This document shows positions 1-64,000 of a DNA stretch of 64,000 bases, piece after piece. Below the pieces are notes generated by a model, which did no database searches, was not told the DNA's origin, and saw nothing but the letters and a program-made list of their open reading frames with translations. Numbering within the stretch: position 1 is the stretch's first letter; each line of letters opens with the position of its first letter. This DNA comes from Mytilus trossulus (taxonomy: Eukaryota): the NCBI RefSeq assembly GCF_036588685.1, contig NC_086376.1, forward strand, positions 90,995,630 to 91,059,629, in the 5' to 3' direction. Position numbers and translations under genes: made by a program.

Positions 1-2596
1 ATTCATTTTAGTCATTTCGTTAGTTGAAAAATACCTCGAATATAAATTGTTGTGAAAATTTTAAACTTAGATCTTATTTATCTTACTACACCAAGATAAT
101 TTAAAAATCGATATATTAAATCGCCACGAACTTTGATAGAAATTCCTGAACGTTAATTAAAGTTTTCGAGAAAAGAAGATGGTTAATAGTTATGATAATG
201 AAATAAATGATACATTTTTTTATTTGCAGTTGGTAAATCAAAAAGCCCATGTTTAATTTTCGTATTGCATTCAGTACACATTCAACAGTTAACTATAATA
301 TACATTTATAAATAAAATCGTTCAAATATTATGCATATAGTAATAACATATTTCATAATCTGATAAAAATCAGCAATATCATTAGAATTTGTAATGACTT
401 AAAAGACAACTTTCAGAACAAATCGTATATAAAAAATAATGAACTCAAAGGTAAATTTAAAAGGGGAAGTCCCCCTCCCCCAAAATAAATTCCAGGTACA
501 AAAGTTTTGTTCAAAGTTAATATGATTTTTTTTTTTTCTTATAAGGGTTATATCAGTATGAAGGGTCAAATGATAACGAGTCATTTTTATATATAGAATT
601 GACAAATATTATGAAACAATGTATGACATTAAAAGAAAAGCTCAGTGAAAATTTTAGAAATAGTATAGCAGTTAATGTTAAAAATTAATGTTAAAAAAAA
701 AAATGAATATAAACATATAAAATTAGGAGTCATGGATTTTCACAGTTATAGGATACAGGGATATTTTCGTTAATGGGGTGACTGTTGCTAACAATGTTTT
801 ATCAAGCTGAAAAATCTGAATATTAGCATCTAAATTATTTTCATTGACACATTATTTCACGCTAAAGCACATAATTGTCATACATTTATAAGGTGTTATA
901 TTAATTTCAGAGCATTAATCATATAATTTTTCACATGTCATATTATATGTTTTTGTTAAAGTATTTATATGCCTAAAATTCAGTCATAGAATGTATTGCT
1001 GAATTAAAACAAAATTTGACTGGAATGATATGAAAGAAGACATGTGTACCACCAAGAAAATAAAAGTTAAACAAGTAACAGTCAGTTTCCTCCTTGTGTA
1101 AGTGTTAATTGGAATTTGAGTTTCAAGGATCTTGCACTGAGTGTAATTTTTTTCATTGCTTTTTTTGTGTGTTTTATTTTTCATTTTATGTCTACTTAAC
1201 ACTCTTATTAACAAGTGCATTACGGTATAATGTTTTGTTAAGAGAAAAATAAGAAAGAAAATACTATAGGGACTAAAATTTTGAGTTGAAGGGCAGCCAA
1301 CACCACAGAAAAAGAGATATAAAATAAAATTACAAAAAAAACTAAACTCCAAGGAAAAAATCAAAACGGAAAATTCCCTAATCAAAAAGCACAATAGTCC
1401 TTATATATGAGATGATTTCACAAAAATCCAGAGAATTCGAATCTCTTTATAAAAAAGTGCGTTATAAGCATTGTAGCTTTTGTTGTAAGCTTGCTTGCTA
1501 TCTTTGGTGAGTTTAAAGTACGCAAATGGTTCCCGGAAAGAAAGTTCCTGTTCTACTGGGACATCCGTCTGGTATTTTCTCTAATCTTATGTTTGCCTCT
1601 CATGGCAATACTGTCGTGTTAGTTATGAAATTTAAACTTAGGAATTAGTTATGTATAGTTTGTTTTTTCAGAATAGATCAACCAAAAGGTCATGAGAAGC
1701 CACATAAATTTTCATAAAAAGTCAGAGGTAATCGACTGACAATTCACAAAAGGAAGGACAAGTATCGTTGTCAGTTGTGTCAAAGCAATGACTTTTGGTG
1801 CATTATCGTTTGTTTTATAATATATGAATTTAGTTTATTTACTTTTATTTGTTGAATCTTAAGTATTTGATAATTTGTTCATATTCATGCTGTAAATAAC
1901 CAACCTTAGATGTACACACAGGTGTCTAAACATTATCTACGATAACCACATATATACTTCAACAAATTAGGATCAATTTTTGACAATCTTTTTTTAGAGT
2001 ATAAATATAAAATTATTTGTAAAATAATAAGTGCTATTTTTATCATTGTTAACTGATTTATCTATTTATTTATTTGCTTGGCTGTAATAAATGCTTATTA
2101 AATGTGTGTCGTTGACCTCAATGTATGTACTTGGTATTGTTAAAAATGATATGTCTTTCATAATGTCCATTTATCATTGGTTTGAGTGAATGAATAAAAG
2201 CAGCTTTAAAAATAATATAGTGATTTTATTTATGATTTATGGGAATTTTATTAGATAATATCTAGGTTCACTGATGGTTCGGTCATCAAACTGTCCCAAT
2301 TTTACATTTATAAGGTCAAATTTAAAAGTATCGGTGTATGCGAATTTTGCTCCTTTTCTATCATATTATCAAAATTTTAATTCAATATTCTATGGTTCGA
2401 AGTTTTATTTTGGTAATTTTCGAATATCAATAAAGAATGTACGACTCGTTTACTTTCTGGCAGCTCCTGATTAATACGAAGAGTCTCTTAAATATTCGTT
2501 CACATAATTGATATTGATTTTTAAAAACTTATATGAAGCAAGAACACCTAAGATCGTCCGAAGTTATTTCATACTTTATGCAGCCCTATTAACATT

Positions 2597-2694
2597 TCGA
2601 TTCGCACGTCAATTACAAATCTTTTTTATGTAGAAGGGACGCTCGCTTTGCATACACCTCGTTTTATCCTTGTATCTATGATGATTTTATTTAG
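2597..2694 (+). mobile_element. Heavily decayed hammerhead-element (retrozyme-like) 3' end abutting the 45-bp array
   Basis: ttcgcacgtca...ttatgtagaagggacgctcgctttgcatac...atccttgtatctatgatgattttattta aligns by eye with the intact copy at 54994-55084 (ttcgagcgtcactgatgag...gtagacgaaacgcgcgtctggcgtat...cctggtttctatggtgagtttattta). The catalytic core is destroyed. Confidence 0.6.
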
Positions 2695-5657
2695 GTGTAT
2701 GTCTTGTTGTGCAGTTCTTTCTTTGTTGATTTTATTTAGGTGTATGTATTGTTGTGCAGTTCTTTCTTTGTTGATTTTATTTAGGTGTATGTCTTGTTGT
2801 GCAGTTCTTTCTATGTTGATTTTATTTAGGTGTATGTCTTGTTGTGCAGTTCTTTCTTTGTTGATTTTATTTAGGTGTATGTCTTGTTGTGCAGTTCTTT
2901 CTATGTTGATTTTATTTAGGTATATGTCTTGTTGTGCAGTTCTTTCTATGTTGATTTTATTTAGGTGTATGTCTTGTTGTGCAGTTCTTTCTATGTTGAT
3001 TTTATTTAGGTGTATGTCTTGTTGTGCAGTTCTTTCTATGTTGATTTTATTTAGGTGTATGTCTTGTTGTGCAGTTCTTTCTATGTTGATTTTATTTAGG
3101 TATATGTCTTGTTGTGCAGTTCTTTCTATGTTGATTTCATTTAGGTGTATGTCTTGTTGTGCAGTTCTTTCTATGTTGATTTTATTTAGGTGTATGTCTT
3201 GTTGTGCAGTTCTTTCTATGTTGATTTTATTTAGGTGTATGTCTTGTTGTGCAGTTCTTTCTATGTTGATTTTATTTAGGTGTATATCTTGTTGTGCAGT
3301 TCTTTCTATGTTGATTTTATTTAGGTGTATGTCTTGTTGTGCAGTTCTTTCTATGTTGATTTTATTTAGGTGTATGTCTTGTTGTGCAGTTCTTTCTATG
3401 TTGATTTTATTTAGGTGTATGTCTTGTTGTGCAGTTCTTTCTATGTTGATTTTATTTAGGTATATGTCTTGTTGTGCAGTTCTTTCTATGTTGATTTTAT
3501 TTAGGTGTATGTCTTGTTGTGCAGTTCTTTCTATGTTGATTTTATTTAGGTATATGTCTTGTTGTGCAGTTCTTTCTATGATGATTTTATTTAGGTGTAT
3601 GTCTTGTTGTGCAGTTCTTTCTATGATGATTTTATTTAGGTTTATGTCTTGTTGTGCAGTTCTTTCTATGATGATTTTATTTAGGTGTATGTCTTGTTGT
3701 GCAGTTCTTTCTATGTTGATTTTATTTAGGTGTATGTCTTGTTGTGCAGTTCTTTCTATGATGTTTTTATTTAGGTATATGTCTTGTTGTGCAGTTCTTT
3801 CTATGTTGATTTTATTTAGGTGTATGTCTTGTTGTGCAGTTCTTTCTATGTTGATTTTATTTAGGTGTATGTCTTGTTGTGCAGTTCTTTCTTTGTTGAT
3901 TTTATTTAGGTGTATGTCTTGTTGTGCAGTTCTTTCTTTGTTGATTTTATTTAGGTGTATGTCTAGTTGTGCAGTTCTTTCTATGATGATTTTATTTAGG
4001 TTTATGTCTTGTTGTGCAGTTCTTTCTATGTTGATTTTATTTAGGTGTATGTCTTGTTGTGCAGTTCTTTCTTTGTTGATTTTATTTAGGTATATGTCTT
4101 GTTGTGCAGTTCTTTCTATGTTGATTTTATTTAGGTATATGTCTTGTTGTGCAGTTCTTTCTATGTTGATTTTATTTAGGTGTATGTCTTGTTGTGCAGT
4201 TCTTTCTATGTTGATTTTATTTAGGTGTATGTCTTGTTGTGCAGTTCTTTCTATGTTGATTTTATTTAGGTGTATGTCTTGTTGTGCAGTTCTTTCTTTG
4301 TTGATTTTATTTAGGTGTATGTCTTGTTGTGCAGTTCTTTCTTTGTTGATTTTATTTAGGTGTATGTCTTGTTGTGCAGTTCTTTCTATGTTGATTTTAT
4401 TTAGGTGTATGTCTTGTTGTGCAGTTCTTTCTATGTTGATTTTATTTAGGTGTATGTCTTGTTGTGCAGTTCTTTCTTTGATGATTTTATTTAGGTGTAT
4501 GTCTTGTTGTGCAGTTCTTTCTATGATGATTTTATTTAGGTGTATGTCTTGTTGTGCAGTTCTTTCTATGATGATTTTATTTAGGTATATGTCTTGTTGT
4601 GCAGTTCTTTCTATGATGATTTTATTTAGGTATATGTCTTGTTGTGCAGTTCTTTCTATGTTGATTTTATTTAGGTGTATGTCTTGTTGTGCAGTTCTTT
4701 CTATGTTGATTTTATTTAGGTGTATGTCTTGTTGTGCAGTTCTTTCTTTGTTGATTTTATTTAGGTGTATGTCTTGTTGTGCAGTTCTTTCTATGATGAT
4801 TTTATTTAGGTGTATGTCTTGTTGTGCAGTTCTTTCTATGTTGATTTTATTTAGGTTGATGTCTTGTTGTGCAGTTCTTTCTATGATGATTTTATTAAGG
4901 TGTATATCTTGTTGTGCAGTTCTTTCTATGTTGATTTTATTTAGGTATATGTCTTGTTGTGCAGTTCTTTCTATGTTGATTTTATTTAGGTGTATGTCTT
5001 GTTGTGCAGTTCTTTCTATGATGATTTTATTTAGGTGTATGTTTTGTTGTGCAGTTCTTTCTATGATGATTTTATTTAGGTGTATGTCTTGTTGTGCAGT
5101 TCTTTCTATGATGATTTTATTTAGGTGTATGTCTTGTTGTGCAGTTCTTTCTATGATGATTTTATTTAGGTGTATGTTTTGTTGTGCAGTTCTTTCTTTG
5201 TTGATTTTATTTAGGTGTATGTCTTGTTGTGCAGTTCTTTCTATGATGATTTTATTTAGGTGTATGTCTTGTTGTGCAGTTCTTTCTATGTTGATTTTAT
5301 TTAGGTGTATGTCTTGTTGTGCAGTTCTTTCTATGATGATTTTATTTAGGTGTATGTCTTGTTGTGCAGTTCTTTCTATGTTGATTTTATTTAGGTGTAT
5401 GTCTTTTTGTGCAGTTCTTTCTATGATGATTTTATTTAGGTGTATGTCTTGTTGTGCAGTTCTTTCTATGATGATTTTATTTATGTGTATGTCTTGTTGT
5501 GCAGTTCTTTCTATGTTGATTTTATTTAGGTGTATGTCTTGTTGTGCAGTTCTTTCTATGTTGATTTTATTTAGGTTTATGTCTTGTTGTGCAGTTCTTT
5601 CTATGATGATTTTATTTAGGTGTATGTCTTGTTGTGCAGTTATTTTTATGTTGATTT
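2675..5657. repeat. 45-bp tandem satellite, about 66 copies
   Basis: Unit tctatgttgattttatttaggtgtatgtcttgttgtgcagttctt repeats head to tail with few substitutions. It produces the 15-aa periodic ORF 2648..5665. Confidence 0.98.
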
Positions 5658-7560
5658 GGATATAGCTGTTTGTCTTGTGGTGTTTTATTTTATTTTTGTC
5701 ATTGTCATTTTTGTCTGTGTTCGAAATGAGTTTGATTAAACCTTTAGTATCTTTCGCCTCCTATCTGATGCATTTAATATAGCTGGTTTACTACCTGGTT
5801 CATTAACTTCTTTCTTTACCCCCTCCCGCCTACAAAAAACCAACACAAGACTGTTAATATAAAAAAGAAGATATGTTATAGTTTATTAGTTGCATGAATA
5901 GTATATTTTGCTCCTAGTTGACAGATATAAAGAAAAGATGAAGACATCTGAAAAGTGTATGATGTACAAGAAAATTTTAGAAATGCGACAAAATTTGATT
6001 CAGAGTAGATTTAAATTTGTATAGTGATAAAAGAAACAACAGCTAATTTTATAGATATTGATTTCACATTCAGTATCAAAAATGTCAAATGCAGTTTAAA
6101 TTGCATGTTTTAGGTCGATTGCTTTTCTACCTGATTGAAGTTGCATGCTTTATTTATAAAAATCCTACTAGTTTATGTAAATATTTGTAATGTTCTCTCT
6201 TATTTATGAAAAGCGATTTATAATTATACATAAAAAGACCATATTGATTAATTTCTATAGTCTCAGGTAATATTTATAAAAATATCTGTTCCTGAATTTG
6301 CCAATCAATATTCCAAAACAATACAGAATTCCGATAATCATCATTGGCTTATTTTTTGTGACGTAGGCATTTGGAAATGACGCACAATTGTAAGCTATTT
6401 TTGGTCTTGCAGTACCAGAATACAAAAATAATATCGGACGCGATATAGATGCCAAACAAACTAATTGATAGAGATTCGGGATAAACAGTTTTAAATAACA
6501 AATCAATGAGTTTGTATCCGACAGCAGATTTACAATTCCTTTTTTAGATCAATCTGCGAAAATAGATAGCTCCAAGGCAAAAAACGTTTTCATGCAGTTC
6601 TTTTTAATTTTTCCTTGGTTCTACTGACGTATTGAGTCCGAGTTTAAAATCCGTTAACGTAATCCTCTCTCGGAGGAAACATCATTCAAAGTTAAACGAT
6701 AATCCTATAGCACGTCACTGCTTATACCATCAATAAAACAATAAAAGGATAACATGGATAAATTTTGATTAATTTCTTCCACACAATTCCTGTATATGAA
6801 TTTATTTATTGTTGTTAATCTCCAAGGTTGGGCTATTGCTTATCTTCCAAGTAGGATATTAACCTTAAACACTGATCTCAAACTAAAGGTCAATTGTCTT
6901 AAAATATATAATAGTGCTGTAACTGGTTCCCCGTCCCCAGGGACAAAAAATATGATACAAAATACATTTTGACTTTATTATACAATAAAATAACAGGCAT
7001 ACAAGAAAAAGAAAGGGGAGAGAAAATCACAGAACTGGCTCCGGATGCGATATTTTCTCACTACGCTGAAGACCGTTTGTAAGTTTTTTTCTTTCTTACC
7101 AGGTTGTTGACATATTCCCATTTTCATTTCCTACTCCATAAATGTATGTTTTTTTTTGTTTATCATCTGATACGATTACAAAAGTTAACAAGATAAGTTT
7201 CCCTAATGGACACCTCACTATTAAAAGGAAAGCTTCTTAACCAAGGTTTCTTTTTGCTACAGAGGAATAATCTGTATAATGAATGTCAAGTTACTCAATA
7301 TATGTGTCACATATCATCATGGGAAATGTAGTTTCTCTAAAGAACATGCACATCCCCCATTCCCTGTTTTAGACTGATACCAGCATAGGATAATTGTAAA
7401 TGGTGTGAACTTCGACAAAAGAATGAATTGAAACAGGAAATTTCCCCGAATCATCATAGATCACCACCGGCTTCTCTTTGGGTTGATCATTCTTTAGTTT
7501 TCTGAATAGTGATATGTCGAGAAATGTTGAAATCGTCAATTTCCTAAGTAAATTATATTT

Positions 7561-7840
7561 TTGTTTGATTTCTACATCGATTCTGCTAGACGTCCCCTTG
7601 ATGCTCCTGTTTAATTGTAACCCTCCGGATCACATAGTAGGCCTTCCAGGTTTGTTTGATTTCTACATCGATTCTGCTTGACTTCCCCTTGATGCTCCTG
7701 TTTAATTGTAACCCTCCGGATCACATAGTAGGCCGTCCAGGTTTGTTTGATTTCTACATGGATTCTGCTAGACACACCCCTTGATGTCTCCTGTATAATT
7801 GTAACCCTCTGGATCACATAGTAGACCGTCCAGGTTTGTT
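7561..7840. repeat. About 91-bp tandem repeat, 3 copies
   Basis: ttgtttgatttctacat...ggatcacatagtag..tccagg starts at 7561, 7652 and 7743. Confidence 0.92.
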
Positions 7841-9939
7841 TTCGAGTTATACTTGCTGCCTCTATCTTTTCTCACTCCAGATCATAAAGTTTCAGTTCTT
7901 ATTAACCAAGTTGTGTTTGAAGTTTCTTTGTGATAAGTATAAGTAAGTATAGTCTGAACCTGTAATACTTTAGTTAGCTTTGCCTTCTCTAGTTGTTTTA
8001 GTTAGCAAATATATACTGCATAAATTCTTACACCACGAACAATTCAGTGGTATTAATAATGTAATTATTATTTAAAATGGACCAAGAGTTGTTATGTTAG
8101 CAAGAATATATCATTCAGTTTAGACAATTCCATTTTAATATCACTAATAAATATCATGCATCTAGTCAATAGCATTGATGGTGAGACCGTCACAGTAGAA
8201 AGGTTGGAAGTTTCGAAAAGATCCTTCGTATATGTTCTCTATCTATCAGAAGTACTAGTAACACATTTAATAAAAACGTCTTAAAAAGTGTAACAGGCGG
8301 AGTAAGATATTTTTTTGTTATATTTTCTCAAATCTTAACTAGAACTTTTCAACAATGATTCACTTCATTTTTTTTTTGTAACTGATGAAAATATAATGTT
8401 GGTGTCAGATGTTTGGTGTTTATCAATGATTTTATCCCAAGTTATTTTTGTTGCACTTCAGTGTTTTTGTTTTTTTGTTGTTTTCCTCTTATAGTAGATG
8501 TGTGTCCCTAAGTTATAATTTGTGACCAGAATTTGTTCTATGAATATAAATATCCCTATTCATAAAACTCGATTCATGACTTTTGAACAGCGGCATACTT
8601 CTGTTGCTTTTAGTTATGGGCATGGATTCATCAAAAGCGATTGCATAACATACACATGTATAGTTATTGTAAACCGATCCTACTTTTAGTTGTAACCTTA
8701 AAACCTTTCATTTTACTTTCTTCGATTGTGTGTAGATAAGGCAGATGCATAGCAAATGTCACTTAATTGGACTTTTTCATGTCAGCATTTAAAAAGACAG
8801 CTGCCATGAAAATATTGTATAATTTTACTCGTGTTTGTCACAAGTCCAAATCTTATAATGCTAAATATAAATAACATTATTGTTTTATAGGAATAAAAAT
8901 GATTTCCAACAACACGCTTGATAATTTGTAGGTCAAAAGACAAGATAGCCGTACAATCTCCAACAAGGCTTGGTAAATTGCAGATGAGGTCCAGGCACCT
9001 CCCACAAAAAGCACAAAACATGAGAAAAAAAACCATAATGACTTTTAAACAAGTACTGGTCTATTTGTAAAACAGTAATACACTGTAAAGGAACAGATCA
9101 AGAGACTCTGATAATATTTTATTAGAGCAAAAATGTTATTGAGAAATGATATGGATCAGATATCAACAATGCATAGGAATTCAGAGAACAAATCAATTAC
9201 TAGCTACCTTGTTACATTAGTCCAGTTTTATCTTCAACCTTTAACAATTACAACGACGGAATTTAATCAATATTAAACCTATTACTCTGCAACTCTATAA
9301 AAAACATTAATGACATAAAACTAAAGTCGATAAGTTAACGCGGCTAAATAAGGGTAACAATTAACTATTTTAGATCTATTTCTGGGATGTCAATTAAAAT
9401 TTGCGTCGGAGACATTGCGTGAAGGGTTTTAATCTGTCAACAAATTCTCTAGGATTTAGGACAAGGATAGAAATATACTATGTTGAGTGGGAGTTCATTT
9501 GCCTTTTTCTGTAACCGTCAAATGCCATGTTGGAGATAATTAACTATACTCTAAACGAAGAATAAAAGTACAAACAATTAATTCATTGATCAATTTAAGA
9601 AATCAGATACTTTAGTTAACGGTCACGTTTTACATTAACAGTTTGTTTGAATATCTGGAGCATAAAATATCACATTGAATTAAACAAAAATATGAAGTAA
9701 CAATTTTTCCAGTATACTATCAAGAGACTTTTAAAACAATCATATGATAAAAAAAATAAATAAAAAATAAATAAATAAATATATGAATAAACCAAAAAAT
9801 ACATAAAGTTATAAAAGAATTAGTATTTACAGAATGAGTGAGAAGTAAGATCTACACATACTGAGATTGGTTATTTATTTTAACTGTTCGCTTTTCAAAC
9901 CGTTGTGATTGTAAATTCTCAATCAAAAAATATAAAAAT

Positions 9940-10740
9940 GTTACACTGCAACAAGTGTATTACGATATTTCTCCACTCGAAACAGTTAAATTCCATTATT
10001 CGAGCTCTTAAAATAACCAAAATTTAACTGTCGAGAGTGAAGAAATATCGTAATACACGAGTATTAGTGTCCGAATCTATTTGTCTAATGATTTTTATCC
10101 TTCTTTTGGAAACATTTTTAGAAACTTGTGTTATTTTAAAAATCGAGAGATCCAAATGGTGAAATTGAAATCTTCGTAAATTTTACGGACGCCATCAGTT
10201 GGTTGACCGTTATGGAATGTCGCCTTTTTCATGACGTCACAATAGGAAAATTCAGAAGAAAACAAAACATTTAGACGTCGTTGTAAGATGGTCATTGTTA
10301 TAATATTGTTCGTTTCTGTGTGTGTGTTGCATTTTAACGTTGAGTCGTTTCTGTTTTCTCTTAATTTTGAGATAAGACGTGGCACGGTACTTGTCTATCC
10401 CATATTTATGTATTTGGTTTTGATGTTATATTTGTTATTCTCGTGGTGTATTGTCTGTTGCTTGGTCCGTTTCTGTGTGCTGTTGCGTTTCGGTGTTGTG
10501 TCGTTGTTCTCCTCTTATATTTAATGCGTTTCCCTCGGTTTTGGTTTGTTGCCCCGATTTTGTTTTTTGTCCATGGATTTATGAGTTTTGAACAGCGGTA
10601 TACTACTGTTGCCTTTATTTAGACGTCATAATTAAATTTCAACTAATCATTTGCCGAAAACAAATTTTTCACTAGTGAGAAGAAATATTTTTCTCACACC
10701 GGTCAGGAAATCTGAGAATAGCACAAAAATTAGAGAATAA
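9940..10740 (+). mobile_element. Non-autonomous element with long 5' hairpin (unclassified)
   Basis: Inverted arms 9955-9992 and 10021-10058 (gtgtattacgatatttct... / ...agaaatatcgtaatacac). A partial arm copy lies at ~10673-10690. The end (attagagaata) is approximately complementary to the tatttgtctaat that follows the hairpin. Confidence 0.6.
10280..10616 (+). mobile_element. 5'-truncated retroposed repeat ending in a short hairpin, nested in the hairpin element
   Basis: Flanked by an 11-bp target-site duplication atttagacgtc (10269-10279 and 10617-10627). It ends in aacagcggtatactactgttgccttt. Other copies lie at ~8440-8610, 11598-11790, 45760-45984 and 63459-63600 (minus). Confidence 0.85.
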
Positions 10741-10864
10741 GTATTTAAATACATTACATGAGTTATCTGCACTCGCATGAGAAAAGGAAAAGGGATTGTA
10801 TTGCCATTCTTCAAACAAGCTAGAATGATATATTACTGTGGAGTAAATGTCAATTGAAGACGTC

Positions 10865-11038
10865 TACTTCTGGAGCACCTGCGATCACCCCTAGTTTTTT
10901 TTATCTGGTTCGTGTTGCTCACTGTTGTGTTTTTCTATGATGTGTTTTGTGTATTGTTGTTTGTCTGATGGTCTTTACACAGGCGTTAACAGTTTGTTTT
11001 CGACTTAGAGTCCCCTTGGTATCTTTCGCCCCTTTTTT
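10865..11038 (+). mobile_element. 3'-end fragment of Penelope-like family A
   Basis: ctggagcacctgcgatcacccctag...cgtgttgctca...cccttggtatctttcgccc matches the sequence that follows the RT tail in the 58110-58575 copy. Confidence 0.8.
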
Positions 11039-11597
11039 TGGCATACTGATGCCATTATCTGTAAAAATAGGCATTAAAGAAATACTTAAATATAGAACAG
11101 ACTACAACACGTGAAGTGATTAATATTATTCTGTTATTGAAACAGGGAAAATCAGGAGGAGCTTAGACTCCTGAATGATATTGTAATAAGCCAATATTTG
11201 AAATAAATATTTATTTATGTTGTTAAAAAAAAAAAAATAAAAAAAAATATTATTCTGTTATAGTGGCCTAGTATAACACAGACACTTTGCACACATTTGA
11301 AGAATCATTTCATGGGCATATGCAGGTATTTGTTAGATACTATGACAGGAGAAATATATGAAAGGGAAAACTAATTTGGATATCAATCAAAACACTGAGA
11401 GAAGGAACTTTATATATGGGCCATGACTATAACTGTAAATCATAAGATGGTATACTATTTAAAGACAGCGATACATTCTACAACATCTAAACATATCTTA
11501 TATCATGATGTATATTCATAAATTAGGAATAGATATTAAAAAAAGTTTTAAAACTAATTGGTCGCCATTTATACCACATATTACAGAAGTGTTTTAT

Positions 11598-11790
11598 ATA
11601 TGTTATATTTGTTATTCTCATCGGATTGTGTCTAATGCTTAGTTAGTTTTTATGTGTGTAACATTTTAATGTTGTGTCGTTGTTCTCCGCTTATAGTTAA
11701 TGCGTTTCCCTCAGTTTTAGTGTGTATCCCGGATTTGTTTCTATGGATTTATGAGTTTTGAACAGCGGTATACTACTGTTGCCTTTATTT
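11598..11790 (+). mobile_element. Second copy of the hairpin-terminated retroposed repeat
   Basis: Closely similar to ~10423-10620 and has the same 3' terminus gaacagcggtatactactgttgcctttattt. Confidence 0.85.
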
Positions 11791-13169
11791 ACTGTGAAAA
11801 ACAAACCTTGCTTATAATTTTATAAAAAGAAGATTTTGAGAGAAAAAAATCACTTTTTTACTCATTTTCTGGCGTATATACTAAATTTAGTCCTGGCATC
11901 TAAAATGATTTAATTTTCTACTTTTATCATTATTCAGCTGTTGATATGCTTTCTCATGCTTATGCTGAAGCCTATTGACTGTTTTAGATTGTTCATTGTT
12001 GTATTTAAGACTCAAGTTGATGATCTGAGGCATTTAGTCGTTGGTGTATTTAGGGCTCCAGTGTACGATATGATGATTTGCTCTTCTTTGTTGGATTGGG
12101 GGCACCGGTCAATGATCTGGCCTTGTTGTCATAAAACATTCGAGTAATTTTTTGTCCTCGTACTCGAAATTCAACCAATCAAAATGCTGGATTTCATGTT
12201 TCGAGCATGATTTTTTTGCCCCGAGCACTGAGCAAAGTTTTGTGATTTCAACCCCTGAGGCCTTTATGTTGTTGGTGTATTTCCAGTTCAGACCTATTAA
12301 ACACTTGATTTATATGACGATTTTCTATTTATAATATTGATTTGAGACAAGTGCTGCTCGAAATGGAAACAATTGTGTTTATATGATGTCACAATTATAA
12401 AAAGTAAGTATAGTATAAAATTATCAGTTAAGTGGTCTCGTCGCACAGTTTTTTTTTTATAAAATATATAAAATCTTCAATTGTGACGAAAATAAATTCC
12501 ATTTGTCGAAACCGAAATAACACATAACACAATTTCCGTATTTATAAATAGTTGAAATTTGAAATGATATGTGAACAAATGTATTGTTGAGTTATAGTCA
12601 GATAATTAAAGTTTGCGTCGGAGGTATTATGTCAATAATCACTTTATTGAGGAAACATTGATTCAATTGAGTTTCTGTTCAACTATTTATGAAAACAATG
12701 ACAGAAATGAAATGAATTGAGAAATGCGATTCCAGGGTTCTAAAGGGAACATGTAAGAACATAACTTAAATAATTTATTTTAATTGTACTTTAATGTAAC
12801 TCGTAAATTTGATGAAACACTACCGAAAACATGTTCAAAGCATAATAAGTCTATTGGTTTCGTTTACCTACCTAAAATTGACCTTGGTATTGATAACGGT
12901 CATCCATTAAATTTTTTCATTCGGCATTGGACTGCACTATAGAGTTCGACGCTTTCTATGTGTTAAAGCTCACCCGTGAGACAATTCTTTTTGGGGTCCA
13001 AAAGTGGCCAGTTTCAATACACTGTTCTTGCCCCCTTCCAACGTATCGAATGTACAGTGCCAGTCCAGCATTCAATCCAAATAGACCATTTTAAACTGAA
13101 CCTACCAATAGGAATATTTCGTGGTTGTAAATAAACTCATCATAGTTACCAGGACTACATTTTGTATAT

Positions 13170-13213
13170 ACGCCAAACGCGCGTTTCGTCTGCAAAAGAC
13201 TCATCAGTGACGC
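13170..13213 (-). ncRNA. Minimal type I hammerhead ribozyme (family 1A), GUU triplet, in element ~13122-13330
   Basis: Minus strand gcgtca-CTGATGA-gtct tttgc agac-GAAA-cgcgcg-TT-tggcgt: intact core with stems I and II and a palindromic stem III. Confidence 0.85.
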
Positions 13214-13529
13214 TTGAATCCAGAAAATTTAAAAAGGCCAAATAAAGTACGAAGTTGAAGAGCATGGAGGACCAAAATAACTAAAATTTTTGCTAAATAA
13301 ATCTACAGTAAGTTTTGCCTGAGGTAGAAAACGGTCTAATCTATAAAAATGAAAAACGAGAAACAGCTATGAACCACATCACCAGACGACAACCACTGAA
13401 CATCCGATTCCTGACTTATACTGTTTACTAATCCATCATTATTTATTATATACTTATGACGTGGATCGGAATTGTGTTACAAGCTATAATCAATTTCGAG
13501 TTCTTGTCTTTCACTTTCGCTTGATACTT

Positions 13530-13900
13530 GGTCTATCTGCCATTTTATGTTTTTTCATTAAACACTTATATGTTTTTAAAGTGATTATAATATTACAATG
13601 TTGACTTTTGTACCTCAATTTTTGACTTTTTAGATATAACGTCTGTTTGTTTTGCCCTCGCATTGTTGTCATTATGACGTAAATATATGCGGCTGTCATA
13701 TTAGAGAGATGTTTAGCTAGCTTTACAACCAGATTTAATCCTCAATTTTCTACATGAGAAGATGCCATACAAAGTGAGGAATATAAGAGTTGTTTTCCAT
13801 TTGTAAGATGTGTTTGAGTTTTTGATTCTGCAATTGTATAAAGGACTTAACGTTTGAATTTCCCTAAAAAATCGGTATTTTTGTTATTTTACTTTTTTCA
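13530..13900 (+). mobile_element. 3'-UTR/pLTR fragment of Penelope-like family B
   Basis: Colinear with 26140-26488, the 3' region downstream of the RT copy at 22813-24908. Confidence 0.75.
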
Positions 13901-15953
13901 TACCGATAAATTGACATCTTGACGAAAATTTGAAACCTAAAAGAGGTTAAGTTAAATGACAGTTATAATATAGAAACTCACTGGTTGTGATAATATATAA
14001 GCAAAGACGTTGACATTTAAACACAAACGTATGTTATCCCAAATAGGATAAAAATAAACAAATAAATCAACGATCTATTAAAACTAAAAGATTTATTTTG
14101 ATACACAGAAAACATCTACCCAAAAATAAACTTCTTGATGCAGTTTATGGAAACTAAAGTATCTAATTAAGCTAATTCGGAAATCATTCACAGAACAAGC
14201 TTTATATTCATATTGATCTATCAATAAATAACAGGGAGACATCACGGACATGAACACAACATAACTCAGAACTGATATCAATTCGATGATATGGTTAAGA
14301 TAAAGAGATGAAATACAAAATATTCTGTCAAAATTTCGTAGGACGACATCAAATATTTGAGCTTTAAGAAAACAACATTTTATAACTGCATAAATGTTAA
14401 AATAACAAATATAGAATTAATTATTATTATTTTGATTATAAGGAACGAAACTTGTACCGGACAAATGAATTAGATTGACTTCAGTACTAAAGTTTTACTG
14501 TGTAACTTGATAATAAGGAAACACATACATTTCACAAACATATTTTTTCATGAACCTAGATTTGTAATCGTACCAGTTTCATTGAAATGATAAGGTCATA
14601 TGCAAAGGAAACATTTAATATGTAGAGAAACATTTACATTAATCTTTAGGGAAACCCCACTTGAAAATCAGGTAAAAGCAACATTCCAATGAAAATGTTC
14701 AAAAACAAATAAAAAGAAAAACAGATATATACTTATCGTTAGAAACAGTTCTCGGAAAAGTAATTTCATTTAAATGGGCATCTCTTGCAATCAAATTAAG
14801 TCTTTGAGAACGTTTCAAAAGTGAGTCAAATTAAATACAGTCAAATATCGACAATAATAACTCATCTTAAATTCATCTGAACAATTGCTATACTAGGCAA
14901 TAGACAGTTGGAGATAAGTGATGATTTTCTAAAGATAAAATGTTTCTGGACTTAGTGGTGATTTCATTAGAAAACAATGGATGGTGATATAAATTGAAAT
15001 GATTAATCGTCAGAAAAAAAGTTTCAAAAATGGTGTTTGATAGTCAGTGAGTTTTTGTTATCTTTCTCAGATGTGACTAGTTTTTCTAATGTTTATAAAG
15101 AAAACATCTGCCTATTATCGTACTTAAGATCCTTAATCAGAACATGACTGCGCTAGTTGTTTTAATAGTCACCACCTGATAGGTGTTGCAAAGAGAGTCG
15201 TCCCATGTTTTAATTTGTTTAACTATGCATCAACAAATTTAAAGGTTCAGCTCTTCCTCTTATTTTCATGCTCGATAAGTAACTTACTTGTGGAACCTAT
15301 TGCAAGGAGAATAATTTGTGTAATTTGTAAAGTCTTGTCTAAGAGTCGTATATATTGTTATTCCACGGATTATAGGAAATCAAACTATAAAATCCATTTG
15401 ACATAAATAAAAGTATAATGAACTTGATCTGTTTTTAACGCTGAACGTCCTTGGCTTGTTGATACATCCACTTTATATTCATCATTAAGAACATCTTCTG
15501 TATGAGAATGACTTAAATTAAATAAGATACATTTTGTTCAATACATATTTTGAAGAATCAAATCCTTCTTTTAAAAATGCATCATGATTACAGCTTTTCA
15601 TATTACGATATCTAAATCAACCAATGTCCTTGAGAAAGGACAATAACATTTCGTAGTAGACATCTAGGTCGGTAGTAAATCATGTTTTATCACTTCGCAT
15701 TACACTACTTTGTTGCTGGCTTTCTCAGTCCGCTTGTTTGATGTTATATTGCTTACAGGGTACATGTAAAAGATCATATCTTAACTTTCGTATCAAAGTG
15801 TGATGTTATATGGCGATCTCACTTACAACCGAAAAAATATATTGTTACATTATGTACATTCAAGTGTAACAATAAATATTTTGTTGAATCATTGATCGAA
15901 CAGTCAGTGTACTGAAAGATCTGGTCCATTTAATATTAGTTTCAGTCGCCTAA

Positions 15954-16250
15954 TTTTTATGCCAACTTAATGGGCATAATGTTTTCTGGTCTGTGCGTTT
16001 GTTTGTTTGTTCGTTCGTTTGTTCGCTCATCCGTTCGTCTGTCCCGCTTCAGAAGTAAATGTTTGGTCGAGAAAGTTGTTGATGAAGTTGAAGTACAATC
16101 TATTTGCAACTTGGTACACATGTTCCCTATGATATGACCTTTCTAATTTTAATGCCACATTATATATTTAACCCTATTTTCACGGTCCACTGAATATAGA
16201 AAATTATAGTGCGAATGGGGCATCCGTGTACTATGGACATATTCTTGTTT
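15954..16250 (+). mobile_element. HINE/DINE-1-like (Helentron-associated) non-autonomous element
   Basis: T-run start ttttatgcc with a nearby inverted copy gggcataa, a (gttt/gttc/gtcc)n microsatellite, a central core, 3' ggggcat subterminal repeat, a small imperfect stem-loop and a terminal ttcttgttt. Confidence 0.7.
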
Positions 16251-18461
16251 CCGAGTGTTTTACCCAAACTAGAGTTTGTTTCGTTTTAGCATGAGAGTTA
16301 TGCTTATGAGTCTTTAGCGTTTTGGGAATAAGTGTCTAAACTATAGTTCATTTTACCAAAGCATATACGTCTGATTTTTAACTTCATAAGAGGATTGACA
16401 TGAGTGTTTCCTTACACTTAAGTTTATTCTGTATTCTGCTTTAGTTTTTCTGTCTACTGCTGAAGTAATAGTTGTATGTCTGTGTGATGTCATTGATTTG
16501 GTTATTTGTCAACGTGTGATTTATCATCGGTCGTGGTTACAATCCAAGCGTTTAAACCGTTTTTATAGGAATTTTTAACTTCGAGAATGGGATGAAAAAT
16601 TGTACATACTCACGTCGAATCTTTTTAAATGTCTTTCAAACTTCATAAATAATCGATATTGTCTTTTCAGAACCAATGAATACTATAATAATCATTTTTG
16701 CAAAATCCTGATAAATTCCAGCATGTCATAGTTGAGAACCAATCGTACAAGTTCACCAGTACTGCTCTGATCTGTTTTGACCTAGATAAGCCTTTTCCTT
16801 TGTGTCTAGCTTATATATACAACTAAGTATACATAAGCATTTCTTTTCTATCGTATCTATTTCAAAAATGTATATTGATATCTGGACACAAAAACCAACT
16901 AATTGACAGGTTAGGAAACCTTCATTATCTTATTTCAATTTCAAAATACCAGATTTGCTGCACATATTAGTGTAAATGTTTGCCTATAAATGTCCTTCTT
17001 GTTAAACTACCCTAAACAATTTATGCAATCAAAACAACGAAGACCTTCTATTTAATAGCAAACTAAGAAGAAGAGGTAAGATTGCAAATGAAACTACTCA
17101 CCAACAGACACCAACTGACGTAAAAGTAAGCAACTATAGAAAAAAAAACCATATTGAACGGCAACGAATGACGACCCTTAAATTACAAACGCTTTATCGT
17201 AATCCAGCCAGTTATTCCCTGATCGGGCCAAACCATAAAAATCATTTAATACACAAAACATGAAAAAATAATTGTCTTTTCCTGTGCAAAAATTTTGTCA
17301 GTTGTTTCATTTGTTTTCATCTCTGGGATAATCCTATATGAAATTTGACAATGCTAAAAGATCTTCGATATTAATTGTCGATAGTCGACTTGTCATTTCA
17401 AAATTATTAGATAGTGTAGACGAATTCTATAATAATTTATTACAAGTAAATTCTGAAATGTTAGGAATGACCGATTAGCATTTCTAGTGTGAGTAAAAAT
17501 AATATATAATCAGCAATTTCACTTCGATAATTGGCATCAAATATCGTTACATTATTTACTTTAAACAATGATGATTTCACTATTGTTTTAGGTGATTATA
17601 AAGGAGCGTGTATCTTGCTTAAAACTTAAATTTTTCTTTTTCTTAATATAAGTTATACAATTTTTATTACAGACGTATATGGACATGTTATAATTCACTG
17701 TTGTTTTGTGAACGGGAAACGCAAAAACACCAATGCTCTCTTATGTTAATGGTTCTGTTGAGTCGTAGCTTGAAAGGTATTTCATATTAAAGCATTTATA
17801 GTGATAAATGTTAGGGTTTGATTGTACTTGGTTGAGGAAACTCCGAATAGTCTCTTCGAATGAATGAAAAGATAAAGTGTTTATTTCATTAACTATAACT
17901 GGGTGGATACAGCTATTCTACCCCCCCCCCCCGCAAAAAAAAAAACACCAACAGAATTCCATATGTATTTTGGTAGCTAACTGAAAAATGACAACGAACG
18001 GATAAATTTGTTACAACCAGGGTCATTTTGAAACTGAATATTATCATACATATTATACAATTGGTGAAATACTAGCGCAAAACTGCTGCCGACATTTTTA
18101 GTCTCCGAGGACGGTATTAGCTTTGTAGTCAGTAATTTTGGACCTCCACGACTTTTATCATATATTTTGTTTTCTCTGTTTATAGATTAAGGTAAGATTT
18201 GGCCAAATCAAAATTTACAAGAAAATCTTTCAATATTTAAAACAAAACGATAAAAATTCAAAACGGAAGGTCCCTGATCAAAAAGCAAAGTCAAAAGAAC
18301 CACCAAACGAATGGGCAACACCTGTTGCTCATGTAATTTCAAAGCCGGTAAATAGTCTAATTCGGCAGGTCGCATTCATAAAAATGGAACAGGAATGTAG
18401 ATACGACATAAGGAAAATAAACTCATCATAGATAACAGGATTTAATTTTTTTTCCACTAAG

Positions 18462-18503
18462 GCCAGACGCGCGTTTCGTCTTCAAAAGACTTATCAGTGA
18501 CGC
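18462..18503 (-). ncRNA. Hammerhead motif (family 1A), probably inactive (G8A), in element ~18415-18625
   Basis: gcgtca-CTGATAA-gtcttttgaagac-GAAA-cgcgcg-TC-tggc; CUGAUGA is changed to CUGAUAA. Confidence 0.75.
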
Positions 18504-21500
18504 TCGAATCCATAAAAGTTAAAAAGGCCAAATGAAGTAAGAAGTTGAAGAGCATTGATAAGCAAAATTCCTTAAAATTTGTCAAAAACAGCTCAGGTAG
18601 TATATTCCTGAGGTAGAAAAGCCTAAGCAACATATCCGATATTATCTATGAAGCGTTTATTCCATAACAGTCAACCAATTTGTGGAGGTGTTCGTAAAAT
18701 TCACGAAGTGAGGATTCAAATTCATCATTTGGAACTCTTCGTTTAAAAAAGGTCACAATTGGGAGTCTGAAATCTTTTGTCGTTAAGTTTGGTTTTCCAT
18801 CGACCCTCATTGTCAATACTTATATGTTAGTCCTCATCAAATGGCAATATCTATGACTTCACTACACACACGGACATAACGAATGAGTGTGGATATATAA
18901 ACACCGTTTGATAGAGAAAATTGAATATCGCCTCCTGAGAAAGGAAAATTAACAAAAGGGAATGAAAAATCGTCTCTTTTGTCTTAAATATCAGTATAGA
19001 GTTTTCTTTTATAAATTGAAATGTCTCAAATTAGAACAACCCACTATTGCAGTTTAAATTAGATTTAGTTAAACTAAAATCCTTTGAGTAAATGTCAGTA
19101 GTATATTTAGAGAACTCTGGATTATAACTATATGTGTTGTTGAATGTATCAATTAAATGTAACAATGATGTGTCGTTACTGAGTTTGTTCATAAACTAGG
19201 ATTGGTAGCAGTACAGGAATGAATCTTCTATGATAGGGGTGCCGTTAGTGCCCATAGGAATACCTACTACTTGTCGATACATTTTATTGCCGAAACGTAA
19301 ATACATGTTGTCCAGGAGCAAATTTAAAGCTTCAATCCTATCTTCACATTTCCAGTAAGTGGTTATAGCATAAACTGGCTAAATATCTAATGTAACCTCC
19401 TATTTGGATGACAGTGTTGAATAGCCAAAAAGTCGGATACACAAATATTCAAATAGACAAGGTATAAAGCTGTAAGGGTGTTAGCAAATCAAGTAGTTAG
19501 TGATGTTGTGCAGAATCCGACTGTATTGTTTGATTTTTATTTTGAATTGTTTTTTGTTTTGTTTTTTGTACATATAATAGATTGAAGTTGTTAATCTTAA
19601 AATTATTTCATGACACGTTTGTTTCTTTACAAGTGTGTCCCGACTGATCGAAACACAGTCGTTCAGGATTGCGTGATAAAAAAAAAGCAAAAGTTTCCAC
19701 AGTCTCATCATTATGTGTCTTTTACTGTACAGAAAATTTGTGCGTTGTTTGATTTATTTATATCTCCGTGGGTTGTTTTATATAGAATTTGACGTTGCTA
19801 AAACATGTTTGCAAGTAATTGTTGATATCATGATATTGGAATAGTCTTCTCTTAATCATTTAAAATATATCACTGATGAATAACACATTATTAGTGATGA
19901 ATAAATTCTAAAATGCTAGACTTGACCGATTTACAATTTCAATATCAGTAACAATGTTTAATTAGCACATACTTTTCGATAATTGTCATCAAACAGTTGC
20001 AGTCGTTAATGAATTAAATAGAAAGTGATAAGTGAACCTTTAAAAAAATGTGATAATGAATGAGTGTTTGTCTTGTTTGAAAAGTGTGATTTAGCATTTT
20101 TTTCTTTCACAGTGATACAATTTATATATCAAACATATATGTACGTGTTGAAACACTCACAGCTTCACGGTGACTTTGTGAGAAGGACAAGCAAAACATC
20201 AATGTGTTTCTATGTTTTTGATTTTGCCCAGAAAATAGTTTATAACGTTATGACGTGTTTAAGCCTCCATATCTTTCAATGATTTGGGTATGAGCGTTTA
20301 TGTATGAGTTAAATTCAGAAGGGCACATCGAACGAACGGAATTTTAAGTTCATTTCATTTACTAGCACTAATTAAGAATAGATATACGAATCTGCCTGAC
20401 TGAAGGTAAATACAAAAAAGAGAGTACCATAGACAAAATGGTAAAAACTTATCAACATACGAGACGACAGACAAAAAACAACGTTCATATTCTTGACTTG
20501 TCACATGAACTTTCCCTAGAAAATAATGTGTAAACCTGGTTGTACTAACCAACAACTGGTATGTTATACCAAAACACCATCATGACCTTTCTTGTAAATT
20601 ACAAAAAACACACAAGCATTACTTTTCTTTTACAATATTTTATTCTGGATCTGCAAACGTCAAGATAAAATAATCTTACCAAACTGTACTTTATTATTTT
20701 AGAACAACTTGGAATGTATTATGTTTATATGCCCTTTTTATATTTTTTTTCATTCATTTTCAATTTGTTTTGAATTATGAACTATTGATATCATTGGTGT
20801 AATATTGTTACATTACAGCTAGTATTAATTAAACTAACACTTGATGACTTGCCTTGGAAATAATGTTCATCTTAAAAAACTTAAAAAGCAAGATATGATT
20901 AAAATACGTAGAAATATTAGAAGCTAAATAACATTAAGAGACTTTAAAATCTGTAAATTCAAAAAGAGGTACTTCTATGAAATAAAACGCTTAGTTATAT
21001 TTCCCAACGGATCAAACAGAATCAATCTGCCACATTCCTGGCTTGGTATAGGAATATATTGAAGACATTAGTGGGTTGACGGAACAAACAGAAACACTCT
21101 GCCACATTCCTTCCTAGGTTGGTAAAGGAATATATTGCAGAAATTAGTGGGTTGAATTGGGTTCATTATCCTGTTCTATACAGTATAAGGTATTTATATA
21201 GTAATATAGCCAAATGGCAAAAAGTTCCTAAAAGAGTGTAACAGGACAAATTCTAAATATATACATCAATATAGTCTGACTTTTCTTTCGGTATATGCCA
21301 ATACCCGTTGTAAGTTGTTTAGTTAAATCCTCTTTTTGAAGTTTTTCGGACACCTGAAACATTGAATGTCATAAAATTAAGTTACTTACCTATAAATAAT
21401 TCATTTGTCGTTTGTTTGCGTTTTATTATTTAACCAATGGTCGAGGAAAACATTTTGAGTATTGAGTACCTATAAATATTTAACCCCGTCGGATCATAAA

Positions 21501-21964
21501 GTACCTTTTACTGTGCAGCATATTATACAGCTGTGTGATAAGTTTTAGCTCTGGGTTTTCTCCATCATAATATTTGTCGGTGCTGGAAGATCTTCGATAG
21601 TATTTGCTGAAATTGGACATTTGGTTCTCTAAATTACTAGCTAGCATGGATAAATTCTACAAAAGTTTTAGACGAGAAAAGGTTAAAATGCCTTTACTTG
21701 ACCAATTAACATTTTCAGTGTGAGTAGCGATGTCTAATACGCACGTACACTAGGATAATAGGCATTATATAAAAATCATTTGCAGATGATAAAATCCGAC
21801 ATATTAAAAGTGATAATTAAACATATATACTTAAGTGATAATAATTGCTTGAAAAGTTTAATTTTCTCTTTTAGTTTCATTTACATAATTTATCTAACGA
21901 ACTGAATGTCGTAACGTTTTTCTCAAATGTGACCTATCAAATAAACTTATCAACGGTTTTGAAA

Positions 21965-22812
21965 AAAGTGAACTCACAAAAATACTAAACTCCGAGGAAA
22001 TTTAAAATGGAAAGCTCCTAATCAAATGGCAAAAATCTAAAAGCCCAAACACATCGAAAAATAAATTCACAAAAATACTAACCTCCAAGGAAAAATCAAA
22101 ACGGAAAGTTCCTAATTAAATGGTAAAATCAAATAAAAGAATCACATCAAACGAATGGACAACAACTGTCATATTCCTGACTTGATTCCGGTATTTTCAA
22201 ATGTAGAAAATGGTGGATGTATGACAATCGCATCAAATTCTATAATATTTACAAAGATGCGCGAACAGAACAGACATACTAGGTAAAATTGTCAAAAAAG
22301 CGGTACAGCAGTCATCACCATGTCACAATCTCAATTAAAACAAAACAAAACAAAATTTAACAAAGAAGCACAAAAAAGCATCTATAACATTTAACAACCA
22401 CATTTCATTGTTTTATTTATATATGTATTTTAAATAAACCCATAAATGATTAAAATAGTTGGAGTCCTGTGACTATGGCAAGGTTAACATCACACAGGAA
22501 GAGATATAAAATGATTTTGTCGTTCAAAGTATTTTCAAAATTATTTCAGAACAATAACATAATGGAATTATAATTGAACAATGAAATAATGGCGGGATAA
22601 TTAAAATTACAGAGACACATCATGTGCCAAAGAAACACAAAACGTAGAAAACACACAAGCAAAAAAAAACCCAACACATTGGCGGGATATATAGGTATCG
22701 AGTCACGTCAAATGGATAGCACCGAACGCAGACCAAACAGTAACAGTAATATTAATAATAGAACAAAGACAAATAAAAAACAAAATAACACTTTATCAAG
22801 CTGATAAACAAC
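21965..22812 (-). mobile_element. Inverted 3'-UTR/pseudo-LTR joined to the 5'-truncated RT copy
   Basis: Reverse complement of 22690-22812 (gttgtttatcagcttgataa...ttattaatattactgttactg...tatccatttgacgtgactc) matches 24967-25075 just after the RT stop. 22050-22330 matches 26200-26488 inverted. The terminal ~90 bp is tandemly duplicated. Confidence 0.75.
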
Positions 22813-24908
22813 GTATATGCCCTTCTTTCTCATCTACATCATCCGTTAGGGTTACATTTCATTAAAACTATTCTTTTTTCGCTGCCTGTTAATTTTCTAA
22901 AATGTTTGAGAGATTATGCACTTGACAAAGGAGGCACTAATACATTTTCTCCAATATACAGACGTGTCAGTATAATTTGTGATGTAGCTCTTTTCCGTCT
23001 CTTTAAACAAAAAAGATCGGAACCTTTACATGGGGAAAAGAGGAAATTCTCTCCTGTTTACTTTACCAATAATGGAATTGATGAAATCAACATCAACAAC
23101 GTTCTTCATCAAAAGGAGGTAACATCTAAAATTCCTATTTATTTTCAAAATCAAATTGTTCCTATTGTATCCTACAGTTACACCAAAATCATTGCCCCCA
23201 AAATATTTAACTATAAACAAGCATTTCAGGACCTTGATTTAGAACAATGCCTAAAAAAACCTCTGACATGTGACTGTTCCCACTCGCCTTACAATTACAG
23301 CCCCTCTGGCCATGTAATTACTGGGGATCTAAACATAATTCAACATGAAAATCTCCGAAAGGTAACTTCTCATGGTCCTATGTTTAGAGAACTCAACATA
23401 TCAATTGGAACCATACCTTCAAAATAATTCTGGATTACATTGAGAACTACGCCAGAGCATGGGCTAAACGTGAAGAAGTTCAACTGGACACTTTGTCAGA
23501 ATGGGTCAAAATAATCAGGTCTCTGATAAAACGTCGCATTCATAAGTTCAAAAACTGTGTGAATAATCGACTTAAGTCCATTTTTAGTGACAAAGAGGCA
23601 GTAAAATGTCTATCATCTGTTCAAGATAAGTATGTTGTTGTTCATGCGGACAAAGCTTCAAATAATATTGTCTTTATATGCAAATCGTACAACTACGAGT
23701 GTCTTATAAAAGAATTAGGAATAAATGGTTTTGGCGAATCATAAGTCCTTCATGGCTTCTATGAACATTGCATTGAACAACAAATCGGAGGACTTACCTT
23801 GTTTGTATTGGATACCTAAATTTCACAAAATTCCGTACAAACAACGGTACATTGCCGGCTCATCTGCATGTTCTATTTAAGATCTGTCCATTAGATTGAC
23901 TAAAATTATGTCCGCAGTTAAAGAGGGTGTTCAGATATACTGTGAAACTGTTTACTCGCGTAGTGGTATTAACCATATGTGGATTCTTAAAAACTCTAAA
24001 GAACTTCTGGATAATTTCAAATCTTGGTCTTTTTCCGAAATTAGTTCTATTAAAACTTTTGATTTTTCATTCTTGTATACAACCATTCCCCATGTGAAAT
24101 TGAAAAATCGTCTTAAAAAAATAATCCACAATGCTTTTCATCATAAAAATGGTAGCATACACTATAAATTTATCACTTTGGGATACCATAAGGCATATTT
24201 TGTTAATAAGGAACAAAAGGGAAAACATACTACAAAGAGGAACAAGTGATCAGTATGCTGGAGTTTCTTATTGAAAACTTATTTGTTGAATTTGCAGGTA
24301 GACCTTTTCAACAAATTGTCGACATTCCTATGTGATCGAACTGCCTTGCCGACATTCCTTTGGGATCGAACTGCCTTGCCGACCTCTTATTATTTTCATA
24401 TGAATCGGAGTCCCTTCAGACACTTGTCAAAAACAAGAAGATAAAAGAAGCCAGGTTATTTAATTTCACTTTCAGATATATTGATGATGTGCTTTCCTTT
24501 AAAAATCCGAACTTTTCTGATTGGTTTCCATTAATAAACCCACCAGAACTAAAAATTAAAGAGACAACAGACACGACCTCCTCAGCCTCATTTTTAGACT
24601 TATACCTCGAATTTGACATACACAGTCATCTCAGTACCAGAATCTATGACAAACGAGACGATTTTAATTTTGAAATTATCAATATCAATTTCCCCCACCT
24701 TAGTAGTAATATACCAACTTCACCTGCATATGAAATATACATTTCCCAACTTATGTGGTATTCAAGACCTTTCAGCTTCTATTCAGACTTTGTAAAACGT
24801 CACCAGTGTCTGAGCAGAAAATTGATGAATCAGGGGTATGTCAAAGAATTTCTCGTCCTTTTTCTAAAAAAGTTCATCGGAAGGTACCAAGAACTTGTTG
24901 ATAAATAA
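22813..24908 (+). pseudogene. Penelope-like retroelement RT, Naiad type (CxC linker + RT + thumb), 5'-truncated and frameshifted
   Basis: Consecutive ORF pieces carry TCDC..GHVITGDL (CxC linker), ADKASNN, LYWIPKFHK, KTFDFSFLYT (motif A), IP.GSNC (B'), FRYIDDVL (C) and YDKRDDFNF..FPHLSSNIP..YISQL (thumb). The ORF ends without a C-terminal GIY-YIG. Confidence 0.9.
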
Positions 24909-25189
24909 TCCGTATCAACTGCACAAATAATACAAGATGGTTTGGAGTCTTGATTTTGCGTACTGGCGTTGGTTATCATCTTAATAACATGTTAAAGTAT
25001 TCTTTTTTTTCTGTCTTTATTAATATTACTTTTACTGGTAAGTCAGATTTTTAGATATCCATTTGATGTGACTCTGTGCTTATGTAAAACATCATACTTT
25101 GAACGATAAAATTATTTCATTTATTAATATGTATATATGTACTCGAGATTTCGCCAATTTAGACGCACCGGTACAGCGGATCTATGTAC

Positions 25190-25573
25190 ACTCCCTAAGA
25201 ATTAAAATATTATCCCACCACCACAACAATCCCCACCAAACACCGCCCAAGGGAGCGTGTAGGACACCGGAAAATATGTCATTATGGTGGAGGAAGCCGA
25301 AGTTCTCGCAGAGAACCACCAGGCCACTCGGTGGAAACAGACAAACCAGAGAGATATCAGATGATTGATCTCCAGGTCAAATTAGGGGACAACTTTGACC
25401 AACCGAGGCTCCCAAAGTACCCATTCTAGTTTAAACTCCGGTCTGGGTACCAGAGATGTGTGCGAGAGGGTGAAAATAACCCTTCTGATGTACTGATATT
25501 TTTAGCACCCCGAGTGGGAATCGAACTCGGGACCTTCAGCACTGTAGCCATCGGTCTTAACCACTTGACCACG
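25190..25573 (-). mobile_element. tRNA-derived SINE
   Basis: The minus-strand head gtggtcaagtggttaagacc...gagttcgattcccactcgggg has Pol III A and B boxes and a D arm but no anticodon stem. The body contains ggtggttctctgcgagaacttcggcttcctccacca, which resembles the conserved central domains of mollusc SINEs. The 3' boundary is approximate. Confidence 0.8.
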
Positions 25574-25685
25574 AACTTACATTATTACTATATATTACTT
25601 TTTCTCATGGATCTTGTCATACTTTGAATGACTAAACTATTTTTTTCATTAATAATACTTTTTCTATTGAAATCTGTTTTTAATG

Positions 25686-26488
25686 ATCCACCATTTTCTA
25701 CTTTTGAAAATGCCTGTACCAAGTCAGGAATATGACAGTTCTTGTCTATTCGTTTTTGATGCGTTTTGTTATTTGATTTTGCCATGTGATTATGGACTTT
25801 CCGTATTGATTTTCCTCTGAGTTCAGTATTTTTGTGATTTTACGTTTTATACATTTGACGTGACTCTGTACTTATGCATCTCGCCATACTTTGAACCACA
25901 CAATTATTTTATTTATTATTTTTACTTTTACTGTTAAGTCTGTTTTTTTGTTATATCTACTTTGCGGGACTCTGCATTTATGTGTGCCGGCAAACTTTTA
26001 ACGACAAAATTATTTTATGTCTACCTGTGCGAATTTCAAACGCGGAATTTTACACCAGGACTTCCATCCTTTACGGGTAGACTCTTCATAGATATATAAA
26101 TTCGTAAAAGATAAGCAAAATGAGGATGGTAAATTTGATGTATGCCGTTTTCTTCTTCTTTGGTACATTTGTTGTATTTATAGTGATTAAGATGATAACA
26201 CAATGTTGACTGCTGTACCCCTAATTTTGACATTTTTACTCTTTGAGGATGTTTGTTTTGTTCACGCATCGTTGACAATGTAGTGGAATTTGATGAGACT
26301 TGCATACAAGTGAGATATTTAGCTAGCTATAAAACCAGGTTCAATCCACCATTTTCTACATTTGAAAATGCATGTACCAAGTCAGGAATATGACAGTTGT
26401 TATCTATTCGTTTGATGTGTTCGGACTTTTGATTTTGCCCTTTGATTTAGGACTTTCCTTTTTGAATTTTCCTTCGAGTTCAGTATTT
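25686..26488 (+). mobile_element. Family B 3'-UTR/pLTR segments: terminal fragment plus long copy
   Basis: 25686-25850 and 26345-26488 share tccaccattttctac...gtaccaagtcaggaatatgacagtt...gagttcagtatttt. 25852-25910 repeats 25060-25120. Confidence 0.8.
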
Positions 26489-27715
26489 TACAAAGTCTGA
26501 GGAGCTGCCAGGGGTTGAATATCGGATAAGTTGCGAAACGTATATCCCATAATCAGGTGAAGTTGGTATATTGCTACTAAGGTAAGGGAAATTGATAAAT
26601 CTGGGGGATATACTAATAGAACAAATCAGAAAAGTTCGGATTGTTAATGGAAAGAACATCATCAATATATCTGAAAATGAAATTAAATAATCTGGCTTCT
26701 TTGCTTTTTTTTACAATTATCTGAAAGAACTCCGATTCGCATGAAAATAAGGAAAAGTCGGCAAGGTGAGGCGCACATTTCCAAAGAAATGCCATATTCA
26801 ACAAATAAGTTGTCGATAAATCCAGCATACTGATCACTTGTTCCTCTGTGTAACACCTTTTACTCTCTTGTTCGCTATTAACCTAATATTATGATATCCC
26901 AAAGTAATAAATTTATAGTGTATGCTACCATTTTCATGTTTAAGGGCATTGATAATTTCAGGCGATTGTTCAATTTCACATCGGGAATGGCGGTATACAG
27001 GTTTGAAAAATGAAAAGTGTTTTCTATGGAACTAATTTCAGAAAAAGACCAAGATTTAAAATTATCCTGAAGTTCTTTACATTTTTTAAAGAATAAACAT
27101 ATGGTTGATATTACTACACGAGTAAACAGTTTCACAGAATTTCTGAAGATCCTCTTTCACTGCGGACAGAATTTTAGTCAATCTAATGGACACTTATTTA
27201 GTGGAACATTAGGTATTCAATACAAACAAGGTAAGTCTTCCAATTTGTTGTTAAATGCAATGTTCATTGAAGCCATGAAGGACTTATGATAAGCCAAAAT
27301 ATAATCCTTGTCAAATGATATGTTCTTGTATGTATGATTACCTGATCATAGTGCTCATTTACACCTAATGCTGTTATTAGACATTCGTAGTAATACGATT
27401 TACATACAAAGATAATATTATTTGAAGCTTTGTGACGTTTTATCAGAGACCTGATTGTTTTGACCCATTTTGAAAAAGTGTCCAGTTCAACTTTTTTTCG
27501 TTACATCCATGCTCTGGCGTATTCCTCAATGGAATTCATAATTATTTTGAAGGTATGGTTCCAATTGATATGTTGAGGTTCTCTTAACTTAGGACCATGA
27601 GAAATTACCTTTCAAAGATTTTCATGTTAAATTATGTTTAAATCCCTAGTTACAACATGGGCAGAGGGGTTGTAAATATAACGCGAGTGGGAACATTCAC
27701 ATGCCAGATGGTTAT
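26489..27715 (-). pseudogene. Second, inverted and internally deleted copy of the same Naiad-type RT
   Basis: Minus-strand ORF pieces DNFKSWSFSEISSI, CAPHLAD, EARLFNFIFRYIDDVLSINNPNFSD and FPYLSSNIPTSPDYGIYVSQLIRYS are closely similar to the 23250-24795 copy. Confidence 0.9.
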
Positions 27716-29074
27716 TCAAACGAATGAATAACAACTGTCATATTGCTGACTTGGTACAAAACTTACATAATCGAACCCGTGTTACATACGAAACAGGATG
27801 GGGTAACTGGTCCGCAGCATCAGTGAGACCACCGATATATGGTTGAATTAGTGTTGCTAATTCTTTAGTTTTTCTATGTTCTGTTTTGTATACTTTTTTG
27901 TTGTTGTTTTTTCGAAAGGGCTTGTCAGCTTATTTAAGACTTATGAGTTTGGATGCCCCTTTATCTTTTTCTTCTCTTTTTAAACACACACAGCTCTACT
28001 TTACTTTGTAATGAGGATGAACATTCCCATAAATATTTGTTTCCTGCGTGACTTTTCATGTAAATTACATGAATTGAGAATAGATAGCAATTTTCTAATA
28101 TACCAGCACACAAAAATAACCTTACTTGTAAATTCAATGAAAAAGATCTATTAAGAACTGTCAAAATGTATACCAACACACCAGTAAAACCCTTATTGTA
28201 AAATACATAAATTAGGATCTACAAGCAATTGTGAAGACAAAGATAAGTATATCAAAAATATGTATTATTATTTCATAGTTAAAAGTAAATTAAGACAAAT
28301 ACTTTACTCCGAGGAAAATTTAAAAATATTGGTCCCTATTTAACGGCAAAATCAGAGGTTCAAACACATCAAGTACTAAAGGGGGTCATCAACAGAGATG
28401 AGTGTTAGTATGACAAGTAAATTCTAACTTGCTAGAAATGAAATATTTTCATGTTATTTTGGGTATATTTAGATAAACCTTCATAATTAATTTCTTAAAC
28501 TCAAAAATTAAAAGCCGAATATAACGAATAAACACTGCCAAAGTTAAAATTCTAAAATGCTAGACTTGACCATATTGAAATTTGTTTTTAGTAGTATATT
28601 CTTATAAGCACGTACACCAGCGCATTTGGCATTCCATAAAACAATTTGAAGACATATTAGAAGTGATAATTTGACATTTATACTAAAGTGTAAAGTGCGT
28701 TTCTTGCTTGAAACGTGTTATTTTAATAAATTATGTCTCAGTGACACAATTTATCTAAGATACATAGAAACGTTTTATTTTAATGTTTTTAAGTCTCAGT
28801 GACACACTTTATTTAATATACTTATATAGAAATGTAATGTACAGATGACGACCCAAAAGTTGAAATTGTCGTCTTTTTTTGTTTTTAACTTGACCTACCG
28901 ATTTAAACTTTTCAATGGGTTGGTACTTATATGAGCAACACGACAGGTGTCTTATGCGAAGCAGGATTGGTATAATCTTCCAAAGCACCAGTGAGACTCC
29001 AGATGAATGTTGAGGTCCGTGTTGCTCAACCTTATGTTTTCTATGATGTGTTTTATAAACGCCTGTTTATTATT

Positions 29075-29482
29075 TTATTTCAGACGTATTAGAATGTACC
29101 TTTTATATATTTTGCTTTTCTTTTTCAACATACAAGGCTTCACTGTGGCTTTGTGAGAAGAATTATCAATAGCATGAATATTTTGTTTCCTCATAGTTTC
29201 GCATCCCTGATTTTTCAAATGTTTAGGTTTGAACTTCTTTGAGCCTTCTGAATTAGACCTTCTGCTTACTTTTTCAGAGTGACTTTGAGAACCCGATATC
29301 TGGTTGGGTTCTTGTCTCTCATCTTTGGTTTTCAATGTTGCTTTTTGTAAACTTTCAGCGTAAAGACTTATGGATTTGACTGTCCATATGGTATTTTTAG
29401 TTTCTCCTTTTATAATTTTAAAATAAGACCTCAATGTTTTGTCAAGTTGCTGACAAAAAACATCAATATTTGTTCTCTTCAT
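29075..29482 (-). CDS. Orphan 135-codon K/S-rich ORF, possible exon of unknown product
   Basis: One of the longest non-repeat ORFs, with an ATG start, hydrophilic composition and candidate donors (gtatgt ~29132, AAG|gtacat ~29099). I recognise no domain. Confidence 0.25.
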   Translation of the reverse strand: MKRTNIDVFCQQLDKTLRSYFKIIKGETKNTIWTVKSISLYAESLQKATLKTKDERQEPNQISGSQSHSEKVSRRSNSEGSKKFKPKHLKNQGCETMRKQNIHAIDNSSHKATVKPCMLKKKSKIYKRYILIRLK

Positions 29483-30284
29483 GATTCCGTCAATTTACTA
29501 ATCCCTAACGTTACAGTATATATAAGCATCCAGGTTTTCAAGTAATGAAATTGAACGTTCCTTGATGACGTATCAGAAAGGGCGCATCAAATGCACACAA
29601 TTTTAAAGGTGTTTTCATTCATTTACTAGCACACGGTCGATACTGCTGAAAGTGGACTGTGAGTAGCCAAGACATCCTCAGCTGTGTCGTTAGTCATGTT
29701 AGTATAGTTAAATAAGTTTGTCATAGATGACAGTGTATATTATTATCAGTAGAATACACAATTCAATACATCGGTTTGTTATGACCATTATTGCATTCTT
29801 CTTACTTTGCTTATGACATGAACGAATGCAACTTTTCTTGAATTTTTGCTTTTGTTAAATTGAGACGCAAAAGGATTGAAAAAGAGCCAACCCAATATTC
29901 AATGTCATTTTGTACTGTTGAAAATGTTTTCGGTCCTTTTGTACTTTATGTGTTTCTCTTTCGATCAAGGAATCGTCTGTCAACTCCTTGTCACATATTT
30001 GTATTGCTCTTTTATGTTACATTTTCATCCAATGTATGCTTCTCTATATCATTCAGTGTACACATACTGTATATTTGTGAAAGCCACACAAATAACGAGC
30101 AATGGGAATGAGAATCTTAAGATACCCATTAATGCTTTTTTTCTCAACTTAAGATTCAACAACATCTAAAGGTTTTTGTTTTAATTGACTGATAGTTTCA
30201 CTCCTCTTGCCATTCCTAAATCTATTGTCTTGTATAGTCTTTCCTTTTACAAGCCAAAAACCGTTGCAAAAATAAAATTTTGAT

Positions 30285-30445
30285 ACTGATATCTATGATG
30301 TGTTTACAACCACCGGGTCGATGTCACTGTTGGTGGAGTTTGTATTTCCCGCGGATATCACCGAGCCAGTAGTTAGCACTTGTATGTGTTCACATGAATT
30401 ATCATTGATATGGTCATAATGATTAATTTACTGTTATAAAACATG
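30285..30445 (+). mobile_element. Downstream continuation of the hammerhead family 1A unit
   Basis: Begins atctatgatgtgtttacaaccac, overlapping the end of the 13122 copy (tatgatgagtttatttacaaccac on minus). It continues gggtcgatgtcactgttggtggag...atcaccgagccagtag; a related tract lies at 29633-29700. Confidence 0.55.
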
Positions 30446-31200
30446 TGCTTTGTGAGTTGAGAAACAGACACATGGAATGGGTCAACAAAGTAGCGGACCT
30501 GCAGAGGATACCAAACCAATATTCACACTAATAAGTCGCAGACACATTGACAAAGTCTTGACAATGAAAAGACAATATATATATATACATGTATTAAAAC
30601 TTAAGATTGTGCAAAACAAACCCTAGCAACTTATTGAGGTGATGGCAGGTGGTCAGGAATGCGTATTCGGACGATCTTGCTCAACTTGTCATTCGTTGTG
30701 TTGCTGATATAAGAACACAGTTACTTCATACAACTAATTCAGTTAAATGGCATTGAAAAAAGAGGATGATGGATTGAAGTTATATATCATATATCAACAA
30801 TATCGTATCACAGGGAGATACATGTATGAAACTCCATACTAATGTGCAGCTTGTAAGTTGTTTCTTAGAAAAGAAAAGTTTACAATTGGAAAGCTGAAAT
30901 TCTCATTTTTTTTGTAAAGTTTTGTATTCAACTGACACGCATTGTCAATTCTTAATGCAAGTTATGACGTAAGCTAGATATAGGGAAACGGGGTATTAAT
31001 GCTAATGAGACAACTCGCAATCCAAATAACATTTTATAAAAGTAAACATTACAGGTCTATGTACGACCTTCAACACGGAACCTTGGCTCACAACGAACAA
31101 AAAGCTATAAAGGACCCCAAAATAACTTGTGTAAAACCATTCAAATGGGAAAAACAACGGTCCAATCTTTATAAAAAACGAGAAACGAGAAACACGTATA

Positions 31201-31408
31201 CTGTGAATTCATTATTATTCGTTGGATACCAATTTTTGTGGATTTCATTGGAACAGGTGAACCACGAAACTAAATGTTCAACGAATTTCAAATTTTCTAT
31301 ATGCTTGTATGCAGGTTTCACCTAAACCACAAAATTAAATATCCACGAACATGTAAGTTTTCCTCAATTCACGGAAATTGGTACCCACGAAAATAGACGA
31401 ATCCACAG
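31201..31408. mobile_element. MITE with TA target duplication (Tc1/mariner-type)
   Basis: TIRs ctgtgaattc / gaatccacag are flanked by TA at 31199-31200 and 31409-31410. The empty site cacgtaTAaatta is visible in the paralogue at ~42329-42341 (reverse complement). Confidence 0.85.
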
Positions 31409-31474
31409 TAAATTATATAAACAAACGACAGCTACTGTACACAGTTATCAAAGGTACCAGGATTATAATTTAGT

Positions 31475-31518
31475 ACGCCGGACGCGCGTTTCGCCTACAT
31501 AAGACTCATCAGTGACGC
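31475..31518 (-). ncRNA. Minimal type I hammerhead ribozyme (family 1B), intact core, GUC
   Basis: gcgtca-CTGATGA-gtct tatgt aggc-GAAA-cgcgcg-TC-cggcgt; one mismatch at the first pair of stem I. Confidence 0.8.
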
Positions 31519-32074
31519 TCATATCAAAATATTTATAAAGCCAAACAAGTACAATGAAGAGCATTGAGGATCCAAAAATTCCAAAAAGTTGTCCCAAATA
31601 CGGCTAAGGTACATCAGATTCCTGACTTAGAACAGGTGCAAACATTTGCAAAACTTTATCTGTTGTATCCTACATTGCAAATTCGATGTGTTCAGCACAG
31701 TCACCAAACATTGAATTATTTATTGAGAAGGGAAAAAACAAAGAGTCGGAACACCTGACACTAATTCCTTAAATCTGACCTAACACATCCTTTAAATGTC
31801 TACTTTACCATTTTTTTTTATTTGAACATACTGTTGCGTTAATTCATTGACAAACAATTTTTAAGGAATGAAAAGTTCACTTAAAGTTTGTAATAGATAA
31901 AAGCTCTTTGAAATGTTAGAAATGACGATTTCCAATGTAATATTAATGTCATTTTAGCACTTAATTTATATTTCATTAAAAACAAATCTAATCAATAAAC
32001 CATATATATTGAGAAAACTTGTTTTATTCAAAGAAATAAAATGTTATCAATTCGATATTCAAAACAGGCGAGAC

Positions 32075-32855
32075 AATTAATATAGGATTAAACACATTTT
32101 TTCTAGAGGTTATTGATGTGTAAACCGGGGCGGTTAACTCACAAACTGAATAAAAGTCCGAAGGACTTTTATGTCAAGTTTGTGAGTTAGAGACCCGGTT
32201 TACACATCAATAACCTCTAGAAAAAATGTGTTTAATCCTTATAATTCTTCAGCCAAACATACGCGATTATTAATTTACATTATTACTTTGATGGCTACTA
32301 TATGTACCATCAGAAGCACAATGGCATGTCGTAACCAAGGAGTACGCCGCCATCTTGACTTTCTAAAAATTTAAATGTTCTATAAATGCAACAGATACTA
32401 AAATGAACTAGCACCTACCTCGAAAACTTCATTTTAATTAGATACTATCCGAATTTGAAGCGTACAAGTAACGAAATAATCTTCCGTCTGGAAGTTTTCA
32501 ATCGTATGACGCCGTGTTTTGCCATGACGTAAATTCGCCAAATTATTCGTGAAATTTCCCGGAATTTTATTCAAATTTTATTTTTATACATTTTCGAAGC
32601 TTAAGTGCATTTATTGTATTTCTTCTTTTTTTTTTAATTATATATGCATTAGAATAGAAACAACTGTTATGCAATTGTTTTATAATCTCAACTTGCTGAA
32701 GATCCCAGTATCCCTACAAGAATGTGTATCGCGCATGAATAGCTTACAAAAGTAGTTTCGGAAACATGGTTTATCGAAGTGTAAACCAAGAGAAAAATTC
32801 TACTTGACCAATGCAATTCAAGTATTTATAGATATGCAAATGATATAAGAATTAT
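32075..32855 (+). mobile_element. Non-autonomous element with 156-bp 5' hairpin (unclassified)
   Basis: Perfect 46-bp arms 32084-32129 and 32194-32239, plus inner stems closing on a cGAAg loop. A partial arm copy lies at ~32768-32787. Terminal aagaattat (32847-32855) is complementary to ataattctt (32241-32249). Confidence 0.7.
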
Positions 32856-33999
32856 CTCCGTTTAAATACCTGACCGGCGAGAAGATTGACTCAACGGTAG
32901 TTAACCCGAGTACAATAAAAAAAAAAAGTAACACTAAACTCATTTAAAGAATGCGTTATGGAACATTTTACTAGAAAGAGATTATCTTAGTTGTATTTGT
33001 CAAAACTATTTGGTAATTTGTGTCTTCAACTTTATGCTGCTTTAAAACATTTCCTATTCAATCGTCACTACAAAATTATTTACGCCTGGTATCATTGATA
33101 ATATCGATTAGCCTGCTCCACAAATATCTAGGCAGTCTGTTTAAATCTAAAAAAAACAGGAATTTGATTAAGCAACGAATCTTAATATATCACCACAAGC
33201 ATCAAATCATATTATCACAGTTACACTGCAACTTCGTCAGTCCACATTAAACAATATGGCTACCATTGCAAAGATCCCGCACGAAAATAAGGAAAACCTA
33301 TATGGTTCCAAATGATAAATAGTAGGGCAAAGACTCGTGTGAAAAATGCAAGTCATATATTTGTATAATGCTGAAATAATCGTTTTTAAATATATGCCCA
33401 TTATAGAAATCAAATTTCTTAAGGTGTGAAGTAAAATTCTGAATCATAAAACAATAATAAAATAAGTACAATTTTGTAACAGCTGCTCATGCCTTTATTG
33501 TAACCAACACTAAAGCATTGTGAACAACAATATATTATATAACAACCGTTGCTTATTAATTTTGACAATCCTACTTTTTGTTTTTTCCCATTGTTAAGGT
33601 GTATTTTTTTCCCATTTTCTATAAATGTATTCTTAATATCAATTCATTAATATATAGTTTCATCCAATCAGGGTAAAGAAACGTAATTGTGTAAAAATGG
33701 TTTTAGATATTTTTCAGTTTATTTAATTTTTGTTCAAAATTAAACAAAATTTAAACATCTTGCAAAATTTACAACTTTATATGCACCTTTCATTATCTAA
33801 CATATTAATGACTTACTTGATATTGAAGCAATACAACTTGAGTTACTTCCTTTACATTATATAATTTTTATACAATCCGACAAATGTAGATTTTTCTAAA
33901 CGCTTATAATTGCAGACAATCGTCACCTGTTTTGTCACTCTAGGATAAAAAGGCAAAGAAGTACATATAAAGTTTTTATATGAAGTATCTTTAAGAAAA

Positions 34000-36900
34000 T
34001 CAAGTGGTGAATTTGAATCATCCTTTTGTAAATATTACGAACGCCATTATTAGTTGGTTGATCGGTATAGAATATCCGTTCCAATGATGACAGTATATGT
34101 TCCTATTGTCGTAACTACAACCACATTCTCTTTTCCAAGAATGTGACTTAACGAACTAGACTTATCACCGGGTTTGAACTTATATGATCAACACAAACTA
34201 TGTTACATGTGGAGCAGGAACTACTTACCTTTTTAAAGCACCTAAGATCACTCAAGCTTTTGGAGGTATCGTGTTGCTCAGTCTTTCCTTTTCTATGTTG
34301 TGTTTTACCTTTCTGGAGCACCTGAAACCACTCAAGCTTTGGAAGGTATCGTGTTGCTCAGCCTATCCTTTTCTGTGTTGTGTTTTACCTTTCTGGAGCA
34401 CCTGAAACCACTCAAGCTTTGGAAGGTATCGTGTTGCTCAGCCTATCCTTTTCTGTGTTGTGTTTTACCTTTCTGGAGCACCTGAAACCACTCAAGCTTT
34501 GGAAGGTATCGTGTTGCTCAGCCTATCCTTTTCTGTGTTGTGTTTTACCTTACTGGAGCACCTGAGATCACCCAAGCTTTGGGAGGTATCGTGTTGCTCA
34601 GTCTTTCCTTTTCTATGTTGTGTTTTACCTTTCTGGAGCACCTGAGACCACTCAAGCTTTGGAAGGTATCGTGTTGCTCAGTCTTTCCTTTTCTATGTTG
34701 TGTTTTACCTTTCTGGAGCACCTGATATCACCCAAGCTTTGGAAGGTATCGTGTTGCTCAGTCTTTCCTTTTCTATGTTGTGTTTTACCTTTCTGGAGCA
34801 CCTGAAACCACTCAAGCTTTTGGAGGTATCGTGTTGCTCAGTCTTTTCTTTTCTATGTTGTGTTTTACCTTTCTGGAGCACCTGAAACCACGCAAGCTTT
34901 TGGAGGTATCGTGTTGCTCAGTCTTTCCTTTTCTATGTTGTGTTTTACCTTTCTGGAGCACCTGAAACCACTCAAGCTTTTGGAGGTATCGTGTTGCTCA
35001 GTCTTTCCTTTTCTATGTTATGTTTTACCTTTCTGGAGCACCTGAAACCACTCAAGCTTTGGGAGGTATAGTGTTGCTCAGTCTTTCCTTTTCTATGTTG
35101 TGTTTTACCTTACTGGAGCACCTGAGATCACCCTAGCTTTGGGAGGTATCGTGTTGCTCAGTCTATCCTTTTCTATGTTGTGTTTTACCTTACTGGAGCA
35201 CCTGAGATCACCCTTGCTTTGGGAGGTATCGTGTTGCTCAGTCTATCCTTTTCTATGTCGTGTTTTACCTTACTGGAGCACCTGAGATCACCCTAGCTTT
35301 GGAAGGTATCGTGTTGCTCAGTCTTTCCTTTTCTATGTTGTGTTTTACCTTACTGGAGCACCTGAGATCACCCTAGCTTTGGGAGGTATCGTGTTGCTCA
35401 GTCTATCCTTTTCTATGTTGTGTTTTACCTTTCTGGAGCACCTGAGATCACCCTAGCTTTGGGAGGTATCGTGTTGCTCAGTCTATCCTTTTCTATGTCG
35501 TGTTTTACCTTACTGGAGCACCTGAGATCACCCTAGCTTTGGAAGGTATCGTGTTGCTCAGTCTTTCCTTTTCTATGTTGTGTTTTACCTTACTGGAGCA
35601 CCTGAGATCACCCTAGCTTTGGGAGGTATCGTGTTGCTCAGTCTATCCTTTTCTATGTTGTGTTTTACCTTACTGGAGCACCTGAGATCACCCTAGCTTT
35701 GGGAGGTATCGTGTTGCTCAGTCTATCCTTTTCTATGTTGTGTTTTACCTTACTGGAGCACCTGAGATCACCCTAGCTTTGGAAGGTATCGTGTTGCTCA
35801 GTCTTTCCTTTTCTATGTTGTGTTTTACCTTACTGGAGCACCTGAGATCACCCTAGCTTTGGGAGGTATCGTGTTGCTCAGTCTATCCTTTTCTATGTTG
35901 TGTTTTACCTTTCTGGAGCACCTGAAACCACTCAAGCTTTTGGAGGTATCGTGTTGCTCAGTCTTTCCTTTTCTTTGTTGTGTTTTACCTTTCTGGAGCA
36001 CCTGAGACCACTCAAGCTTTGGAAGGTATCGTGTTGCTCAGTCTTTCCTTTTCTATGTTGTGTTTTACCTTTCTGGAGCACCTGAAACCACTCAAGCTTT
36101 GGAAGGTATCGTGTTGCTCAGTCTTTCCTTTTCTATGTTGTATTTTACCTTACTGGAGCACCTGAGATCACCCAAGCTTTGGGAGGTATCGTGTTGCTCA
36201 GTCTTTCCTTTTCTATGTTGTGTTTTACCTTTCTGGAGCACCTGAGACCACTCAAGCTTTTGGAGGTATCGTGTTGCTCAGTCTTTCCTTTTCTATGTTG
36301 TATTTTACCTTTCTTGAGCACCTAAAACTACTCAAGCTTTTGGAGGTATCGTGTTGCTCAGTCTTTCCTTTTCTATGTTGTGTTTTACCTTTCTGGAGCA
36401 CCTGAGATCACCCTAGCTTTGGAAGGTATCGTGTTGCTCAGTCTTTCCTTTTCTATGTTGTGTTTTACCTTTCTGGAGCACCTGAGACCACCCAAGCTTT
36501 GGAAGGTATCGTGTTGCTCAGTCTTTCCTTTTCTATGTTGTGTTTTACCTTACTGGAGCACCTGAGATCACCCAAGCTTTGGAAGGTATCGTGTTGCTCA
36601 GTCTTTCCTTTTCTATGTTGTGTTTTACCTTTCTGGAGCACCTGAGACCACTCAAGCTTTTGGAGGTATCGTGTTGCTCAGTCTTTCCTTTTCTATGTTG
36701 TATTTTACCTTTCTGGAGCACCTGAAACCACTCAAGCTTTTGGAGGTATCGTGTTTCTCAGTCTTTCCTTTTCTATGTTGTATTTTACCTTTCTGGAGCA
36801 CCTGAGATCACCCTAGCTTTGGAAGGTATCGTGTTGCTCAGTCTTTCCTTTTCTATGTTGTGTTTTACCTTTCTGGAGCACCTGAGACCACCCAAGCTTT

Positions 36901-39900
36901 GGAAGGTATCGTGTTGCTCAGCCTATCCTTTTCTGTGTTGTGTTTTACCTTTCTGGAGCACCTGAAACCACTCAAGCTTTGGAAGGTATCGTGTTGCTCA
37001 GCCTATCCTTTTCTGTGTGTGTTTTACCTTTCTGGAGCACCTGAAACCACTCAAGCTTTGGAAGGTATCGTGTTGCTCAGCCTATCCTTTTCTGTGTTGT
37101 GTTTCACCTTTCTGGAGCACCTGAGATCACCCAAGCTTTGGAAGGTATCGTGTTGCTCAGTCTTTCCTTTTCTATGTTGTGTTTTACCTTTCTGGAGCAC
37201 CTGAAACCACTCAAGCTTTTGGAGGTATCGTGTTGCTCAGTCTTTCCTTTTCTTTGTTGTGTTTTACCTTTCTGGAGCACCTGAGACCACTAAAGCTTTG
37301 GAAGGTATCGTGTTGCTCAGTCTTTCCTTTTCTATGTTGTGTTTTACCTTTCTGGAGCACCTGAGATCACCCAAGCTTTGGAAGGTATCGTGTTGCTCAG
37401 TCTTTCCTTTTCTATGTTGTGTTTTACCTTTCTGGAGCACCTGAAACCACTCAAGCTTTTGGAGGTATCGTGTTGCTCAGTCTTTTCTTTTCTATGTTGT
37501 GTTTTACCTTTCTGGAGCACCTGAAACCACGCAAGCTTTTGGAGGTATCGTGTTGCTCAGTCTTTCCTTTTCTATGTTATGTTCTACCTTTCTGGAGCAC
37601 CTGAAACCACTCAAGCTTTGGGAGGTATAGTGTTGCTCAGTCTTTCCTTTTCTATGTTGTGTTTTACCTTACTGGAGCACCTGAGATCACCCTAGCTTTG
37701 GGAGGTATCGTGTTGCTCAGTCTATCCTTTTCTATGTTGTGTTTTACCTTACTGGAGCACCTGAGATCACCCTTGCTTTGGGAGGTATCGTGTTGCTCAG
37801 TCTATCCTTTTCTATGTCGTGTTTTACCTTACTGGAGCACCTGAGATCACCCTAGCTTTGGAAGGTATCGTGTTGCTCAGTCTTTCCTTTTCTATGTTGT
37901 GTTTTACCTTACTGGAGCACCTGAGATCACCCTAGCTTTGGGAGGTATCGTGTTGCTCAGTCTATCCTTTTCTATGTTGTGTTTTACCTTTCTGGAGCAC
38001 CTGAGACCACTCAAGCTTTGGGAGGTATCGTGTTGCTAAGTTTTTCCTTTTCTATGTTGAGTATTACCTTTCTGGAGCACCTGAGACCACTCAAGCTTTG
38101 GGAGGTATCGTGTTGCTCAGTCTTTCCTTTTCTATGTTGTGTTTTACCTTACTGGAGCACCTGAGATCACCCTAGCTTTGGGAGGTATCGTGTTGCTCAG
38201 TCTATCCTTTTCTATGTTGTGTTTTACCTTACTGGAGCACCTGAGATCACCCTAGCTTTGGGAGGTATCGTGTTGCTCAGTCTATCCTTTTCTATGTTGT
38301 GTTTTACCTTACTGGAGCACCTGAGATCACCCTAGCTTTGGAAGGTATCGTGTTGCTCAGTCTTTCCTTTTCTATGTTGTGTTTTACCTTACTGGAGCAC
38401 CTGAGATCACCCTAGCTTTGGGAGGTATCGTGTTGCTCAGTCTATCCTTTTCTATGTTGTGTTTTACCTTTCTGGAGCACCTGAGACCACTCAAGCTTTG
38501 GGAGGTATCGTGTTGCTCAGTCTTTCCTTTTCTATGTTGAGTTTTACCTTTCTGGAGCACCTGAGACCACTCAAGCTTTGGGAGGTATCGTGTTGCTCAG
38601 TCTTTCCTTTTCTATGTTGTGTTTTACCTTACTGGAGCACCTGAAACCACTCAAGCTTTGGAAGGTATCGTGTTGCTCAGTCTTTCCTTTTCTATGTTGT
38701 GTTTTACCTTTCTGGAGCACCTGAGATCACTCAAGCTTTGGAAGGTATCGTGTTGCTCAGTCTTTCCTTTTCTATGTTTATGTTTTACCTTTCTGGAGCA
38801 CCTGAGACCATTCAAGCTTTGGGAGGTATCGTGTTGCTCAGTCTTTCCTTTTCTATGTTGTGTTTTACCTTACTGGAGCACCTGAAACCACTCAAGCTTT
38901 GGAAGGTATCGTGTTGCTCAGTCTTTCCTTTTCTATGTTGTGTTTTACCTTTCTGGAGCACCTGAGATCACCCTAGCTTTGGAAGGTATCGTGTTGCTCA
39001 GTCTTTCCTTTTCTATGTTGTGTTTTACCTTTCTGGAGCACCTGAGATCACTCTAGCTTTGGAAGGTATCGTATTGCTCAGTCTTTCCTTTTCTATGTTG
39101 TGTTTTACCTTTCTGGAGCACCTGAAACCACTCAAGCTTTGGAAGGTATCGTGTTGCTCAGTCTTTCCTTTTCTGTGTTGTGTTTTACCTTTCTGGAGCA
39201 CCTGAGATCACCCAAGCTTTGGAAGGTATCGTGTTGCTCAGTCTTTCCTTTTCTATGTTGTGTTTCACCTTTCTGGAGCACCTGAGACCACTCAAGCTTT
39301 TGGAGGTATCGTGTTGCTCAGTCTTTCCTTTTCTATGTTGTGTTTTACCTTACTGGAGCACCTGAGACCACTCAAGCTTTGGAAGGTATCGTGTTGCTCA
39401 GCCTATCCTTTTCTATGTTGTGTTTTACCTTTCTGGAGCACCTGAAACCACTCAAGCTTTGGAAGGTATCGTGTTGCTCAGTCTTTCCTTTTCTATGTTG
39501 TGTTTTACCTTTTTGGAGCACCTGAGATCACCCTAGCTTTGGGAGGTATCGTGTTGCTCAGTCTTTCCTTTTCTATGTTGTGTTTTACCTTTCTGGAGCA
39601 CCTGAAACCACTCAAGCTTTGGAAGGTATCGTGTTGCTCAGTCTTTCCTTTTCTATGTTGTGTTTTACCTTTCTGGAGCACCTGAGATCACTCAAGCGTT
39701 GGGAGGTATCGTGTTGCTCAGTCTTTCCTTTTCTATGTTGTGTTTTACCTTTCTGGAGCACCTGAGATCACCCTAGCTTTGGGAGGTATCGTGTTGCTCA
39801 GTCTTTCCTTTTCTATGTTGTGTTTTACCTTTCTGGAGCACCTGAGATCACTCAAGCTTTGGAAGGTATCGTGTTGCTCAGTCTTTCCTTTTCTATGTTG

Positions 39901-40810
39901 TGTTTTACCTTTCTGGAGCACCTGAGATCACTCAAGCTTTGGAAGGTATCGTGTTGCTCAGTCTTTCCTTTTCTATGTTGTGTTTTACCTTTCTGGAGCA
40001 CCTGAGATCACTCAAGCTTTGAAAGGTATCGTGTTGCTCAGTCTTTCCTTTTCTATGTTGTGTTTTACCTTTCTGGAGCACCTGAGACCACTCAAGCTTT
40101 GGAAGGTATCGTGTTGCTCAGTCTTTCCTTTTCTATGTTGTGTTTTACCTTTCTGGAGCACCTGAGACCACCCAAGCTTTGGAAGGTATCGTGTTGCTCA
40201 GTCTTTCCTTTTCTATGTTGTGTTTTACCTTTCTGGAGCACCTGAGATCACCCAAGCTTTGGAAGGTATCGTGTTGCTCAGTCTTTCCTTTTCTATGTTG
40301 TGTTTTACCTTACTGGAGCACCTGAGATCACCCAAGCTTTGGAAGGTATCGTGTTGCTCAGTCTTTCCTTTTCTATGTTGTGTTTTACCTTTCTGGAGCA
40401 CCTGAGGTCACTCAAGCTTTGGAAGGTATCGTGTTGCTCAGTCTTTCCTTTTCTATGTTGTGTTTTACCTTTCTGGAGCACCTGAGATCACCCAAGCTTT
40501 GGAAGGTATCGTGTTGCTCAGTCTTTCCTTTTCTTTGTTGTGTTTTACCTTTCTGGAGCACCTGAAACCTCTCAAGCTTTGGAAGGTATCGTGTTGCTCA
40601 GTCTTTCCTTTTCTATGTTGTGTTTTACCTTTCTGGAGTACCTGAAACCACTCAAGCTCTGGAAGGTATCGTGTTGCTCAGTCTATCCTTTTCTATGTTG
40701 TGTTTTATGCACTGTTGTTGTCTGTTGATATTTTCTTTTTTTAACCATTATCCGTTCATTTTCGACTTATGAGTTTGAAATTCCTTTTGTATCTTTTATG
40801 TGTCTTTTTT
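34000..40810 (+). mobile_element. Family A Penelope-like 3' fragment hosting the 80-bp array
   Basis: 34000-34300 and 40700-40810 join into one continuous copy matching the reverse complement of 58110-58450 and the terminus seen at 10865-11038. Confidence 0.85.
34225..40707. repeat. 80-bp tandem satellite, about 81 copies
   Basis: Unit ttacctttctggagcacctgagatcacccaagctttggaaggtatcgtgttgctcagtctttccttttctatgttgtgtt. There is a 1-bp deletion near 37018 and a 1-bp insertion near 38779. It produces the serial 61-aa ORFs. Confidence 0.98.
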
Positions 40811-41145
40811 TTTTAACCATTACAAGTAAATAAAGAATTTGAAAGTGAGGTTGTATGTCTTCATGTACACTATGTTATTTACACAGAAACAAATGCAAAA
40901 AAAACCGATTGCATTACAATATCTTGTAATATGTTGAACAGTTTTGAAAATGCATACTGTATATATATATGTAATAAAAAATACAGATAAACGACCGACA
41001 ATGGTGGTATAAAGTCACATTACAACTCCTTTTATCTCAATTTGAATTCCATTACTTTTATCTTAATGTGACAGATATCTTCATTCATAGTGACCCATCT
41101 TTATTTATATAATCGTTATGAAAGGTACAAGGATTATAATTTAAT

Positions 41146-41188
41146 ACGCCAGACGTGCGTTAGTCTACATAAGACTCATCAGTGACGC
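41146..41188 (-). ncRNA. Degenerate hammerhead (family 1B; GAAA lost) in element ~41115-41300
   Basis: gcgtcaCTGATGAgtcttatgtagacTAAcgcacgTCtggcgt. Confidence 0.7.
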
Positions 41189-41578
41189 TCAGATCAAAAC
41201 AGTTAAAAAGCCAAACAAATACAAAGTTGAAGAGCATTAAGAACCCAAAATTCCAAAAAGTTGTGCAAAATACGGCTAAGGTATTCTACTCCTGGGGGTA
41301 ACATCTTCTCTGCATTGTCAGCTATGTTTAACTCTGTCAGCGATGAAGTGCCAATTATGTTTGCATTAACCATGTTTGTTTTATTGGTATGCTTGATATG
41401 GATTTCGGAAACTTTTCTTAACCAGTCGACAATTCAATCCTCTTAGTAATGTTAAAAATCAAAGTATGTTTTCTATAGTTTCATAAAGTTATGTCACTTT
41501 AATTGAATTTCATTAATATATTTCACGATTTGTTCGCCTTCTAATTAGTTATCAAAGGTACCAGGATTTTAATTTAGT

Positions 41579-41622
41579 ACGCCAGACGCGCGTTACGTCT
41601 ACATAAGACTCATCAGTGACGC
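41579..41622 (-). ncRNA. Degenerate hammerhead (family 1B; GAAA to GTAA) in element ~41547-41685
   Basis: gcgtcaCTGATGAgtcttatgtagacGTAAcgcgcgTCtggcgt. Confidence 0.75.
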
Positions 41623-41844
41623 TCATATCAAAATATTTATAAAGCCAAACAAATACATAATTGAAGAGCATTGAGGATCCTAAAACCGTTCCGGAACCTC
41701 AGTTTCTTTCGATGGCCTGAAAGGCTCTTTTATAACTAACTGTTGCAAATGATCACATATTAATTGTGCTTTTCATTACAGAACTTTCTTGGTATTCCTA
41801 ATTATTGAAAGACTTTTATACACATAAGTATATTTTGGCTACGA

Positions 41845-41888
41845 GCATAACTGAAGAGACATGTATTGTCGAAATGCGCATCTGGTGC
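41845..41888 (+). ncRNA. Minimal type I hammerhead ribozyme, family 2 (AUC triplet)
   Basis: gcataa-CTGAAGA-gaca tgtat tgtc-GAAA-tgcgca-TC-tggtgc: full core, stem II gaca/tgtc, palindromic stem III atgcgcat, stem I with one mismatch. Confidence 0.8.
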
Positions 41889-42099
41889 AGGAAAATTGGT
41901 TCGTTAATGATAGTATACCTAAAACGACAAAATTATTTTTCATCTACCTGTATATATTATTAAAACCGTTTTTTTTTAAAGTTATTTTTTCGAAGGGTTT
42001 TATATTTCGCAGTGGTGTCTTACCATGGCTTTGTTTGGACTTTTTTGTTTGATTTTTGGTCTCAAATGTTTGTCCGTAATATTTACTTTTTTAACTGTG

Positions 42100-42562
42100 C
42101 ATTTGCATTCAGATATCGCAGATCAAATTTATTCGTTCATATTGTGTTAATTTACGTTTTCTGATTGAGTTAAGCCTGCCAATTTATATGTTATCGTGTT
42201 TCTTTCTATGTTGTGATGTTATGCTCTGAAGGTTTGGTACCATTAAAACGTCTAATCCCGCAGCAAATGATTGCACCCGTCCTAAGTCAGTCAGGAATCT
42301 GATGTATAGTAGTTGTCGTTTGTTTATGTAATTTATACGTGTTTCTCGTTTTTTCGTTTTTTATATAGATAAGACCGTTGGTTTTCCCGTTTGAATGGTT
42401 TAACACTAGTAATGTTGGGGCCCTTTATAGCTTGTGGTTCGGTGTAGGCAAAGACTCCGTATTGAAGGCTGTAAATTTACCAATAATGGTTTACTTTTTA
42501 GAAATTGTTATTTGGGTGAAGAGTTGTCTCATTGGCACTCACACCACATCTTCCTATATCTA
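42100..42562 (+). mobile_element. Family C dispersed repeat (probable retroelement 3' end)
   Basis: Paralogue of 30975-31650; ends ccacatcttcctatatctat. Confidence 0.75.
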
Positions 42563-42605
42563 TTTTCATTTATATTCAATAGAAATATTAAATTACACTT
42601 ACTAT

Positions 42606-42756
42606 AATTATCCATTTTAAGTCGGTAACGTTCTCTTGTCACCATCTTACGGTGTTTATATATCACAATTTGTACGATTCGCTCGGGTATGTAACAACTT
42701 TTTAGATTTTTAATAGAGAAATTTATGTATTATTGAAAAGCTGTTACACCAGGGTT
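42606..42756 (+). pseudogene. Thumb-domain fragment of another Naiad-type RT
   Basis: Translates NYPF*VGNVLLSPSYGVYISQFVRFARVCNNFLDF...EKLLHQG, homologous to the thumb at 24690-24840. Confidence 0.8.
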
Positions 42757-43254
42757 CTAATGTCTGCGATTAAAACATGAGGTGCAAAATCGGTGATTTA
42801 ACGTGTTTAAACGTTGAAAATCTGTATCGATACATTGATATCATTTCGTCTACATTATAGCGAAGAAACTTCACGTTCCGTAATATAGCGTTACTGATGT
42901 AAACACGTTCTCCACAGCCCCGACGGCAAGGGATTTCCTCAAAATTAGTTTCCATATGATGTACAAGCTTTTCAGGTTTGTAACTTGTTTATCTTATCAA
43001 GTTTTACCAATTGTTTTTTTACATTTTGTTAACGTGTGGGCTCTAGTGCTGTCTATACCGTACCCGAGTAATCTGCTTCCGTTACCCGGAAGCTTGCACC
43101 ATTGAAGGTATTGGAGGGCGAGCTGATGAGCAGGGCTCAGTGACAAAACAATTTGAAACAGTGAAGACTTTATTCGAATTTTAGACGAATTTGACACGAA
43201 GATTAAAGCGCTGTTTATTTTACTTACTTTTATACTGATGCAGTCCTTTTTAAA

Positions 43255-43480
43255 AGTAAAATAAAAAATAACGAACTTCCGAGGAAAATTCACAAAGGAA
43301 AGTCTGTATTCAAATGGCAAAATCAAAAGCTCAAACACATCAAACGAATGGATAACAAATGTAATATTCCTGACCTGGAACAGGCCTTTGTAGAAAATGG
43401 TGGATTTACATGTTTTTTTTATATCTAGCTAAACCTCTCACTTATATGACAGTCGCATTTATTTCCATTACATTGACAAC
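43255..43480 (-). mobile_element. Family B 3'-terminal fragment
   Basis: Reverse complement of 26270-26488. Confidence 0.8.
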
Positions 43481-44394
43481 TTCATAATTAATAAGTATTC
43501 ATAGCAAACAAAAGTCATAAGTTATTCGTTCTTGATGCCATAAGTATCTCGACCCTGAGAATCTGCTATGAAAAAGCTGTTAATATTCTATCGATTATCA
43601 AAGCAACGGATGTTTGTAAATCAACAAAATACATAAGCACCTTGAACATTTCAAGGTTATATATTAGAGGTTTAGAAGTTCAATACAAACCTGGGTGACA
43701 TTGGAAACATCAGTATACGTGTAGCACTGGAATTAATAATACACAGACTTTCGAGGATATCTTTGAATGTGTTTACCTACAGTGTATCAAAATGCCTCAA
43801 ACTGACAATATAATCAAATCCATCCATCAGATTAATGTTGGTAAAGTTCGAGGTTTACATTATTTACATCAATGGTACACACAAAAGAATTCAAATTTGT
43901 TGTTTTCATAATTGGTATAACAAATTGACAATCTTTATAGTAGTATTCATTTACTGCAATCATGTAGGGAGACAAAACAATAATTAAAAGTCTTTAATAT
44001 AACTGTTCACGAAGACATTAATATTAATACCGCGTAACAAAAGAACCAAAAAAATTATTTCGAAAAACATATAACAAAAAAAAAACCAAAAAAACCCCAA
44101 TTAAACCCCCTCTTCAAAAAACCCCAACCCAAAACAACACAAATGAATTAATTATTAAAAAAGTTTAATTAGAGTAACTAGCCTGTGAGATATATTATTA
44201 TGGTTTGTAAAGGTGTTTATTATCTGGGTAAGGATACTATGGCCTTCTTTTTTGGAACTTTTTTCATCTTTCATGCCGTAACCTTATGTAGCTAACTAAA
44301 CGATAAGGCTTTTGTTCATTCATGATCGCCATACTCTGAATTATGTTTGCCTAAAACTGTACAGAAAAACGTTGAAATAAGTGCTAAAACATCT

Positions 44395-44955
44395 TAGTAA
44401 AGGTGTAATAGTCTGGTTGAAAAACAGATTAAACCCAATTACATTATAGGTCATAACTGACGAATGTTAAGGCCTAAAAACAGTTCCTTTTATAGTTTTG
44501 AAATATTGAATTACAATGCTTTATTACTGAAGGCCAAAAAAAAAGGGTTAAAATTGGTGCAATCAAAACAATTGGTAAAGGTGTGATTGTTTGGTGGAAA
44601 ATAAAAATAAAAGTGAAACAGAAACAGAAATACAATATCGGCCATGATTGACGAATGTTAAGGCCTATAAACAGTTTCATTGATAATTTTATATTTAAAA
44701 AAAACCAGTTTGTTAACAATGGAAATCATAACACATCTCTTACTTAACACCTATTGTTTTTCATTTGACACGTTCAAGTAAGTGGTACAGATATAAACCT
44801 TTCAAATAGGCGCTATCAAACAAGTCTGCAAAGGTGTAATAATATGGTTGAAAATGAAAAGAAGTCTGGTTTATAATGAAAAGAAAGGTTAGACCAAAAT
44901 ATATTATAGGTCGTGATTGACGAATTTTAAGGCCTGAAAACAGTTCCATTCATAA
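44395..44955. repeat. Degenerate tandem repeat, about 3 units of 180-280 bp
   Basis: aaggtgt.at...tggt.gaaa...tgacgaat.ttaaggcct..aaacagtt recurs at ~44400-44487, ~44578-44678 and ~44831-44948. Confidence 0.7.
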
Positions 44956-45042
44956 TGTTATAGTTTGAACATATTCGGAATTTTGGATTCTCAATGCTCT
45001 TCAACTGTGTACTTGTTTGGCTATCTAAATATTTTGATATGA

Positions 45043-45086
45043 TCGGCACTGATGAGTCTTATGTAGACGAAACGCGCGTCTGGCGT
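45043..45086 (+). ncRNA. Hammerhead (family 1B), intact core, weakened stem I, in element ~44975-45119
   Basis: tcggca-CTGATGA-gtcttatgtagac-GAAA-cgcgcg-TC-tggcgt. Confidence 0.8.
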
Positions 45087-47529
45087 ACTCAATTATAATC
45101 CTGGTACCTTTAATAACTATTGTATACTGTGAAAGAAATGGATTGAAACCAAAAAAACTATACATATGAAGTACGCTCCGAATTACAGTATATAGCAATA
45201 CAATGCTAATATGAACATGCAATATTCCGCCTATGGGAAAGACAACACTAGGCATTTGATTCCCGGCTTGGTATGATAATGACATAATATATTAGCCAAC
45301 AAGCACCACCAAACTCTCATTTATAGTCCGAGAACAAATCAAAACTGAGGACGATGAACGATGAAAGAAAGAAAAAAGTTTCCTAAATGCTGTAAGCCCT
45401 TAAAAGTTGTAGGAACATAGTAATAGGGTTTTAAAAATAGAGTTGACATATTTTAATGATTAGGACGTTTGACGACAAGTGTTACATATTACAGGATTAT
45501 CTGGATTTTACCATGTCAAGGTGCAATGTGCAATGAACATGGAAACGAATTTTGTTATAAGCCTAATACCTAGCATGTCGTTATGTTCTAGTGTATTGTT
45601 TATTTGTATATTTCTCTGTTCTGAATGTTCTTTCATTTATTATAATCCTAACATGTAAGAATGTTATATTTAACATTGCCATAAAAGCGAGAAGTTAGGC
45701 TAGCAAATTCAGATTCTTTTTATGAAAATGAACTGTACCATGTCAGGAAAATGACATTGTTATCTTAGCTTGTTTTTGTGTGTGTTGCATTGTCGTTTGT
45801 TTTTGTTGCACTTTAGTGTTTCTGTTGTTTCGTTGTTTTCCTCTTTTATTTGATGTGTTCCCCTCGGTTTTAGTTTGTAACCCGGATTTATTTTCTTTCT
45901 ATCGATTTATGACTTTCGAACAGCGGTATATTACTGTTGACTTTATTAAGGTTGAACAGCGGTATACTACTGTTGACTTTATTTATGCTGTATACTAACA
46001 ATTGCAAGCCAAGCCGAATGTTACGTGTATGTTGACAAGGAAACAGTCCATGTGACGACATGACACTTGCCCGGCAAATTATTGTAATTCAGAATAGACA
46101 TGCACTCTATCCGCATTGTGCATGACTACCAGAGAAGCAGCAAATAGCCATTTGATATTTTAGGTGTGTCACCGATATAGCCGGGTAAAATGGCGTTCCG
46201 GCTAAATGTAAATCAAGAAGGAAGATTTCGCTCCTTAAACTTTTATTTTAGCAGTCCGGAAAAACCGAACAACAAACTCAAAACTAAATGTAATGTAACA
46301 TACAAACAATAACAATATATATAAGCACAAGGAATTACAGGATTAAGCAGATTAACAGATGACAAATTAGAAATAACAATAGATTAAAAGAGTAATTAGT
46401 GTCCGACACGTATTTGTAAACCATAGTCCAAACTGTCACAGAGAATAAATAATGAAATAAATAGAGTAAATGCATTCAAGGCCTAAATTTACGACAAAGT
46501 CTAGATAAATGCAAAACCTAAATATACATTAAATCAATTGAATAACTAAAATGTTGTTTAAAAACTAATTTTATTGCACAGTCTAAATAGTCCGGTCATA
46601 CCACCCCGGATCGGTTAAACAAGACCCTGAACATACGAGTTACATGATTGCATTAGCCGACTTTATATACAAATGTGTGTGGCCAAGTGTACGTTATTTG
46701 CATGTTTATTTTTCGAACTTTGTTTAAAAAATTGAAAATAAGACATTTGGTGCATTATATTTTCAGATGTCCAAACAATAAAAAATGGTGTAACAGTTCC
46801 ATACAATGTTTGAACAATTTGACGAACATGATTTGTTTTATTTTTCGCGACCAAGCCCGCATCCTTTTGCTAAAACATGATCGCATAATGACCAGCACTT
46901 TTCCCGTTTAATAATATACAATTTAAATGAGGCGCTTAATAGATTATTCCATCAACTCACTTTCAAAACATTTTCAGAAAACTAGCACCAACTTTAATTG
47001 TCCATGATGGTCGAACCGTCGAGCGGTTTCATAAAAGAAAAAAAAATAAAAGAAAATATAAAGACTTTATAAGCAAATTAAATCAGAGCAACAACTTCTA
47101 CGAGTGAGGAAGAATGTCCGCAATTATTAGTCGTATGTTTATTAAATGTCTTAACCGATTCATTTTCTACAGACCAAATTAAGTGACTGATCGCAGACTC
47201 TTTATTGTTGACGTTCTGAAATCTGCATCGTAGCCATTACTATTATTTTTACGCGAAGGCTCTGCAATATTTTCAAGGAAATGTTTTTTTTTTTGAAGAC
47301 ATATAAACGTTTTATTCCTAAATATTTCCTGTGTACAATTACCTTAGTCGTCCAGGATCAGGCTAAGGGTCCCTGTTTACAAAAATAAACCATCTATCCA
47401 GGGGATAATTATAATTATAGGGTACCCACATAAAAGATGTGTATAATTATAGGGTACCCACATAAAAGATGTGCATCAAGGAAATGTTTAAAATATTCTA
47501 GATTAATACAAATTTGTAGCAATAGATCA

Positions 47530-50500
47530 CTTACCACTTGAAATCCTTGGCCAATATATCCCTGATAATCAACAACCGTGCATCAAAAAGGTCATGATAG
47601 GAAACACAATTCTGGAACTGCGAATCAACTTGGTAATAATTTCTCAGTTGGAGCTGCTGCTGTAATTTTGCTACATAGAAATTGTCATGATATGAGACAC
47701 AATTACCTGTATATGTTGTATCCTTAATTTCGAAGGGAACGAGTATACGTCAATCATTGACACCAAACCTTTGAAAAGTTGTCATCTATATATGGAACGT
47801 CAGGTTCTAGGATGATGCTAACATTAGTTAGTTCTTCCTTTGAAGCTACATCTATATATGGAACGTCAGGTTCTAGGATGATGCTAACATTAGTTAGTTC
47901 TTCCTTTGAAGCTACATCTATATATGGAACGTCAGGTTCTAGGATGATGCTAACATTAGTTAGTTCTTCCTTTGAAGCTACATCTATATATGGAACGTCA
48001 GGTTCTAGGATGATGCTAACATTAGTTAGTTCTTCCTTTGAAGCTACATCTATATATGGAACGTCAGGTTCTAGGATGATGCTAACATTAGTTAGTTCTT
48101 CCTTTGAAGCTACATCTATATATGGAACGTCAGGTTCTAGGATGATGCTAACATTAGTTAGTTCTTCCTTTGAAGCTACATCTATATATGGAACGTCAGG
48201 TTCTAGGATGATGCTAACATTAGTTAGTTCTTCCTTTGAAGCTACATCTATATATGGAACGTCAGGTTCTAGGATGATGCTAACATTAGTTAGTTCTTCC
48301 TTTGAAGCTACATCTATATATGGAACGTCAGGTTCTAGGATGATGCTAACATTAGTTAGTTCTTCCTTTGAAGCTACATCTATATATGGAACGTCAGGTT
48401 CTAGGATGATGCTAACATTAGTTAGTTCTTCCTTTGAAGCTACATCTATATATGGAACGTCAGGTTCTAGGATGATGCTAACATTAGTTAGTTCTTCCTT
48501 TGAAGCTACATCTATATATGGAACGTCAGGTTCTAGGATGATGCTAACATTAGTTAGTTCTTCCTTTGAAGCTACATCTATATATGGAACGTCAGGTTCT
48601 AGGATGATGCTAACATTAGTTAGTTCTTCCTTTGAAGCTACATCTATATATGGAACGTCAGGTTCTAGGATGATGCTAACATTAGTTAGTTCTTCCTTTG
48701 AAGCTACATCTATATATGGAACGTCAGGTTCTAGCATGATGCTAACATTAGTTAGTTCTTCCTTTGAAGCTACATCTATATATGGAACGTCAGGTTCTAG
48801 CATGATGCTAACATTAGTTAGTTCTTCCTTTGAAGCTACATCTATATATGGAACGTCAGGTTCTAGCATGATGCTAACATTAGTTAGTTCTTCCTTTGAA
48901 GCTACATCTATATATGGAACGTCAGGTTCTAGGATGATGCTAACATTAGTTAGTTCTTCCTTTGAAGCTACATCTATATATGGAACGTCAGGTTCTAGGA
49001 TGATGCTAACATTAGTTAGTTCTTCCTTTGAAGCTACATCTATATATGGAACGTCAGGTTCTAGGATGATGCTAACATTAGTTAGTTCTTCCTTTGAAGC
49101 TACATCTATATATGGAACGTCAGGTTCTAGGATGATGCTAACATTAGTTAGTTCTTCCTTTGAAGCTACATCTATATATGGAACGTCAGGTTCTAGGATG
49201 ATGCTAACATTAGTTAGTTCTTCCTTTGAAGCTACATCTATATATGGAACGTCAGGTTCTAGGATGATGATAACATTAGTTAGTTCTTCCTTTGAAGCTA
49301 CATCTATATATGGAACGTCAGGTTCTAGGATGATGCTAACATTAGTTAGTTCTTCCTTTGAAGCTACATCTATATATGGAACGTCAGGTTCTAGGATGAT
49401 GCTAACATTAGTTAGTTCTTCCTTTGAAGCTACATCTATATATGGAACGTCAGGTTCTAGGATGATGCTAACATTAGTTAGTTCTTCCTTTGAAGCTACA
49501 TCTATATATGGAACGTCAGGTTCTAGGATGATGCTAACATTAGTTAGTTCTTCCTTTGAAGCTACATCTATATATGGAACGTCAGGTTCTAGGATGATGC
49601 TAACATTAGTTAGTTCTTCCTTTGAAGCTACATCTATATATGGAACGTCAGGTTCTAGGATGATGCTAACATTAGTTAGTTCTTCCTTTGAAGCTACATC
49701 TATATATGGAACGTCAGGTTCTAAGATGATGCTAACATTAGTTAGTTCTTCCTTTGAAGCTACATCTATATATGGAACGTCAGGTTCTAGGATGATGCTA
49801 ACATTAGTTAGTTCTTCCTTTGAAGCTACATCTATATATGGAACGTCAGGTTCTAGGATGATGCTAACATTAGTTAGTTCTTCCTTTGAAGCTACATCTA
49901 TATATGGAACGTCAGGTTCTAGGATGATGCTAACATTAGTTAGTTCTTCCTTTGAAGCTACATCTATATATGGAACGTCAGGTTCTAGGATGATGCTAAC
50001 ATTAGTTAGTTCTTCCTTTGAAGCTACATCTATATATGGAACGTCAGGTTCTAGGATGATGCTAACATTAGTTAGTTCTTCCTTTGAAGCTACATCTATA
50101 TATGGAACGTCAGGTTCTAGGATGATGCTAACATTAGTTAGTTCTTCCTTTGAAGCTACATCTATATATGGAACGTCAGGTTCTAGGATGATGCTAACAT
50201 TAGTTAGTTCTTCCTTTGAAGCTACATCTATATATGGAACGTCAGGTTCTAGGATGATGCTAACATTAGTTAGTTCTTCCTTTGAAGCTACATCTATATA
50301 TGGAACGTCAGGTTCTAGGATGATGCTAACATTAGTTAGTTCTTCCTTTGAAGCTACATCTATATATGGAACGTCAGGTTCTAGGATGATGCTAACATTA
50401 GTTAGTTCTTCCTTTGAAGCTACATCTATATATGGAACGTCAGGTTCTAGGATGATGCTAACATTAGTTAGTTCTTCCTTTGAAGCTACATCTATATATG

Positions 50501-53500
50501 GAACGTCAGGTTCTAGCATGATGCTAACATTAGTTAGTTCTTCCTTTGAAGCTACATCTATATATGGAACGTCAGGTTCTAGCATGATGCTAACATTAGT
50601 TAGTTCTTCCTTTGAAGCTACATCTATATATGGAACGTCAGGTTCTAGCATGATGCTAACATTAGTTAGTTCTTCCTTTGAAGCTACATCTATATATGGA
50701 ACGTCAGGTTCTAGCATGATGCTAACATTAGTTAGTTCTTCCTTTGAAGCTACATCTATATATGGAACGTCAGGTTCTAGGATGATGCTAACATTAGTTA
50801 GTTCTTCCTTTGAAGCTACATCTATATATGGAACGTCAGGTTCTAGGATGATGCTAACATTAGTTAGTTCTTCCTTTGAAGCTACATCTATATATGGAAC
50901 GTCAGGTTCTAGGATGATGCTAACATTAGTTAGTTCTTCCTTTGAAGCTACATCTATATATGGAACGTCAGGTTCTAGGATGATGCTAACATTAGTTAGT
51001 TCTTCCTTTGAAGCTACATCTATATATGGAACGTCAGGTTCTAGGATGATGCTAACATTAGTTAGTTCTTCCTTTGAAGCTACATCTATATATGGAACGT
51101 CAGGTTCTAGGATGATGCTAACATTAGTTAGTTCTTCCTTTGAAGCTACATCTATATATGGAACGTCAGGTTCTAGGATGATGCTAACATTAGTTAGTTC
51201 TTCCTTTGAAGCTACATCTATATATGGAACGTCAGGTTCTAGGATGATGCTAACATTAGTTAGTTCTTCCTTTGAAGCTACATCTATATATGGAACGTCA
51301 GGTTCTAGGATGATGCTAACATTAGTTAGTTCTTCCTTTGAAGCTACATCTATATATGGAACGTCAGGTTCTAGGATGATGCTAACATTAGTTAGTTCTT
51401 CCTTTGAAGCTACATCTATATATGGAACGTCAGGTTCTAGGATGATGCTAACATTAGTTAGTTCTTCCTTTGAAGCTACATCTATATATGGAACGTCAGG
51501 TTCTAGGATGATGCTAACATTAGTTAGTTCTTCCTTTGAAGCTACATCTATATATGGAACGTCAGGTTCTAGGATGATGCTAACATTAGTTAGTTCTTCC
51601 TTTGAAGCTACATCTATATATGGAACGTCAGGTTCTAGGATGATGCTAACATTAGTTAGTTCTTCCTTTGAAGCTACATCTATATATGGAACGTCAGGTT
51701 CTAGGATGATGCTAACATTAGTTAGTTCTTCCTTTGAAGCTACATCTATATATGGAACGTCAGGTTCTAGGATGATGCTAACATTAGTTAGTTCTTCCTT
51801 TGAAGCTACATCTATATATGGAACGTCAGGTTCTAGGATGATGCTAACATTAGTTAGTTCTTCCTTTGAAGCTACATCTATATATGGAACGTCAGGTTCT
51901 AGGATGATGCTAACATTAGTTAGTTCTTCCTTTGAAGCTACATCTATATATGGAACGTCAGGTTCTAGGATGATGCTAACATTAGTTAGTTCTTCCTTTG
52001 AAGCTACATCTATATATGGAACGTCAGGTTCTAGGATGATGCTAACATTAGTTAGTTCTTCCTTTGAAGCTACATCTATATATGGAACGTCAGGTTCTAG
52101 GATGATGCTAACATTAGTTAGTTCTTCCTTTGAAGCTACATCTATATATGGAACGTCAGGTTCTAGCATGATGCTAACATTAGTTAGTTCTTCCTTTGAA
52201 GCTACATCTATATATGGAACGTCAGGTTCTAGCATGATGCTAACATTAGTTAGTTCTTCCTTTGAAGCTACATCTATATATGGAACGTCAGGTTCTAGCA
52301 TGATGCTAACATTAGTTAGTTCTTCCTTTGAAGCTACATCTATATATGGAACGTCAGGTTCTAGCATGATGCTAACATTAGTTAGTTCTTCCTTTGAAGC
52401 TACATCTATATATGGAACGTCAGGTTCTAGCATGATGCTAACATTAGTTAGTTCTTCCTTTGAAGCTACATCTATATATGGAACGTCAGGTTCTAGGATG
52501 ATGCTAACATTAGTTAGTTCTTCCTTTGAAGCTACATCTATATATGGAACGTCAGGTTCTAGGATGATGCTAACATTAGTTAGTTCTTCCTTTGAAGCTA
52601 CATCTATATATGGAACGTCAGGTTCTAGGATGATGCTAACATTAGTTAGTTCTTCCTTTGAAGCTACATCTATATATGGAACGTCAGGTTCTAGGATGAT
52701 GCTAACATTAGTTAGTTCTTCCTTTGAAGCTACATCTATATATGGAACGTCAGGTTCTAGGATGATGCTAACATTAGTTAGTTCTTCCTTTGAAGCTACA
52801 TCTATATATGGAACGTCAGGTTCTAGGATGATGCTAACATTAGTTAGTTCTTCCTTTGAAGCTACATCTATATATGGAACGTCAGGTTCTAGGATGATGC
52901 TAACATTAGTTAGTTCTTCCTTTGAAGCTACATCTATATATGGAACGTCAGGTTCTAGGATGATGCTAACATTAGTTAGTTCTTCCTTTGAAGCTACATC
53001 TATATATGGAACGTCAGGTTCTAGGATGATGCTAACATTAGTTAGTTCTTCCTTTGAAGCTACATCTATATATGGAACGTCAGGTTCTAGGATGATGCTA
53101 ACATTAGTTAGTTCTTCCTTTGAAGCTACATCTATATATGGAACGTCAGGTTCTAGGATGATGCTAACATTAGTTAGTTCTTCCTTTGAAGCTACATCTA
53201 TATATGGAACGTCAGGTTCTAGGATGATGCTAACATTAGTTAGTTCTTCCTTTGAAGCTACATCTATATATGGAACGTCAGGTTCTAGGATGATGCTAAC
53301 ATTAGTTAGTTCTTCCTTTGAAGCTACATCTATATATGGAACGTCAGGTTCTAGGATGATGCTAACATTAGTTAGTTCTTCCTTTGAAGCTACATCTATA
53401 TATGGAACGTCAGGTTCTAGGATGATGCTAACATTAGTTAGTTCTTCCTTTGAAGCTACATCTATATATGGAACGTCAGGTTCTAGGATGATGCTAACAT

Positions 53501-53600
53501 TAGTTAGTTCTTCCTTTGAAGCTATTGTAACATGTCCGCCTAGTATGAATAAAGAAACAATTCGAAATTAAGAAAACAAAACCAGTCGTATACCATAGAA
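47530..53600 (-). pseudogene. Old Naiad-type RT relic split by the 66-bp array
   Basis: The minus strand entering the array reads LFLYSY*ADMLQ*LQRKN*LMLASS*NLTF then YIDD after a 1-nt shift. After the array come FEIKDTTYT, FYVAKLQQ-like decay of the F.CSNIP segment, and CVSYHDLFD. Motif order equals 24388-24840 and 58440-58560. Confidence 0.8.
47783..53524. repeat. 66-bp tandem satellite, 87 near-identical copies
   Basis: Unit catctatatatggaacgtcaggttctaggatgatgctaacattagttagttcttcctttgaagcta; the 5742-bp span equals 87 x 66. Confidence 0.99.
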
Positions 53601-54998
53601 TAAACGATTTCTTGTATTAACCACTTCTTGTTTATCACCTTGAACACTAGACAGAATAAATAAAAAATATGTCCTGCAACATTTTGACACAAACAGTTTC
53701 AAATCTACCTAAATTTGTTATCACATTGTTTAAATTTTCAGATGAGCTTTACAAGTGCCCTGAACCTTTAGTATCGATTGCAGTTCATCAATTATTTTTT
53801 TTATAAAACAAAAGACTCAGCAAGACAATACCGAAAACTATAAGACTACTACTATTTGGTACTTAGTAGTTATTATCAAATAGTCCGTTTCTATTTATGT
53901 TTGTTTTTCTTACTCTTCAGATGTTTCCGTTGTTTTCCACTTATAGTTGATTTGTATCACTAGGTTTTAGTTTTTTACCCGGATATTTTTAGACAATATT
54001 TTGTTTTCTGATTACTAAATAAGTTGACTATATATTAATGTATACTATATATCAGGTTATGCTTGCATCTCACCATAATCGTGGTTTGTGCCTTAAAAGG
54101 GATATCTAACTCTGTTTCATGTTGCGTTTAATGGCGTTGACAATGCATAATAATTGGCGGAACAAAAAAAAACAACTAAGACTCTGAAACTAATAAGATT
54201 CACAAATGAAGGAAAGATCAATTAAGGCAGTAACTAACCGACTGGTAAGTTAAATGGGGTCTAAGATATAGAATTGCTTCAGCCAACCATGGCACATAAA
54301 CTTGTTTGATGGTTTACGTTATAATATATTTTAACTGTATGTGAATGAATAGGAATGATGATGTTGCATGTTTAAAAATAAGTTTTTAACCCACAAGTTA
54401 TGCTCTCAATCATCAGGGGACTAAGTGCATACGTTTTTATCTGGTTTTTCAATATACAAATGTTTGGTGTATTGCCGAACCGATCAATTTGGGTACAGAT
54501 CTTACAATGATAAACCTTTATTTCAAATTGAAAAAATAAGACTTAATGGTCCGTCTGAAATCAATATTCTGGAATTACCTTCATCAAACTAAAACGTATG
54601 AAAGCATGGGAATTACAAAATGTTGACCGAAATTACAGAAGTTTATTGCAAACCACTTCAATTGGAATACATTTTATATAAACTATGTTATAGAGTCAGT
54701 TGATAATGTACCAGAAGCTGCACGATATCCAAATCGAAAATATAAAAAAAAGAGCAATAGGGTATCGAAGGAGTTTCTTAACAACAAAACATTAGACTTG
54801 TTATTATTGAATTGATATGCTAAGAAATTTTCCACAATTTTACGAAATAATACAATACAAAATAGAAAGTTTTTAAAATAAACTTGTTAGACTGAAATTC
54901 CTCCAGTAAAGAAAATGCCATACAAAATAGAAAAGTATCATTATGAACTGGTTTGTCAGAACAACCATCTGATTTAAAAGAGACTTTTTTGGATTCGA

Positions 54999-55042
54999 GC
55001 GTCACTGATGAGTTTTTTGTAGACGAAACGCGCGTCTGGCGT
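54999..55042 (+). ncRNA. Minimal type I hammerhead ribozyme (family 1A), intact, GUC
   Basis: gcgtca-CTGATGA-gttt tttgt agac-GAAA-cgcgcg-TC-tggcgt. Confidence 0.87.
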
Positions 55043-55997
55043 ATATATAAAATTTATTCCTGGTTTCTATGGTGAGTTTATTTACATACGTCCTATTCTT
55101 AATTTCTCATGTTACAATAGATAAAGTAACTATTACGTCAAGGTTACGGAGTGTTTTATCTCATCATTAAGGAGACATTCACTTATCAGATATAGATCTT
55201 GTTTATTATATAGGTGAATGTTCCACACCTGAGTTCACCACACATTTTGTGAGGGATTCGTGTTCCTGAGTCTAGTTTTCTATGTTGTGTTTTGTTTACT
55301 TTGATCTTTTCCTGTCTCATCAATTTAGTTGTCCGTTTGTTTTCGACTAAGGAGTTTGAACTTACTCAGGTATCTTTCAGCTCTCTTCTAAGAATCTTAT
55401 ACAAATAGGAGTCTTTTTGTATTGTTTTCCTGGTCGTTAATTATTATATACAATCCACCCTTAATAGAAATTTATAAAATAAATGCATTCGTAATATTTT
55501 CCCAATACGTAACAATTTATAACAATACAACAATACATATGGGACGTATGTCTACGAAATAGTGGATGGAAACTGGTTTCAAAACTAGCTTAATCACTTT
55601 CTTAATCACTTTCACTTGTATAACAGTCAAATTCCCTTATATTGTCAACGATGCGTGAACGAAACGAACAGACATATTATGAACAAATGTCAAAGATAGG
55701 GGTACAGCAGTCAACATTGTGTTATAATCTTAATTACCATAAAGAAATAACAAATATGTTACAAAGAAGCAAAACAATGGCAAATAGACCAAGCATATTC
55801 GCAAAGATTAAAGATAAATTTACCATAGAACAATAACACAATGATGGGAAGTACAGAGACATGTAATATATGAATATTGAGTGCCGGGTGTCTTTTCAGT
55901 TTTTTTTTACATCTTTGACCATACTTTGATTCACTTTTTGTAAAAGTGGCCTTTTATGTATAATTAGTTATCAAAGGTACCAGGATTATAATTTAGT

Positions 55998-56041
55998 ACG
56001 CCAGACGCGCGTTTCGTCTACATAAGACTCATCAGTGACGC
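55998..56041 (-). ncRNA. Minimal type I hammerhead ribozyme (family 1B), consensus copy, GUC
   Basis: gcgtca-CTGATGA-gtct tatgt agac-GAAA-cgcgcg-TC-tggcgt. Confidence 0.9.
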
Positions 56042-56074
56042 TCATATCGAAAAAGTTATAAACCAAACAACCCC

Positions 56075-56354
56075 GATTATCGCTATTTTGTGCATTTTTC
56101 CTTTGATCTTTTTTTGTGATAATTTTCATATCATGCTTCTCGCTTGAGATGGAAAAATTATCGCTAGAAACTAAGGAGGCCACGTGGCGTTGCTAATGAA
56201 ATTGACATTAAAACTGACAACGTCGTCATAGGTAAAATAGCGATAAACAGATTATCATTGTTCATCTCAACTCGATTGCTTTTCTCACTTTCGCTGTACC
56301 AGCTCAAGTGAGAAAATCAATCTCGTTGAGATAATCAACGATAATCTATAATTA
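56075..56354 (-). mobile_element. Short element with terminal long hairpin (unclassified)
   Basis: Imperfect hairpin 56249-56347; 13-bp inverted repeat ttatcgctatttt (56077-56089) / aaaatagcgataa (56234-56246); partial arm copy at ~56141-56162. Confidence 0.65.
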
Positions 56355-58109
56355 TACATATTCATTCACCATCTATTTAATCCATACGTGCATATTTGTA
56401 TAGTACTATCAAGTTACAAAATAAAACTTGAATTCAGGAAAATATAACTTATCACTCCATCATCCTTGATGAACAGTTAGTAATTTGTTAATAGTGTTGT
56501 CTTTCTAGCACAGTATGATGTTTGTGATATAGGCAAGTTTATCATTTGAAATTTTCAACGTCGATCCATATACCGTATGTCTTAGAAGAAGTCGGATTTA
56601 ACAAATACAGACCCGCAAAGTTTCCTTGTGTATCTTTTGCCTCTCTTTTGACAGATGATGGCAACAGAAGATCAACGATGTAACATTCTCGACAATATCA
56701 AAATAATATACAAATCAATACAAAAGAAAAAAGTGAGGGAATCACGTTTGAAATTGACAGTGCATAGGTTTAACCATCATCAAATGAATTGACATATACG
56801 ATATATATATGTGTGTCTCTGTATATTTGTACTGACTATCAGAAGTTCCACTTGAAACTTTGTCAAAATTCTGTTCCTGTTGAAACAAATATTCTATAGC
56901 ATTTCTTCTTTTAGGAACATGTAGTGTGGTATTTATTCCAGAAGAAATAATATTCCAGAATTATTTTTTTTCATTTGTAACTGATATTATAAAGGAACTT
57001 CCAATCGTGATAACTCTTTCAACCTGTTTATCAGTCTTAGATCCTTAGAAAATAGTACCAGAATAGTAGTCTAATTCGTTATTTTGTTCATCGTATCCTA
57101 TTTCCAGCTTTTTATGAGTGTGGATTTGCACAGAGGATAGTGGATTCACAACAGGACACACTTTTTTGAGTTAATGCGATTGCCTCAGCTTCTGTGTGTT
57201 GACTTGATTTTTCCTGATTTTTAACTTTTGTATTAAATCTATTGTTGACTTTACTCACAGTGTTTGTGGCAGCTGCCAATTCTAGTGCACCAGATGAGCA
57301 TTTACTGTCCCTTTGGTATCTTTCGTCCCTCTTTTAGACTATATATGTCAGTTATGCCGATATTGTCACGTTTGTCGTAGATAGTTTACATAGTTTAAAG
57401 TTATCCATTAGTGTCAATATCAACAGAAACGTATTAATTTTACTATAAAACATGCCTATTAAAGCCATATCATCGTACGTAGTGTGAACCTGATTAAAAA
57501 TTTTACCACTTCTATTTGATAGACATATTTAACTGTAATGTATGTCAAGATTGTAGATGTTTGCACAACGTGCAGAACGAACAGGCCAATGTGCACGTTA
57601 TAATCATTATCAAACGTCAATGCATTAAAGGCAGACTTTTTCTTGCTGGAAAGTCAAATTACAGAATGTTTGTTCTAATTTTAGGAACGTCATCTTGGTG
57701 ACTAAATACTTACCTGATACTCCTAGGTTTACCGAGCGATACACGGGTGACCGTGCAGTAAAATAACTCAAAACGGACAAACAAATACAAGCCTTTTACG
57801 ATTTCTATACTGTATTTAAATGACAATTTACAAAAATGTATGAAACGGAATTTCTTGAGATGTCAACAAGAAAACTCGAGAATTGCTTGGTAGTACAAAG
57901 AATTGAATGTCAAAATGATCCTCGATTAATCGGTTTCCTGTAAGAATATAATGAAATTTAATTTTCTTTTCGAATTCGTGCGGTCAATTGTTTATTATTA
58001 CCGGTATCATTCCCTCTGAAAAGTAGTTAGATATGCACGAGAGCAGCTTTCGATATGCATTAGCCATTTTGCCACATCTGTTTGGCAGAAAAAGTATGTA
58101 TGTCTGCAT

Positions 58110-58575
58110 CGAAAATAAACTGACAACGCCATGGCTACAAATCATAAAGACAAACAGACAAACAATAGTACACATGATACAACATAGAACACTAAAGAAT
58201 AAGCAACAAACTAGGGGTGTTCTCAGGTGCTCCGGAAGGGTAAGCAGATCCTTCTACACATGTGGCACCCGTCGTGCTGCTTATGTGGTAACACATACGG
58301 CAAATAGTATAATTCGGTAGGTCACATTCATTAAAGGGAAGGGTATTGTAGTTACGACGTAAGGAACATATCCGATGTCAATGGTGAAACGGTTTCAACT
58401 CGTGATAGCGTCCGTAAAACGTAGGGACGAGTTCAACTTCACCATTCGAAACACTTGTTTTAACAGTTTCCTTATGCGAAACAACCCTCTTTCAAGAAAA
58501 TCATGATAGGAAATGCAAGCACGGGAATATCGTATCAATTGGGAGATATATACCCCGTATGCAAGTACTGCTTGA
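58110..58575 (-). mobile_element. Family A Penelope-like fragment: RT C-terminus plus 3' UTR
   Basis: ORF 58395..58649 contains AYGVYISQLIRYSRACISYHDFLERG..KLL, followed by ...cttacccttccggagcacctgagaacacccctag...tctatgttgt. Confidence 0.88.
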
Positions 58576-60324
58576 ATGTAAATGAGTAACATATGTACGA
58601 ATAAAAGTCCCGGATAAAAATGTATGCCATGTAATAGATATGTTTCCAAGCGAGTATCCAGTATCGTTCTGTAAAGTCAACAAGTAGTCGATTAGAACTT
58701 CTTCGTCGAGTTGCAATTTTCAACTCTATTTTTACTATGATAGATCAATGATAATTGCTTGAGCTTCAAGGAGCGTTCCATTAAAGTCGAATTTATGAAT
58801 AAAATAAAATAAAATAGCATTTCACTCGGAAAGCTTTAAGCAAATACTCGGAAGCAGAGATGTATAAAAGTTGATACAGTAGTAAAACAAACACTATCTG
58901 ATCACAAAGGGCCATAATAATCAAATTTATCCAAAGTCATTGATGCCTGAGAGAACAGAAACCTAAGATTCCGAATAATTTCTAAATTTATAAACGGACA
59001 ACTTAAACATGAACCAACTAGTAGAACATCATTTGTTACAAAACAAAAACCCTCAATACTCTCCAGAGTAGTCGAGTACTCGTTGCCATCCATTGTTTAC
59101 ATGCTAACGCCTAACAGTATTCAGAAGTTTAAATATTTAAAATTCTGTATTGGAAACTATTATCATATCAACGTTTATCTACAAAGAGTACGTTTAGTGC
59201 TGCATTTATATTTATCATTGTAAACCCTTATAAAGTCTCTATTTACTTAGTATCCATAAGTATCTACAATACTATAGGTTGAGTAGTGACATTGAAGAAA
59301 AGATATCTCATTTTACTATATTTGACCTATATTCTATAGCCAAAGCTTGCACGTATTACGTCAGACCACTTGGGGGACATGATTTTATCAAACAAAGTAG
59401 GAGTAAAATTGCACTGTTTTATCAGTTATAAATATGTAGTTGACAGGTTTGATTGATTGTTGTATGTGAACACGAGCTGTAGATATTGGTCAAGGTTGTA
59501 CATATGAAAAGGGGAAGTTGATTCTTAAAAATACAAACCGTCTGAAAGTTCCTTTGCACTTTTCTTTTGTTATATTTCTAAAGTATATTTAAAGTTCCTT
59601 TTCATTCAGGCTTTCGAATGCTATATTGGTCGTGCACTTTTATTAAAGATAAAGAAACATTTACCTCATGCTATGTGCGATGCCTACCAACCACACAACT
59701 GTCGATTTATTACTATAAGCAGGAATGAGACTGCACATCTTCATGTGCCAATCCAGCATTCACAATCGAATAAATTGTGAACTGTGATAGATATCAGTAA
59801 ACGTGCACCCGTAAAGCATATTTGTTTTAGAGCTTTCAATAATAAAGATTTTGACTTGAAAAGTTTCAGATTGTACAATTGTTTCTAGTGTTATACACAT
59901 GCCATTGAAATCACTTAGTTTAAATAAATCACATTATCAAAAAAAAAAATTAGTTGTATTCTAATATGAAAGAAATCAAGAGGTACAGAGCCTAATTTCT
60001 TTCTATTTCAGTCCGTATTTCTAATCCGAACTACAATTTTAAGCGATGATTATAGTATTCGATGCAAGCTTCGAAGTTACCCTTTGAAGGGACAAACAAA
60101 AAGCAAGATAACAAAAAAAATACCGATATCCGAGGAAAATTTTAAACGGAAATTCTCTCAACAAGAGTAAAAACAGACTATATCAATTTATTGAACATGA
60201 ATGACAAGTAACATCTGAACACTCTATATGTCCTGTGTTTTAATGAATTTTCTTTGTATAAGAACTTCTGATCGAAAGAAAACATTGCATATATTTTATT
60301 ATGATTTCGCAAAGCAAACTTTGA

Positions 60325-60680
60325 TATATGCCTTTTTGTGCTTCTTTGTTACATATTTGTTTGTTTTATATAGTGATTATCACACTATATGTAGACTGCT
60401 TTACCCCTATTTTTTGAATTTTTCACCTATTATGTCTGTATGTTTCGTTCACGCATCGTTGTAAATATAAGCGAATTCGATGCGACTGTAAAACAAGTGA
60501 GAGGTTTAGCTAGCTATAGAACCAGTTACAATCTACCATGTTTTACATAAGAAAATGCCTGTACCCAGTAAGAAATATGACAGTTGTTATCCATTTGTTT
60601 GGTTTGTTTGAGCGATTGATTTTGCCATCGGATTAGGGGCTTTGCTCGGAGCTCAGATTTTTTTTGTGATTTTATTTTTT
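60325..60680 (+). mobile_element. Family B 3'-UTR/pLTR fragment
   Basis: Colinear with 26140-26488. Confidence 0.8.
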
Positions 60681-62100
60681 ACATACAAACTGTGAGCAAA
60701 CAATAATACAGATAACAGATTTGCGCAAACTTGTCAACCCGGCCATTTGATAAATACTGTTAGTAAGGGGTTGTTCTTCAACTATGTGTCATAATTCTTA
60801 ATTATAGATATTATATAACATGAACTCTTTAAACAAATATCCTGTAGCTTGAAATAGGATTTGGTTTTGGCTTTTGGAACTTTATGCTTTTATTTTGAAT
60901 ATGCAAATCTTGAATCCTGCTAAACAAGTCGATTTGGAAAGTTCTTTTATTTAAAATAACAAATAGCAAAGTAAGCTATGTAAATTATGGTAATTCACTA
61001 CTTTTAATAGAGCTTTTAATACTTGAGGGTTTTTTTCTTGAAATTACAACAATTATCTTATTTCGTACAACTCAATGAGGCTATGACATTTATATAACGT
61101 ATAAAAGGTCGTTGTTTTAAAAAAAATCTTTTTTAGACTATATTCAGTACAAAAACACGTCATCTTGTAATTCAAGTTTTGACATCATCATTAAAATCAT
61201 CATCATATGTTTAGTTACTTACATACATACCAAAGTCACGTCAGCCCACTCTATCAACCCAAAATATACATGTGGGCGTAAACAACTCTACCAAAACCAC
61301 AGAATGAACTCTGAATAGCTTGGTAGTCTACGATTAAATAAACAGTGTTGAAACTTAAAAATTATATTGTTTAGACTTGTATCTGACAAAAAAATGATGA
61401 TGCATCAAGATATATGAATTACAAATTATAGTCAGCTTTCTTATTCAAACACAAATGCAATAAATAACTCACTTACTACCTTGAACAGTAGGCTAATATC
61501 CACAATTCACTCTACTCAATGGCCGAGCTCACCTCTAGTTCTTTATGAGGATACTATAGCTTAATGTTTTATTCTGTAATATTTATTTTGCGAACTGCTG
61601 TTTGTAATTTCGTTTTGGAATTATGTTTGTTTGCATTAGCCTTTATGTTCCTAACTCGTATAGGCTGTATGATACTGTCATACGAAGCGCAACCTGTTCA
61701 TTAACCTCTCAAACATGCGTTAAAAAATCCAAGCAAGTGTTAACATGACATAAGCGTTTTCTTGGAAGAAAGATAGCAGGTATGGTTTTCACCTGTGTTC
61801 TGTCATTTATATGGATTAAGTATTTCCTGCTAACAATTTTCAAGTGTTTTCACAATGTTTGATGTCGAAAGGACTTATGGGGGAATAGAAATGTTTGACA
61901 AATTCGATTTTTTGCTTTTTAATATTCCTACATGCCAATCTAAACGTTAACACAAAAGATAGACTATACTTATCAATGATTACCACGACGAAATATATGT
62001 TAGAACTCGTATCGTATTTAGCAAAACTTTGGCTTATTTTGGTCCCCAATGCTCTTCAAATTTGTACTTTATTTGGCCTTTTTAACTTTTTTGGATTCGG

Positions 62101-62144
62101 ACGTCACTGATGAGTCTTTTGTAGACAAAACGCGCGTTTGGCGT
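62101..62144 (+). ncRNA. Hammerhead motif (family 1A), probably inactive (G12A), in element ~62010-62185
   Basis: acgtca-CTGATGA-gtcttttgtagac-AAAA-cgcgcg-TT-tggcgt. Confidence 0.75.
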
Positions 62145-64000
62145 AAATGCAAAATTTAATCCTGGTATTTATGATGAGTTTATCTGCTATGATAAAAACA
62201 TAAATATTGAAATGACGAGAAGAAGAAATTGCGGTGACGTTGGTATTAAATTCGACGCAAGCCATGCTATACTTATCTCCCCCAAGGAGGATTATTTGAT
62301 AAAACCATTTATTTGTTTATGATTGTGTGGATAATCCCATAGATCTGTATTATGATATAGTGTGATATTCAGTGGTACATGGGGATCCTTTTTACGTTAT
62401 TGGTGTTAACCATGAATTGTCACAATAACATTAAAAACAATATTAGCGTCACTATCAGATAGTGTTACAAGTTGCATTACCTGTTGTAGGAAAGGAGAGA
62501 AGTAACAATATACAATAGTACATGTAGTATTGACTTTTTGTTCTTCTGTCCTTTTTATAAATTGTCACTAGTCTTATCCTTTACACTTGAGGCTTAAAAG
62601 TGTATTTCGATATTTGCGACACAATTTAAGTCATCAAAGATACGAGGCTTATAGTATGGTATGGTACGTCAGATGGGTCAATATCTTTAATTGTTTTACA
62701 TAGGCGGTAATGGTAACGTTTTTTCCTGAAGCTTAGTCCATATCGTAAATTTGGATGTGTATGATAGCTCGTTTCGAAGCTGTGACATTTTCATATATGT
62801 AGTTATATTTTCGGGGTACGAAGTGATATTACTTTTTGTTTAAATTAGCATACCCAGAATATCCTTTCGTGATGCGGCTCCTTGTGATAAAATATCACCA
62901 TTTAACACAATAAATTCTTTGAAATTTTATATTTTGAACACATTTAATAGCTCCATAGTTTTACACATTTATTCTATGTTCCTCTACTTTCCTAATCACC
63001 ACAAATGGTTAAGCTCAGTTATTTGTAAAAGATAGAAACATGTCCAATATCACTTAACCCCGAGATTTCTTTCTTTACACGTGACTTTTGAGTTTCTCAT
63101 TTCGAGGCGCATTAGGGATGTTGTCCCAGATCGCGTTTTCTCTAAATTAAACGAATCAATTGCGCTTGAATCAAAACTTTTGAAAGGCAAAATCATGTAC
63201 GAATGTGAAGAGCATTATAAACCCAAATTTCAAAATGTTATTCCAAATACGGCTTAGGCAATCAATGATAATTCAACATCATGTACAGGAAATTTACAGA
63301 AAATCAACATAGCCATGATATTTCATAACAATACAAAAGTTCTTATCACTTGGCTGGTGAAACTCTCGAGACGAAACTTTCATCGACAGTGGCATTACTC
63401 AGGTAAATGATATTTAAAAGCAATATTAACTATTCTTGTTTGATGAAAAGTGTATCCAAATAAAGGCAACAATAGTATTCAAAAGTCAAAAATCGTTTCA
63501 AAGAAAACAAATCAGGGTTATAAATTAAAATTGAGGGAAACACTTCAACTATAAGAGGAAAACAACGTAACAACAGAACAACTAAAGTGCAACAAAAACA
63601 AACAATGTATTCAACAGTTTAACAGTTATTCAACTTCAATCCTAGAGATGCAAATGCAAATATAAAGGTTATATATAATATAAACGAATTTAATCTTTCG
63701 TTCGTCCGATTTGATTAGCTATGAATGCTAGGACGAATACTTTTGAAGTCAATGATGGATGGATACCTAAAAAGCAGCTGAATTTTAGAAGAAGAAAAAA
63801 AAGAAACTCAATGTCACCTCGAAAATGCTTTTTGGCTTTCTCATCTATATGTTATATTTGACTATCCACATTTTCCCCGCCTTCAACACACAAATAGCTG
63901 ACACATTGATTATTACGTCTGCAGCAAATTAAGGTGTGACTTGTACATTTTTTACCAAATTTATATCTTAAAACTATCAATTTTTTAAATTAGTTATAAC

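Follow-up and report, generated by a model that had tools for sequence, protein, structure and literature searches.

The ten hammerhead motifs in the 64,000-nucleotide stretch of Mytilus trossulus DNA analysed here (the window) are identified by their sequence as canonical type I hammerheads on 5'-truncated stubs of the Mytilus non-LTR retrozyme. As ribozymes, these hammerheads are unremarkable and already published. The stubs were probably inserted by the reverse transcriptase of a Naiad Penelope-like element, which would bind a stem-loop common to the retrozyme and the Naiad 5' end and copy from about 7 nt upstream of it.

Hammerhead motifs and retrozyme stubs

The motifs that a preliminary description had located on both strands were all recovered, and six of the ten (13170, 31475, 41845, 45043, 54999 and 55998) have the intact CUGANGA...GAAA...UH core assigned to them there. 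Five of these six combine at least 5/6 stem I pairs and 4/4 stem II pairs with stem III; the motif at 45043 forms just 4/6 stem I pairs despite its intact core. The other four have core changes, as had been reported, but two of them (62101 and 41146) carry more than the single change ascribed to them. The bare palindrome described as stem III is a perfect 8-nt palindrome in nine motifs but is broken at 41146. Fully paired motifs numbered five in the window and zero in 30/30 Markov-simulated windows, and the motifs are not due to chance. Genome-wide, the exact intact-core pattern was matched 16,671 times and a reversed control pattern not once.

The proposed check with Rfam Hammerhead_1 listed six of the ten motifs at 25.9-33 bits, all below the gathering score of 34 bits. 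The sole match for 18462 was Hammerhead_3 (E 4.9), and three further motifs were unlisted. Intact tandem copies elsewhere in the genome likewise top out at 33 bits with Hammerhead_1. Covariation, one of the points on which the preliminary description had made its reading depend, was seen as 4 compensatory pairs across 14 rows, in which 95.8% of cells were paired. For most copies in the window, the perfect one at 55998 among them, thermodynamic folding did not favour the active hammerhead, and ranking copies by folding energy for activity was dropped because it had no discriminating power.

The term 'minimal', earlier applied to these motifs, does not suit them. Their helices of 6, 4 and 2 bp with a palindromic tetraloop are the canonical metazoan type I form (PMC4209133). 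The minimal hammerheads of Penelope pLTRs resemble them in type I topology and in a palindromic helix III region, but are described in the available text as lacking helix III, having a helix II of 7-8 bp and lying in pLTRs (PMC4209133), whereas the window hammerheads, with their 6/4/2-bp helices, are sited in a non-coding repeat.

Three retrozyme subfamilies, A, B and C, were recognized. Subfamily A is represented by four stubs: 13122..13331 (minus strand, 210 bp; hammerhead 13170-13213 with an intact core and the cleavage triplet GUU rather than GUC, predicted cut after 13176), 18413..18627 (minus, 215 bp; hammerhead 18460-18503 with G8A, likely inactive), 54983..55086 (plus, 104 bp; hammerhead 54999-55042, intact core, predicted cut after 55036) and 62013..62183 (plus, 171 bp; hammerhead 62101-62144 with G12A and GUU). 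The five subfamily B stubs are 31436..31636 (minus, 201 bp; hammerhead 31475-31518, intact core, predicted cut after 31481), 41111..41296 (minus, 186 bp; G12U, a lost A and the broken palindrome), 41542..41684 (minus, 143 bp; hammerhead 41579-41622 with A13U), 44974..45121 (plus, 148 bp; intact core, weakened stem I) and 55957..56070 (minus, 114 bp; hammerhead 55998-56041, which has the top Rfam score of 33 bits, predicted cut after 56004). Subfamily C contributes one stub, 41830..41919 (plus, 90 bp; predicted cut after 41882), whose hammerhead at 41845-41888 has an intact core and four compensatory pairs relative to A and B. Three family fragments had been overlooked: a subfamily A tail without ribozyme at 11868..11921 (plus), which begins at the cut site and stops at the usual 3' end; an internal subfamily A fragment without ribozyme at 30275..30435 (plus), with a Naiad-like stem-loop at 30304-30372 (60 bits); and an old, decayed B-like fragment of about 71-73% identity at 63132..63395 (minus), whose ribozyme is broken and which matches the stem-loop weakly at 63349-63409. 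The window yielded no established host gene; its 119 frames of at least 62 aa gave one sub-threshold Pfam match, MRP_L53, judged to be chance. A 45-bp satellite shares one 33-nt AT-rich match with the retrozyme tail.

Elsewhere in the genome the subfamilies occur in tandem, spaced 340-369 bp (A), 352-359 bp (B) and 324-393 bp (C), with units mostly of 340-393 bp and 37-39% GC. Over aligned columns, B is 85% and C 76% identical to A. The preliminary description was right to point to hammerhead retrozymes of Mytilus. In a comparison by eye, subfamily A fits the published 375-nt M. galloprovincialis retrozyme, differing from it at 3 of about 110 positions. The published elements are likewise low-GC tandem units of about 350-390 bp with type I hammerheads of two ribozyme types (PMC7229834, PMC4918200), and the 354-bp B unit matches in size the Mg353 construct described in the available text (PMC7229834). 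Tandem units of about 350-390 bp with GC below 45% were found in the genome family but not in the window, which, unlike the published elements, holds only 5'-truncated stubs.

The preliminary description regarded the copies as whole monomers whose minimal hammerheads usually cleave as dimers, yield circles and could cut read-through transcripts at these loci. This is highly unlikely. The nine perfect palindromes of the ten have self-duplex energies of -10.5 to -13.3 kcal/mol, making dimers possible, and contigs from RNA runs, albeit without a silent-stretch control, stop at the 3' end of the family next to unrelated sequence. However, copies of 90-215 bp are shorter than one unit of about 340-393 bp, and in the nearest hammerhead pair on one strand, 41146/41579, both cores are mutated and the intervening sequence is unrelated. 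The architecture is canonical, and a published mussel monomer is reported to cleave alone, at about 0.1 per min (PMC7229834). A stub holds one ribozyme and therefore cannot release a circle by itself. Cutting of read-through transcripts may be limited at most to the six intact copies where these are sense-transcribed, each of which could cut such a transcript once.

Insertion ends and target sites

Ends were surveyed in a sample of 80 evenly spaced 10-kb pieces (800 kb of genome), counting insertions of at least 40 bp. The 3' ends of 33/53 sampled insertions fall at +30 to +56 past the cut site (binomial p 3e-24, for a bin chosen post hoc), and 20/53 end outside that interval. The 5' ends are scattered, the densest bin of equal width holding 9/51, and only 4/53 insertions reach 340 bp. 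The retrozyme has a fixed 3' end about 35-47 nt beyond the ribozyme cut site and scattered 5' ends, which is the combination of 5' truncation and fixed 3' end expected of a non-autonomous passenger of a Naiad element. In three of four DNA runs, 3' ends pile at 55961 and 55965 as loose ends with unrelated flanks (160-546 records each, among those listed). Stops of 5' ends at the cut site, considered as a sign of cleavage in vivo, show no clear enrichment (1/25 random, 2/11 window and 8/92 targeted insertions). The fixed 3' end was rejected as proof of a circular template, as uncut multimers yield the same pattern and a lizard element is reported to use uncut RNA (PMC11167929).

Target duplications of at least 9 bp were found in 0/103 insertions. 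Those of at least 5 bp were found in 29/103, against 17.8% in shuffled pairs (p 0.006, at one of seven thresholds); for the Mytilus non-LTR retrozyme, target duplications, when present, are expected to exceed 4 bp. An inverted 5'-truncated copy lies beside the 5' end in 4/103 rows, two of these being one pair. A search for empty sites in other individuals gave no element-skipping joint among the records listed, the signal being swamped by repeats.

Spread at the DNA level, as a satellite moved by excised circles or gene conversion with the fixed end as a recombination hot spot, would accommodate the lack of long target duplications among the 103 insertions. It would also suit the long arrays, which include runs of dozens of units and 20/20 identical units at locus L163. 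Units diverge by 1.2% within arrays (48 pairs) vs 2.6% between arrays (171 pairs), which fits rolling-circle copying but also local homogenisation. Against this explanation, which has the least probability of those considered, one fixed and one scattered end are the signature of target-primed reverse transcription, the fixed end coincides with that of Naiad (see below), and compensatory changes in both hammerhead and stem-loop point to selection on RNA. The retrozyme unit is covered in 30/30 bins in four runs of RNA, or guessed to be RNA (contigs only, without a silent-stretch control).

The stem-loop of retrozyme and Naiad

The window holds a 5'-truncated, frameshifted Naiad Penelope-like element at 22817..26489 (plus), with CxC, DKA, an RT core and an interrupted 3' UTR, and a second, more heavily decayed stretch of Naiad, oppositely oriented, at 26486..27716 (minus). 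The former shares 89% identity with an intact copy of 1056 aa at another place in the genome, and its family is that of the likely helper. The intact genomic Naiad has an N-terminal GIY-YIG, CxC, DKA and a C-terminal RT, and the hammerhead core is absent from it. In the survey of Penelope-like elements, 20 GIY-YIG loci and 20 longer stretches of 615 candidates were examined. A retrozyme-like stretch of 29 nt in the 3' UTR of one Naiad subfamily was considered as common ancestry and rejected in favour of a short insertion.

The retrozyme insertion end sits about 7 nt before a predicted stem-loop of about 68-70 nt. A model of it (R1), built from 28 retrozyme segments alone with no Naiad sequence, was searched against 60 sources (343 kb). 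Ten places at the Naiad 5' junction scored 30.7 bits (E 1.4e-5), and two more places scored 28.1 and 21 bits. The Naiad matches are two nearly identical sequences and therefore count as one observation. Among loci with a long-spacer pattern, 25/30 were Naiad-type, and 23/25 of these lead into a Naiad frame.

All seven outer-stem pairs (7/7) are kept between retrozyme and Naiad, three of them via a double change. This count of three compensatory pairs was also reached by 33/500 shuffles, and the three, being adjacent, represent one lineage split. The predicted folds have the same topology, with an extra inner hairpin inserted in Naiad. With retrozyme copies alone, RNAalifold recovered the outer stem and not the inner stems (covariation term -0.23). 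Comparison of retrozyme units with the 4.3-kb Naiad unit gave the stem-loop of about 70 nt as the sole clear match, besides 24 nt at E 0.03; this confinement suggests selection on that piece. The end lies 0-12 nt before the stem in 28/52 retrozyme and 29/50 Naiad matches of the same sample, with median distances among near-end matches of 6.5 nt and 7 nt respectively. Retrozyme and Naiad thus have a cis element in common, placed in the same register to the end of the autonomous element. An Rfam search of three tandem loci for a second ribozyme in the stem-loop gave only Hammerhead_1 and three weak, unrelated matches (E up to 10).

The same stubs could have been copied by another Penelope-like element, either of the hammerhead-bearing clade with a C-terminal endonuclease or of an unsampled Naiad subfamily, the stem-loop then being common by descent or capture only. 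The genome does contain open frames with a C-terminal GIY-YIG, and Xenopus retrozymes have been tied to Penelope-like pLTRs (bioRxiv 10.64898/2026.07.22.740005, in the text available). The sampled Naiad stem-loop differs by its inserted hairpin, and a Naiad not yet sampled, or some different element, might therefore be a closer fit. In contrast, within the 60 sources R1 matched none of the loci whose frame has a C-terminal GIY-YIG, the end register of the retrozyme equals that of Naiad, and the stem-loop is, besides the 24-nt match, the sole clear similarity of the two, which suggests selection on it. This alternative is unlikely, and Naiad is preferred as the copier.

A route for retrozyme copying

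The Naiad reverse transcriptase is likely to copy the retrozyme by internal initiation, as inferred from the common stem-loop and end register. Arrays would be transcribed and the RNA self-cut and ligated into circles, as published for the retrozyme family. The Naiad protein would bind the retrozyme stem-loop, nick AT-rich DNA and prime internally, with copying beginning about 7 nt upstream of the stem. The enzyme would then copy back across the tail and ribozyme, in most cases coming off within 300 nt, and this would explain why almost every stub has a hammerhead. Since the ribozyme lies within the first 80 nt copied, thousands of isolated hammerheads would be left across the genome. The stubs have neither the stem-loop nor a second ribozyme and are therefore likely to be unable to move again or to form circles.

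A precedent for this route is PAc, a Poseidon element of Anolis, in which reverse transcription is reported to initiate internally, downstream of the hammerhead, in an AC-rich stem-loop and at AT-rich targets, and in which the RNA-binding region of the lizard protein extends 3' of the start (PMC11167929). PAc belongs to another clade and is autonomous, and its mechanism was shown in vitro, whereas that of the retrozyme is deduced here. Naiads resemble the retrozyme in 5' truncation, partial tandems and abundance in bivalves (PMC8557442). In contrast to them, the retrozyme is non-coding and hammerhead-bearing, with about 70 nt in common with Naiad. The available text on Naiads mentions neither a 5' stem-loop of this kind nor a passenger with a hammerhead (PMC8557442). 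Vertebrate retrozymes have likewise been proposed to use Penelope-like machinery, based on co-occurrence in Xenopus and pLTR similarity; the available text of that proposal includes no mollusc, Naiad partner, start site or cis element (bioRxiv 10.64898/2026.07.22.740005).

Since animal retrozymes were defined, the question has been what enzyme does the copying and how that enzyme is primed. The available text of a 2020 review states that retrozyme repeats show no motif indicating an autonomous partner (PMC7761336), and the papers on M. galloprovincialis retrozymes, so far as their text is available, give neither a fixed 3' end nor a helper (PMC7229834, PMC4918200). No report of a retrozyme-Naiad link was found in the literature search. 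The compensated stem-loop, in register with both 3' ends, names a candidate enzyme and a 70-nt signal, and the intact Naiad copies in the genome are a candidate source of that enzyme. Within the literature searched, the stem-loop would be the first candidate start signal described for Naiads. On balance, the evidence leans towards the mussel retrozyme being a viroid-like circle of RNA and a parasite of a Naiad that has no ribozyme, via a copied 5' start hairpin. What pairs passenger with helper would then be an RNA signal inside the element, 3' of the priming site, in place of a common 3' tail, and the hairpin would serve telomerase-like reverse transcriptases as a portable 70-nt start signal for rolling-circle copying.

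Hammerhead motifs and their retrozyme family

All ten hammerhead motifs of the preliminary description were found (starts at 13170, 18462, 31475, 41146, 41579, 41845, 45043, 54999, 55998 and 62101). Six cores are intact and four are mutated, as had been described, but two of the mutated cores have multiple changes and are not single-change variants. A search with Rfam Hammerhead_1 listed six of the ten at 25.9–33 bits, all below the gathering score of 34. A chance origin is excluded, since fully paired motifs appeared in 0 of 30 simulated windows and the exact pattern had 16,671 matches in the genome versus none for the reversed control. Helices I, II and III contain 6, 4 and 2 pairs and the loop is a palindromic tetraloop; in the available text of PMC4209133, this defines the canonical metazoan form and not the minimal Penelope form to which the motifs had been assigned. 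Four compensatory pairs set the 41845 copy apart from the remaining nine; they represent a single subfamily split seen at four sites. In most window copies, thermodynamic folding did not favour the active hammerhead form.

Searches of the 1.30-Gb genome with three window copies returned 1,748, 5,122 and 1,256 candidates, of which 40 were scored for each query. Across 90 loci, hammerhead spacing was 340–369 bp in subfamily A, 352–359 bp in B and 324–393 bp in C. The retrozyme units share 76–85% identity over aligned columns, with a GC content of 37–39%. Repeats of approximately 350–390 bp with two ribozyme families are described for Mytilus galloprovincialis in the accessible portion of PMC7229834, which also reports monomer cleavage at approximately 0.1 per min and abundant circles. 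By-eye comparison of subfamily A with a 375-nt sequence (PMC4918200, Additional file 11) revealed three differences over about 110 positions. Thus, the family in the window has already been published. A single array of at least 20 identical 356-bp units occupies L163:2634-10000. Two independent A copies (L115:1268 and L140:5577) are without the ribozyme core, following precise deletion between 5-nt direct repeats.

The window copies had been interpreted as monomeric insertions; they are stubs of 90–215 bp with one ribozyme each, versus unit spacings of 324–393 bp. Three more family fragments had been overlooked, giving 13 fragments in 64 kb, about three times the density of an 800-kb genome sample. 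The observation itself is confirmed, and its interpretation is supported in part.

Anatomy of the insertions

Insertions were also collected from 80 stretches of 10 kb, evenly spaced through the genome, a sample that avoids query bias. It contained 57 insertions, of which four shorter than 40 bp were discarded and 53 analysed. The 3′ ends of 33 of the 53 fall 30 to 56 nt past the cut site and those of 20 elsewhere (P = 3e-24 against a uniform distribution, for a bin picked after inspection). The 5′ ends are scattered, the densest bin of equal size holding 9 of 51, and only 4 of 53 insertions attain 340 bp. Tails were terminal in 27 of 30 cases when those outside the long L163 array were counted. 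Contigs from other DNA runs have loose ends at 55961 and 55965 (+43 and +39), among the matches listed for three of four runs, with unrelated, AT-rich flanks. None of 103 insertions has a target duplication of at least 9 bp; duplications of at least 5 bp occur in 29 of the 103 against 17.8% expected, a slight excess.

Other hammerheads and neighbouring features

A fourth dispersed hammerhead family (L154:3717-3758, L216:476, L221:4300 and L228:5837) shares the C-type stem II but differs in its tail and its 8-nt palindromes. A distinct hammerhead with a longer helix II occurs at L220:2422 (−), L228:1803 (−) and L228:5331 (+), and probably represents this genome's genuine pLTR-type ribozyme. At L220, a Penelope-like frame with a C-terminal GIY-YIG lies approximately 100 nt upstream of it.

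The window contains tandem arrays of 45 bp × 67 (2675–5682), 80 bp × 81 (34225–40707) and 66 bp × 87 (47783–53524). Because 45 and 66 are divisible by three, these two arrays have open frames of 1,000–1,900 aa on both strands. A long hairpin or palindrome lies at 9961–10052, with a sub-threshold mir-507 match, and another at 56249–56347. No host gene was established within the window. A possible first coding exon at 32308–32353 (−) has GC-rich sequence around its start codon and then a donor site, and a short candidate exon at 20461–20515 is phase compatible with it. If the former is real, the hammerheads at 31475, 18462 and 13170 could sit in sense within introns.

Naiad and the shared stem-loop

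The window also carries a broken Penelope-like element, whose RT core retrieved 33,482 candidates. Many of these contain an open frame of 1056 aa (N-terminal GIY-YIG, CxC, DKA and C-terminal RT). By the criteria in the available part of PMC8557442, this element is Naiad; no hammerhead core was found in its unit. Further short Naiad 3′ ends occur in the window at 13587–13897, 21963–22405, 43252–43480, 55557–55782 and 60328–60634. At the Naiad tandem junction, immediately upstream of the first Met, lies a stem-loop resembling the GC-rich segment after the retrozyme tail and having the same predicted topology. A covariance model built from 28 retrozyme segments, with no Naiad sequences included, matched the Naiad stem-loop at 10 places (30.7 bits, E 1.4e-5 under rough calibration); among the 343 kb searched, it found no match in loci with a C-terminal GIY-YIG frame. 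Matches above 50 bits in the 800-kb sample were all inside retrozyme copies. All seven outer-stem pairs are kept between retrozyme and Naiad, three via double change, which counts as one comparison since the two Naiad sequences are nearly the same.

The two elements also end alike: 29 of 50 Naiad and 28 of 52 retrozyme sample matches have 3′ ends 0–12 nt before the stem (near-end medians of 7 and 6.5 nt respectively). The long-spacer stem-loop pattern had 57 genome matches and was Naiad-type in 25 of 30 fetched, 23 of these 25 leading into a Naiad frame; the retrozyme form had 9,988 matches. Seven Naiad stem-loop copies form a mini-array of 131-bp period at G000:C12:27544253-27545094. At L224 (554–582 and 5154–5182), 27–29 nt of retrozyme B tail are inserted in a Naiad 3′ UTR, within one of its repeats. 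Comparison with the empty site in sister repeats reveals no clear duplication, and the insert has propagated together with that Naiad subfamily.

A lizard Penelope-like protein initiates internally in an AC-rich stem-loop, binds a region reaching 3′ of the start and does not depend on ribozyme cleavage, according to the accessible text of PMC11167929. Here, the Naiad protein probably binds the stem-loop on retrozyme RNA, either a circle or an uncut multimer, and would nick AT-rich DNA, priming approximately 7 nt upstream of the stem. Tail and ribozyme would be copied first, with copying usually halting within 300 nt. The resulting stubs are likely immobile, since the stem-loop is lost though the ribozyme is kept.

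Both the repeat and its ribozymes have been described before. A literature search, thin on subscription papers, Repbase and supplements, found no paper reporting the connection to Naiad, the fixed end or the stem-loop common to both elements. The closest published work is a 2026 preprint, whose available part concerns vertebrate retrozymes and pLTRs (bioRxiv 10.64898/2026.07.22.740005). In the portions available, PMC7761336 states that no motif points to a retrozyme helper, and PMC10886601 has no relevance to the retrozyme–Naiad question. A known element gains an unpublished, testable candidate helper, Naiad, and a candidate start signal, the stem-loop.

Follow-up and report, generated by a model that had tools for sequence, protein, structure and literature searches.

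A predicted stem-loop shared with Naiad elements lies just beyond the fixed 3′ end of mussel hammerhead retrozyme insertions and points to a Penelope-like helper

Non-LTR retrozymes of Mytilus galloprovincialis are described as expressed, ~350–390-bp tandem repeats with type I hammerheads of two related ribozyme families (PMC7229834), and a M. galloprovincialis repeat self-cleaves with a kobs of about 0.1 per min. Cervera and de la Pena (2020) proposed Penelope-like elements (PLEs) as helpers and circular RNA (circRNA) as the template of the reverse transcriptase (RT) (PMC7229834). A 2020 review presents the helper of animal retrozymes as an open question and describes the repeats as having no conserved motif that points to one (PMC7761336), while Li, Clavereau and Pollet (2026) view animal retrozymes as non-autonomous PLE derivatives (bioRxiv 10.64898/2026.07.22.740005). 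In vitro, the RT of the PLE Poseidon_Ac initiates internally, downstream of the hammerhead and independently of cleavage (Frangieh et al. 2024, PMC11167929); it requires RNA 3′ of the start, and genomic ends match its start sites (PMC11167929). Naiads have an N-terminal GIY-YIG domain, a DKA motif, partial tandems, 5′ truncation and no canonical hammerhead (Craig et al. 2021, PMC8557442). The main text of that paper uses neither ‘stem-loop’ nor ‘hairpin’, and the account names non-autonomous Naiad partners for Chlamys only (PMC8557442). Across the literature outside subscription journals, and leaving aside the supplements of PMC7229834 and bioRxiv 10.64898/2026.07.22.740005, no paper was seen to connect Naiads with retrozymes through a motif.

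We analyzed a 64-kb window (the whole stretch of DNA under study), whose hammerheads are 5′-truncated pieces of 351–366-nt tandem retrozyme units belonging to three families, A, B and C. The units match the published mussel non-LTR retrozymes by description, sharing the type I hammerhead, tandem units and expression (PMC7229834). The M. galloprovincialis account, in the sections compared, gives no fixed insertion end, stem-loop or named helper (PMC7229834), whereas here we find three families and a motif shared with Naiads.

Five truncated copies represent family B (1B in the original prediction). The copy at 31436–31611 (minus strand) carries a type I hammerhead, is 93% identical to array L026 and has its 3′ end at the family’s fixed end point, or anchor. 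Alignment to the array places three others at 41111–41296 (minus, damaged hammerhead core, ending at +41 from the ribozyme cut), 41542–41684 (minus, +43) and 44974–45121 (plus, +41). The fifth, at 55958–56070 (minus), has its hammerhead at 55998–56041 and a predicted cut between 56004 and 56003. Their end motifs stop at 31443, 41114, 41547, 45118 and 55966, within 1 nt of the positions first predicted, and local alignment to a natural array stops at +41 to +46 from the cut. Family A (1A) copies lie at 13121–13331 (minus; the alignment reaches +55, the foot of the stem-loop described below), 18415–18627 (minus, ending at +47 and embedded in a Naiad-2 fragment), 54983–55086 (plus) and 62014–62183 (plus), together with a decayed relic at 2568–2693 (plus) that ends at the anchor beside a 45-bp satellite. 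Here too the predicted common end point held, with ends at 13121–13128, 18415, 55086 and 62183 (+45 to +55 from the cut) and at about 2693 in the relic. Four features had been overlooked: a 49-bp family A piece at 11868–11916 (plus, ending at +47); a truncated copy of family C at 41830–41909 (plus), with a CUGAAGA core, a 351-nt unit and an end near the +33 anchor; old, decayed pieces at 63132–63395 (minus, 73% identity), whose ends are off the anchor; and an old family A piece at 30275–30435 (plus), which does not end at the anchor and is the sole piece in the window with a clearly recognizable, albeit degenerate, copy of the stem-loop (about 30312–30371). Rfam model RF00163 (type I hammerhead) matches five window copies at 25.9–33 bits, all slightly under the gathering score of 34. 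The window copies contain no open reading frame (ORF) of at least 100 aa and are thus non-coding.

The units measure 358, 366 and 351 nt, within the 150–450 bp of metazoan non-LTR retrozymes, and form head-to-tail arrays of 2 to >50 units. RF00163 matches each of the nine units of array L026 with 33 bits (E 8.5e-5), against a gathering score of 34, and family C has a hammerhead core by pattern, with no Rfam match at E ≤ 1. Retrozyme repeats make up ~1.4% of sampled DNA and are represented in RNA run X24 by 6304 of 8.7 million reads. These reads are sense-biased and span the cleavage site as well as the boundary between units; being short, they fit a circle and a tandem transcript equally.

The genome was sampled in 120 evenly spaced 10-kb stretches (1.2 Mb), yielding 99 BLAST fragments, one of which was dropped as an edge fragment. 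In 62 of 98 fragments the end is no more than 6 nt to either side of the anchor of its family, against about 3.6% expected for uniform ends; in this count the anchors were picked after part of the sample data was known, and a single insertion is in some cases represented by several split fragments. The anchored share rises with identity, from 32/40 at ≥85% to 21/24 at ≥90%, and the 36 fragments that end off the anchor are mostly old or split pieces. Array ends coincide with the anchor in 25 of 36 cases, a biased count because these loci were mostly retrieved by likeness to window copies; four of the 11 misses lie beyond the scored slice, two are reference-flank artefacts and five are real. Only 2 of the 98 sampled fragments end at a second, ‘tail’ position 20–50 nt past the anchor. 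By contrast with this fixed 3′ end, 5′ ends are spread over the whole unit, occupying every one of its 18 bins of 20 nt, as anticipated. The combination of a fixed 3′ end and variable 5′ truncation is the signature of Penelope-like insertion.

The original prediction also placed the end at a fixed distance from the cleavage site. The fixed, non-random end stands in the genome sample, but a constant distance from the cut is rejected: the anchor lies at +47 in family A, +42 in B and +33 in C. What the families have in common is that the anchor falls 5–6 nt before a bulged stem-loop. Because the distance to its basal helix, P1, is constant while the distance to the cut varies by family, the end position tracks the stem-loop and not the cut.

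This predicted stem-loop of roughly 60 nt is common to the retrozymes and two Naiad families. In an alignment of 16 sequences, 94% of cells are paired and 7 of 22 pairs show double changes, a result scored on the same sequences from which the structure was drawn and in which the core pairs are invariant because the search pattern fixed them. None of 500 shuffles scored as high, and slid controls were 36–51% paired. The Craig 2021 supplement contains the exact core, CTGCTGGTGGA, at 11 places, all of them Naiad consensus starts. Of 54 published Naiad consensi, 11 thus begin with it; they come from bivalves, hemichordates and a fish, and in one the core follows a short pLTR. The P1 sequences differ among these 11 consensi yet still pair, as judged by eye. 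The stem-loop has no Rfam match at E ≤ 1 in L241, L026 or L080; the T-rich junction, and not the stem-loop, gives a weak NEAT1_2 match (23.6 bits against a gathering score of 60).

The first of the two Naiad families, Naiad-1 (L241), has an intact 1056-aa ORF with a GIY-YIG domain (PF01541) at residues 183–273 and a tandem unit of 4276 bp, with the stem-loop directly after the unit junction. Its start matches those of Naiad_Mgal and Naiad_Mcor by eye, and Pfam RVT_1 gives no match to it. Among Naiad-1 fragments ending in the last 300 nt or beyond, 39 of 63 stop within 6 nt of the junction and one ends past +6. In the window, a broken Naiad-1 coding region with the start of the 3′ UTR lies at 22789–25130 (plus; 84–93% aa identity to the L241 ORF) and a 3′-end fragment at 43252–43480 (minus) reaches as far as the junction that precedes the stem-loop and ends there; other Naiad-1 fragments end at 13897, 22057, 21963, 25853 and 28276. 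In the one raw RNA run, the stem-loop of Naiad-1 has very low coverage, at a depth of 1–5. The second family, Naiad-2 (L411/L412), has young copies that are 99–100% alike and a tandem period of 3290–3370; it stands apart from Naiad-1 (46% aa over 233 residues for L317). Its domain order, read by eye from the translation, is like that of Naiad-1, with GIY-YIG N-terminal to the RT. Of 37 Naiad-2 fragments at ≥85%, 26 end within the 12 nt preceding P1, and within the window a 3′ fragment lies at 58108–58579 (minus) and ends at the anchor offset occur at 11038, 27981 and 57336. Translations of both families carry PADKA (DKA replacing DKG), L241 has no Rfam hammerhead match and neither L411 nor L412 has a hammerhead core pattern, so that both resemble published Naiads in their N-terminal GIY-YIG, DKA motif and lack of a canonical hammerhead (PMC8557442). 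Distant Naiad-like relics (L041, L084, L102, L177) appear 5′-truncated and have no recognizable motif left. Naiad-1 and families A and B share a ragged end profile, a T-run followed by A (51–60% of copies).

A fixed end could in principle be the pLTR end of an autonomous, hammerhead-bearing PLE, the copies being its own 5′-truncated insertions made in cis with no helper. Xenopus retrozymes are related to pLTRs (bioRxiv 10.64898/2026.07.22.740005) and hammerheads are present close to the ends of canonical elements (PMC8557442); moreover, the non-Naiad Penelope-like families compared numbered three. However, upstream of copies longer than one unit we find further retrozyme units and not an ORF, the unit is a shared terminus in none of 30 GIY-YIG loci, 7 longer C-terminal-EN loci or the two Naiad units, and both Naiad units match the retrozymes at the stem-loop alone. 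This origin is therefore highly improbable, and the objection raised along with the original prediction, that the fixed end is simply a pLTR end, is not borne out by any autonomous element examined. The stem-loop motif is absent from the three C-terminal GIY-YIG families, which are all the non-Naiad families examined and which mostly adjoin (TA)n.

We consider it likely, from sequence comparison, that a Naiad RT binds the stem-loop in trans and starts target-primed copying of the retrozyme just 5′ of it. The Naiad GIY-YIG domain would nick the target DNA, and the DNA 3′ end would prime within the U-run at the base of helix P1. From there, the RT would run 33–47 nt back to the hammerhead junction and continue through it, as the template would be either a circle closed again by ligation or a tandem transcript left uncut. 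The enzyme would mostly fall off early (the median anchored fragment is 134 bp) and sometimes make more than one unit. Short insertions would lack the stem-loop because it lies 3′ of the start. Thus, the priming at a specific internal site and the trans-acting Naiad-type helper of the original prediction both gain support, from ends that stop 5–6 nt before the stem-loop and from the same stem-loop and end offset in two Naiad families. The likeliest donor of the motif, and probably a main helper, is Naiad-2: its stem-loop is nearly identical to that of the retrozymes, and its similarity to families A, B and C is confined to this 69–71-nt stem-loop, at 83–87% (E ≤ 2e-14).

That same likeness points to descent, and a motif may be shared through common origin and not because it is still in use: the retrozymes may have taken the stem-loop from a Naiad long ago and now use it as a promoter, for RNA stability or for host protein binding, with a different RT inserting them. 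In Naiads the motif occupies the 5′ end, the site of Penelope-like promoters (PMC8557442), and target site duplications (TSDs) provide no signature linking Naiads and retrozymes. Comparison with the PLE families upheld a common end offset with Naiad-1 and Naiad-2 and failed to yield a TSD link; 1 of 41 anchored copies has ≥8 nt common to both flanks, no excess over shuffles (2.3%). We nevertheless regard a changed role as unlikely, since a second RT would need to reproduce the 5–6-nt offset and ragged profile of Naiad, anchoring is tightest in young copies (21/24), and the anchor-to-stem spacing is kept where the cut-to-anchor spacing differs. Separately, a unit-length family C copy in L034 is flanked by a 13-bp duplication, seen by eye; metazoan non-LTR retrozymes that have TSDs have them longer than 4 bp.

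Granting a Naiad RT as helper, the template might instead be a self-cleaved linear monomer, or copies might arise mainly at the DNA level from arrays. Array C14 contains its terminal flank twice (L022, L023), a DNA-level duplication seen in long arrays, and in some arrays variants are common to subsets of units. Nonetheless, priming at +42 on a linear monomer could yield just 42-nt copies starting at the cut, and breakage of DNA would not produce a single polarized end. A 5′ peak at the cut was apparent at first, when 6 of 40 sampled copies at ≥85% started within 6 nt of it. Genome-wide pattern counts for family B rejected it, with 42, 29 and 86 starts at +1, +5 and −3, respectively, or about 107, 74 and 173 after rough correction for chance flank matches; these counts cover three positions in one family, and some −3 matches are local duplicates. 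We thus assign very little probability to linear or DNA-level copying, and the lack of a 5′ peak supports the earlier proposal of insertions that span the cleavage junction, with a template that would be uncut across it. A circle or a multimer would both fit. Differences within short arrays seldom fall at family-wide polymorphic sites (3/123 for B and 12/248 for A, against 11% and 14% between loci), which fits one source unit per insertion and fits a homogenized donor array too.

The proposed Naiad-dependent start resembles that of Poseidon_Ac in being a Penelope-like start inside the RNA, downstream of the cut (PMC11167929). Poseidon_Ac is an autonomous, C-terminal-EN element that acts in cis and uses two start sites, leaving a 30–40-bp tail (PMC11167929), whereas the retrozymes are non-coding, have one start site and have a hammerhead-free, N-terminal-EN Naiad as candidate helper. 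Internal initiation would hence reach beyond a single C-terminal-EN element into the Naiads, with their N-terminal EN, and would operate in trans as well as in cis. Xenopus retrozymes are likewise described as PLE-dependent and PLE-like, but their common part is a hammerhead-bearing pLTR and the mechanism is left open (bioRxiv 10.64898/2026.07.22.740005); in mussels it is the 5′ stem-loop of a hammerhead-free clade. Ribozyme and RT signal appear to be separable modules, given that the candidate helper is hammerhead-free and that the end position follows the stem-loop.

For the helper question raised in the review (PMC7761336), two intact Naiad families can now be named as candidates, together with an RNA signal of 60 nt and a predicted base at which copying would start. 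Since telomerase is the sister group to Penelope-like RTs (PMC8557442), a helix in the RNA that determines the start of copying may be of wider interest. More tentatively, and with somewhat less than even confidence, the stem-loop could be a portable loading and start signal of Naiad RTs from molluscs to hemichordates and fish, with retrozymes as viroid-like circles that combine this signal with a hammerhead and are inserted by rolling-circle target-primed reverse transcription, multimers being made in one pass. If so, any RNA circle with the signal could be copied by a Naiad RT. A search for the motif in viral contigs gave no matches, and a run search recorded none of the listed holders as RNA. 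Metagenomes gave at least 120 matches, of which 80 were retrieved and 64 GC-rich ones, likely due to chance, were set aside; the 16 AT-rich matches among those 80 comprise four Naiad junctions or starts, and the others are retrozyme-like.

A motif scan of the window confirmed that all five family B retrozyme copies stop at the same sequence, at most 1 nt from where the original prediction had placed their ends, and a scan combined with alignment agreed likewise for the common stop of the family A copies. Five window copies match the Rfam type I hammerhead family at 25.9–33 bits, slightly below its 34-bit gathering score. An extra family A piece (11868–11916), a copy of a third family, C (41830–41909), and two further old retrozyme pieces whose ends are not at the common point were absent from the earlier list. 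Within the mussel's genome (1.30 Gb, 14 large contigs), searches traced the window copies to tandem units of 366 nt (A), 358 nt (B) and 351 nt (C), of which they are fragments; the arrays hold from two to more than 50 units. These units fit, by description rather than by sequence, the non-LTR retrozymes of Mytilus galloprovincialis, which in the available text of PMC7229834 comprise two families of 350–390-bp repeats with type I hammerheads, slow self-cleavage and abundant circular RNA. The window elements are members of a known family.

The fixed 3′ end is a real and strong feature of the whole genome. Aligning 120 evenly spaced 10-kb stretches to natural arrays gave 99 fragments, or 98 after one touching an edge was dropped. 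Sixty-two of the 98 end within 6 nt of their family's anchor, the common 3′ end point, versus ~3.6% expected for uniform ends, so the ends are clustered and not random; the anchors were fixed after part of the data had been seen, and a single insertion is sometimes represented by several split fragments. Anchored ends account for 32/40 fragments at ≥85% identity and 21/24 at ≥90%, and for 27/44, 29/42 and 6/12 fragments of families A, B and C, respectively. Anchored fragments have a median length of 134 bp (7/62 exceed 350 bp), and 5′ ends are found in each of the unit's 18 bins, as variable as originally described. Multimers also end mostly at the anchor (25/36 by automatic scoring, at loci mostly retrieved by likeness), including a 15-mer and a 16-mer on contig C1; four of the 11 misses lie off the scored slice, two are artefacts of flank in the reference, and five are real. 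No second 'tail' end emerged (2/98 sampled fragments), and TSDs were not in excess (1/41 versus 2.3% in shuffles). One family C copy (L034:3185–3537) spans almost exactly one unit, from the stem-loop foot to the anchor, and a 13-bp duplication borders it on either side.

The anchor lies 47, 42 and 33 nt downstream of the cleavage site in A, B and C. A fixed end therefore holds within each family, but a constant distance from the cut does not, and the cut is not the ruler. The end of all three families falls in a short T-run 5–6 nt ahead of a 58–59-nt stem-loop composed of helix P1 (ACTGGGT/GCCCAGT), helix P2 and the core CTGCTGGTGGA...TCCCCGAG. The predicted fold is stable (z of −3.5 to −4.5 against mononucleotide shuffles) and also forms when each of the three units is folded in silico as a circle. 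Genome-wide, the exact core pattern has 13,430 occurrences and its reversed control none.

A Pfam search for GIY-YIG domains followed by alignment to the retrozymes returned an unexpected match in Naiad-1, a Penelope-like element (PLE) family with an N-terminal endonuclease (EN); the match lies ~450 nt upstream of the EN. Intact Naiad-1 encodes 1056 aa stop to stop, with GIY-YIG at residues 183–273 and a DKA motif, in a 4276-bp tandem unit, and matches the published Naiad_Mgal and Naiad_Mcor. Its unit opens with the same stem-loop, where P1 reads ACCAAGT/ACTTGGT and an extra hairpin is inserted. The hemichordate Naiad-1_Skow, in the available supplement of PMC8557442, carries an extra hairpin at the same position (region L241:4978–5002 in Naiad-1), giving a three-way junction in both. 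Copies of Naiad-1 end between TTTT and ACTACA, which is followed by P1. Among sampled fragments whose ends lie in the final 300 nt or further on, 39/63 stop within 6 nt of this junction and one extends past it; read and contig depth drops there from >100 to ~1 at the same base in three public runs. RNA depth over the Naiad-1 stem-loop is only 1–5 in one raw run. After the T-run, Naiad-1, A and B have similar end profiles, with A in 51–60% of terminal copies and then C in 26–49%, in sets that include loci retrieved by likeness.

A second family, Naiad-2, was found from contigs returned by a metagenome scan for the core. The mussel genome holds at least 40 copies at 99–100% identity, in tandems of 3290–3370 bp, with a frame of ~1000 open codons inferred from the coordinates of two overlapping loci. 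Naiad-2 resembles A, B and C in the stem-loop and nowhere else (83–87% over 69–71 nt), and its copies end between TTTT and ATTACC, again followed by P1. Ends fall in a 13-nt window in 45/80 cases, rising to 26/37 at ≥85% and 15/20 at ≥90%. Neither Naiad-1 nor Naiad-2 contains a hammerhead. The window also holds an 80-bp satellite (34225–40707; 81 copies) derived from the Naiad-2 3′ UTR; it is ~80% identical to the stretch between −197 and −117 relative to the stem-loop and is preceded by a longer Naiad-2 piece (34001–34303).

We evaluated the structure in 16 natural sequences, namely retrozymes from this genome and metagenome contigs plus four Naiads. In the named 22-pair structure, 94.3% of cells are paired and seven pairs change on both sides; 0/500 shuffles reach these values, a test inflated by kinship, and slid controls are 36–51% paired, the structure being drawn from the same sequences and the core fixed by the search pattern. 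In the available supplement of Craig et al. 2021 (PMC8557442), which lists 54 Naiad consensi, the string CTGCTGGTGGA has 11 exact matches, each at a consensus start, in bivalves, hemichordates and one fish, and none in the files for Chlamys and Hydra. The arms on either side differ between these published starts yet pair by eye (e.g. ACCGAAC/GTTCGGT and ACCAGGT/ACCTGGT). The main text of that paper contains no match for 'stem-loop' or 'hairpin'.

Naiad proteins match 22 of the 120 sampled stretches, where three PLE families with C-terminal EN have no match at ≥50% identity. These three, the other Penelope-like families examined, lack the Naiad stem-loop motif and have different termini, mostly adjoining (TA)n. 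Their frames are 784, 901 and 911 aa (L181–L209, L253, L254), and their fixed ends carry optional extensions of ~30–40 bp (784 and 901 aa) or ~90 bp (911 aa), with no canonical hammerhead core near the ends by pattern.

The stem-loop and end position common to the retrozymes and both Naiads favor the earlier proposal of Naiad-type reverse transcriptases (RTs) as candidate helpers; judged by sequence, Naiad-2 is the closest match, and the retrozymes are probably mobilized in trans by a Naiad RT. An internal start is already known as a Penelope-like trait: in the available account of Poseidon_Ac (PMC11167929), the RT initiates downstream of the hammerhead, independently of its cleavage. PLEs were proposed as retrozyme helpers in the accessible portions of PMC7229834 and bioRxiv 10.64898/2026.07.22.740005, the latter via hammerhead-bearing PLE terminal repeats (pLTRs) in Xenopus, and a review, in the part available (PMC7761336), describes animal retrozymes without a conserved motif identifying the helper. 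Our literature searches, which covered journals outside subscription, returned no paper on a Naiad-shared stem-loop; the new part is this shared signal pointing to Naiads.

If the template were a cleaved monomer, every copy primed at +42 would have to begin at the cut. Across the genome, 42, 29 and 86 family B copies start at +1, +5 and −3, with no peak at the cut; copying thus passes through the junction, as originally claimed, and the self-cleaved linear monomer is rejected as template from these three positions. One stranded RNA run contains 6304 B-unit reads of 8.7 million, ~4–5 to 1 sense over the part confined to long copies, if library orientation is usual. The reads are undiminished across the cut, 499 cover the main unit-boundary joint, and molecule ends do not pile up, a pattern that fits either circles or uncut tandem transcripts. 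Poseidon_Ac worked from unprocessed RNA in vitro (PMC11167929, available text), and published mussel data, as far as available in PMC7229834, favor circles as the main RNA form; we lean toward circles. Within short arrays, units rarely vary at the sites that are polymorphic across the family, which is what a single source unit would give. In an array on contig C14 (L022, L023; 6.05 Mb), the array's own terminal flank appears twice and one period measures 416 rather than 358, a sign of duplication in the DNA after insertion; long arrays therefore expand at the DNA level as well.

A 45-bp satellite (2675–5682) has the final ~19 nt of a family A relic as its start, which makes the retrozyme's fixed end part of the satellite unit. 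A 66-bp satellite (47783–53524; 87 copies, 99% alike) has open reading frames of 1936–1937 codons on both strands. A fourth hammerhead repeat (L256:1–1160 and 7400–8200; L061:1–568; L145:7340–7722) has a 548-nt unit with the CUGAAGA core of family C, without the Naiad stem-loop; its frequent neighbors are a tRNA-like SINE and C-terminal-EN elements that target (TA)n, and it may use a different helper. Inverted retrozyme pieces lie beside another copy or 5′ of a Naiad (L012, L087, L184), resembling the inverted 5′ copies described for PLEs.

What the first reader, a model, noticed from the sequence alone, without database searches (positions are those of the whole stretch)
47530..53600. 66-bp satellite built from the active-site segment of a dead reverse transcriptase
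Seen: collapsing the array to one unit gives, on the minus strand, LFLYSY*ADMLQ*LQRKN*LMLASS*NLTF-(1-nt loss)-YIDD...FEIKDTTYT...CVSYHDLFD. This parallels LFSYESESLQTLVKNKKIKEARLFNFTFRYIDD...LKIKETTDT at 24388-24575 and CISYHDFL near 58500. The 'PYID' in every repeat is thus the remnant of catalytic motif C (YIDD). Known: satellites can arise inside transposons. Inference: a very recent 87-fold amplification inside an old, stop-riddled RT, which would be mis-annotated as a 1,500-1,900 aa repeat protein.
Basis: partly seen in the sequence, partly recalled or inferred. Interest (0 to 1): 0.8.

Follow-up and report, generated by a model that had tools for sequence, protein, structure and literature searches.

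The report
Repeat array from dead retroelement fragment
A 66-base piece of a long-dead jumping-gene fragment (the part that once encoded the enzyme's active site) has been copied head-to-tail 87 times at one spot in a mussel-like genome, which is a tidy example of a known, probably functionless process.

Summary
Window 47783-53524 is exactly 87.0 copies of a 66-bp unit. Of these, 73 are identical and only three distinct mutations occur. The unit is found nowhere else in the 1.3-Gb assembly.

The interpretation also holds. The 40 bp upstream, the unit, and 254 bp downstream are colinear with single-copy sequence in many copies of an abundant Naiad-type Penelope-like retroelement (PLE). DNA identity is about 70%. 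The locus has a 1-nt loss before YIDD and deletions of about 12, 6 and 88 nt. The unit equals reverse transcriptase (RT) codons T842-D863 plus one base of D864 in an intact 1016-aa relative, so the PYID in each unit is the remnant of motif C.

All units share the same roughly 30% decay and the same stops, so amplification came after the decay.

- **What the "dead RT" is:** only a 360-bp fragment that lacks both ends of the gene.
- **What the array is:** a single-locus minisatellite, not a genome-wide satellite.
- **How old the tandem state is:** contigs from three differently labelled organisms already carry a unit-to-unit junction, so only the large expansion looks recent.

A second array 7 kb away (80 bp x 81) derives from another Naiad fragment's 3' UTR. 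Tandem repeats derived from transposable elements, including PLE-related ones, are already described. Interest is low to moderate.

The parts
53525..53564 (-). Upstream remnant of the Naiad RT. It covers codons about 829-841 of the 1016-aa reference ORF, just after motif B, and reads ELFLYSY*ADMLQ. Homology to the element stops here, so the copy is 5'-truncated.
   Evidence: blastn to L015-L017 and L033-L043. tblastn gives 16/31 identities, ungapped. Pairwise alignment to L039. No further upstream RT homology.
47783..53524 (-). Array of 87 x 66 bp. Each unit equals RT codons T842-D863 plus the first base of D864, with a 1-nt deletion in the R860 codon and three in-frame stops. One frame per strand is open.
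   Evidence: The unit is unique to this locus in the assembly.
47684..47782 (-). Naiad RT remnant directly after motif C. It holds the last two bases of the second D codon, then NFSK and FEIKDTTYT. It has deletions of about 12 and 6 nt and frameshifts relative to intact copies.
47529..47682 (-). Naiad RT C-terminal remnant, equivalent to NFPFLSSNIP...ISQLIRYSRACISYHDFL...KLLNQ. It follows an 88-nt deletion. Homology ends about 33 codons before the ORF end.
   Evidence: more than 40 genomic matches at 71-80% identity.
47754..52433 (-). Mechanical ORF of 1559 aa, a repeat of ASKEELTNVSI[I/M]LEPDVPYIDV. Only the YID is in the old RT frame. The first ATG is created by the C38G variant.
47779..53571 (+). 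Mechanical ORF of 1930 aa on the opposite strand, a repeat of SIYGTSGSRMMLTLVSSSFEAT.

Best explanation
A 5'-truncated copy of a Naiad-type Penelope-like retroelement landed here long ago. It decayed through stop codons, frameshifts and internal deletions, reaching about 30% divergence from every other copy examined. Later, one 66-bp stretch of the wreck was duplicated in tandem. That stretch is the RT coding sequence between motif B and the first Asp of motif C (YIDD). The array then grew by ordinary repeat dynamics: replication slippage at first, then unequal exchange of multi-unit blocks with homogenisation. It now stands at 87 near-identical units (5.7 kb) in this assembly. It is a single-locus, non-mobile and most likely functionless minisatellite. 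Its long open frames are a by-product of a 66-nt (22-codon) period. Shown: the array, its uniqueness, its colinearity with the RT, that amplification followed decay, and the tandem state in other samples. Inferred: the slippage and unequal-exchange mechanism, neutrality, and the lineage-specific size of the expansion.
For: - **Array structure.** 87.0 units, 73 identical, three distinct mutations. C38G sits in three runs whose starts are spaced 26 and 28 units apart, as expected if a block of about 27 units was copied.
- **Uniqueness.** No other array of this unit exists in the 1.3-Gb assembly.
- **Colinearity.** Flank, unit and flank are colinear with single-copy sequence in L017 and in 11 of 11 further family copies. 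The alignment to the open-frame copy L039 shows 70-73% identity, a 1-nt deletion before YIDD and deletions of about 12, 6 and 88 nt.
- **Parent family.** ORF of 1016 aa; N-terminal GIY-YIG above the Pfam cut-off (30.1 bits against 22.6); RVT_1 at E 1.8e-5 ending just after YIDD. The CxC, GxKF/Y and DKA motifs can be read in the ORFs and match the Naiad diagnosis in PMC8557442. Two copies lie head-to-tail 4.2 kb apart. No hammerhead ribozyme was found. The first look returned more than 33,000 candidate matches.
- **Amplification after decay.** The unit is 67-72% identical to 14 family copies, whereas units differ from one another at 14 of 5742 positions.
- **Independent samples.** In contigs of three organism labels the flank contig breaks exactly 30 nt into the unit (47812). 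Two of them (X2, X10) also hold a 96-nt (66+30) contig identical to the unit cycle. In X1 the flank contig also ends at 47812 and unit contigs lie on the array. The flanks carry allele differences.
Against: - Direct protein-level similarity of the locus to RT is weak: E 0.5 to 4 against the distant family, and 3e-4 and 0.016 against the closer one in a small database.
- No microhomology is visible at the duplication boundaries, so the founding event is unexplained.
- The copy number of 87 is not confirmed by spanning reads.
- Lack of function is assumed, not tested. One possibly-RNA run has a contig on the flank at 47497-47743.
- The unit folds into a hairpin better than all but 1 of 200 shuffles (z -3.05). 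This could bear on the mechanism or be chance.
Confidence: 0.85

Rival explanations
1. The array is part of a real gene. It could be an exon encoding a 22-residue repeat protein born from the frame-shifted RT remnant. Alternatively it could be a 'mirage'-type minisatellite built on a splice junction of a host transcript, a type other notes of this scan report as frequent in this genome.
For: One frame on each strand is open through the whole array. Each unit holds branch-point-like CTAAC and YAG or GT-like strings (direct reading of the unit). A possibly-RNA run has a 247-nt contig on the adjacent flank. Earlier scan notes describe many splice-junction minisatellites in this genome; these are unchecked leads.
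Against: With a 22-codon period and this base composition, at least one open frame among six is the likely outcome, about 0.7 by my estimate. No unit contig appeared in the possibly-RNA run. There are no other ORFs or recognisable exons in 41-64 kb. Units are identical at all codon positions, so there is no signal of selection. The sequence is a decayed transposable-element fragment.
Confidence: 0.05
2. The array was made by the retroelement machinery itself, through RT template switching or stuttering during insertion. Alternatively it belongs to a mobile composite element that carries internal tandem repeats.
For: Penelope-like elements are known for complex tandem and inverted insertions, and some related families carry tandem repeats (PMC8557442). 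A second array in the window also derives from a Naiad fragment.
Against: All 14 family copies examined carry the segment once. The array is unique in the genome. All units share the post-insertion decay (three stops, a 1-nt deletion, about 30% divergence) yet are 99.8% alike, so the amplification postdates the decay.
Confidence: 0.03
3. The resemblance to RT is chance, and the monomer comes from ordinary non-transposon DNA.
For: Direct tblastn against a distant Naiad protein is not significant (E 0.5 and 4.2). Pfam finds nothing in short translated pieces of a neighbouring Naiad copy in the window (22906-24908).
Against: DNA matches spanning the flank-unit boundary reach genome-wide E 1.6e-8, and the downstream flank reaches E 3e-15. 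The matches fall in the same order and spacing in 12 independent RT-encoding copies. Alignment shows 73% identity over 334 aligned nt.
Confidence: 0.02
4. The array is real, but its size in the assembly (87 units) is an assembly artefact, either expanded or collapsed. This is not exclusive of the main reading.
For: No spanning reads could be examined. Read laying cannot lay reads inside the repeat, and only contigs were available.
Against: In the best-matching run the k-mer depth of unit contigs is about 44-52 times that of the unique flank contig (about 1400-1650 against 32). That implies dozens of copies. The tool warns that such depths are not copy numbers.
Confidence: 0.1

Closest known systems
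Tandem repeats and satellite DNAs derived from transposable elements (reviewed in PMC12628747 and PMC9659126; oyster satellitomes in PMC11136912)
   Same: The monomer is an internal segment of a transposable element. The array is flanked by the rest of the element. It expanded after insertion. The review explicitly lists gag and pol segments of retrotransposons as sources.
   Different: This is a single 5.7-kb locus rather than an abundant multi-locus satellite. The source is a Naiad PLE RT-coding fragment rather than a Helitron or Helentron, an LTR, or a UTR.
Penelope-related satellite DNA in fish (HviSat02-2707 of Harttia, PMC11955569)
   Same: A tandem repeat related to a Penelope-like element.
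   Different: That monomer is 2.7 kb, a large part of an element, and it is a genome-wide satellite. Here the unit is a 66-bp coding sub-segment at one locus.
Naiad clade of Penelope-like elements (Craig et al. 2021, PMC8557442)
   Same: [quoted passage not shown]
   Different: The locus itself is only a decayed 360-bp piece of the RT. It is not an element.
Classical hypervariable minisatellites
   Same: The unit is tens of bp long, the array spans several kb at a single locus, the units are near-identical, variant units occur in blocks, and copy number probably varies between samples.
   Different: Copy-number variation is only hinted at by contig k-mer depth. The array is not GC-rich and has no recognisable recombination motif.

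Membership tests
Tandem repeat derived from a transposable element | Head-to-tail array of one monomer | tested here: met
   87.0 x 66 bp with no indels. The unit-to-unit junction is also present in independent contigs.
Tandem repeat derived from a transposable element | The monomer is homologous to an internal segment that occurs once per copy of the element | tested here: met
   The unit aligns at 67-72% identity to 14 Naiad copies, once in each. The boundary-spanning match reaches genome-wide E 1.6e-8.
Tandem repeat derived from a transposable element | The array flanks continue colinearly into the same element | tested here: met
   Three blocks fall in the same order and similar spacing in L017 and L033-L043. 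Alignment to L039.
Satellite DNA in the strict sense | Abundant, long arrays at many loci or in heterochromatin | tested here: not met
   The only array of this unit in the 1.3-Gb assembly is this 5.7-kb one.
Naiad Penelope-like element (parent family, judged on intact relatives L031 and L039) | GIY-YIG endonuclease placed N-terminal to the RT | tested here: met
   Pfam GIY-YIG at residues 143-232 scores 30.1 bits against a cut-off of 22.6. The RT lies downstream.
Naiad Penelope-like element (parent family) | Diagnostic CxC, GxKF/Y and DKA motifs (PMC8557442) | tested here: met
   Read directly in the ORFs. L031 has CDC...GHVITGDL, GPKF and PADKA. L039 has CTC, GPKY and PADKA.
Naiad Penelope-like element (parent family) | RT domain with the catalytic motif C | tested here: inconclusive
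   RVT_1 scores E 1.8e-5 and 25 bits, below the 29.6-bit cut-off, and E 0.043 for L031. The FDFS, PMGTNCAP and FRYIDD motifs are readable. There was no PDB sequence hit.
Naiad Penelope-like element (parent family) | No canonical hammerhead ribozyme; partial tandem organisation | tested here: met
   No Rfam match in the 10-kb locus L031. Two ORFs lie head-to-tail 4.2 kb apart.
Naiad Penelope-like element (parent family) | Insertion-in-fingers domain between motifs A and B | not tested
   The spacing of about 90 aa between FDFS and PMG looks long, but no alignment to other RTs was made.
Splice-junction ('mirage') minisatellite | The unit contains an exon edge plus a splice site used by a host gene | not testable with these tools
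   No transcript model was available. Only splice-like strings were seen by eye.

The most novel reading that the evidence does not exclude
Decayed Naiad fragments may be preferred seeds for large minisatellite expansions in this mussel genome, since two of the three arrays of 3-6.5 kb in this window derive from different Naiad fragments. The 66-bp array would then be a young, strongly copy-number-variable locus, with about 1-4 units suggested in two organism labels against dozens here. That would point to a sequence-, structure- or transcription-linked amplification process related to the unusually frequent junction minisatellites noted elsewhere in this genome.
Probability: 0.1. Interest if true: 0.5.

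Novelty: new member of a known kind. Interest (0 to 1): 0.25.

Why it matters
This is a clean, fully resolved example of how a tandem array is born from a dead retroelement. The single-copy ancestor state, the exact codons amplified, and the order of events (decay first, amplification later) can all be read from the sequence.

- **Annotation hazard.** The 22-codon period creates ORFs of 1559 and 1930 aa. ORF- or gene-callers could report these as giant repeat proteins carrying a spurious RT-like 'YID' signature.
- **Possible marker.** The locus may serve as a hypervariable marker among closely related mussels if the hinted copy-number differences are real.

It does not reveal a new kind of element or mechanism.

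Tried and rejected
- **Direct tblastn against the window.** Window Naiad ORF pieces gave no hit at the locus at E <= 0.01.
- **tblastn with the intact 1016-aa Naiad ORF.** This gave only E 0.5 and 4.2 at the locus, so I moved to DNA colinearity and a closer family.
- **Pfam on short ORF pieces.** Nothing was found.
- **phmmer of the Naiad ORF against PDB.** Nothing was found.
- **Rfam and tRNA scans.** The scans around the array were empty, so no known RNA explains the locus. Rfam E-value scans of the 80-bp array region and of a Naiad tail gave no twister or hammerhead match.
- **Read laying on the whole locus.** I followed the tool's own advice and laid a part with four units. As a result, the upstream junction and any single-unit allele could not be examined.
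- **Microhomology at the duplication boundaries.** None was found: the junction is G|T, against flank boundaries A|T and G|A. An ACAA on both sides does not fit a 66-bp period.
- **The 45-bp array (2675-5682).** No Naiad relationship was found.
- **TRF on 150 kb of other loci.** Tandem arrays are common in this genome, which weakens the 'Naiad as preferred seed' idea.
- **The search for homologous proteins.** I did not run it on the array ORFs, because it is costly and the question is peripheral. Whether public annotations contain such a protein is therefore untested.
- **No reconstruction.** The consensus line that align_proteins printed was not used.
Full report
**1. Observation**

Tandem Repeats Finder reports one array at 47783-53524: period 66, 87.0 copies, 99% matches, no indels. 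I cut the minus strand into 66-nt units.
- 73 units are identical.
- 12 units carry a single change, C38G, in three runs: units 17-21, 43-46 and 71-73. The run starts are 26 and 28 units apart.
- Two units carry private changes, C39T and G31T.

That is 14 differing positions in 5742, from three distinct mutations. The spaced runs suggest that a block of about 27 units was copied more than once, which fits unequal exchange. With only three runs this stays a suggestion.

One frame on each strand lacks stops. This gives mechanical ORFs of 1559 aa (minus strand, 47754-52433) and 1930 aa (plus strand, 47779-53571). The first ATG of the minus-strand ORF is created by the C38G variant. With 22 codons per unit and this base composition, at least one open frame among six is the expected outcome (my estimate is about 0.7).

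**2. Uniqueness**

I searched the whole 1.3-Gb assembly with one unit plus either flank. The 66-bp unit occurs as an array only here. Outside the array, the unit plus 40-50 bp of upstream flank matches three dispersed single-copy places at 72-73% identity, with genome-wide E values of 1.6e-8 to 4.4e-6. The downstream flank (47682-47529) matches more than 40 scattered places at 71-80% identity, with a best E of 3e-15.

**3. What those places are**

The fetched relatives (L015-L020) carry tblastn matches to the window's own RT-like ORF at 24360-24908. The matches sit exactly where the DNA matches lie. In L017 the upstream and downstream matches lie on the same strand, in the same order, about 200 bp apart. 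That is a single-unit, colinear relative.

A search with L017 recovered an abundant family (8486 first-look candidates, copies about 85% alike). In 11 of 11 further copies the locus matches in three blocks with constant order and spacing:
- flank plus unit at family positions 1600-1706;
- window 47734-47684 at family positions 1769-1819;
- window 47682-47529 at family positions 1909-2066.

One copy, L039, has a 722-aa open frame that runs off the end of the fetched stretch. Against it, the upstream piece gives 16/31 identities ungapped through four stops (E 0.016). The last unit plus downstream flank gives E 3e-4 in one frame.

A nucleotide alignment to L039 shows 70% identity over 115 nt for the upstream piece and 73% over 334 nt for the downstream piece. 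It also shows four lesions in the window locus:
- a 1-nt deletion in the Arg codon before YIDD;
- a 12-nt deletion after YIDD;
- a 6-nt deletion;
- an 88-nt deletion.

**4. Identity of the parent**

[quoted passage not shown] RVT_1 scores E 1.8e-5 for L039 and ends just after YIDD, and E 0.043 for L031. Both scores are below the gathering cut-off.

The ORFs show the CxC, GxKF/Y and DKA motifs. The element unit is about 4.2 kb in head-to-tail pairs. No hammerhead ribozyme was found. The first look returned more than 33,000 candidates. These features are the diagnosis of the Naiad clade of Penelope-like elements, which is reported to dominate bivalve genomes (PMC8557442).

The window holds at least eight other Naiad fragments.

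**5. Anatomy of the locus**

In L031 numbering, homology starts at about residue 829 (window 53564) and ends at about residue 984 (window 47529). The unit equals codons T842 to D863 plus the first base of D864.

In the RT frame the unit reads *LQRKN*LMLASS*NLTF. Two leftover bases of the Arg codon follow, then YID. The open frame of the array (ASKEELTNVSIILEPDVPYIDV) is therefore out of the RT frame except for YID.

No RT homology lies further upstream. The last 33 or so codons and the 3' tail are missing downstream, where a very high-copy repeat sits at 47284-47476. Collapsed to one unit, the 'dead RT' is about 360 bp.

**6. Order of events**

The unit is 67-72% identical to each of 14 family copies. 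Every unit carries the same stops and the same 1-nt deletion. Units differ from one another at only 0.24% of positions.

The amplification, or at least the last homogenisation, therefore came long after the fragment had decayed. This argues against an origin during reverse transcription and against a mobile composite element.

**7. Other samples**

As the tool advised, I laid 47200-48046, which holds four units.
- In runs of three organism labels (X1, X2, X10) the unique flank contig stops at 47812, exactly 30 nt into the first unit. That is where a 31-mer graph must branch if both a flank-to-unit and a unit-to-unit junction exist.
- X2 and X10 also hold a 96-nt contig (66+30) identical to the unit cycle.
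- Their flank contigs differ from the window: a 9-bp deletion in X2 and three substitutions in X10. They are therefore other alleles or taxa.

This shows that the tandem state is real and is not private to this assembly.

The ratio of contig k-mer depth between unit and flank is about 44-52 in X1, 3.4 in X2 and 1.3 in X10. The tool warns that these depths are not copy numbers. I take them only as a hint that the large expansion is specific to the lineage of the assembled sample.

A possibly-RNA run has a 247-nt contig on the flank only, so there is no evidence that the array is transcribed.

**8. Mechanism**

The most likely history is a founding tandem duplication of 66 bp followed by growth through slippage and unequal exchange of multi-unit blocks. 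The duplication boundaries show no microhomology.

Each unit can form a small hairpin. Folded as DNA, two units give z = -3.05, and 1 of 200 shuffles folds as well. This might favour slippage, but the evidence is weak.

**9. Context**

Tandem repeats derived from transposable elements are well described. Sources include pol and gag segments of retrotransposons (PMC12628747), oyster satellitomes (PMC11136912) and a Penelope-related satellite in fish (PMC11955569). This locus is a new member of that kind. Because it is a single locus, it is better called a minisatellite than a satellite.

The 80-bp x 81 array at 34225-40707 has the same kind of origin. It amplifies a piece of the 3' UTR of another Naiad fragment, whose ORF tail lies at 34009-34089. 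The 45-bp array at 2675-5682 shows no such link.

Tandem arrays are common in 150 kb of other loci from this genome. Two Naiad-derived arrays out of three is therefore only suggestive of a preference.

Earlier notes of this scan call the genome a Mytilus mussel and report many other minisatellites and very abundant Naiads. I used them as context only and did not verify the species.

**10. Verdict**

- the remnant is a short fragment, not a whole RT;
- it is a single-locus array;
- the founding duplication is not very recent.

The kind of feature is already known, and interest is low to moderate.

Noticed in passing
window 34009-40810 (+): The 80-bp x 81 array (34225-40707, units 89-96% alike) is also derived from a Naiad element. 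The tail of a Naiad ORF lies at 34009-34089. One unit plus both flanks matches the 3' UTR of dispersed Naiad copies once each, at 73-82% identity (for example L046 2774-3181). Two of the three large arrays in this window therefore come from different dead Naiad fragments.
   Followed up: partly
window 2675-5682: The 45-bp x 67 array occurs only here in the assembly. Its flanks show no Naiad homology, and there are only two weak flank matches on another chromosome.
   Followed up: partly
window 47284-47476: A very high-copy dispersed repeat lies next to the Naiad remnant. Its contig k-mer depth exceeds 10,000, against about 32 for the unique flank. It has a perfect 32-bp x 2 duplication at 47410-47473 and an A-run at about 47290. 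It looks like a SINE or MITE and was not classified.
   Followed up: no
window 10141-10222, 18625-19360 (-), 22822-24950 (+), 26486-27719 (-), 30830-30961 (-), 42582-42755 (+), 55226-55393 (+), 58355-58601 (-): At least eight further Naiad fragments lie in the window. They include a nearly full RT at 22822-24950 facing an inverted truncated copy at 26486-27719, an arrangement typical of Penelope-like elements. Naiad-homologous DNA makes up about 11% of the non-array part of the window.
   Followed up: partly
L031 (G000:C21:2849500-2859499): Two apparently intact Naiad ORFs (1016 and 935 aa as listed) lie head-to-tail 4.2 kb apart. Many genomic copies have a 1056-aa open frame, so the family looks young and possibly active.
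   Followed up: no
L017 403-2151 (-): A 582-aa ORF lies next to a Naiad copy. By eye, from its sequence alone, it looks like a B-box plus coiled-coil plus NHL-like (TRIM-like) protein. No family scan was run.
   Followed up: no
L016 4301-4945; L018 5472-6232; L042 2510-3471; L045 940-1129; L046 3780-5115: Tandem arrays with periods of 28-351 bp are frequent in arbitrarily fetched loci of this genome, about one per 25 kb. Minisatellite formation seems to be generally common here.
   Followed up: no
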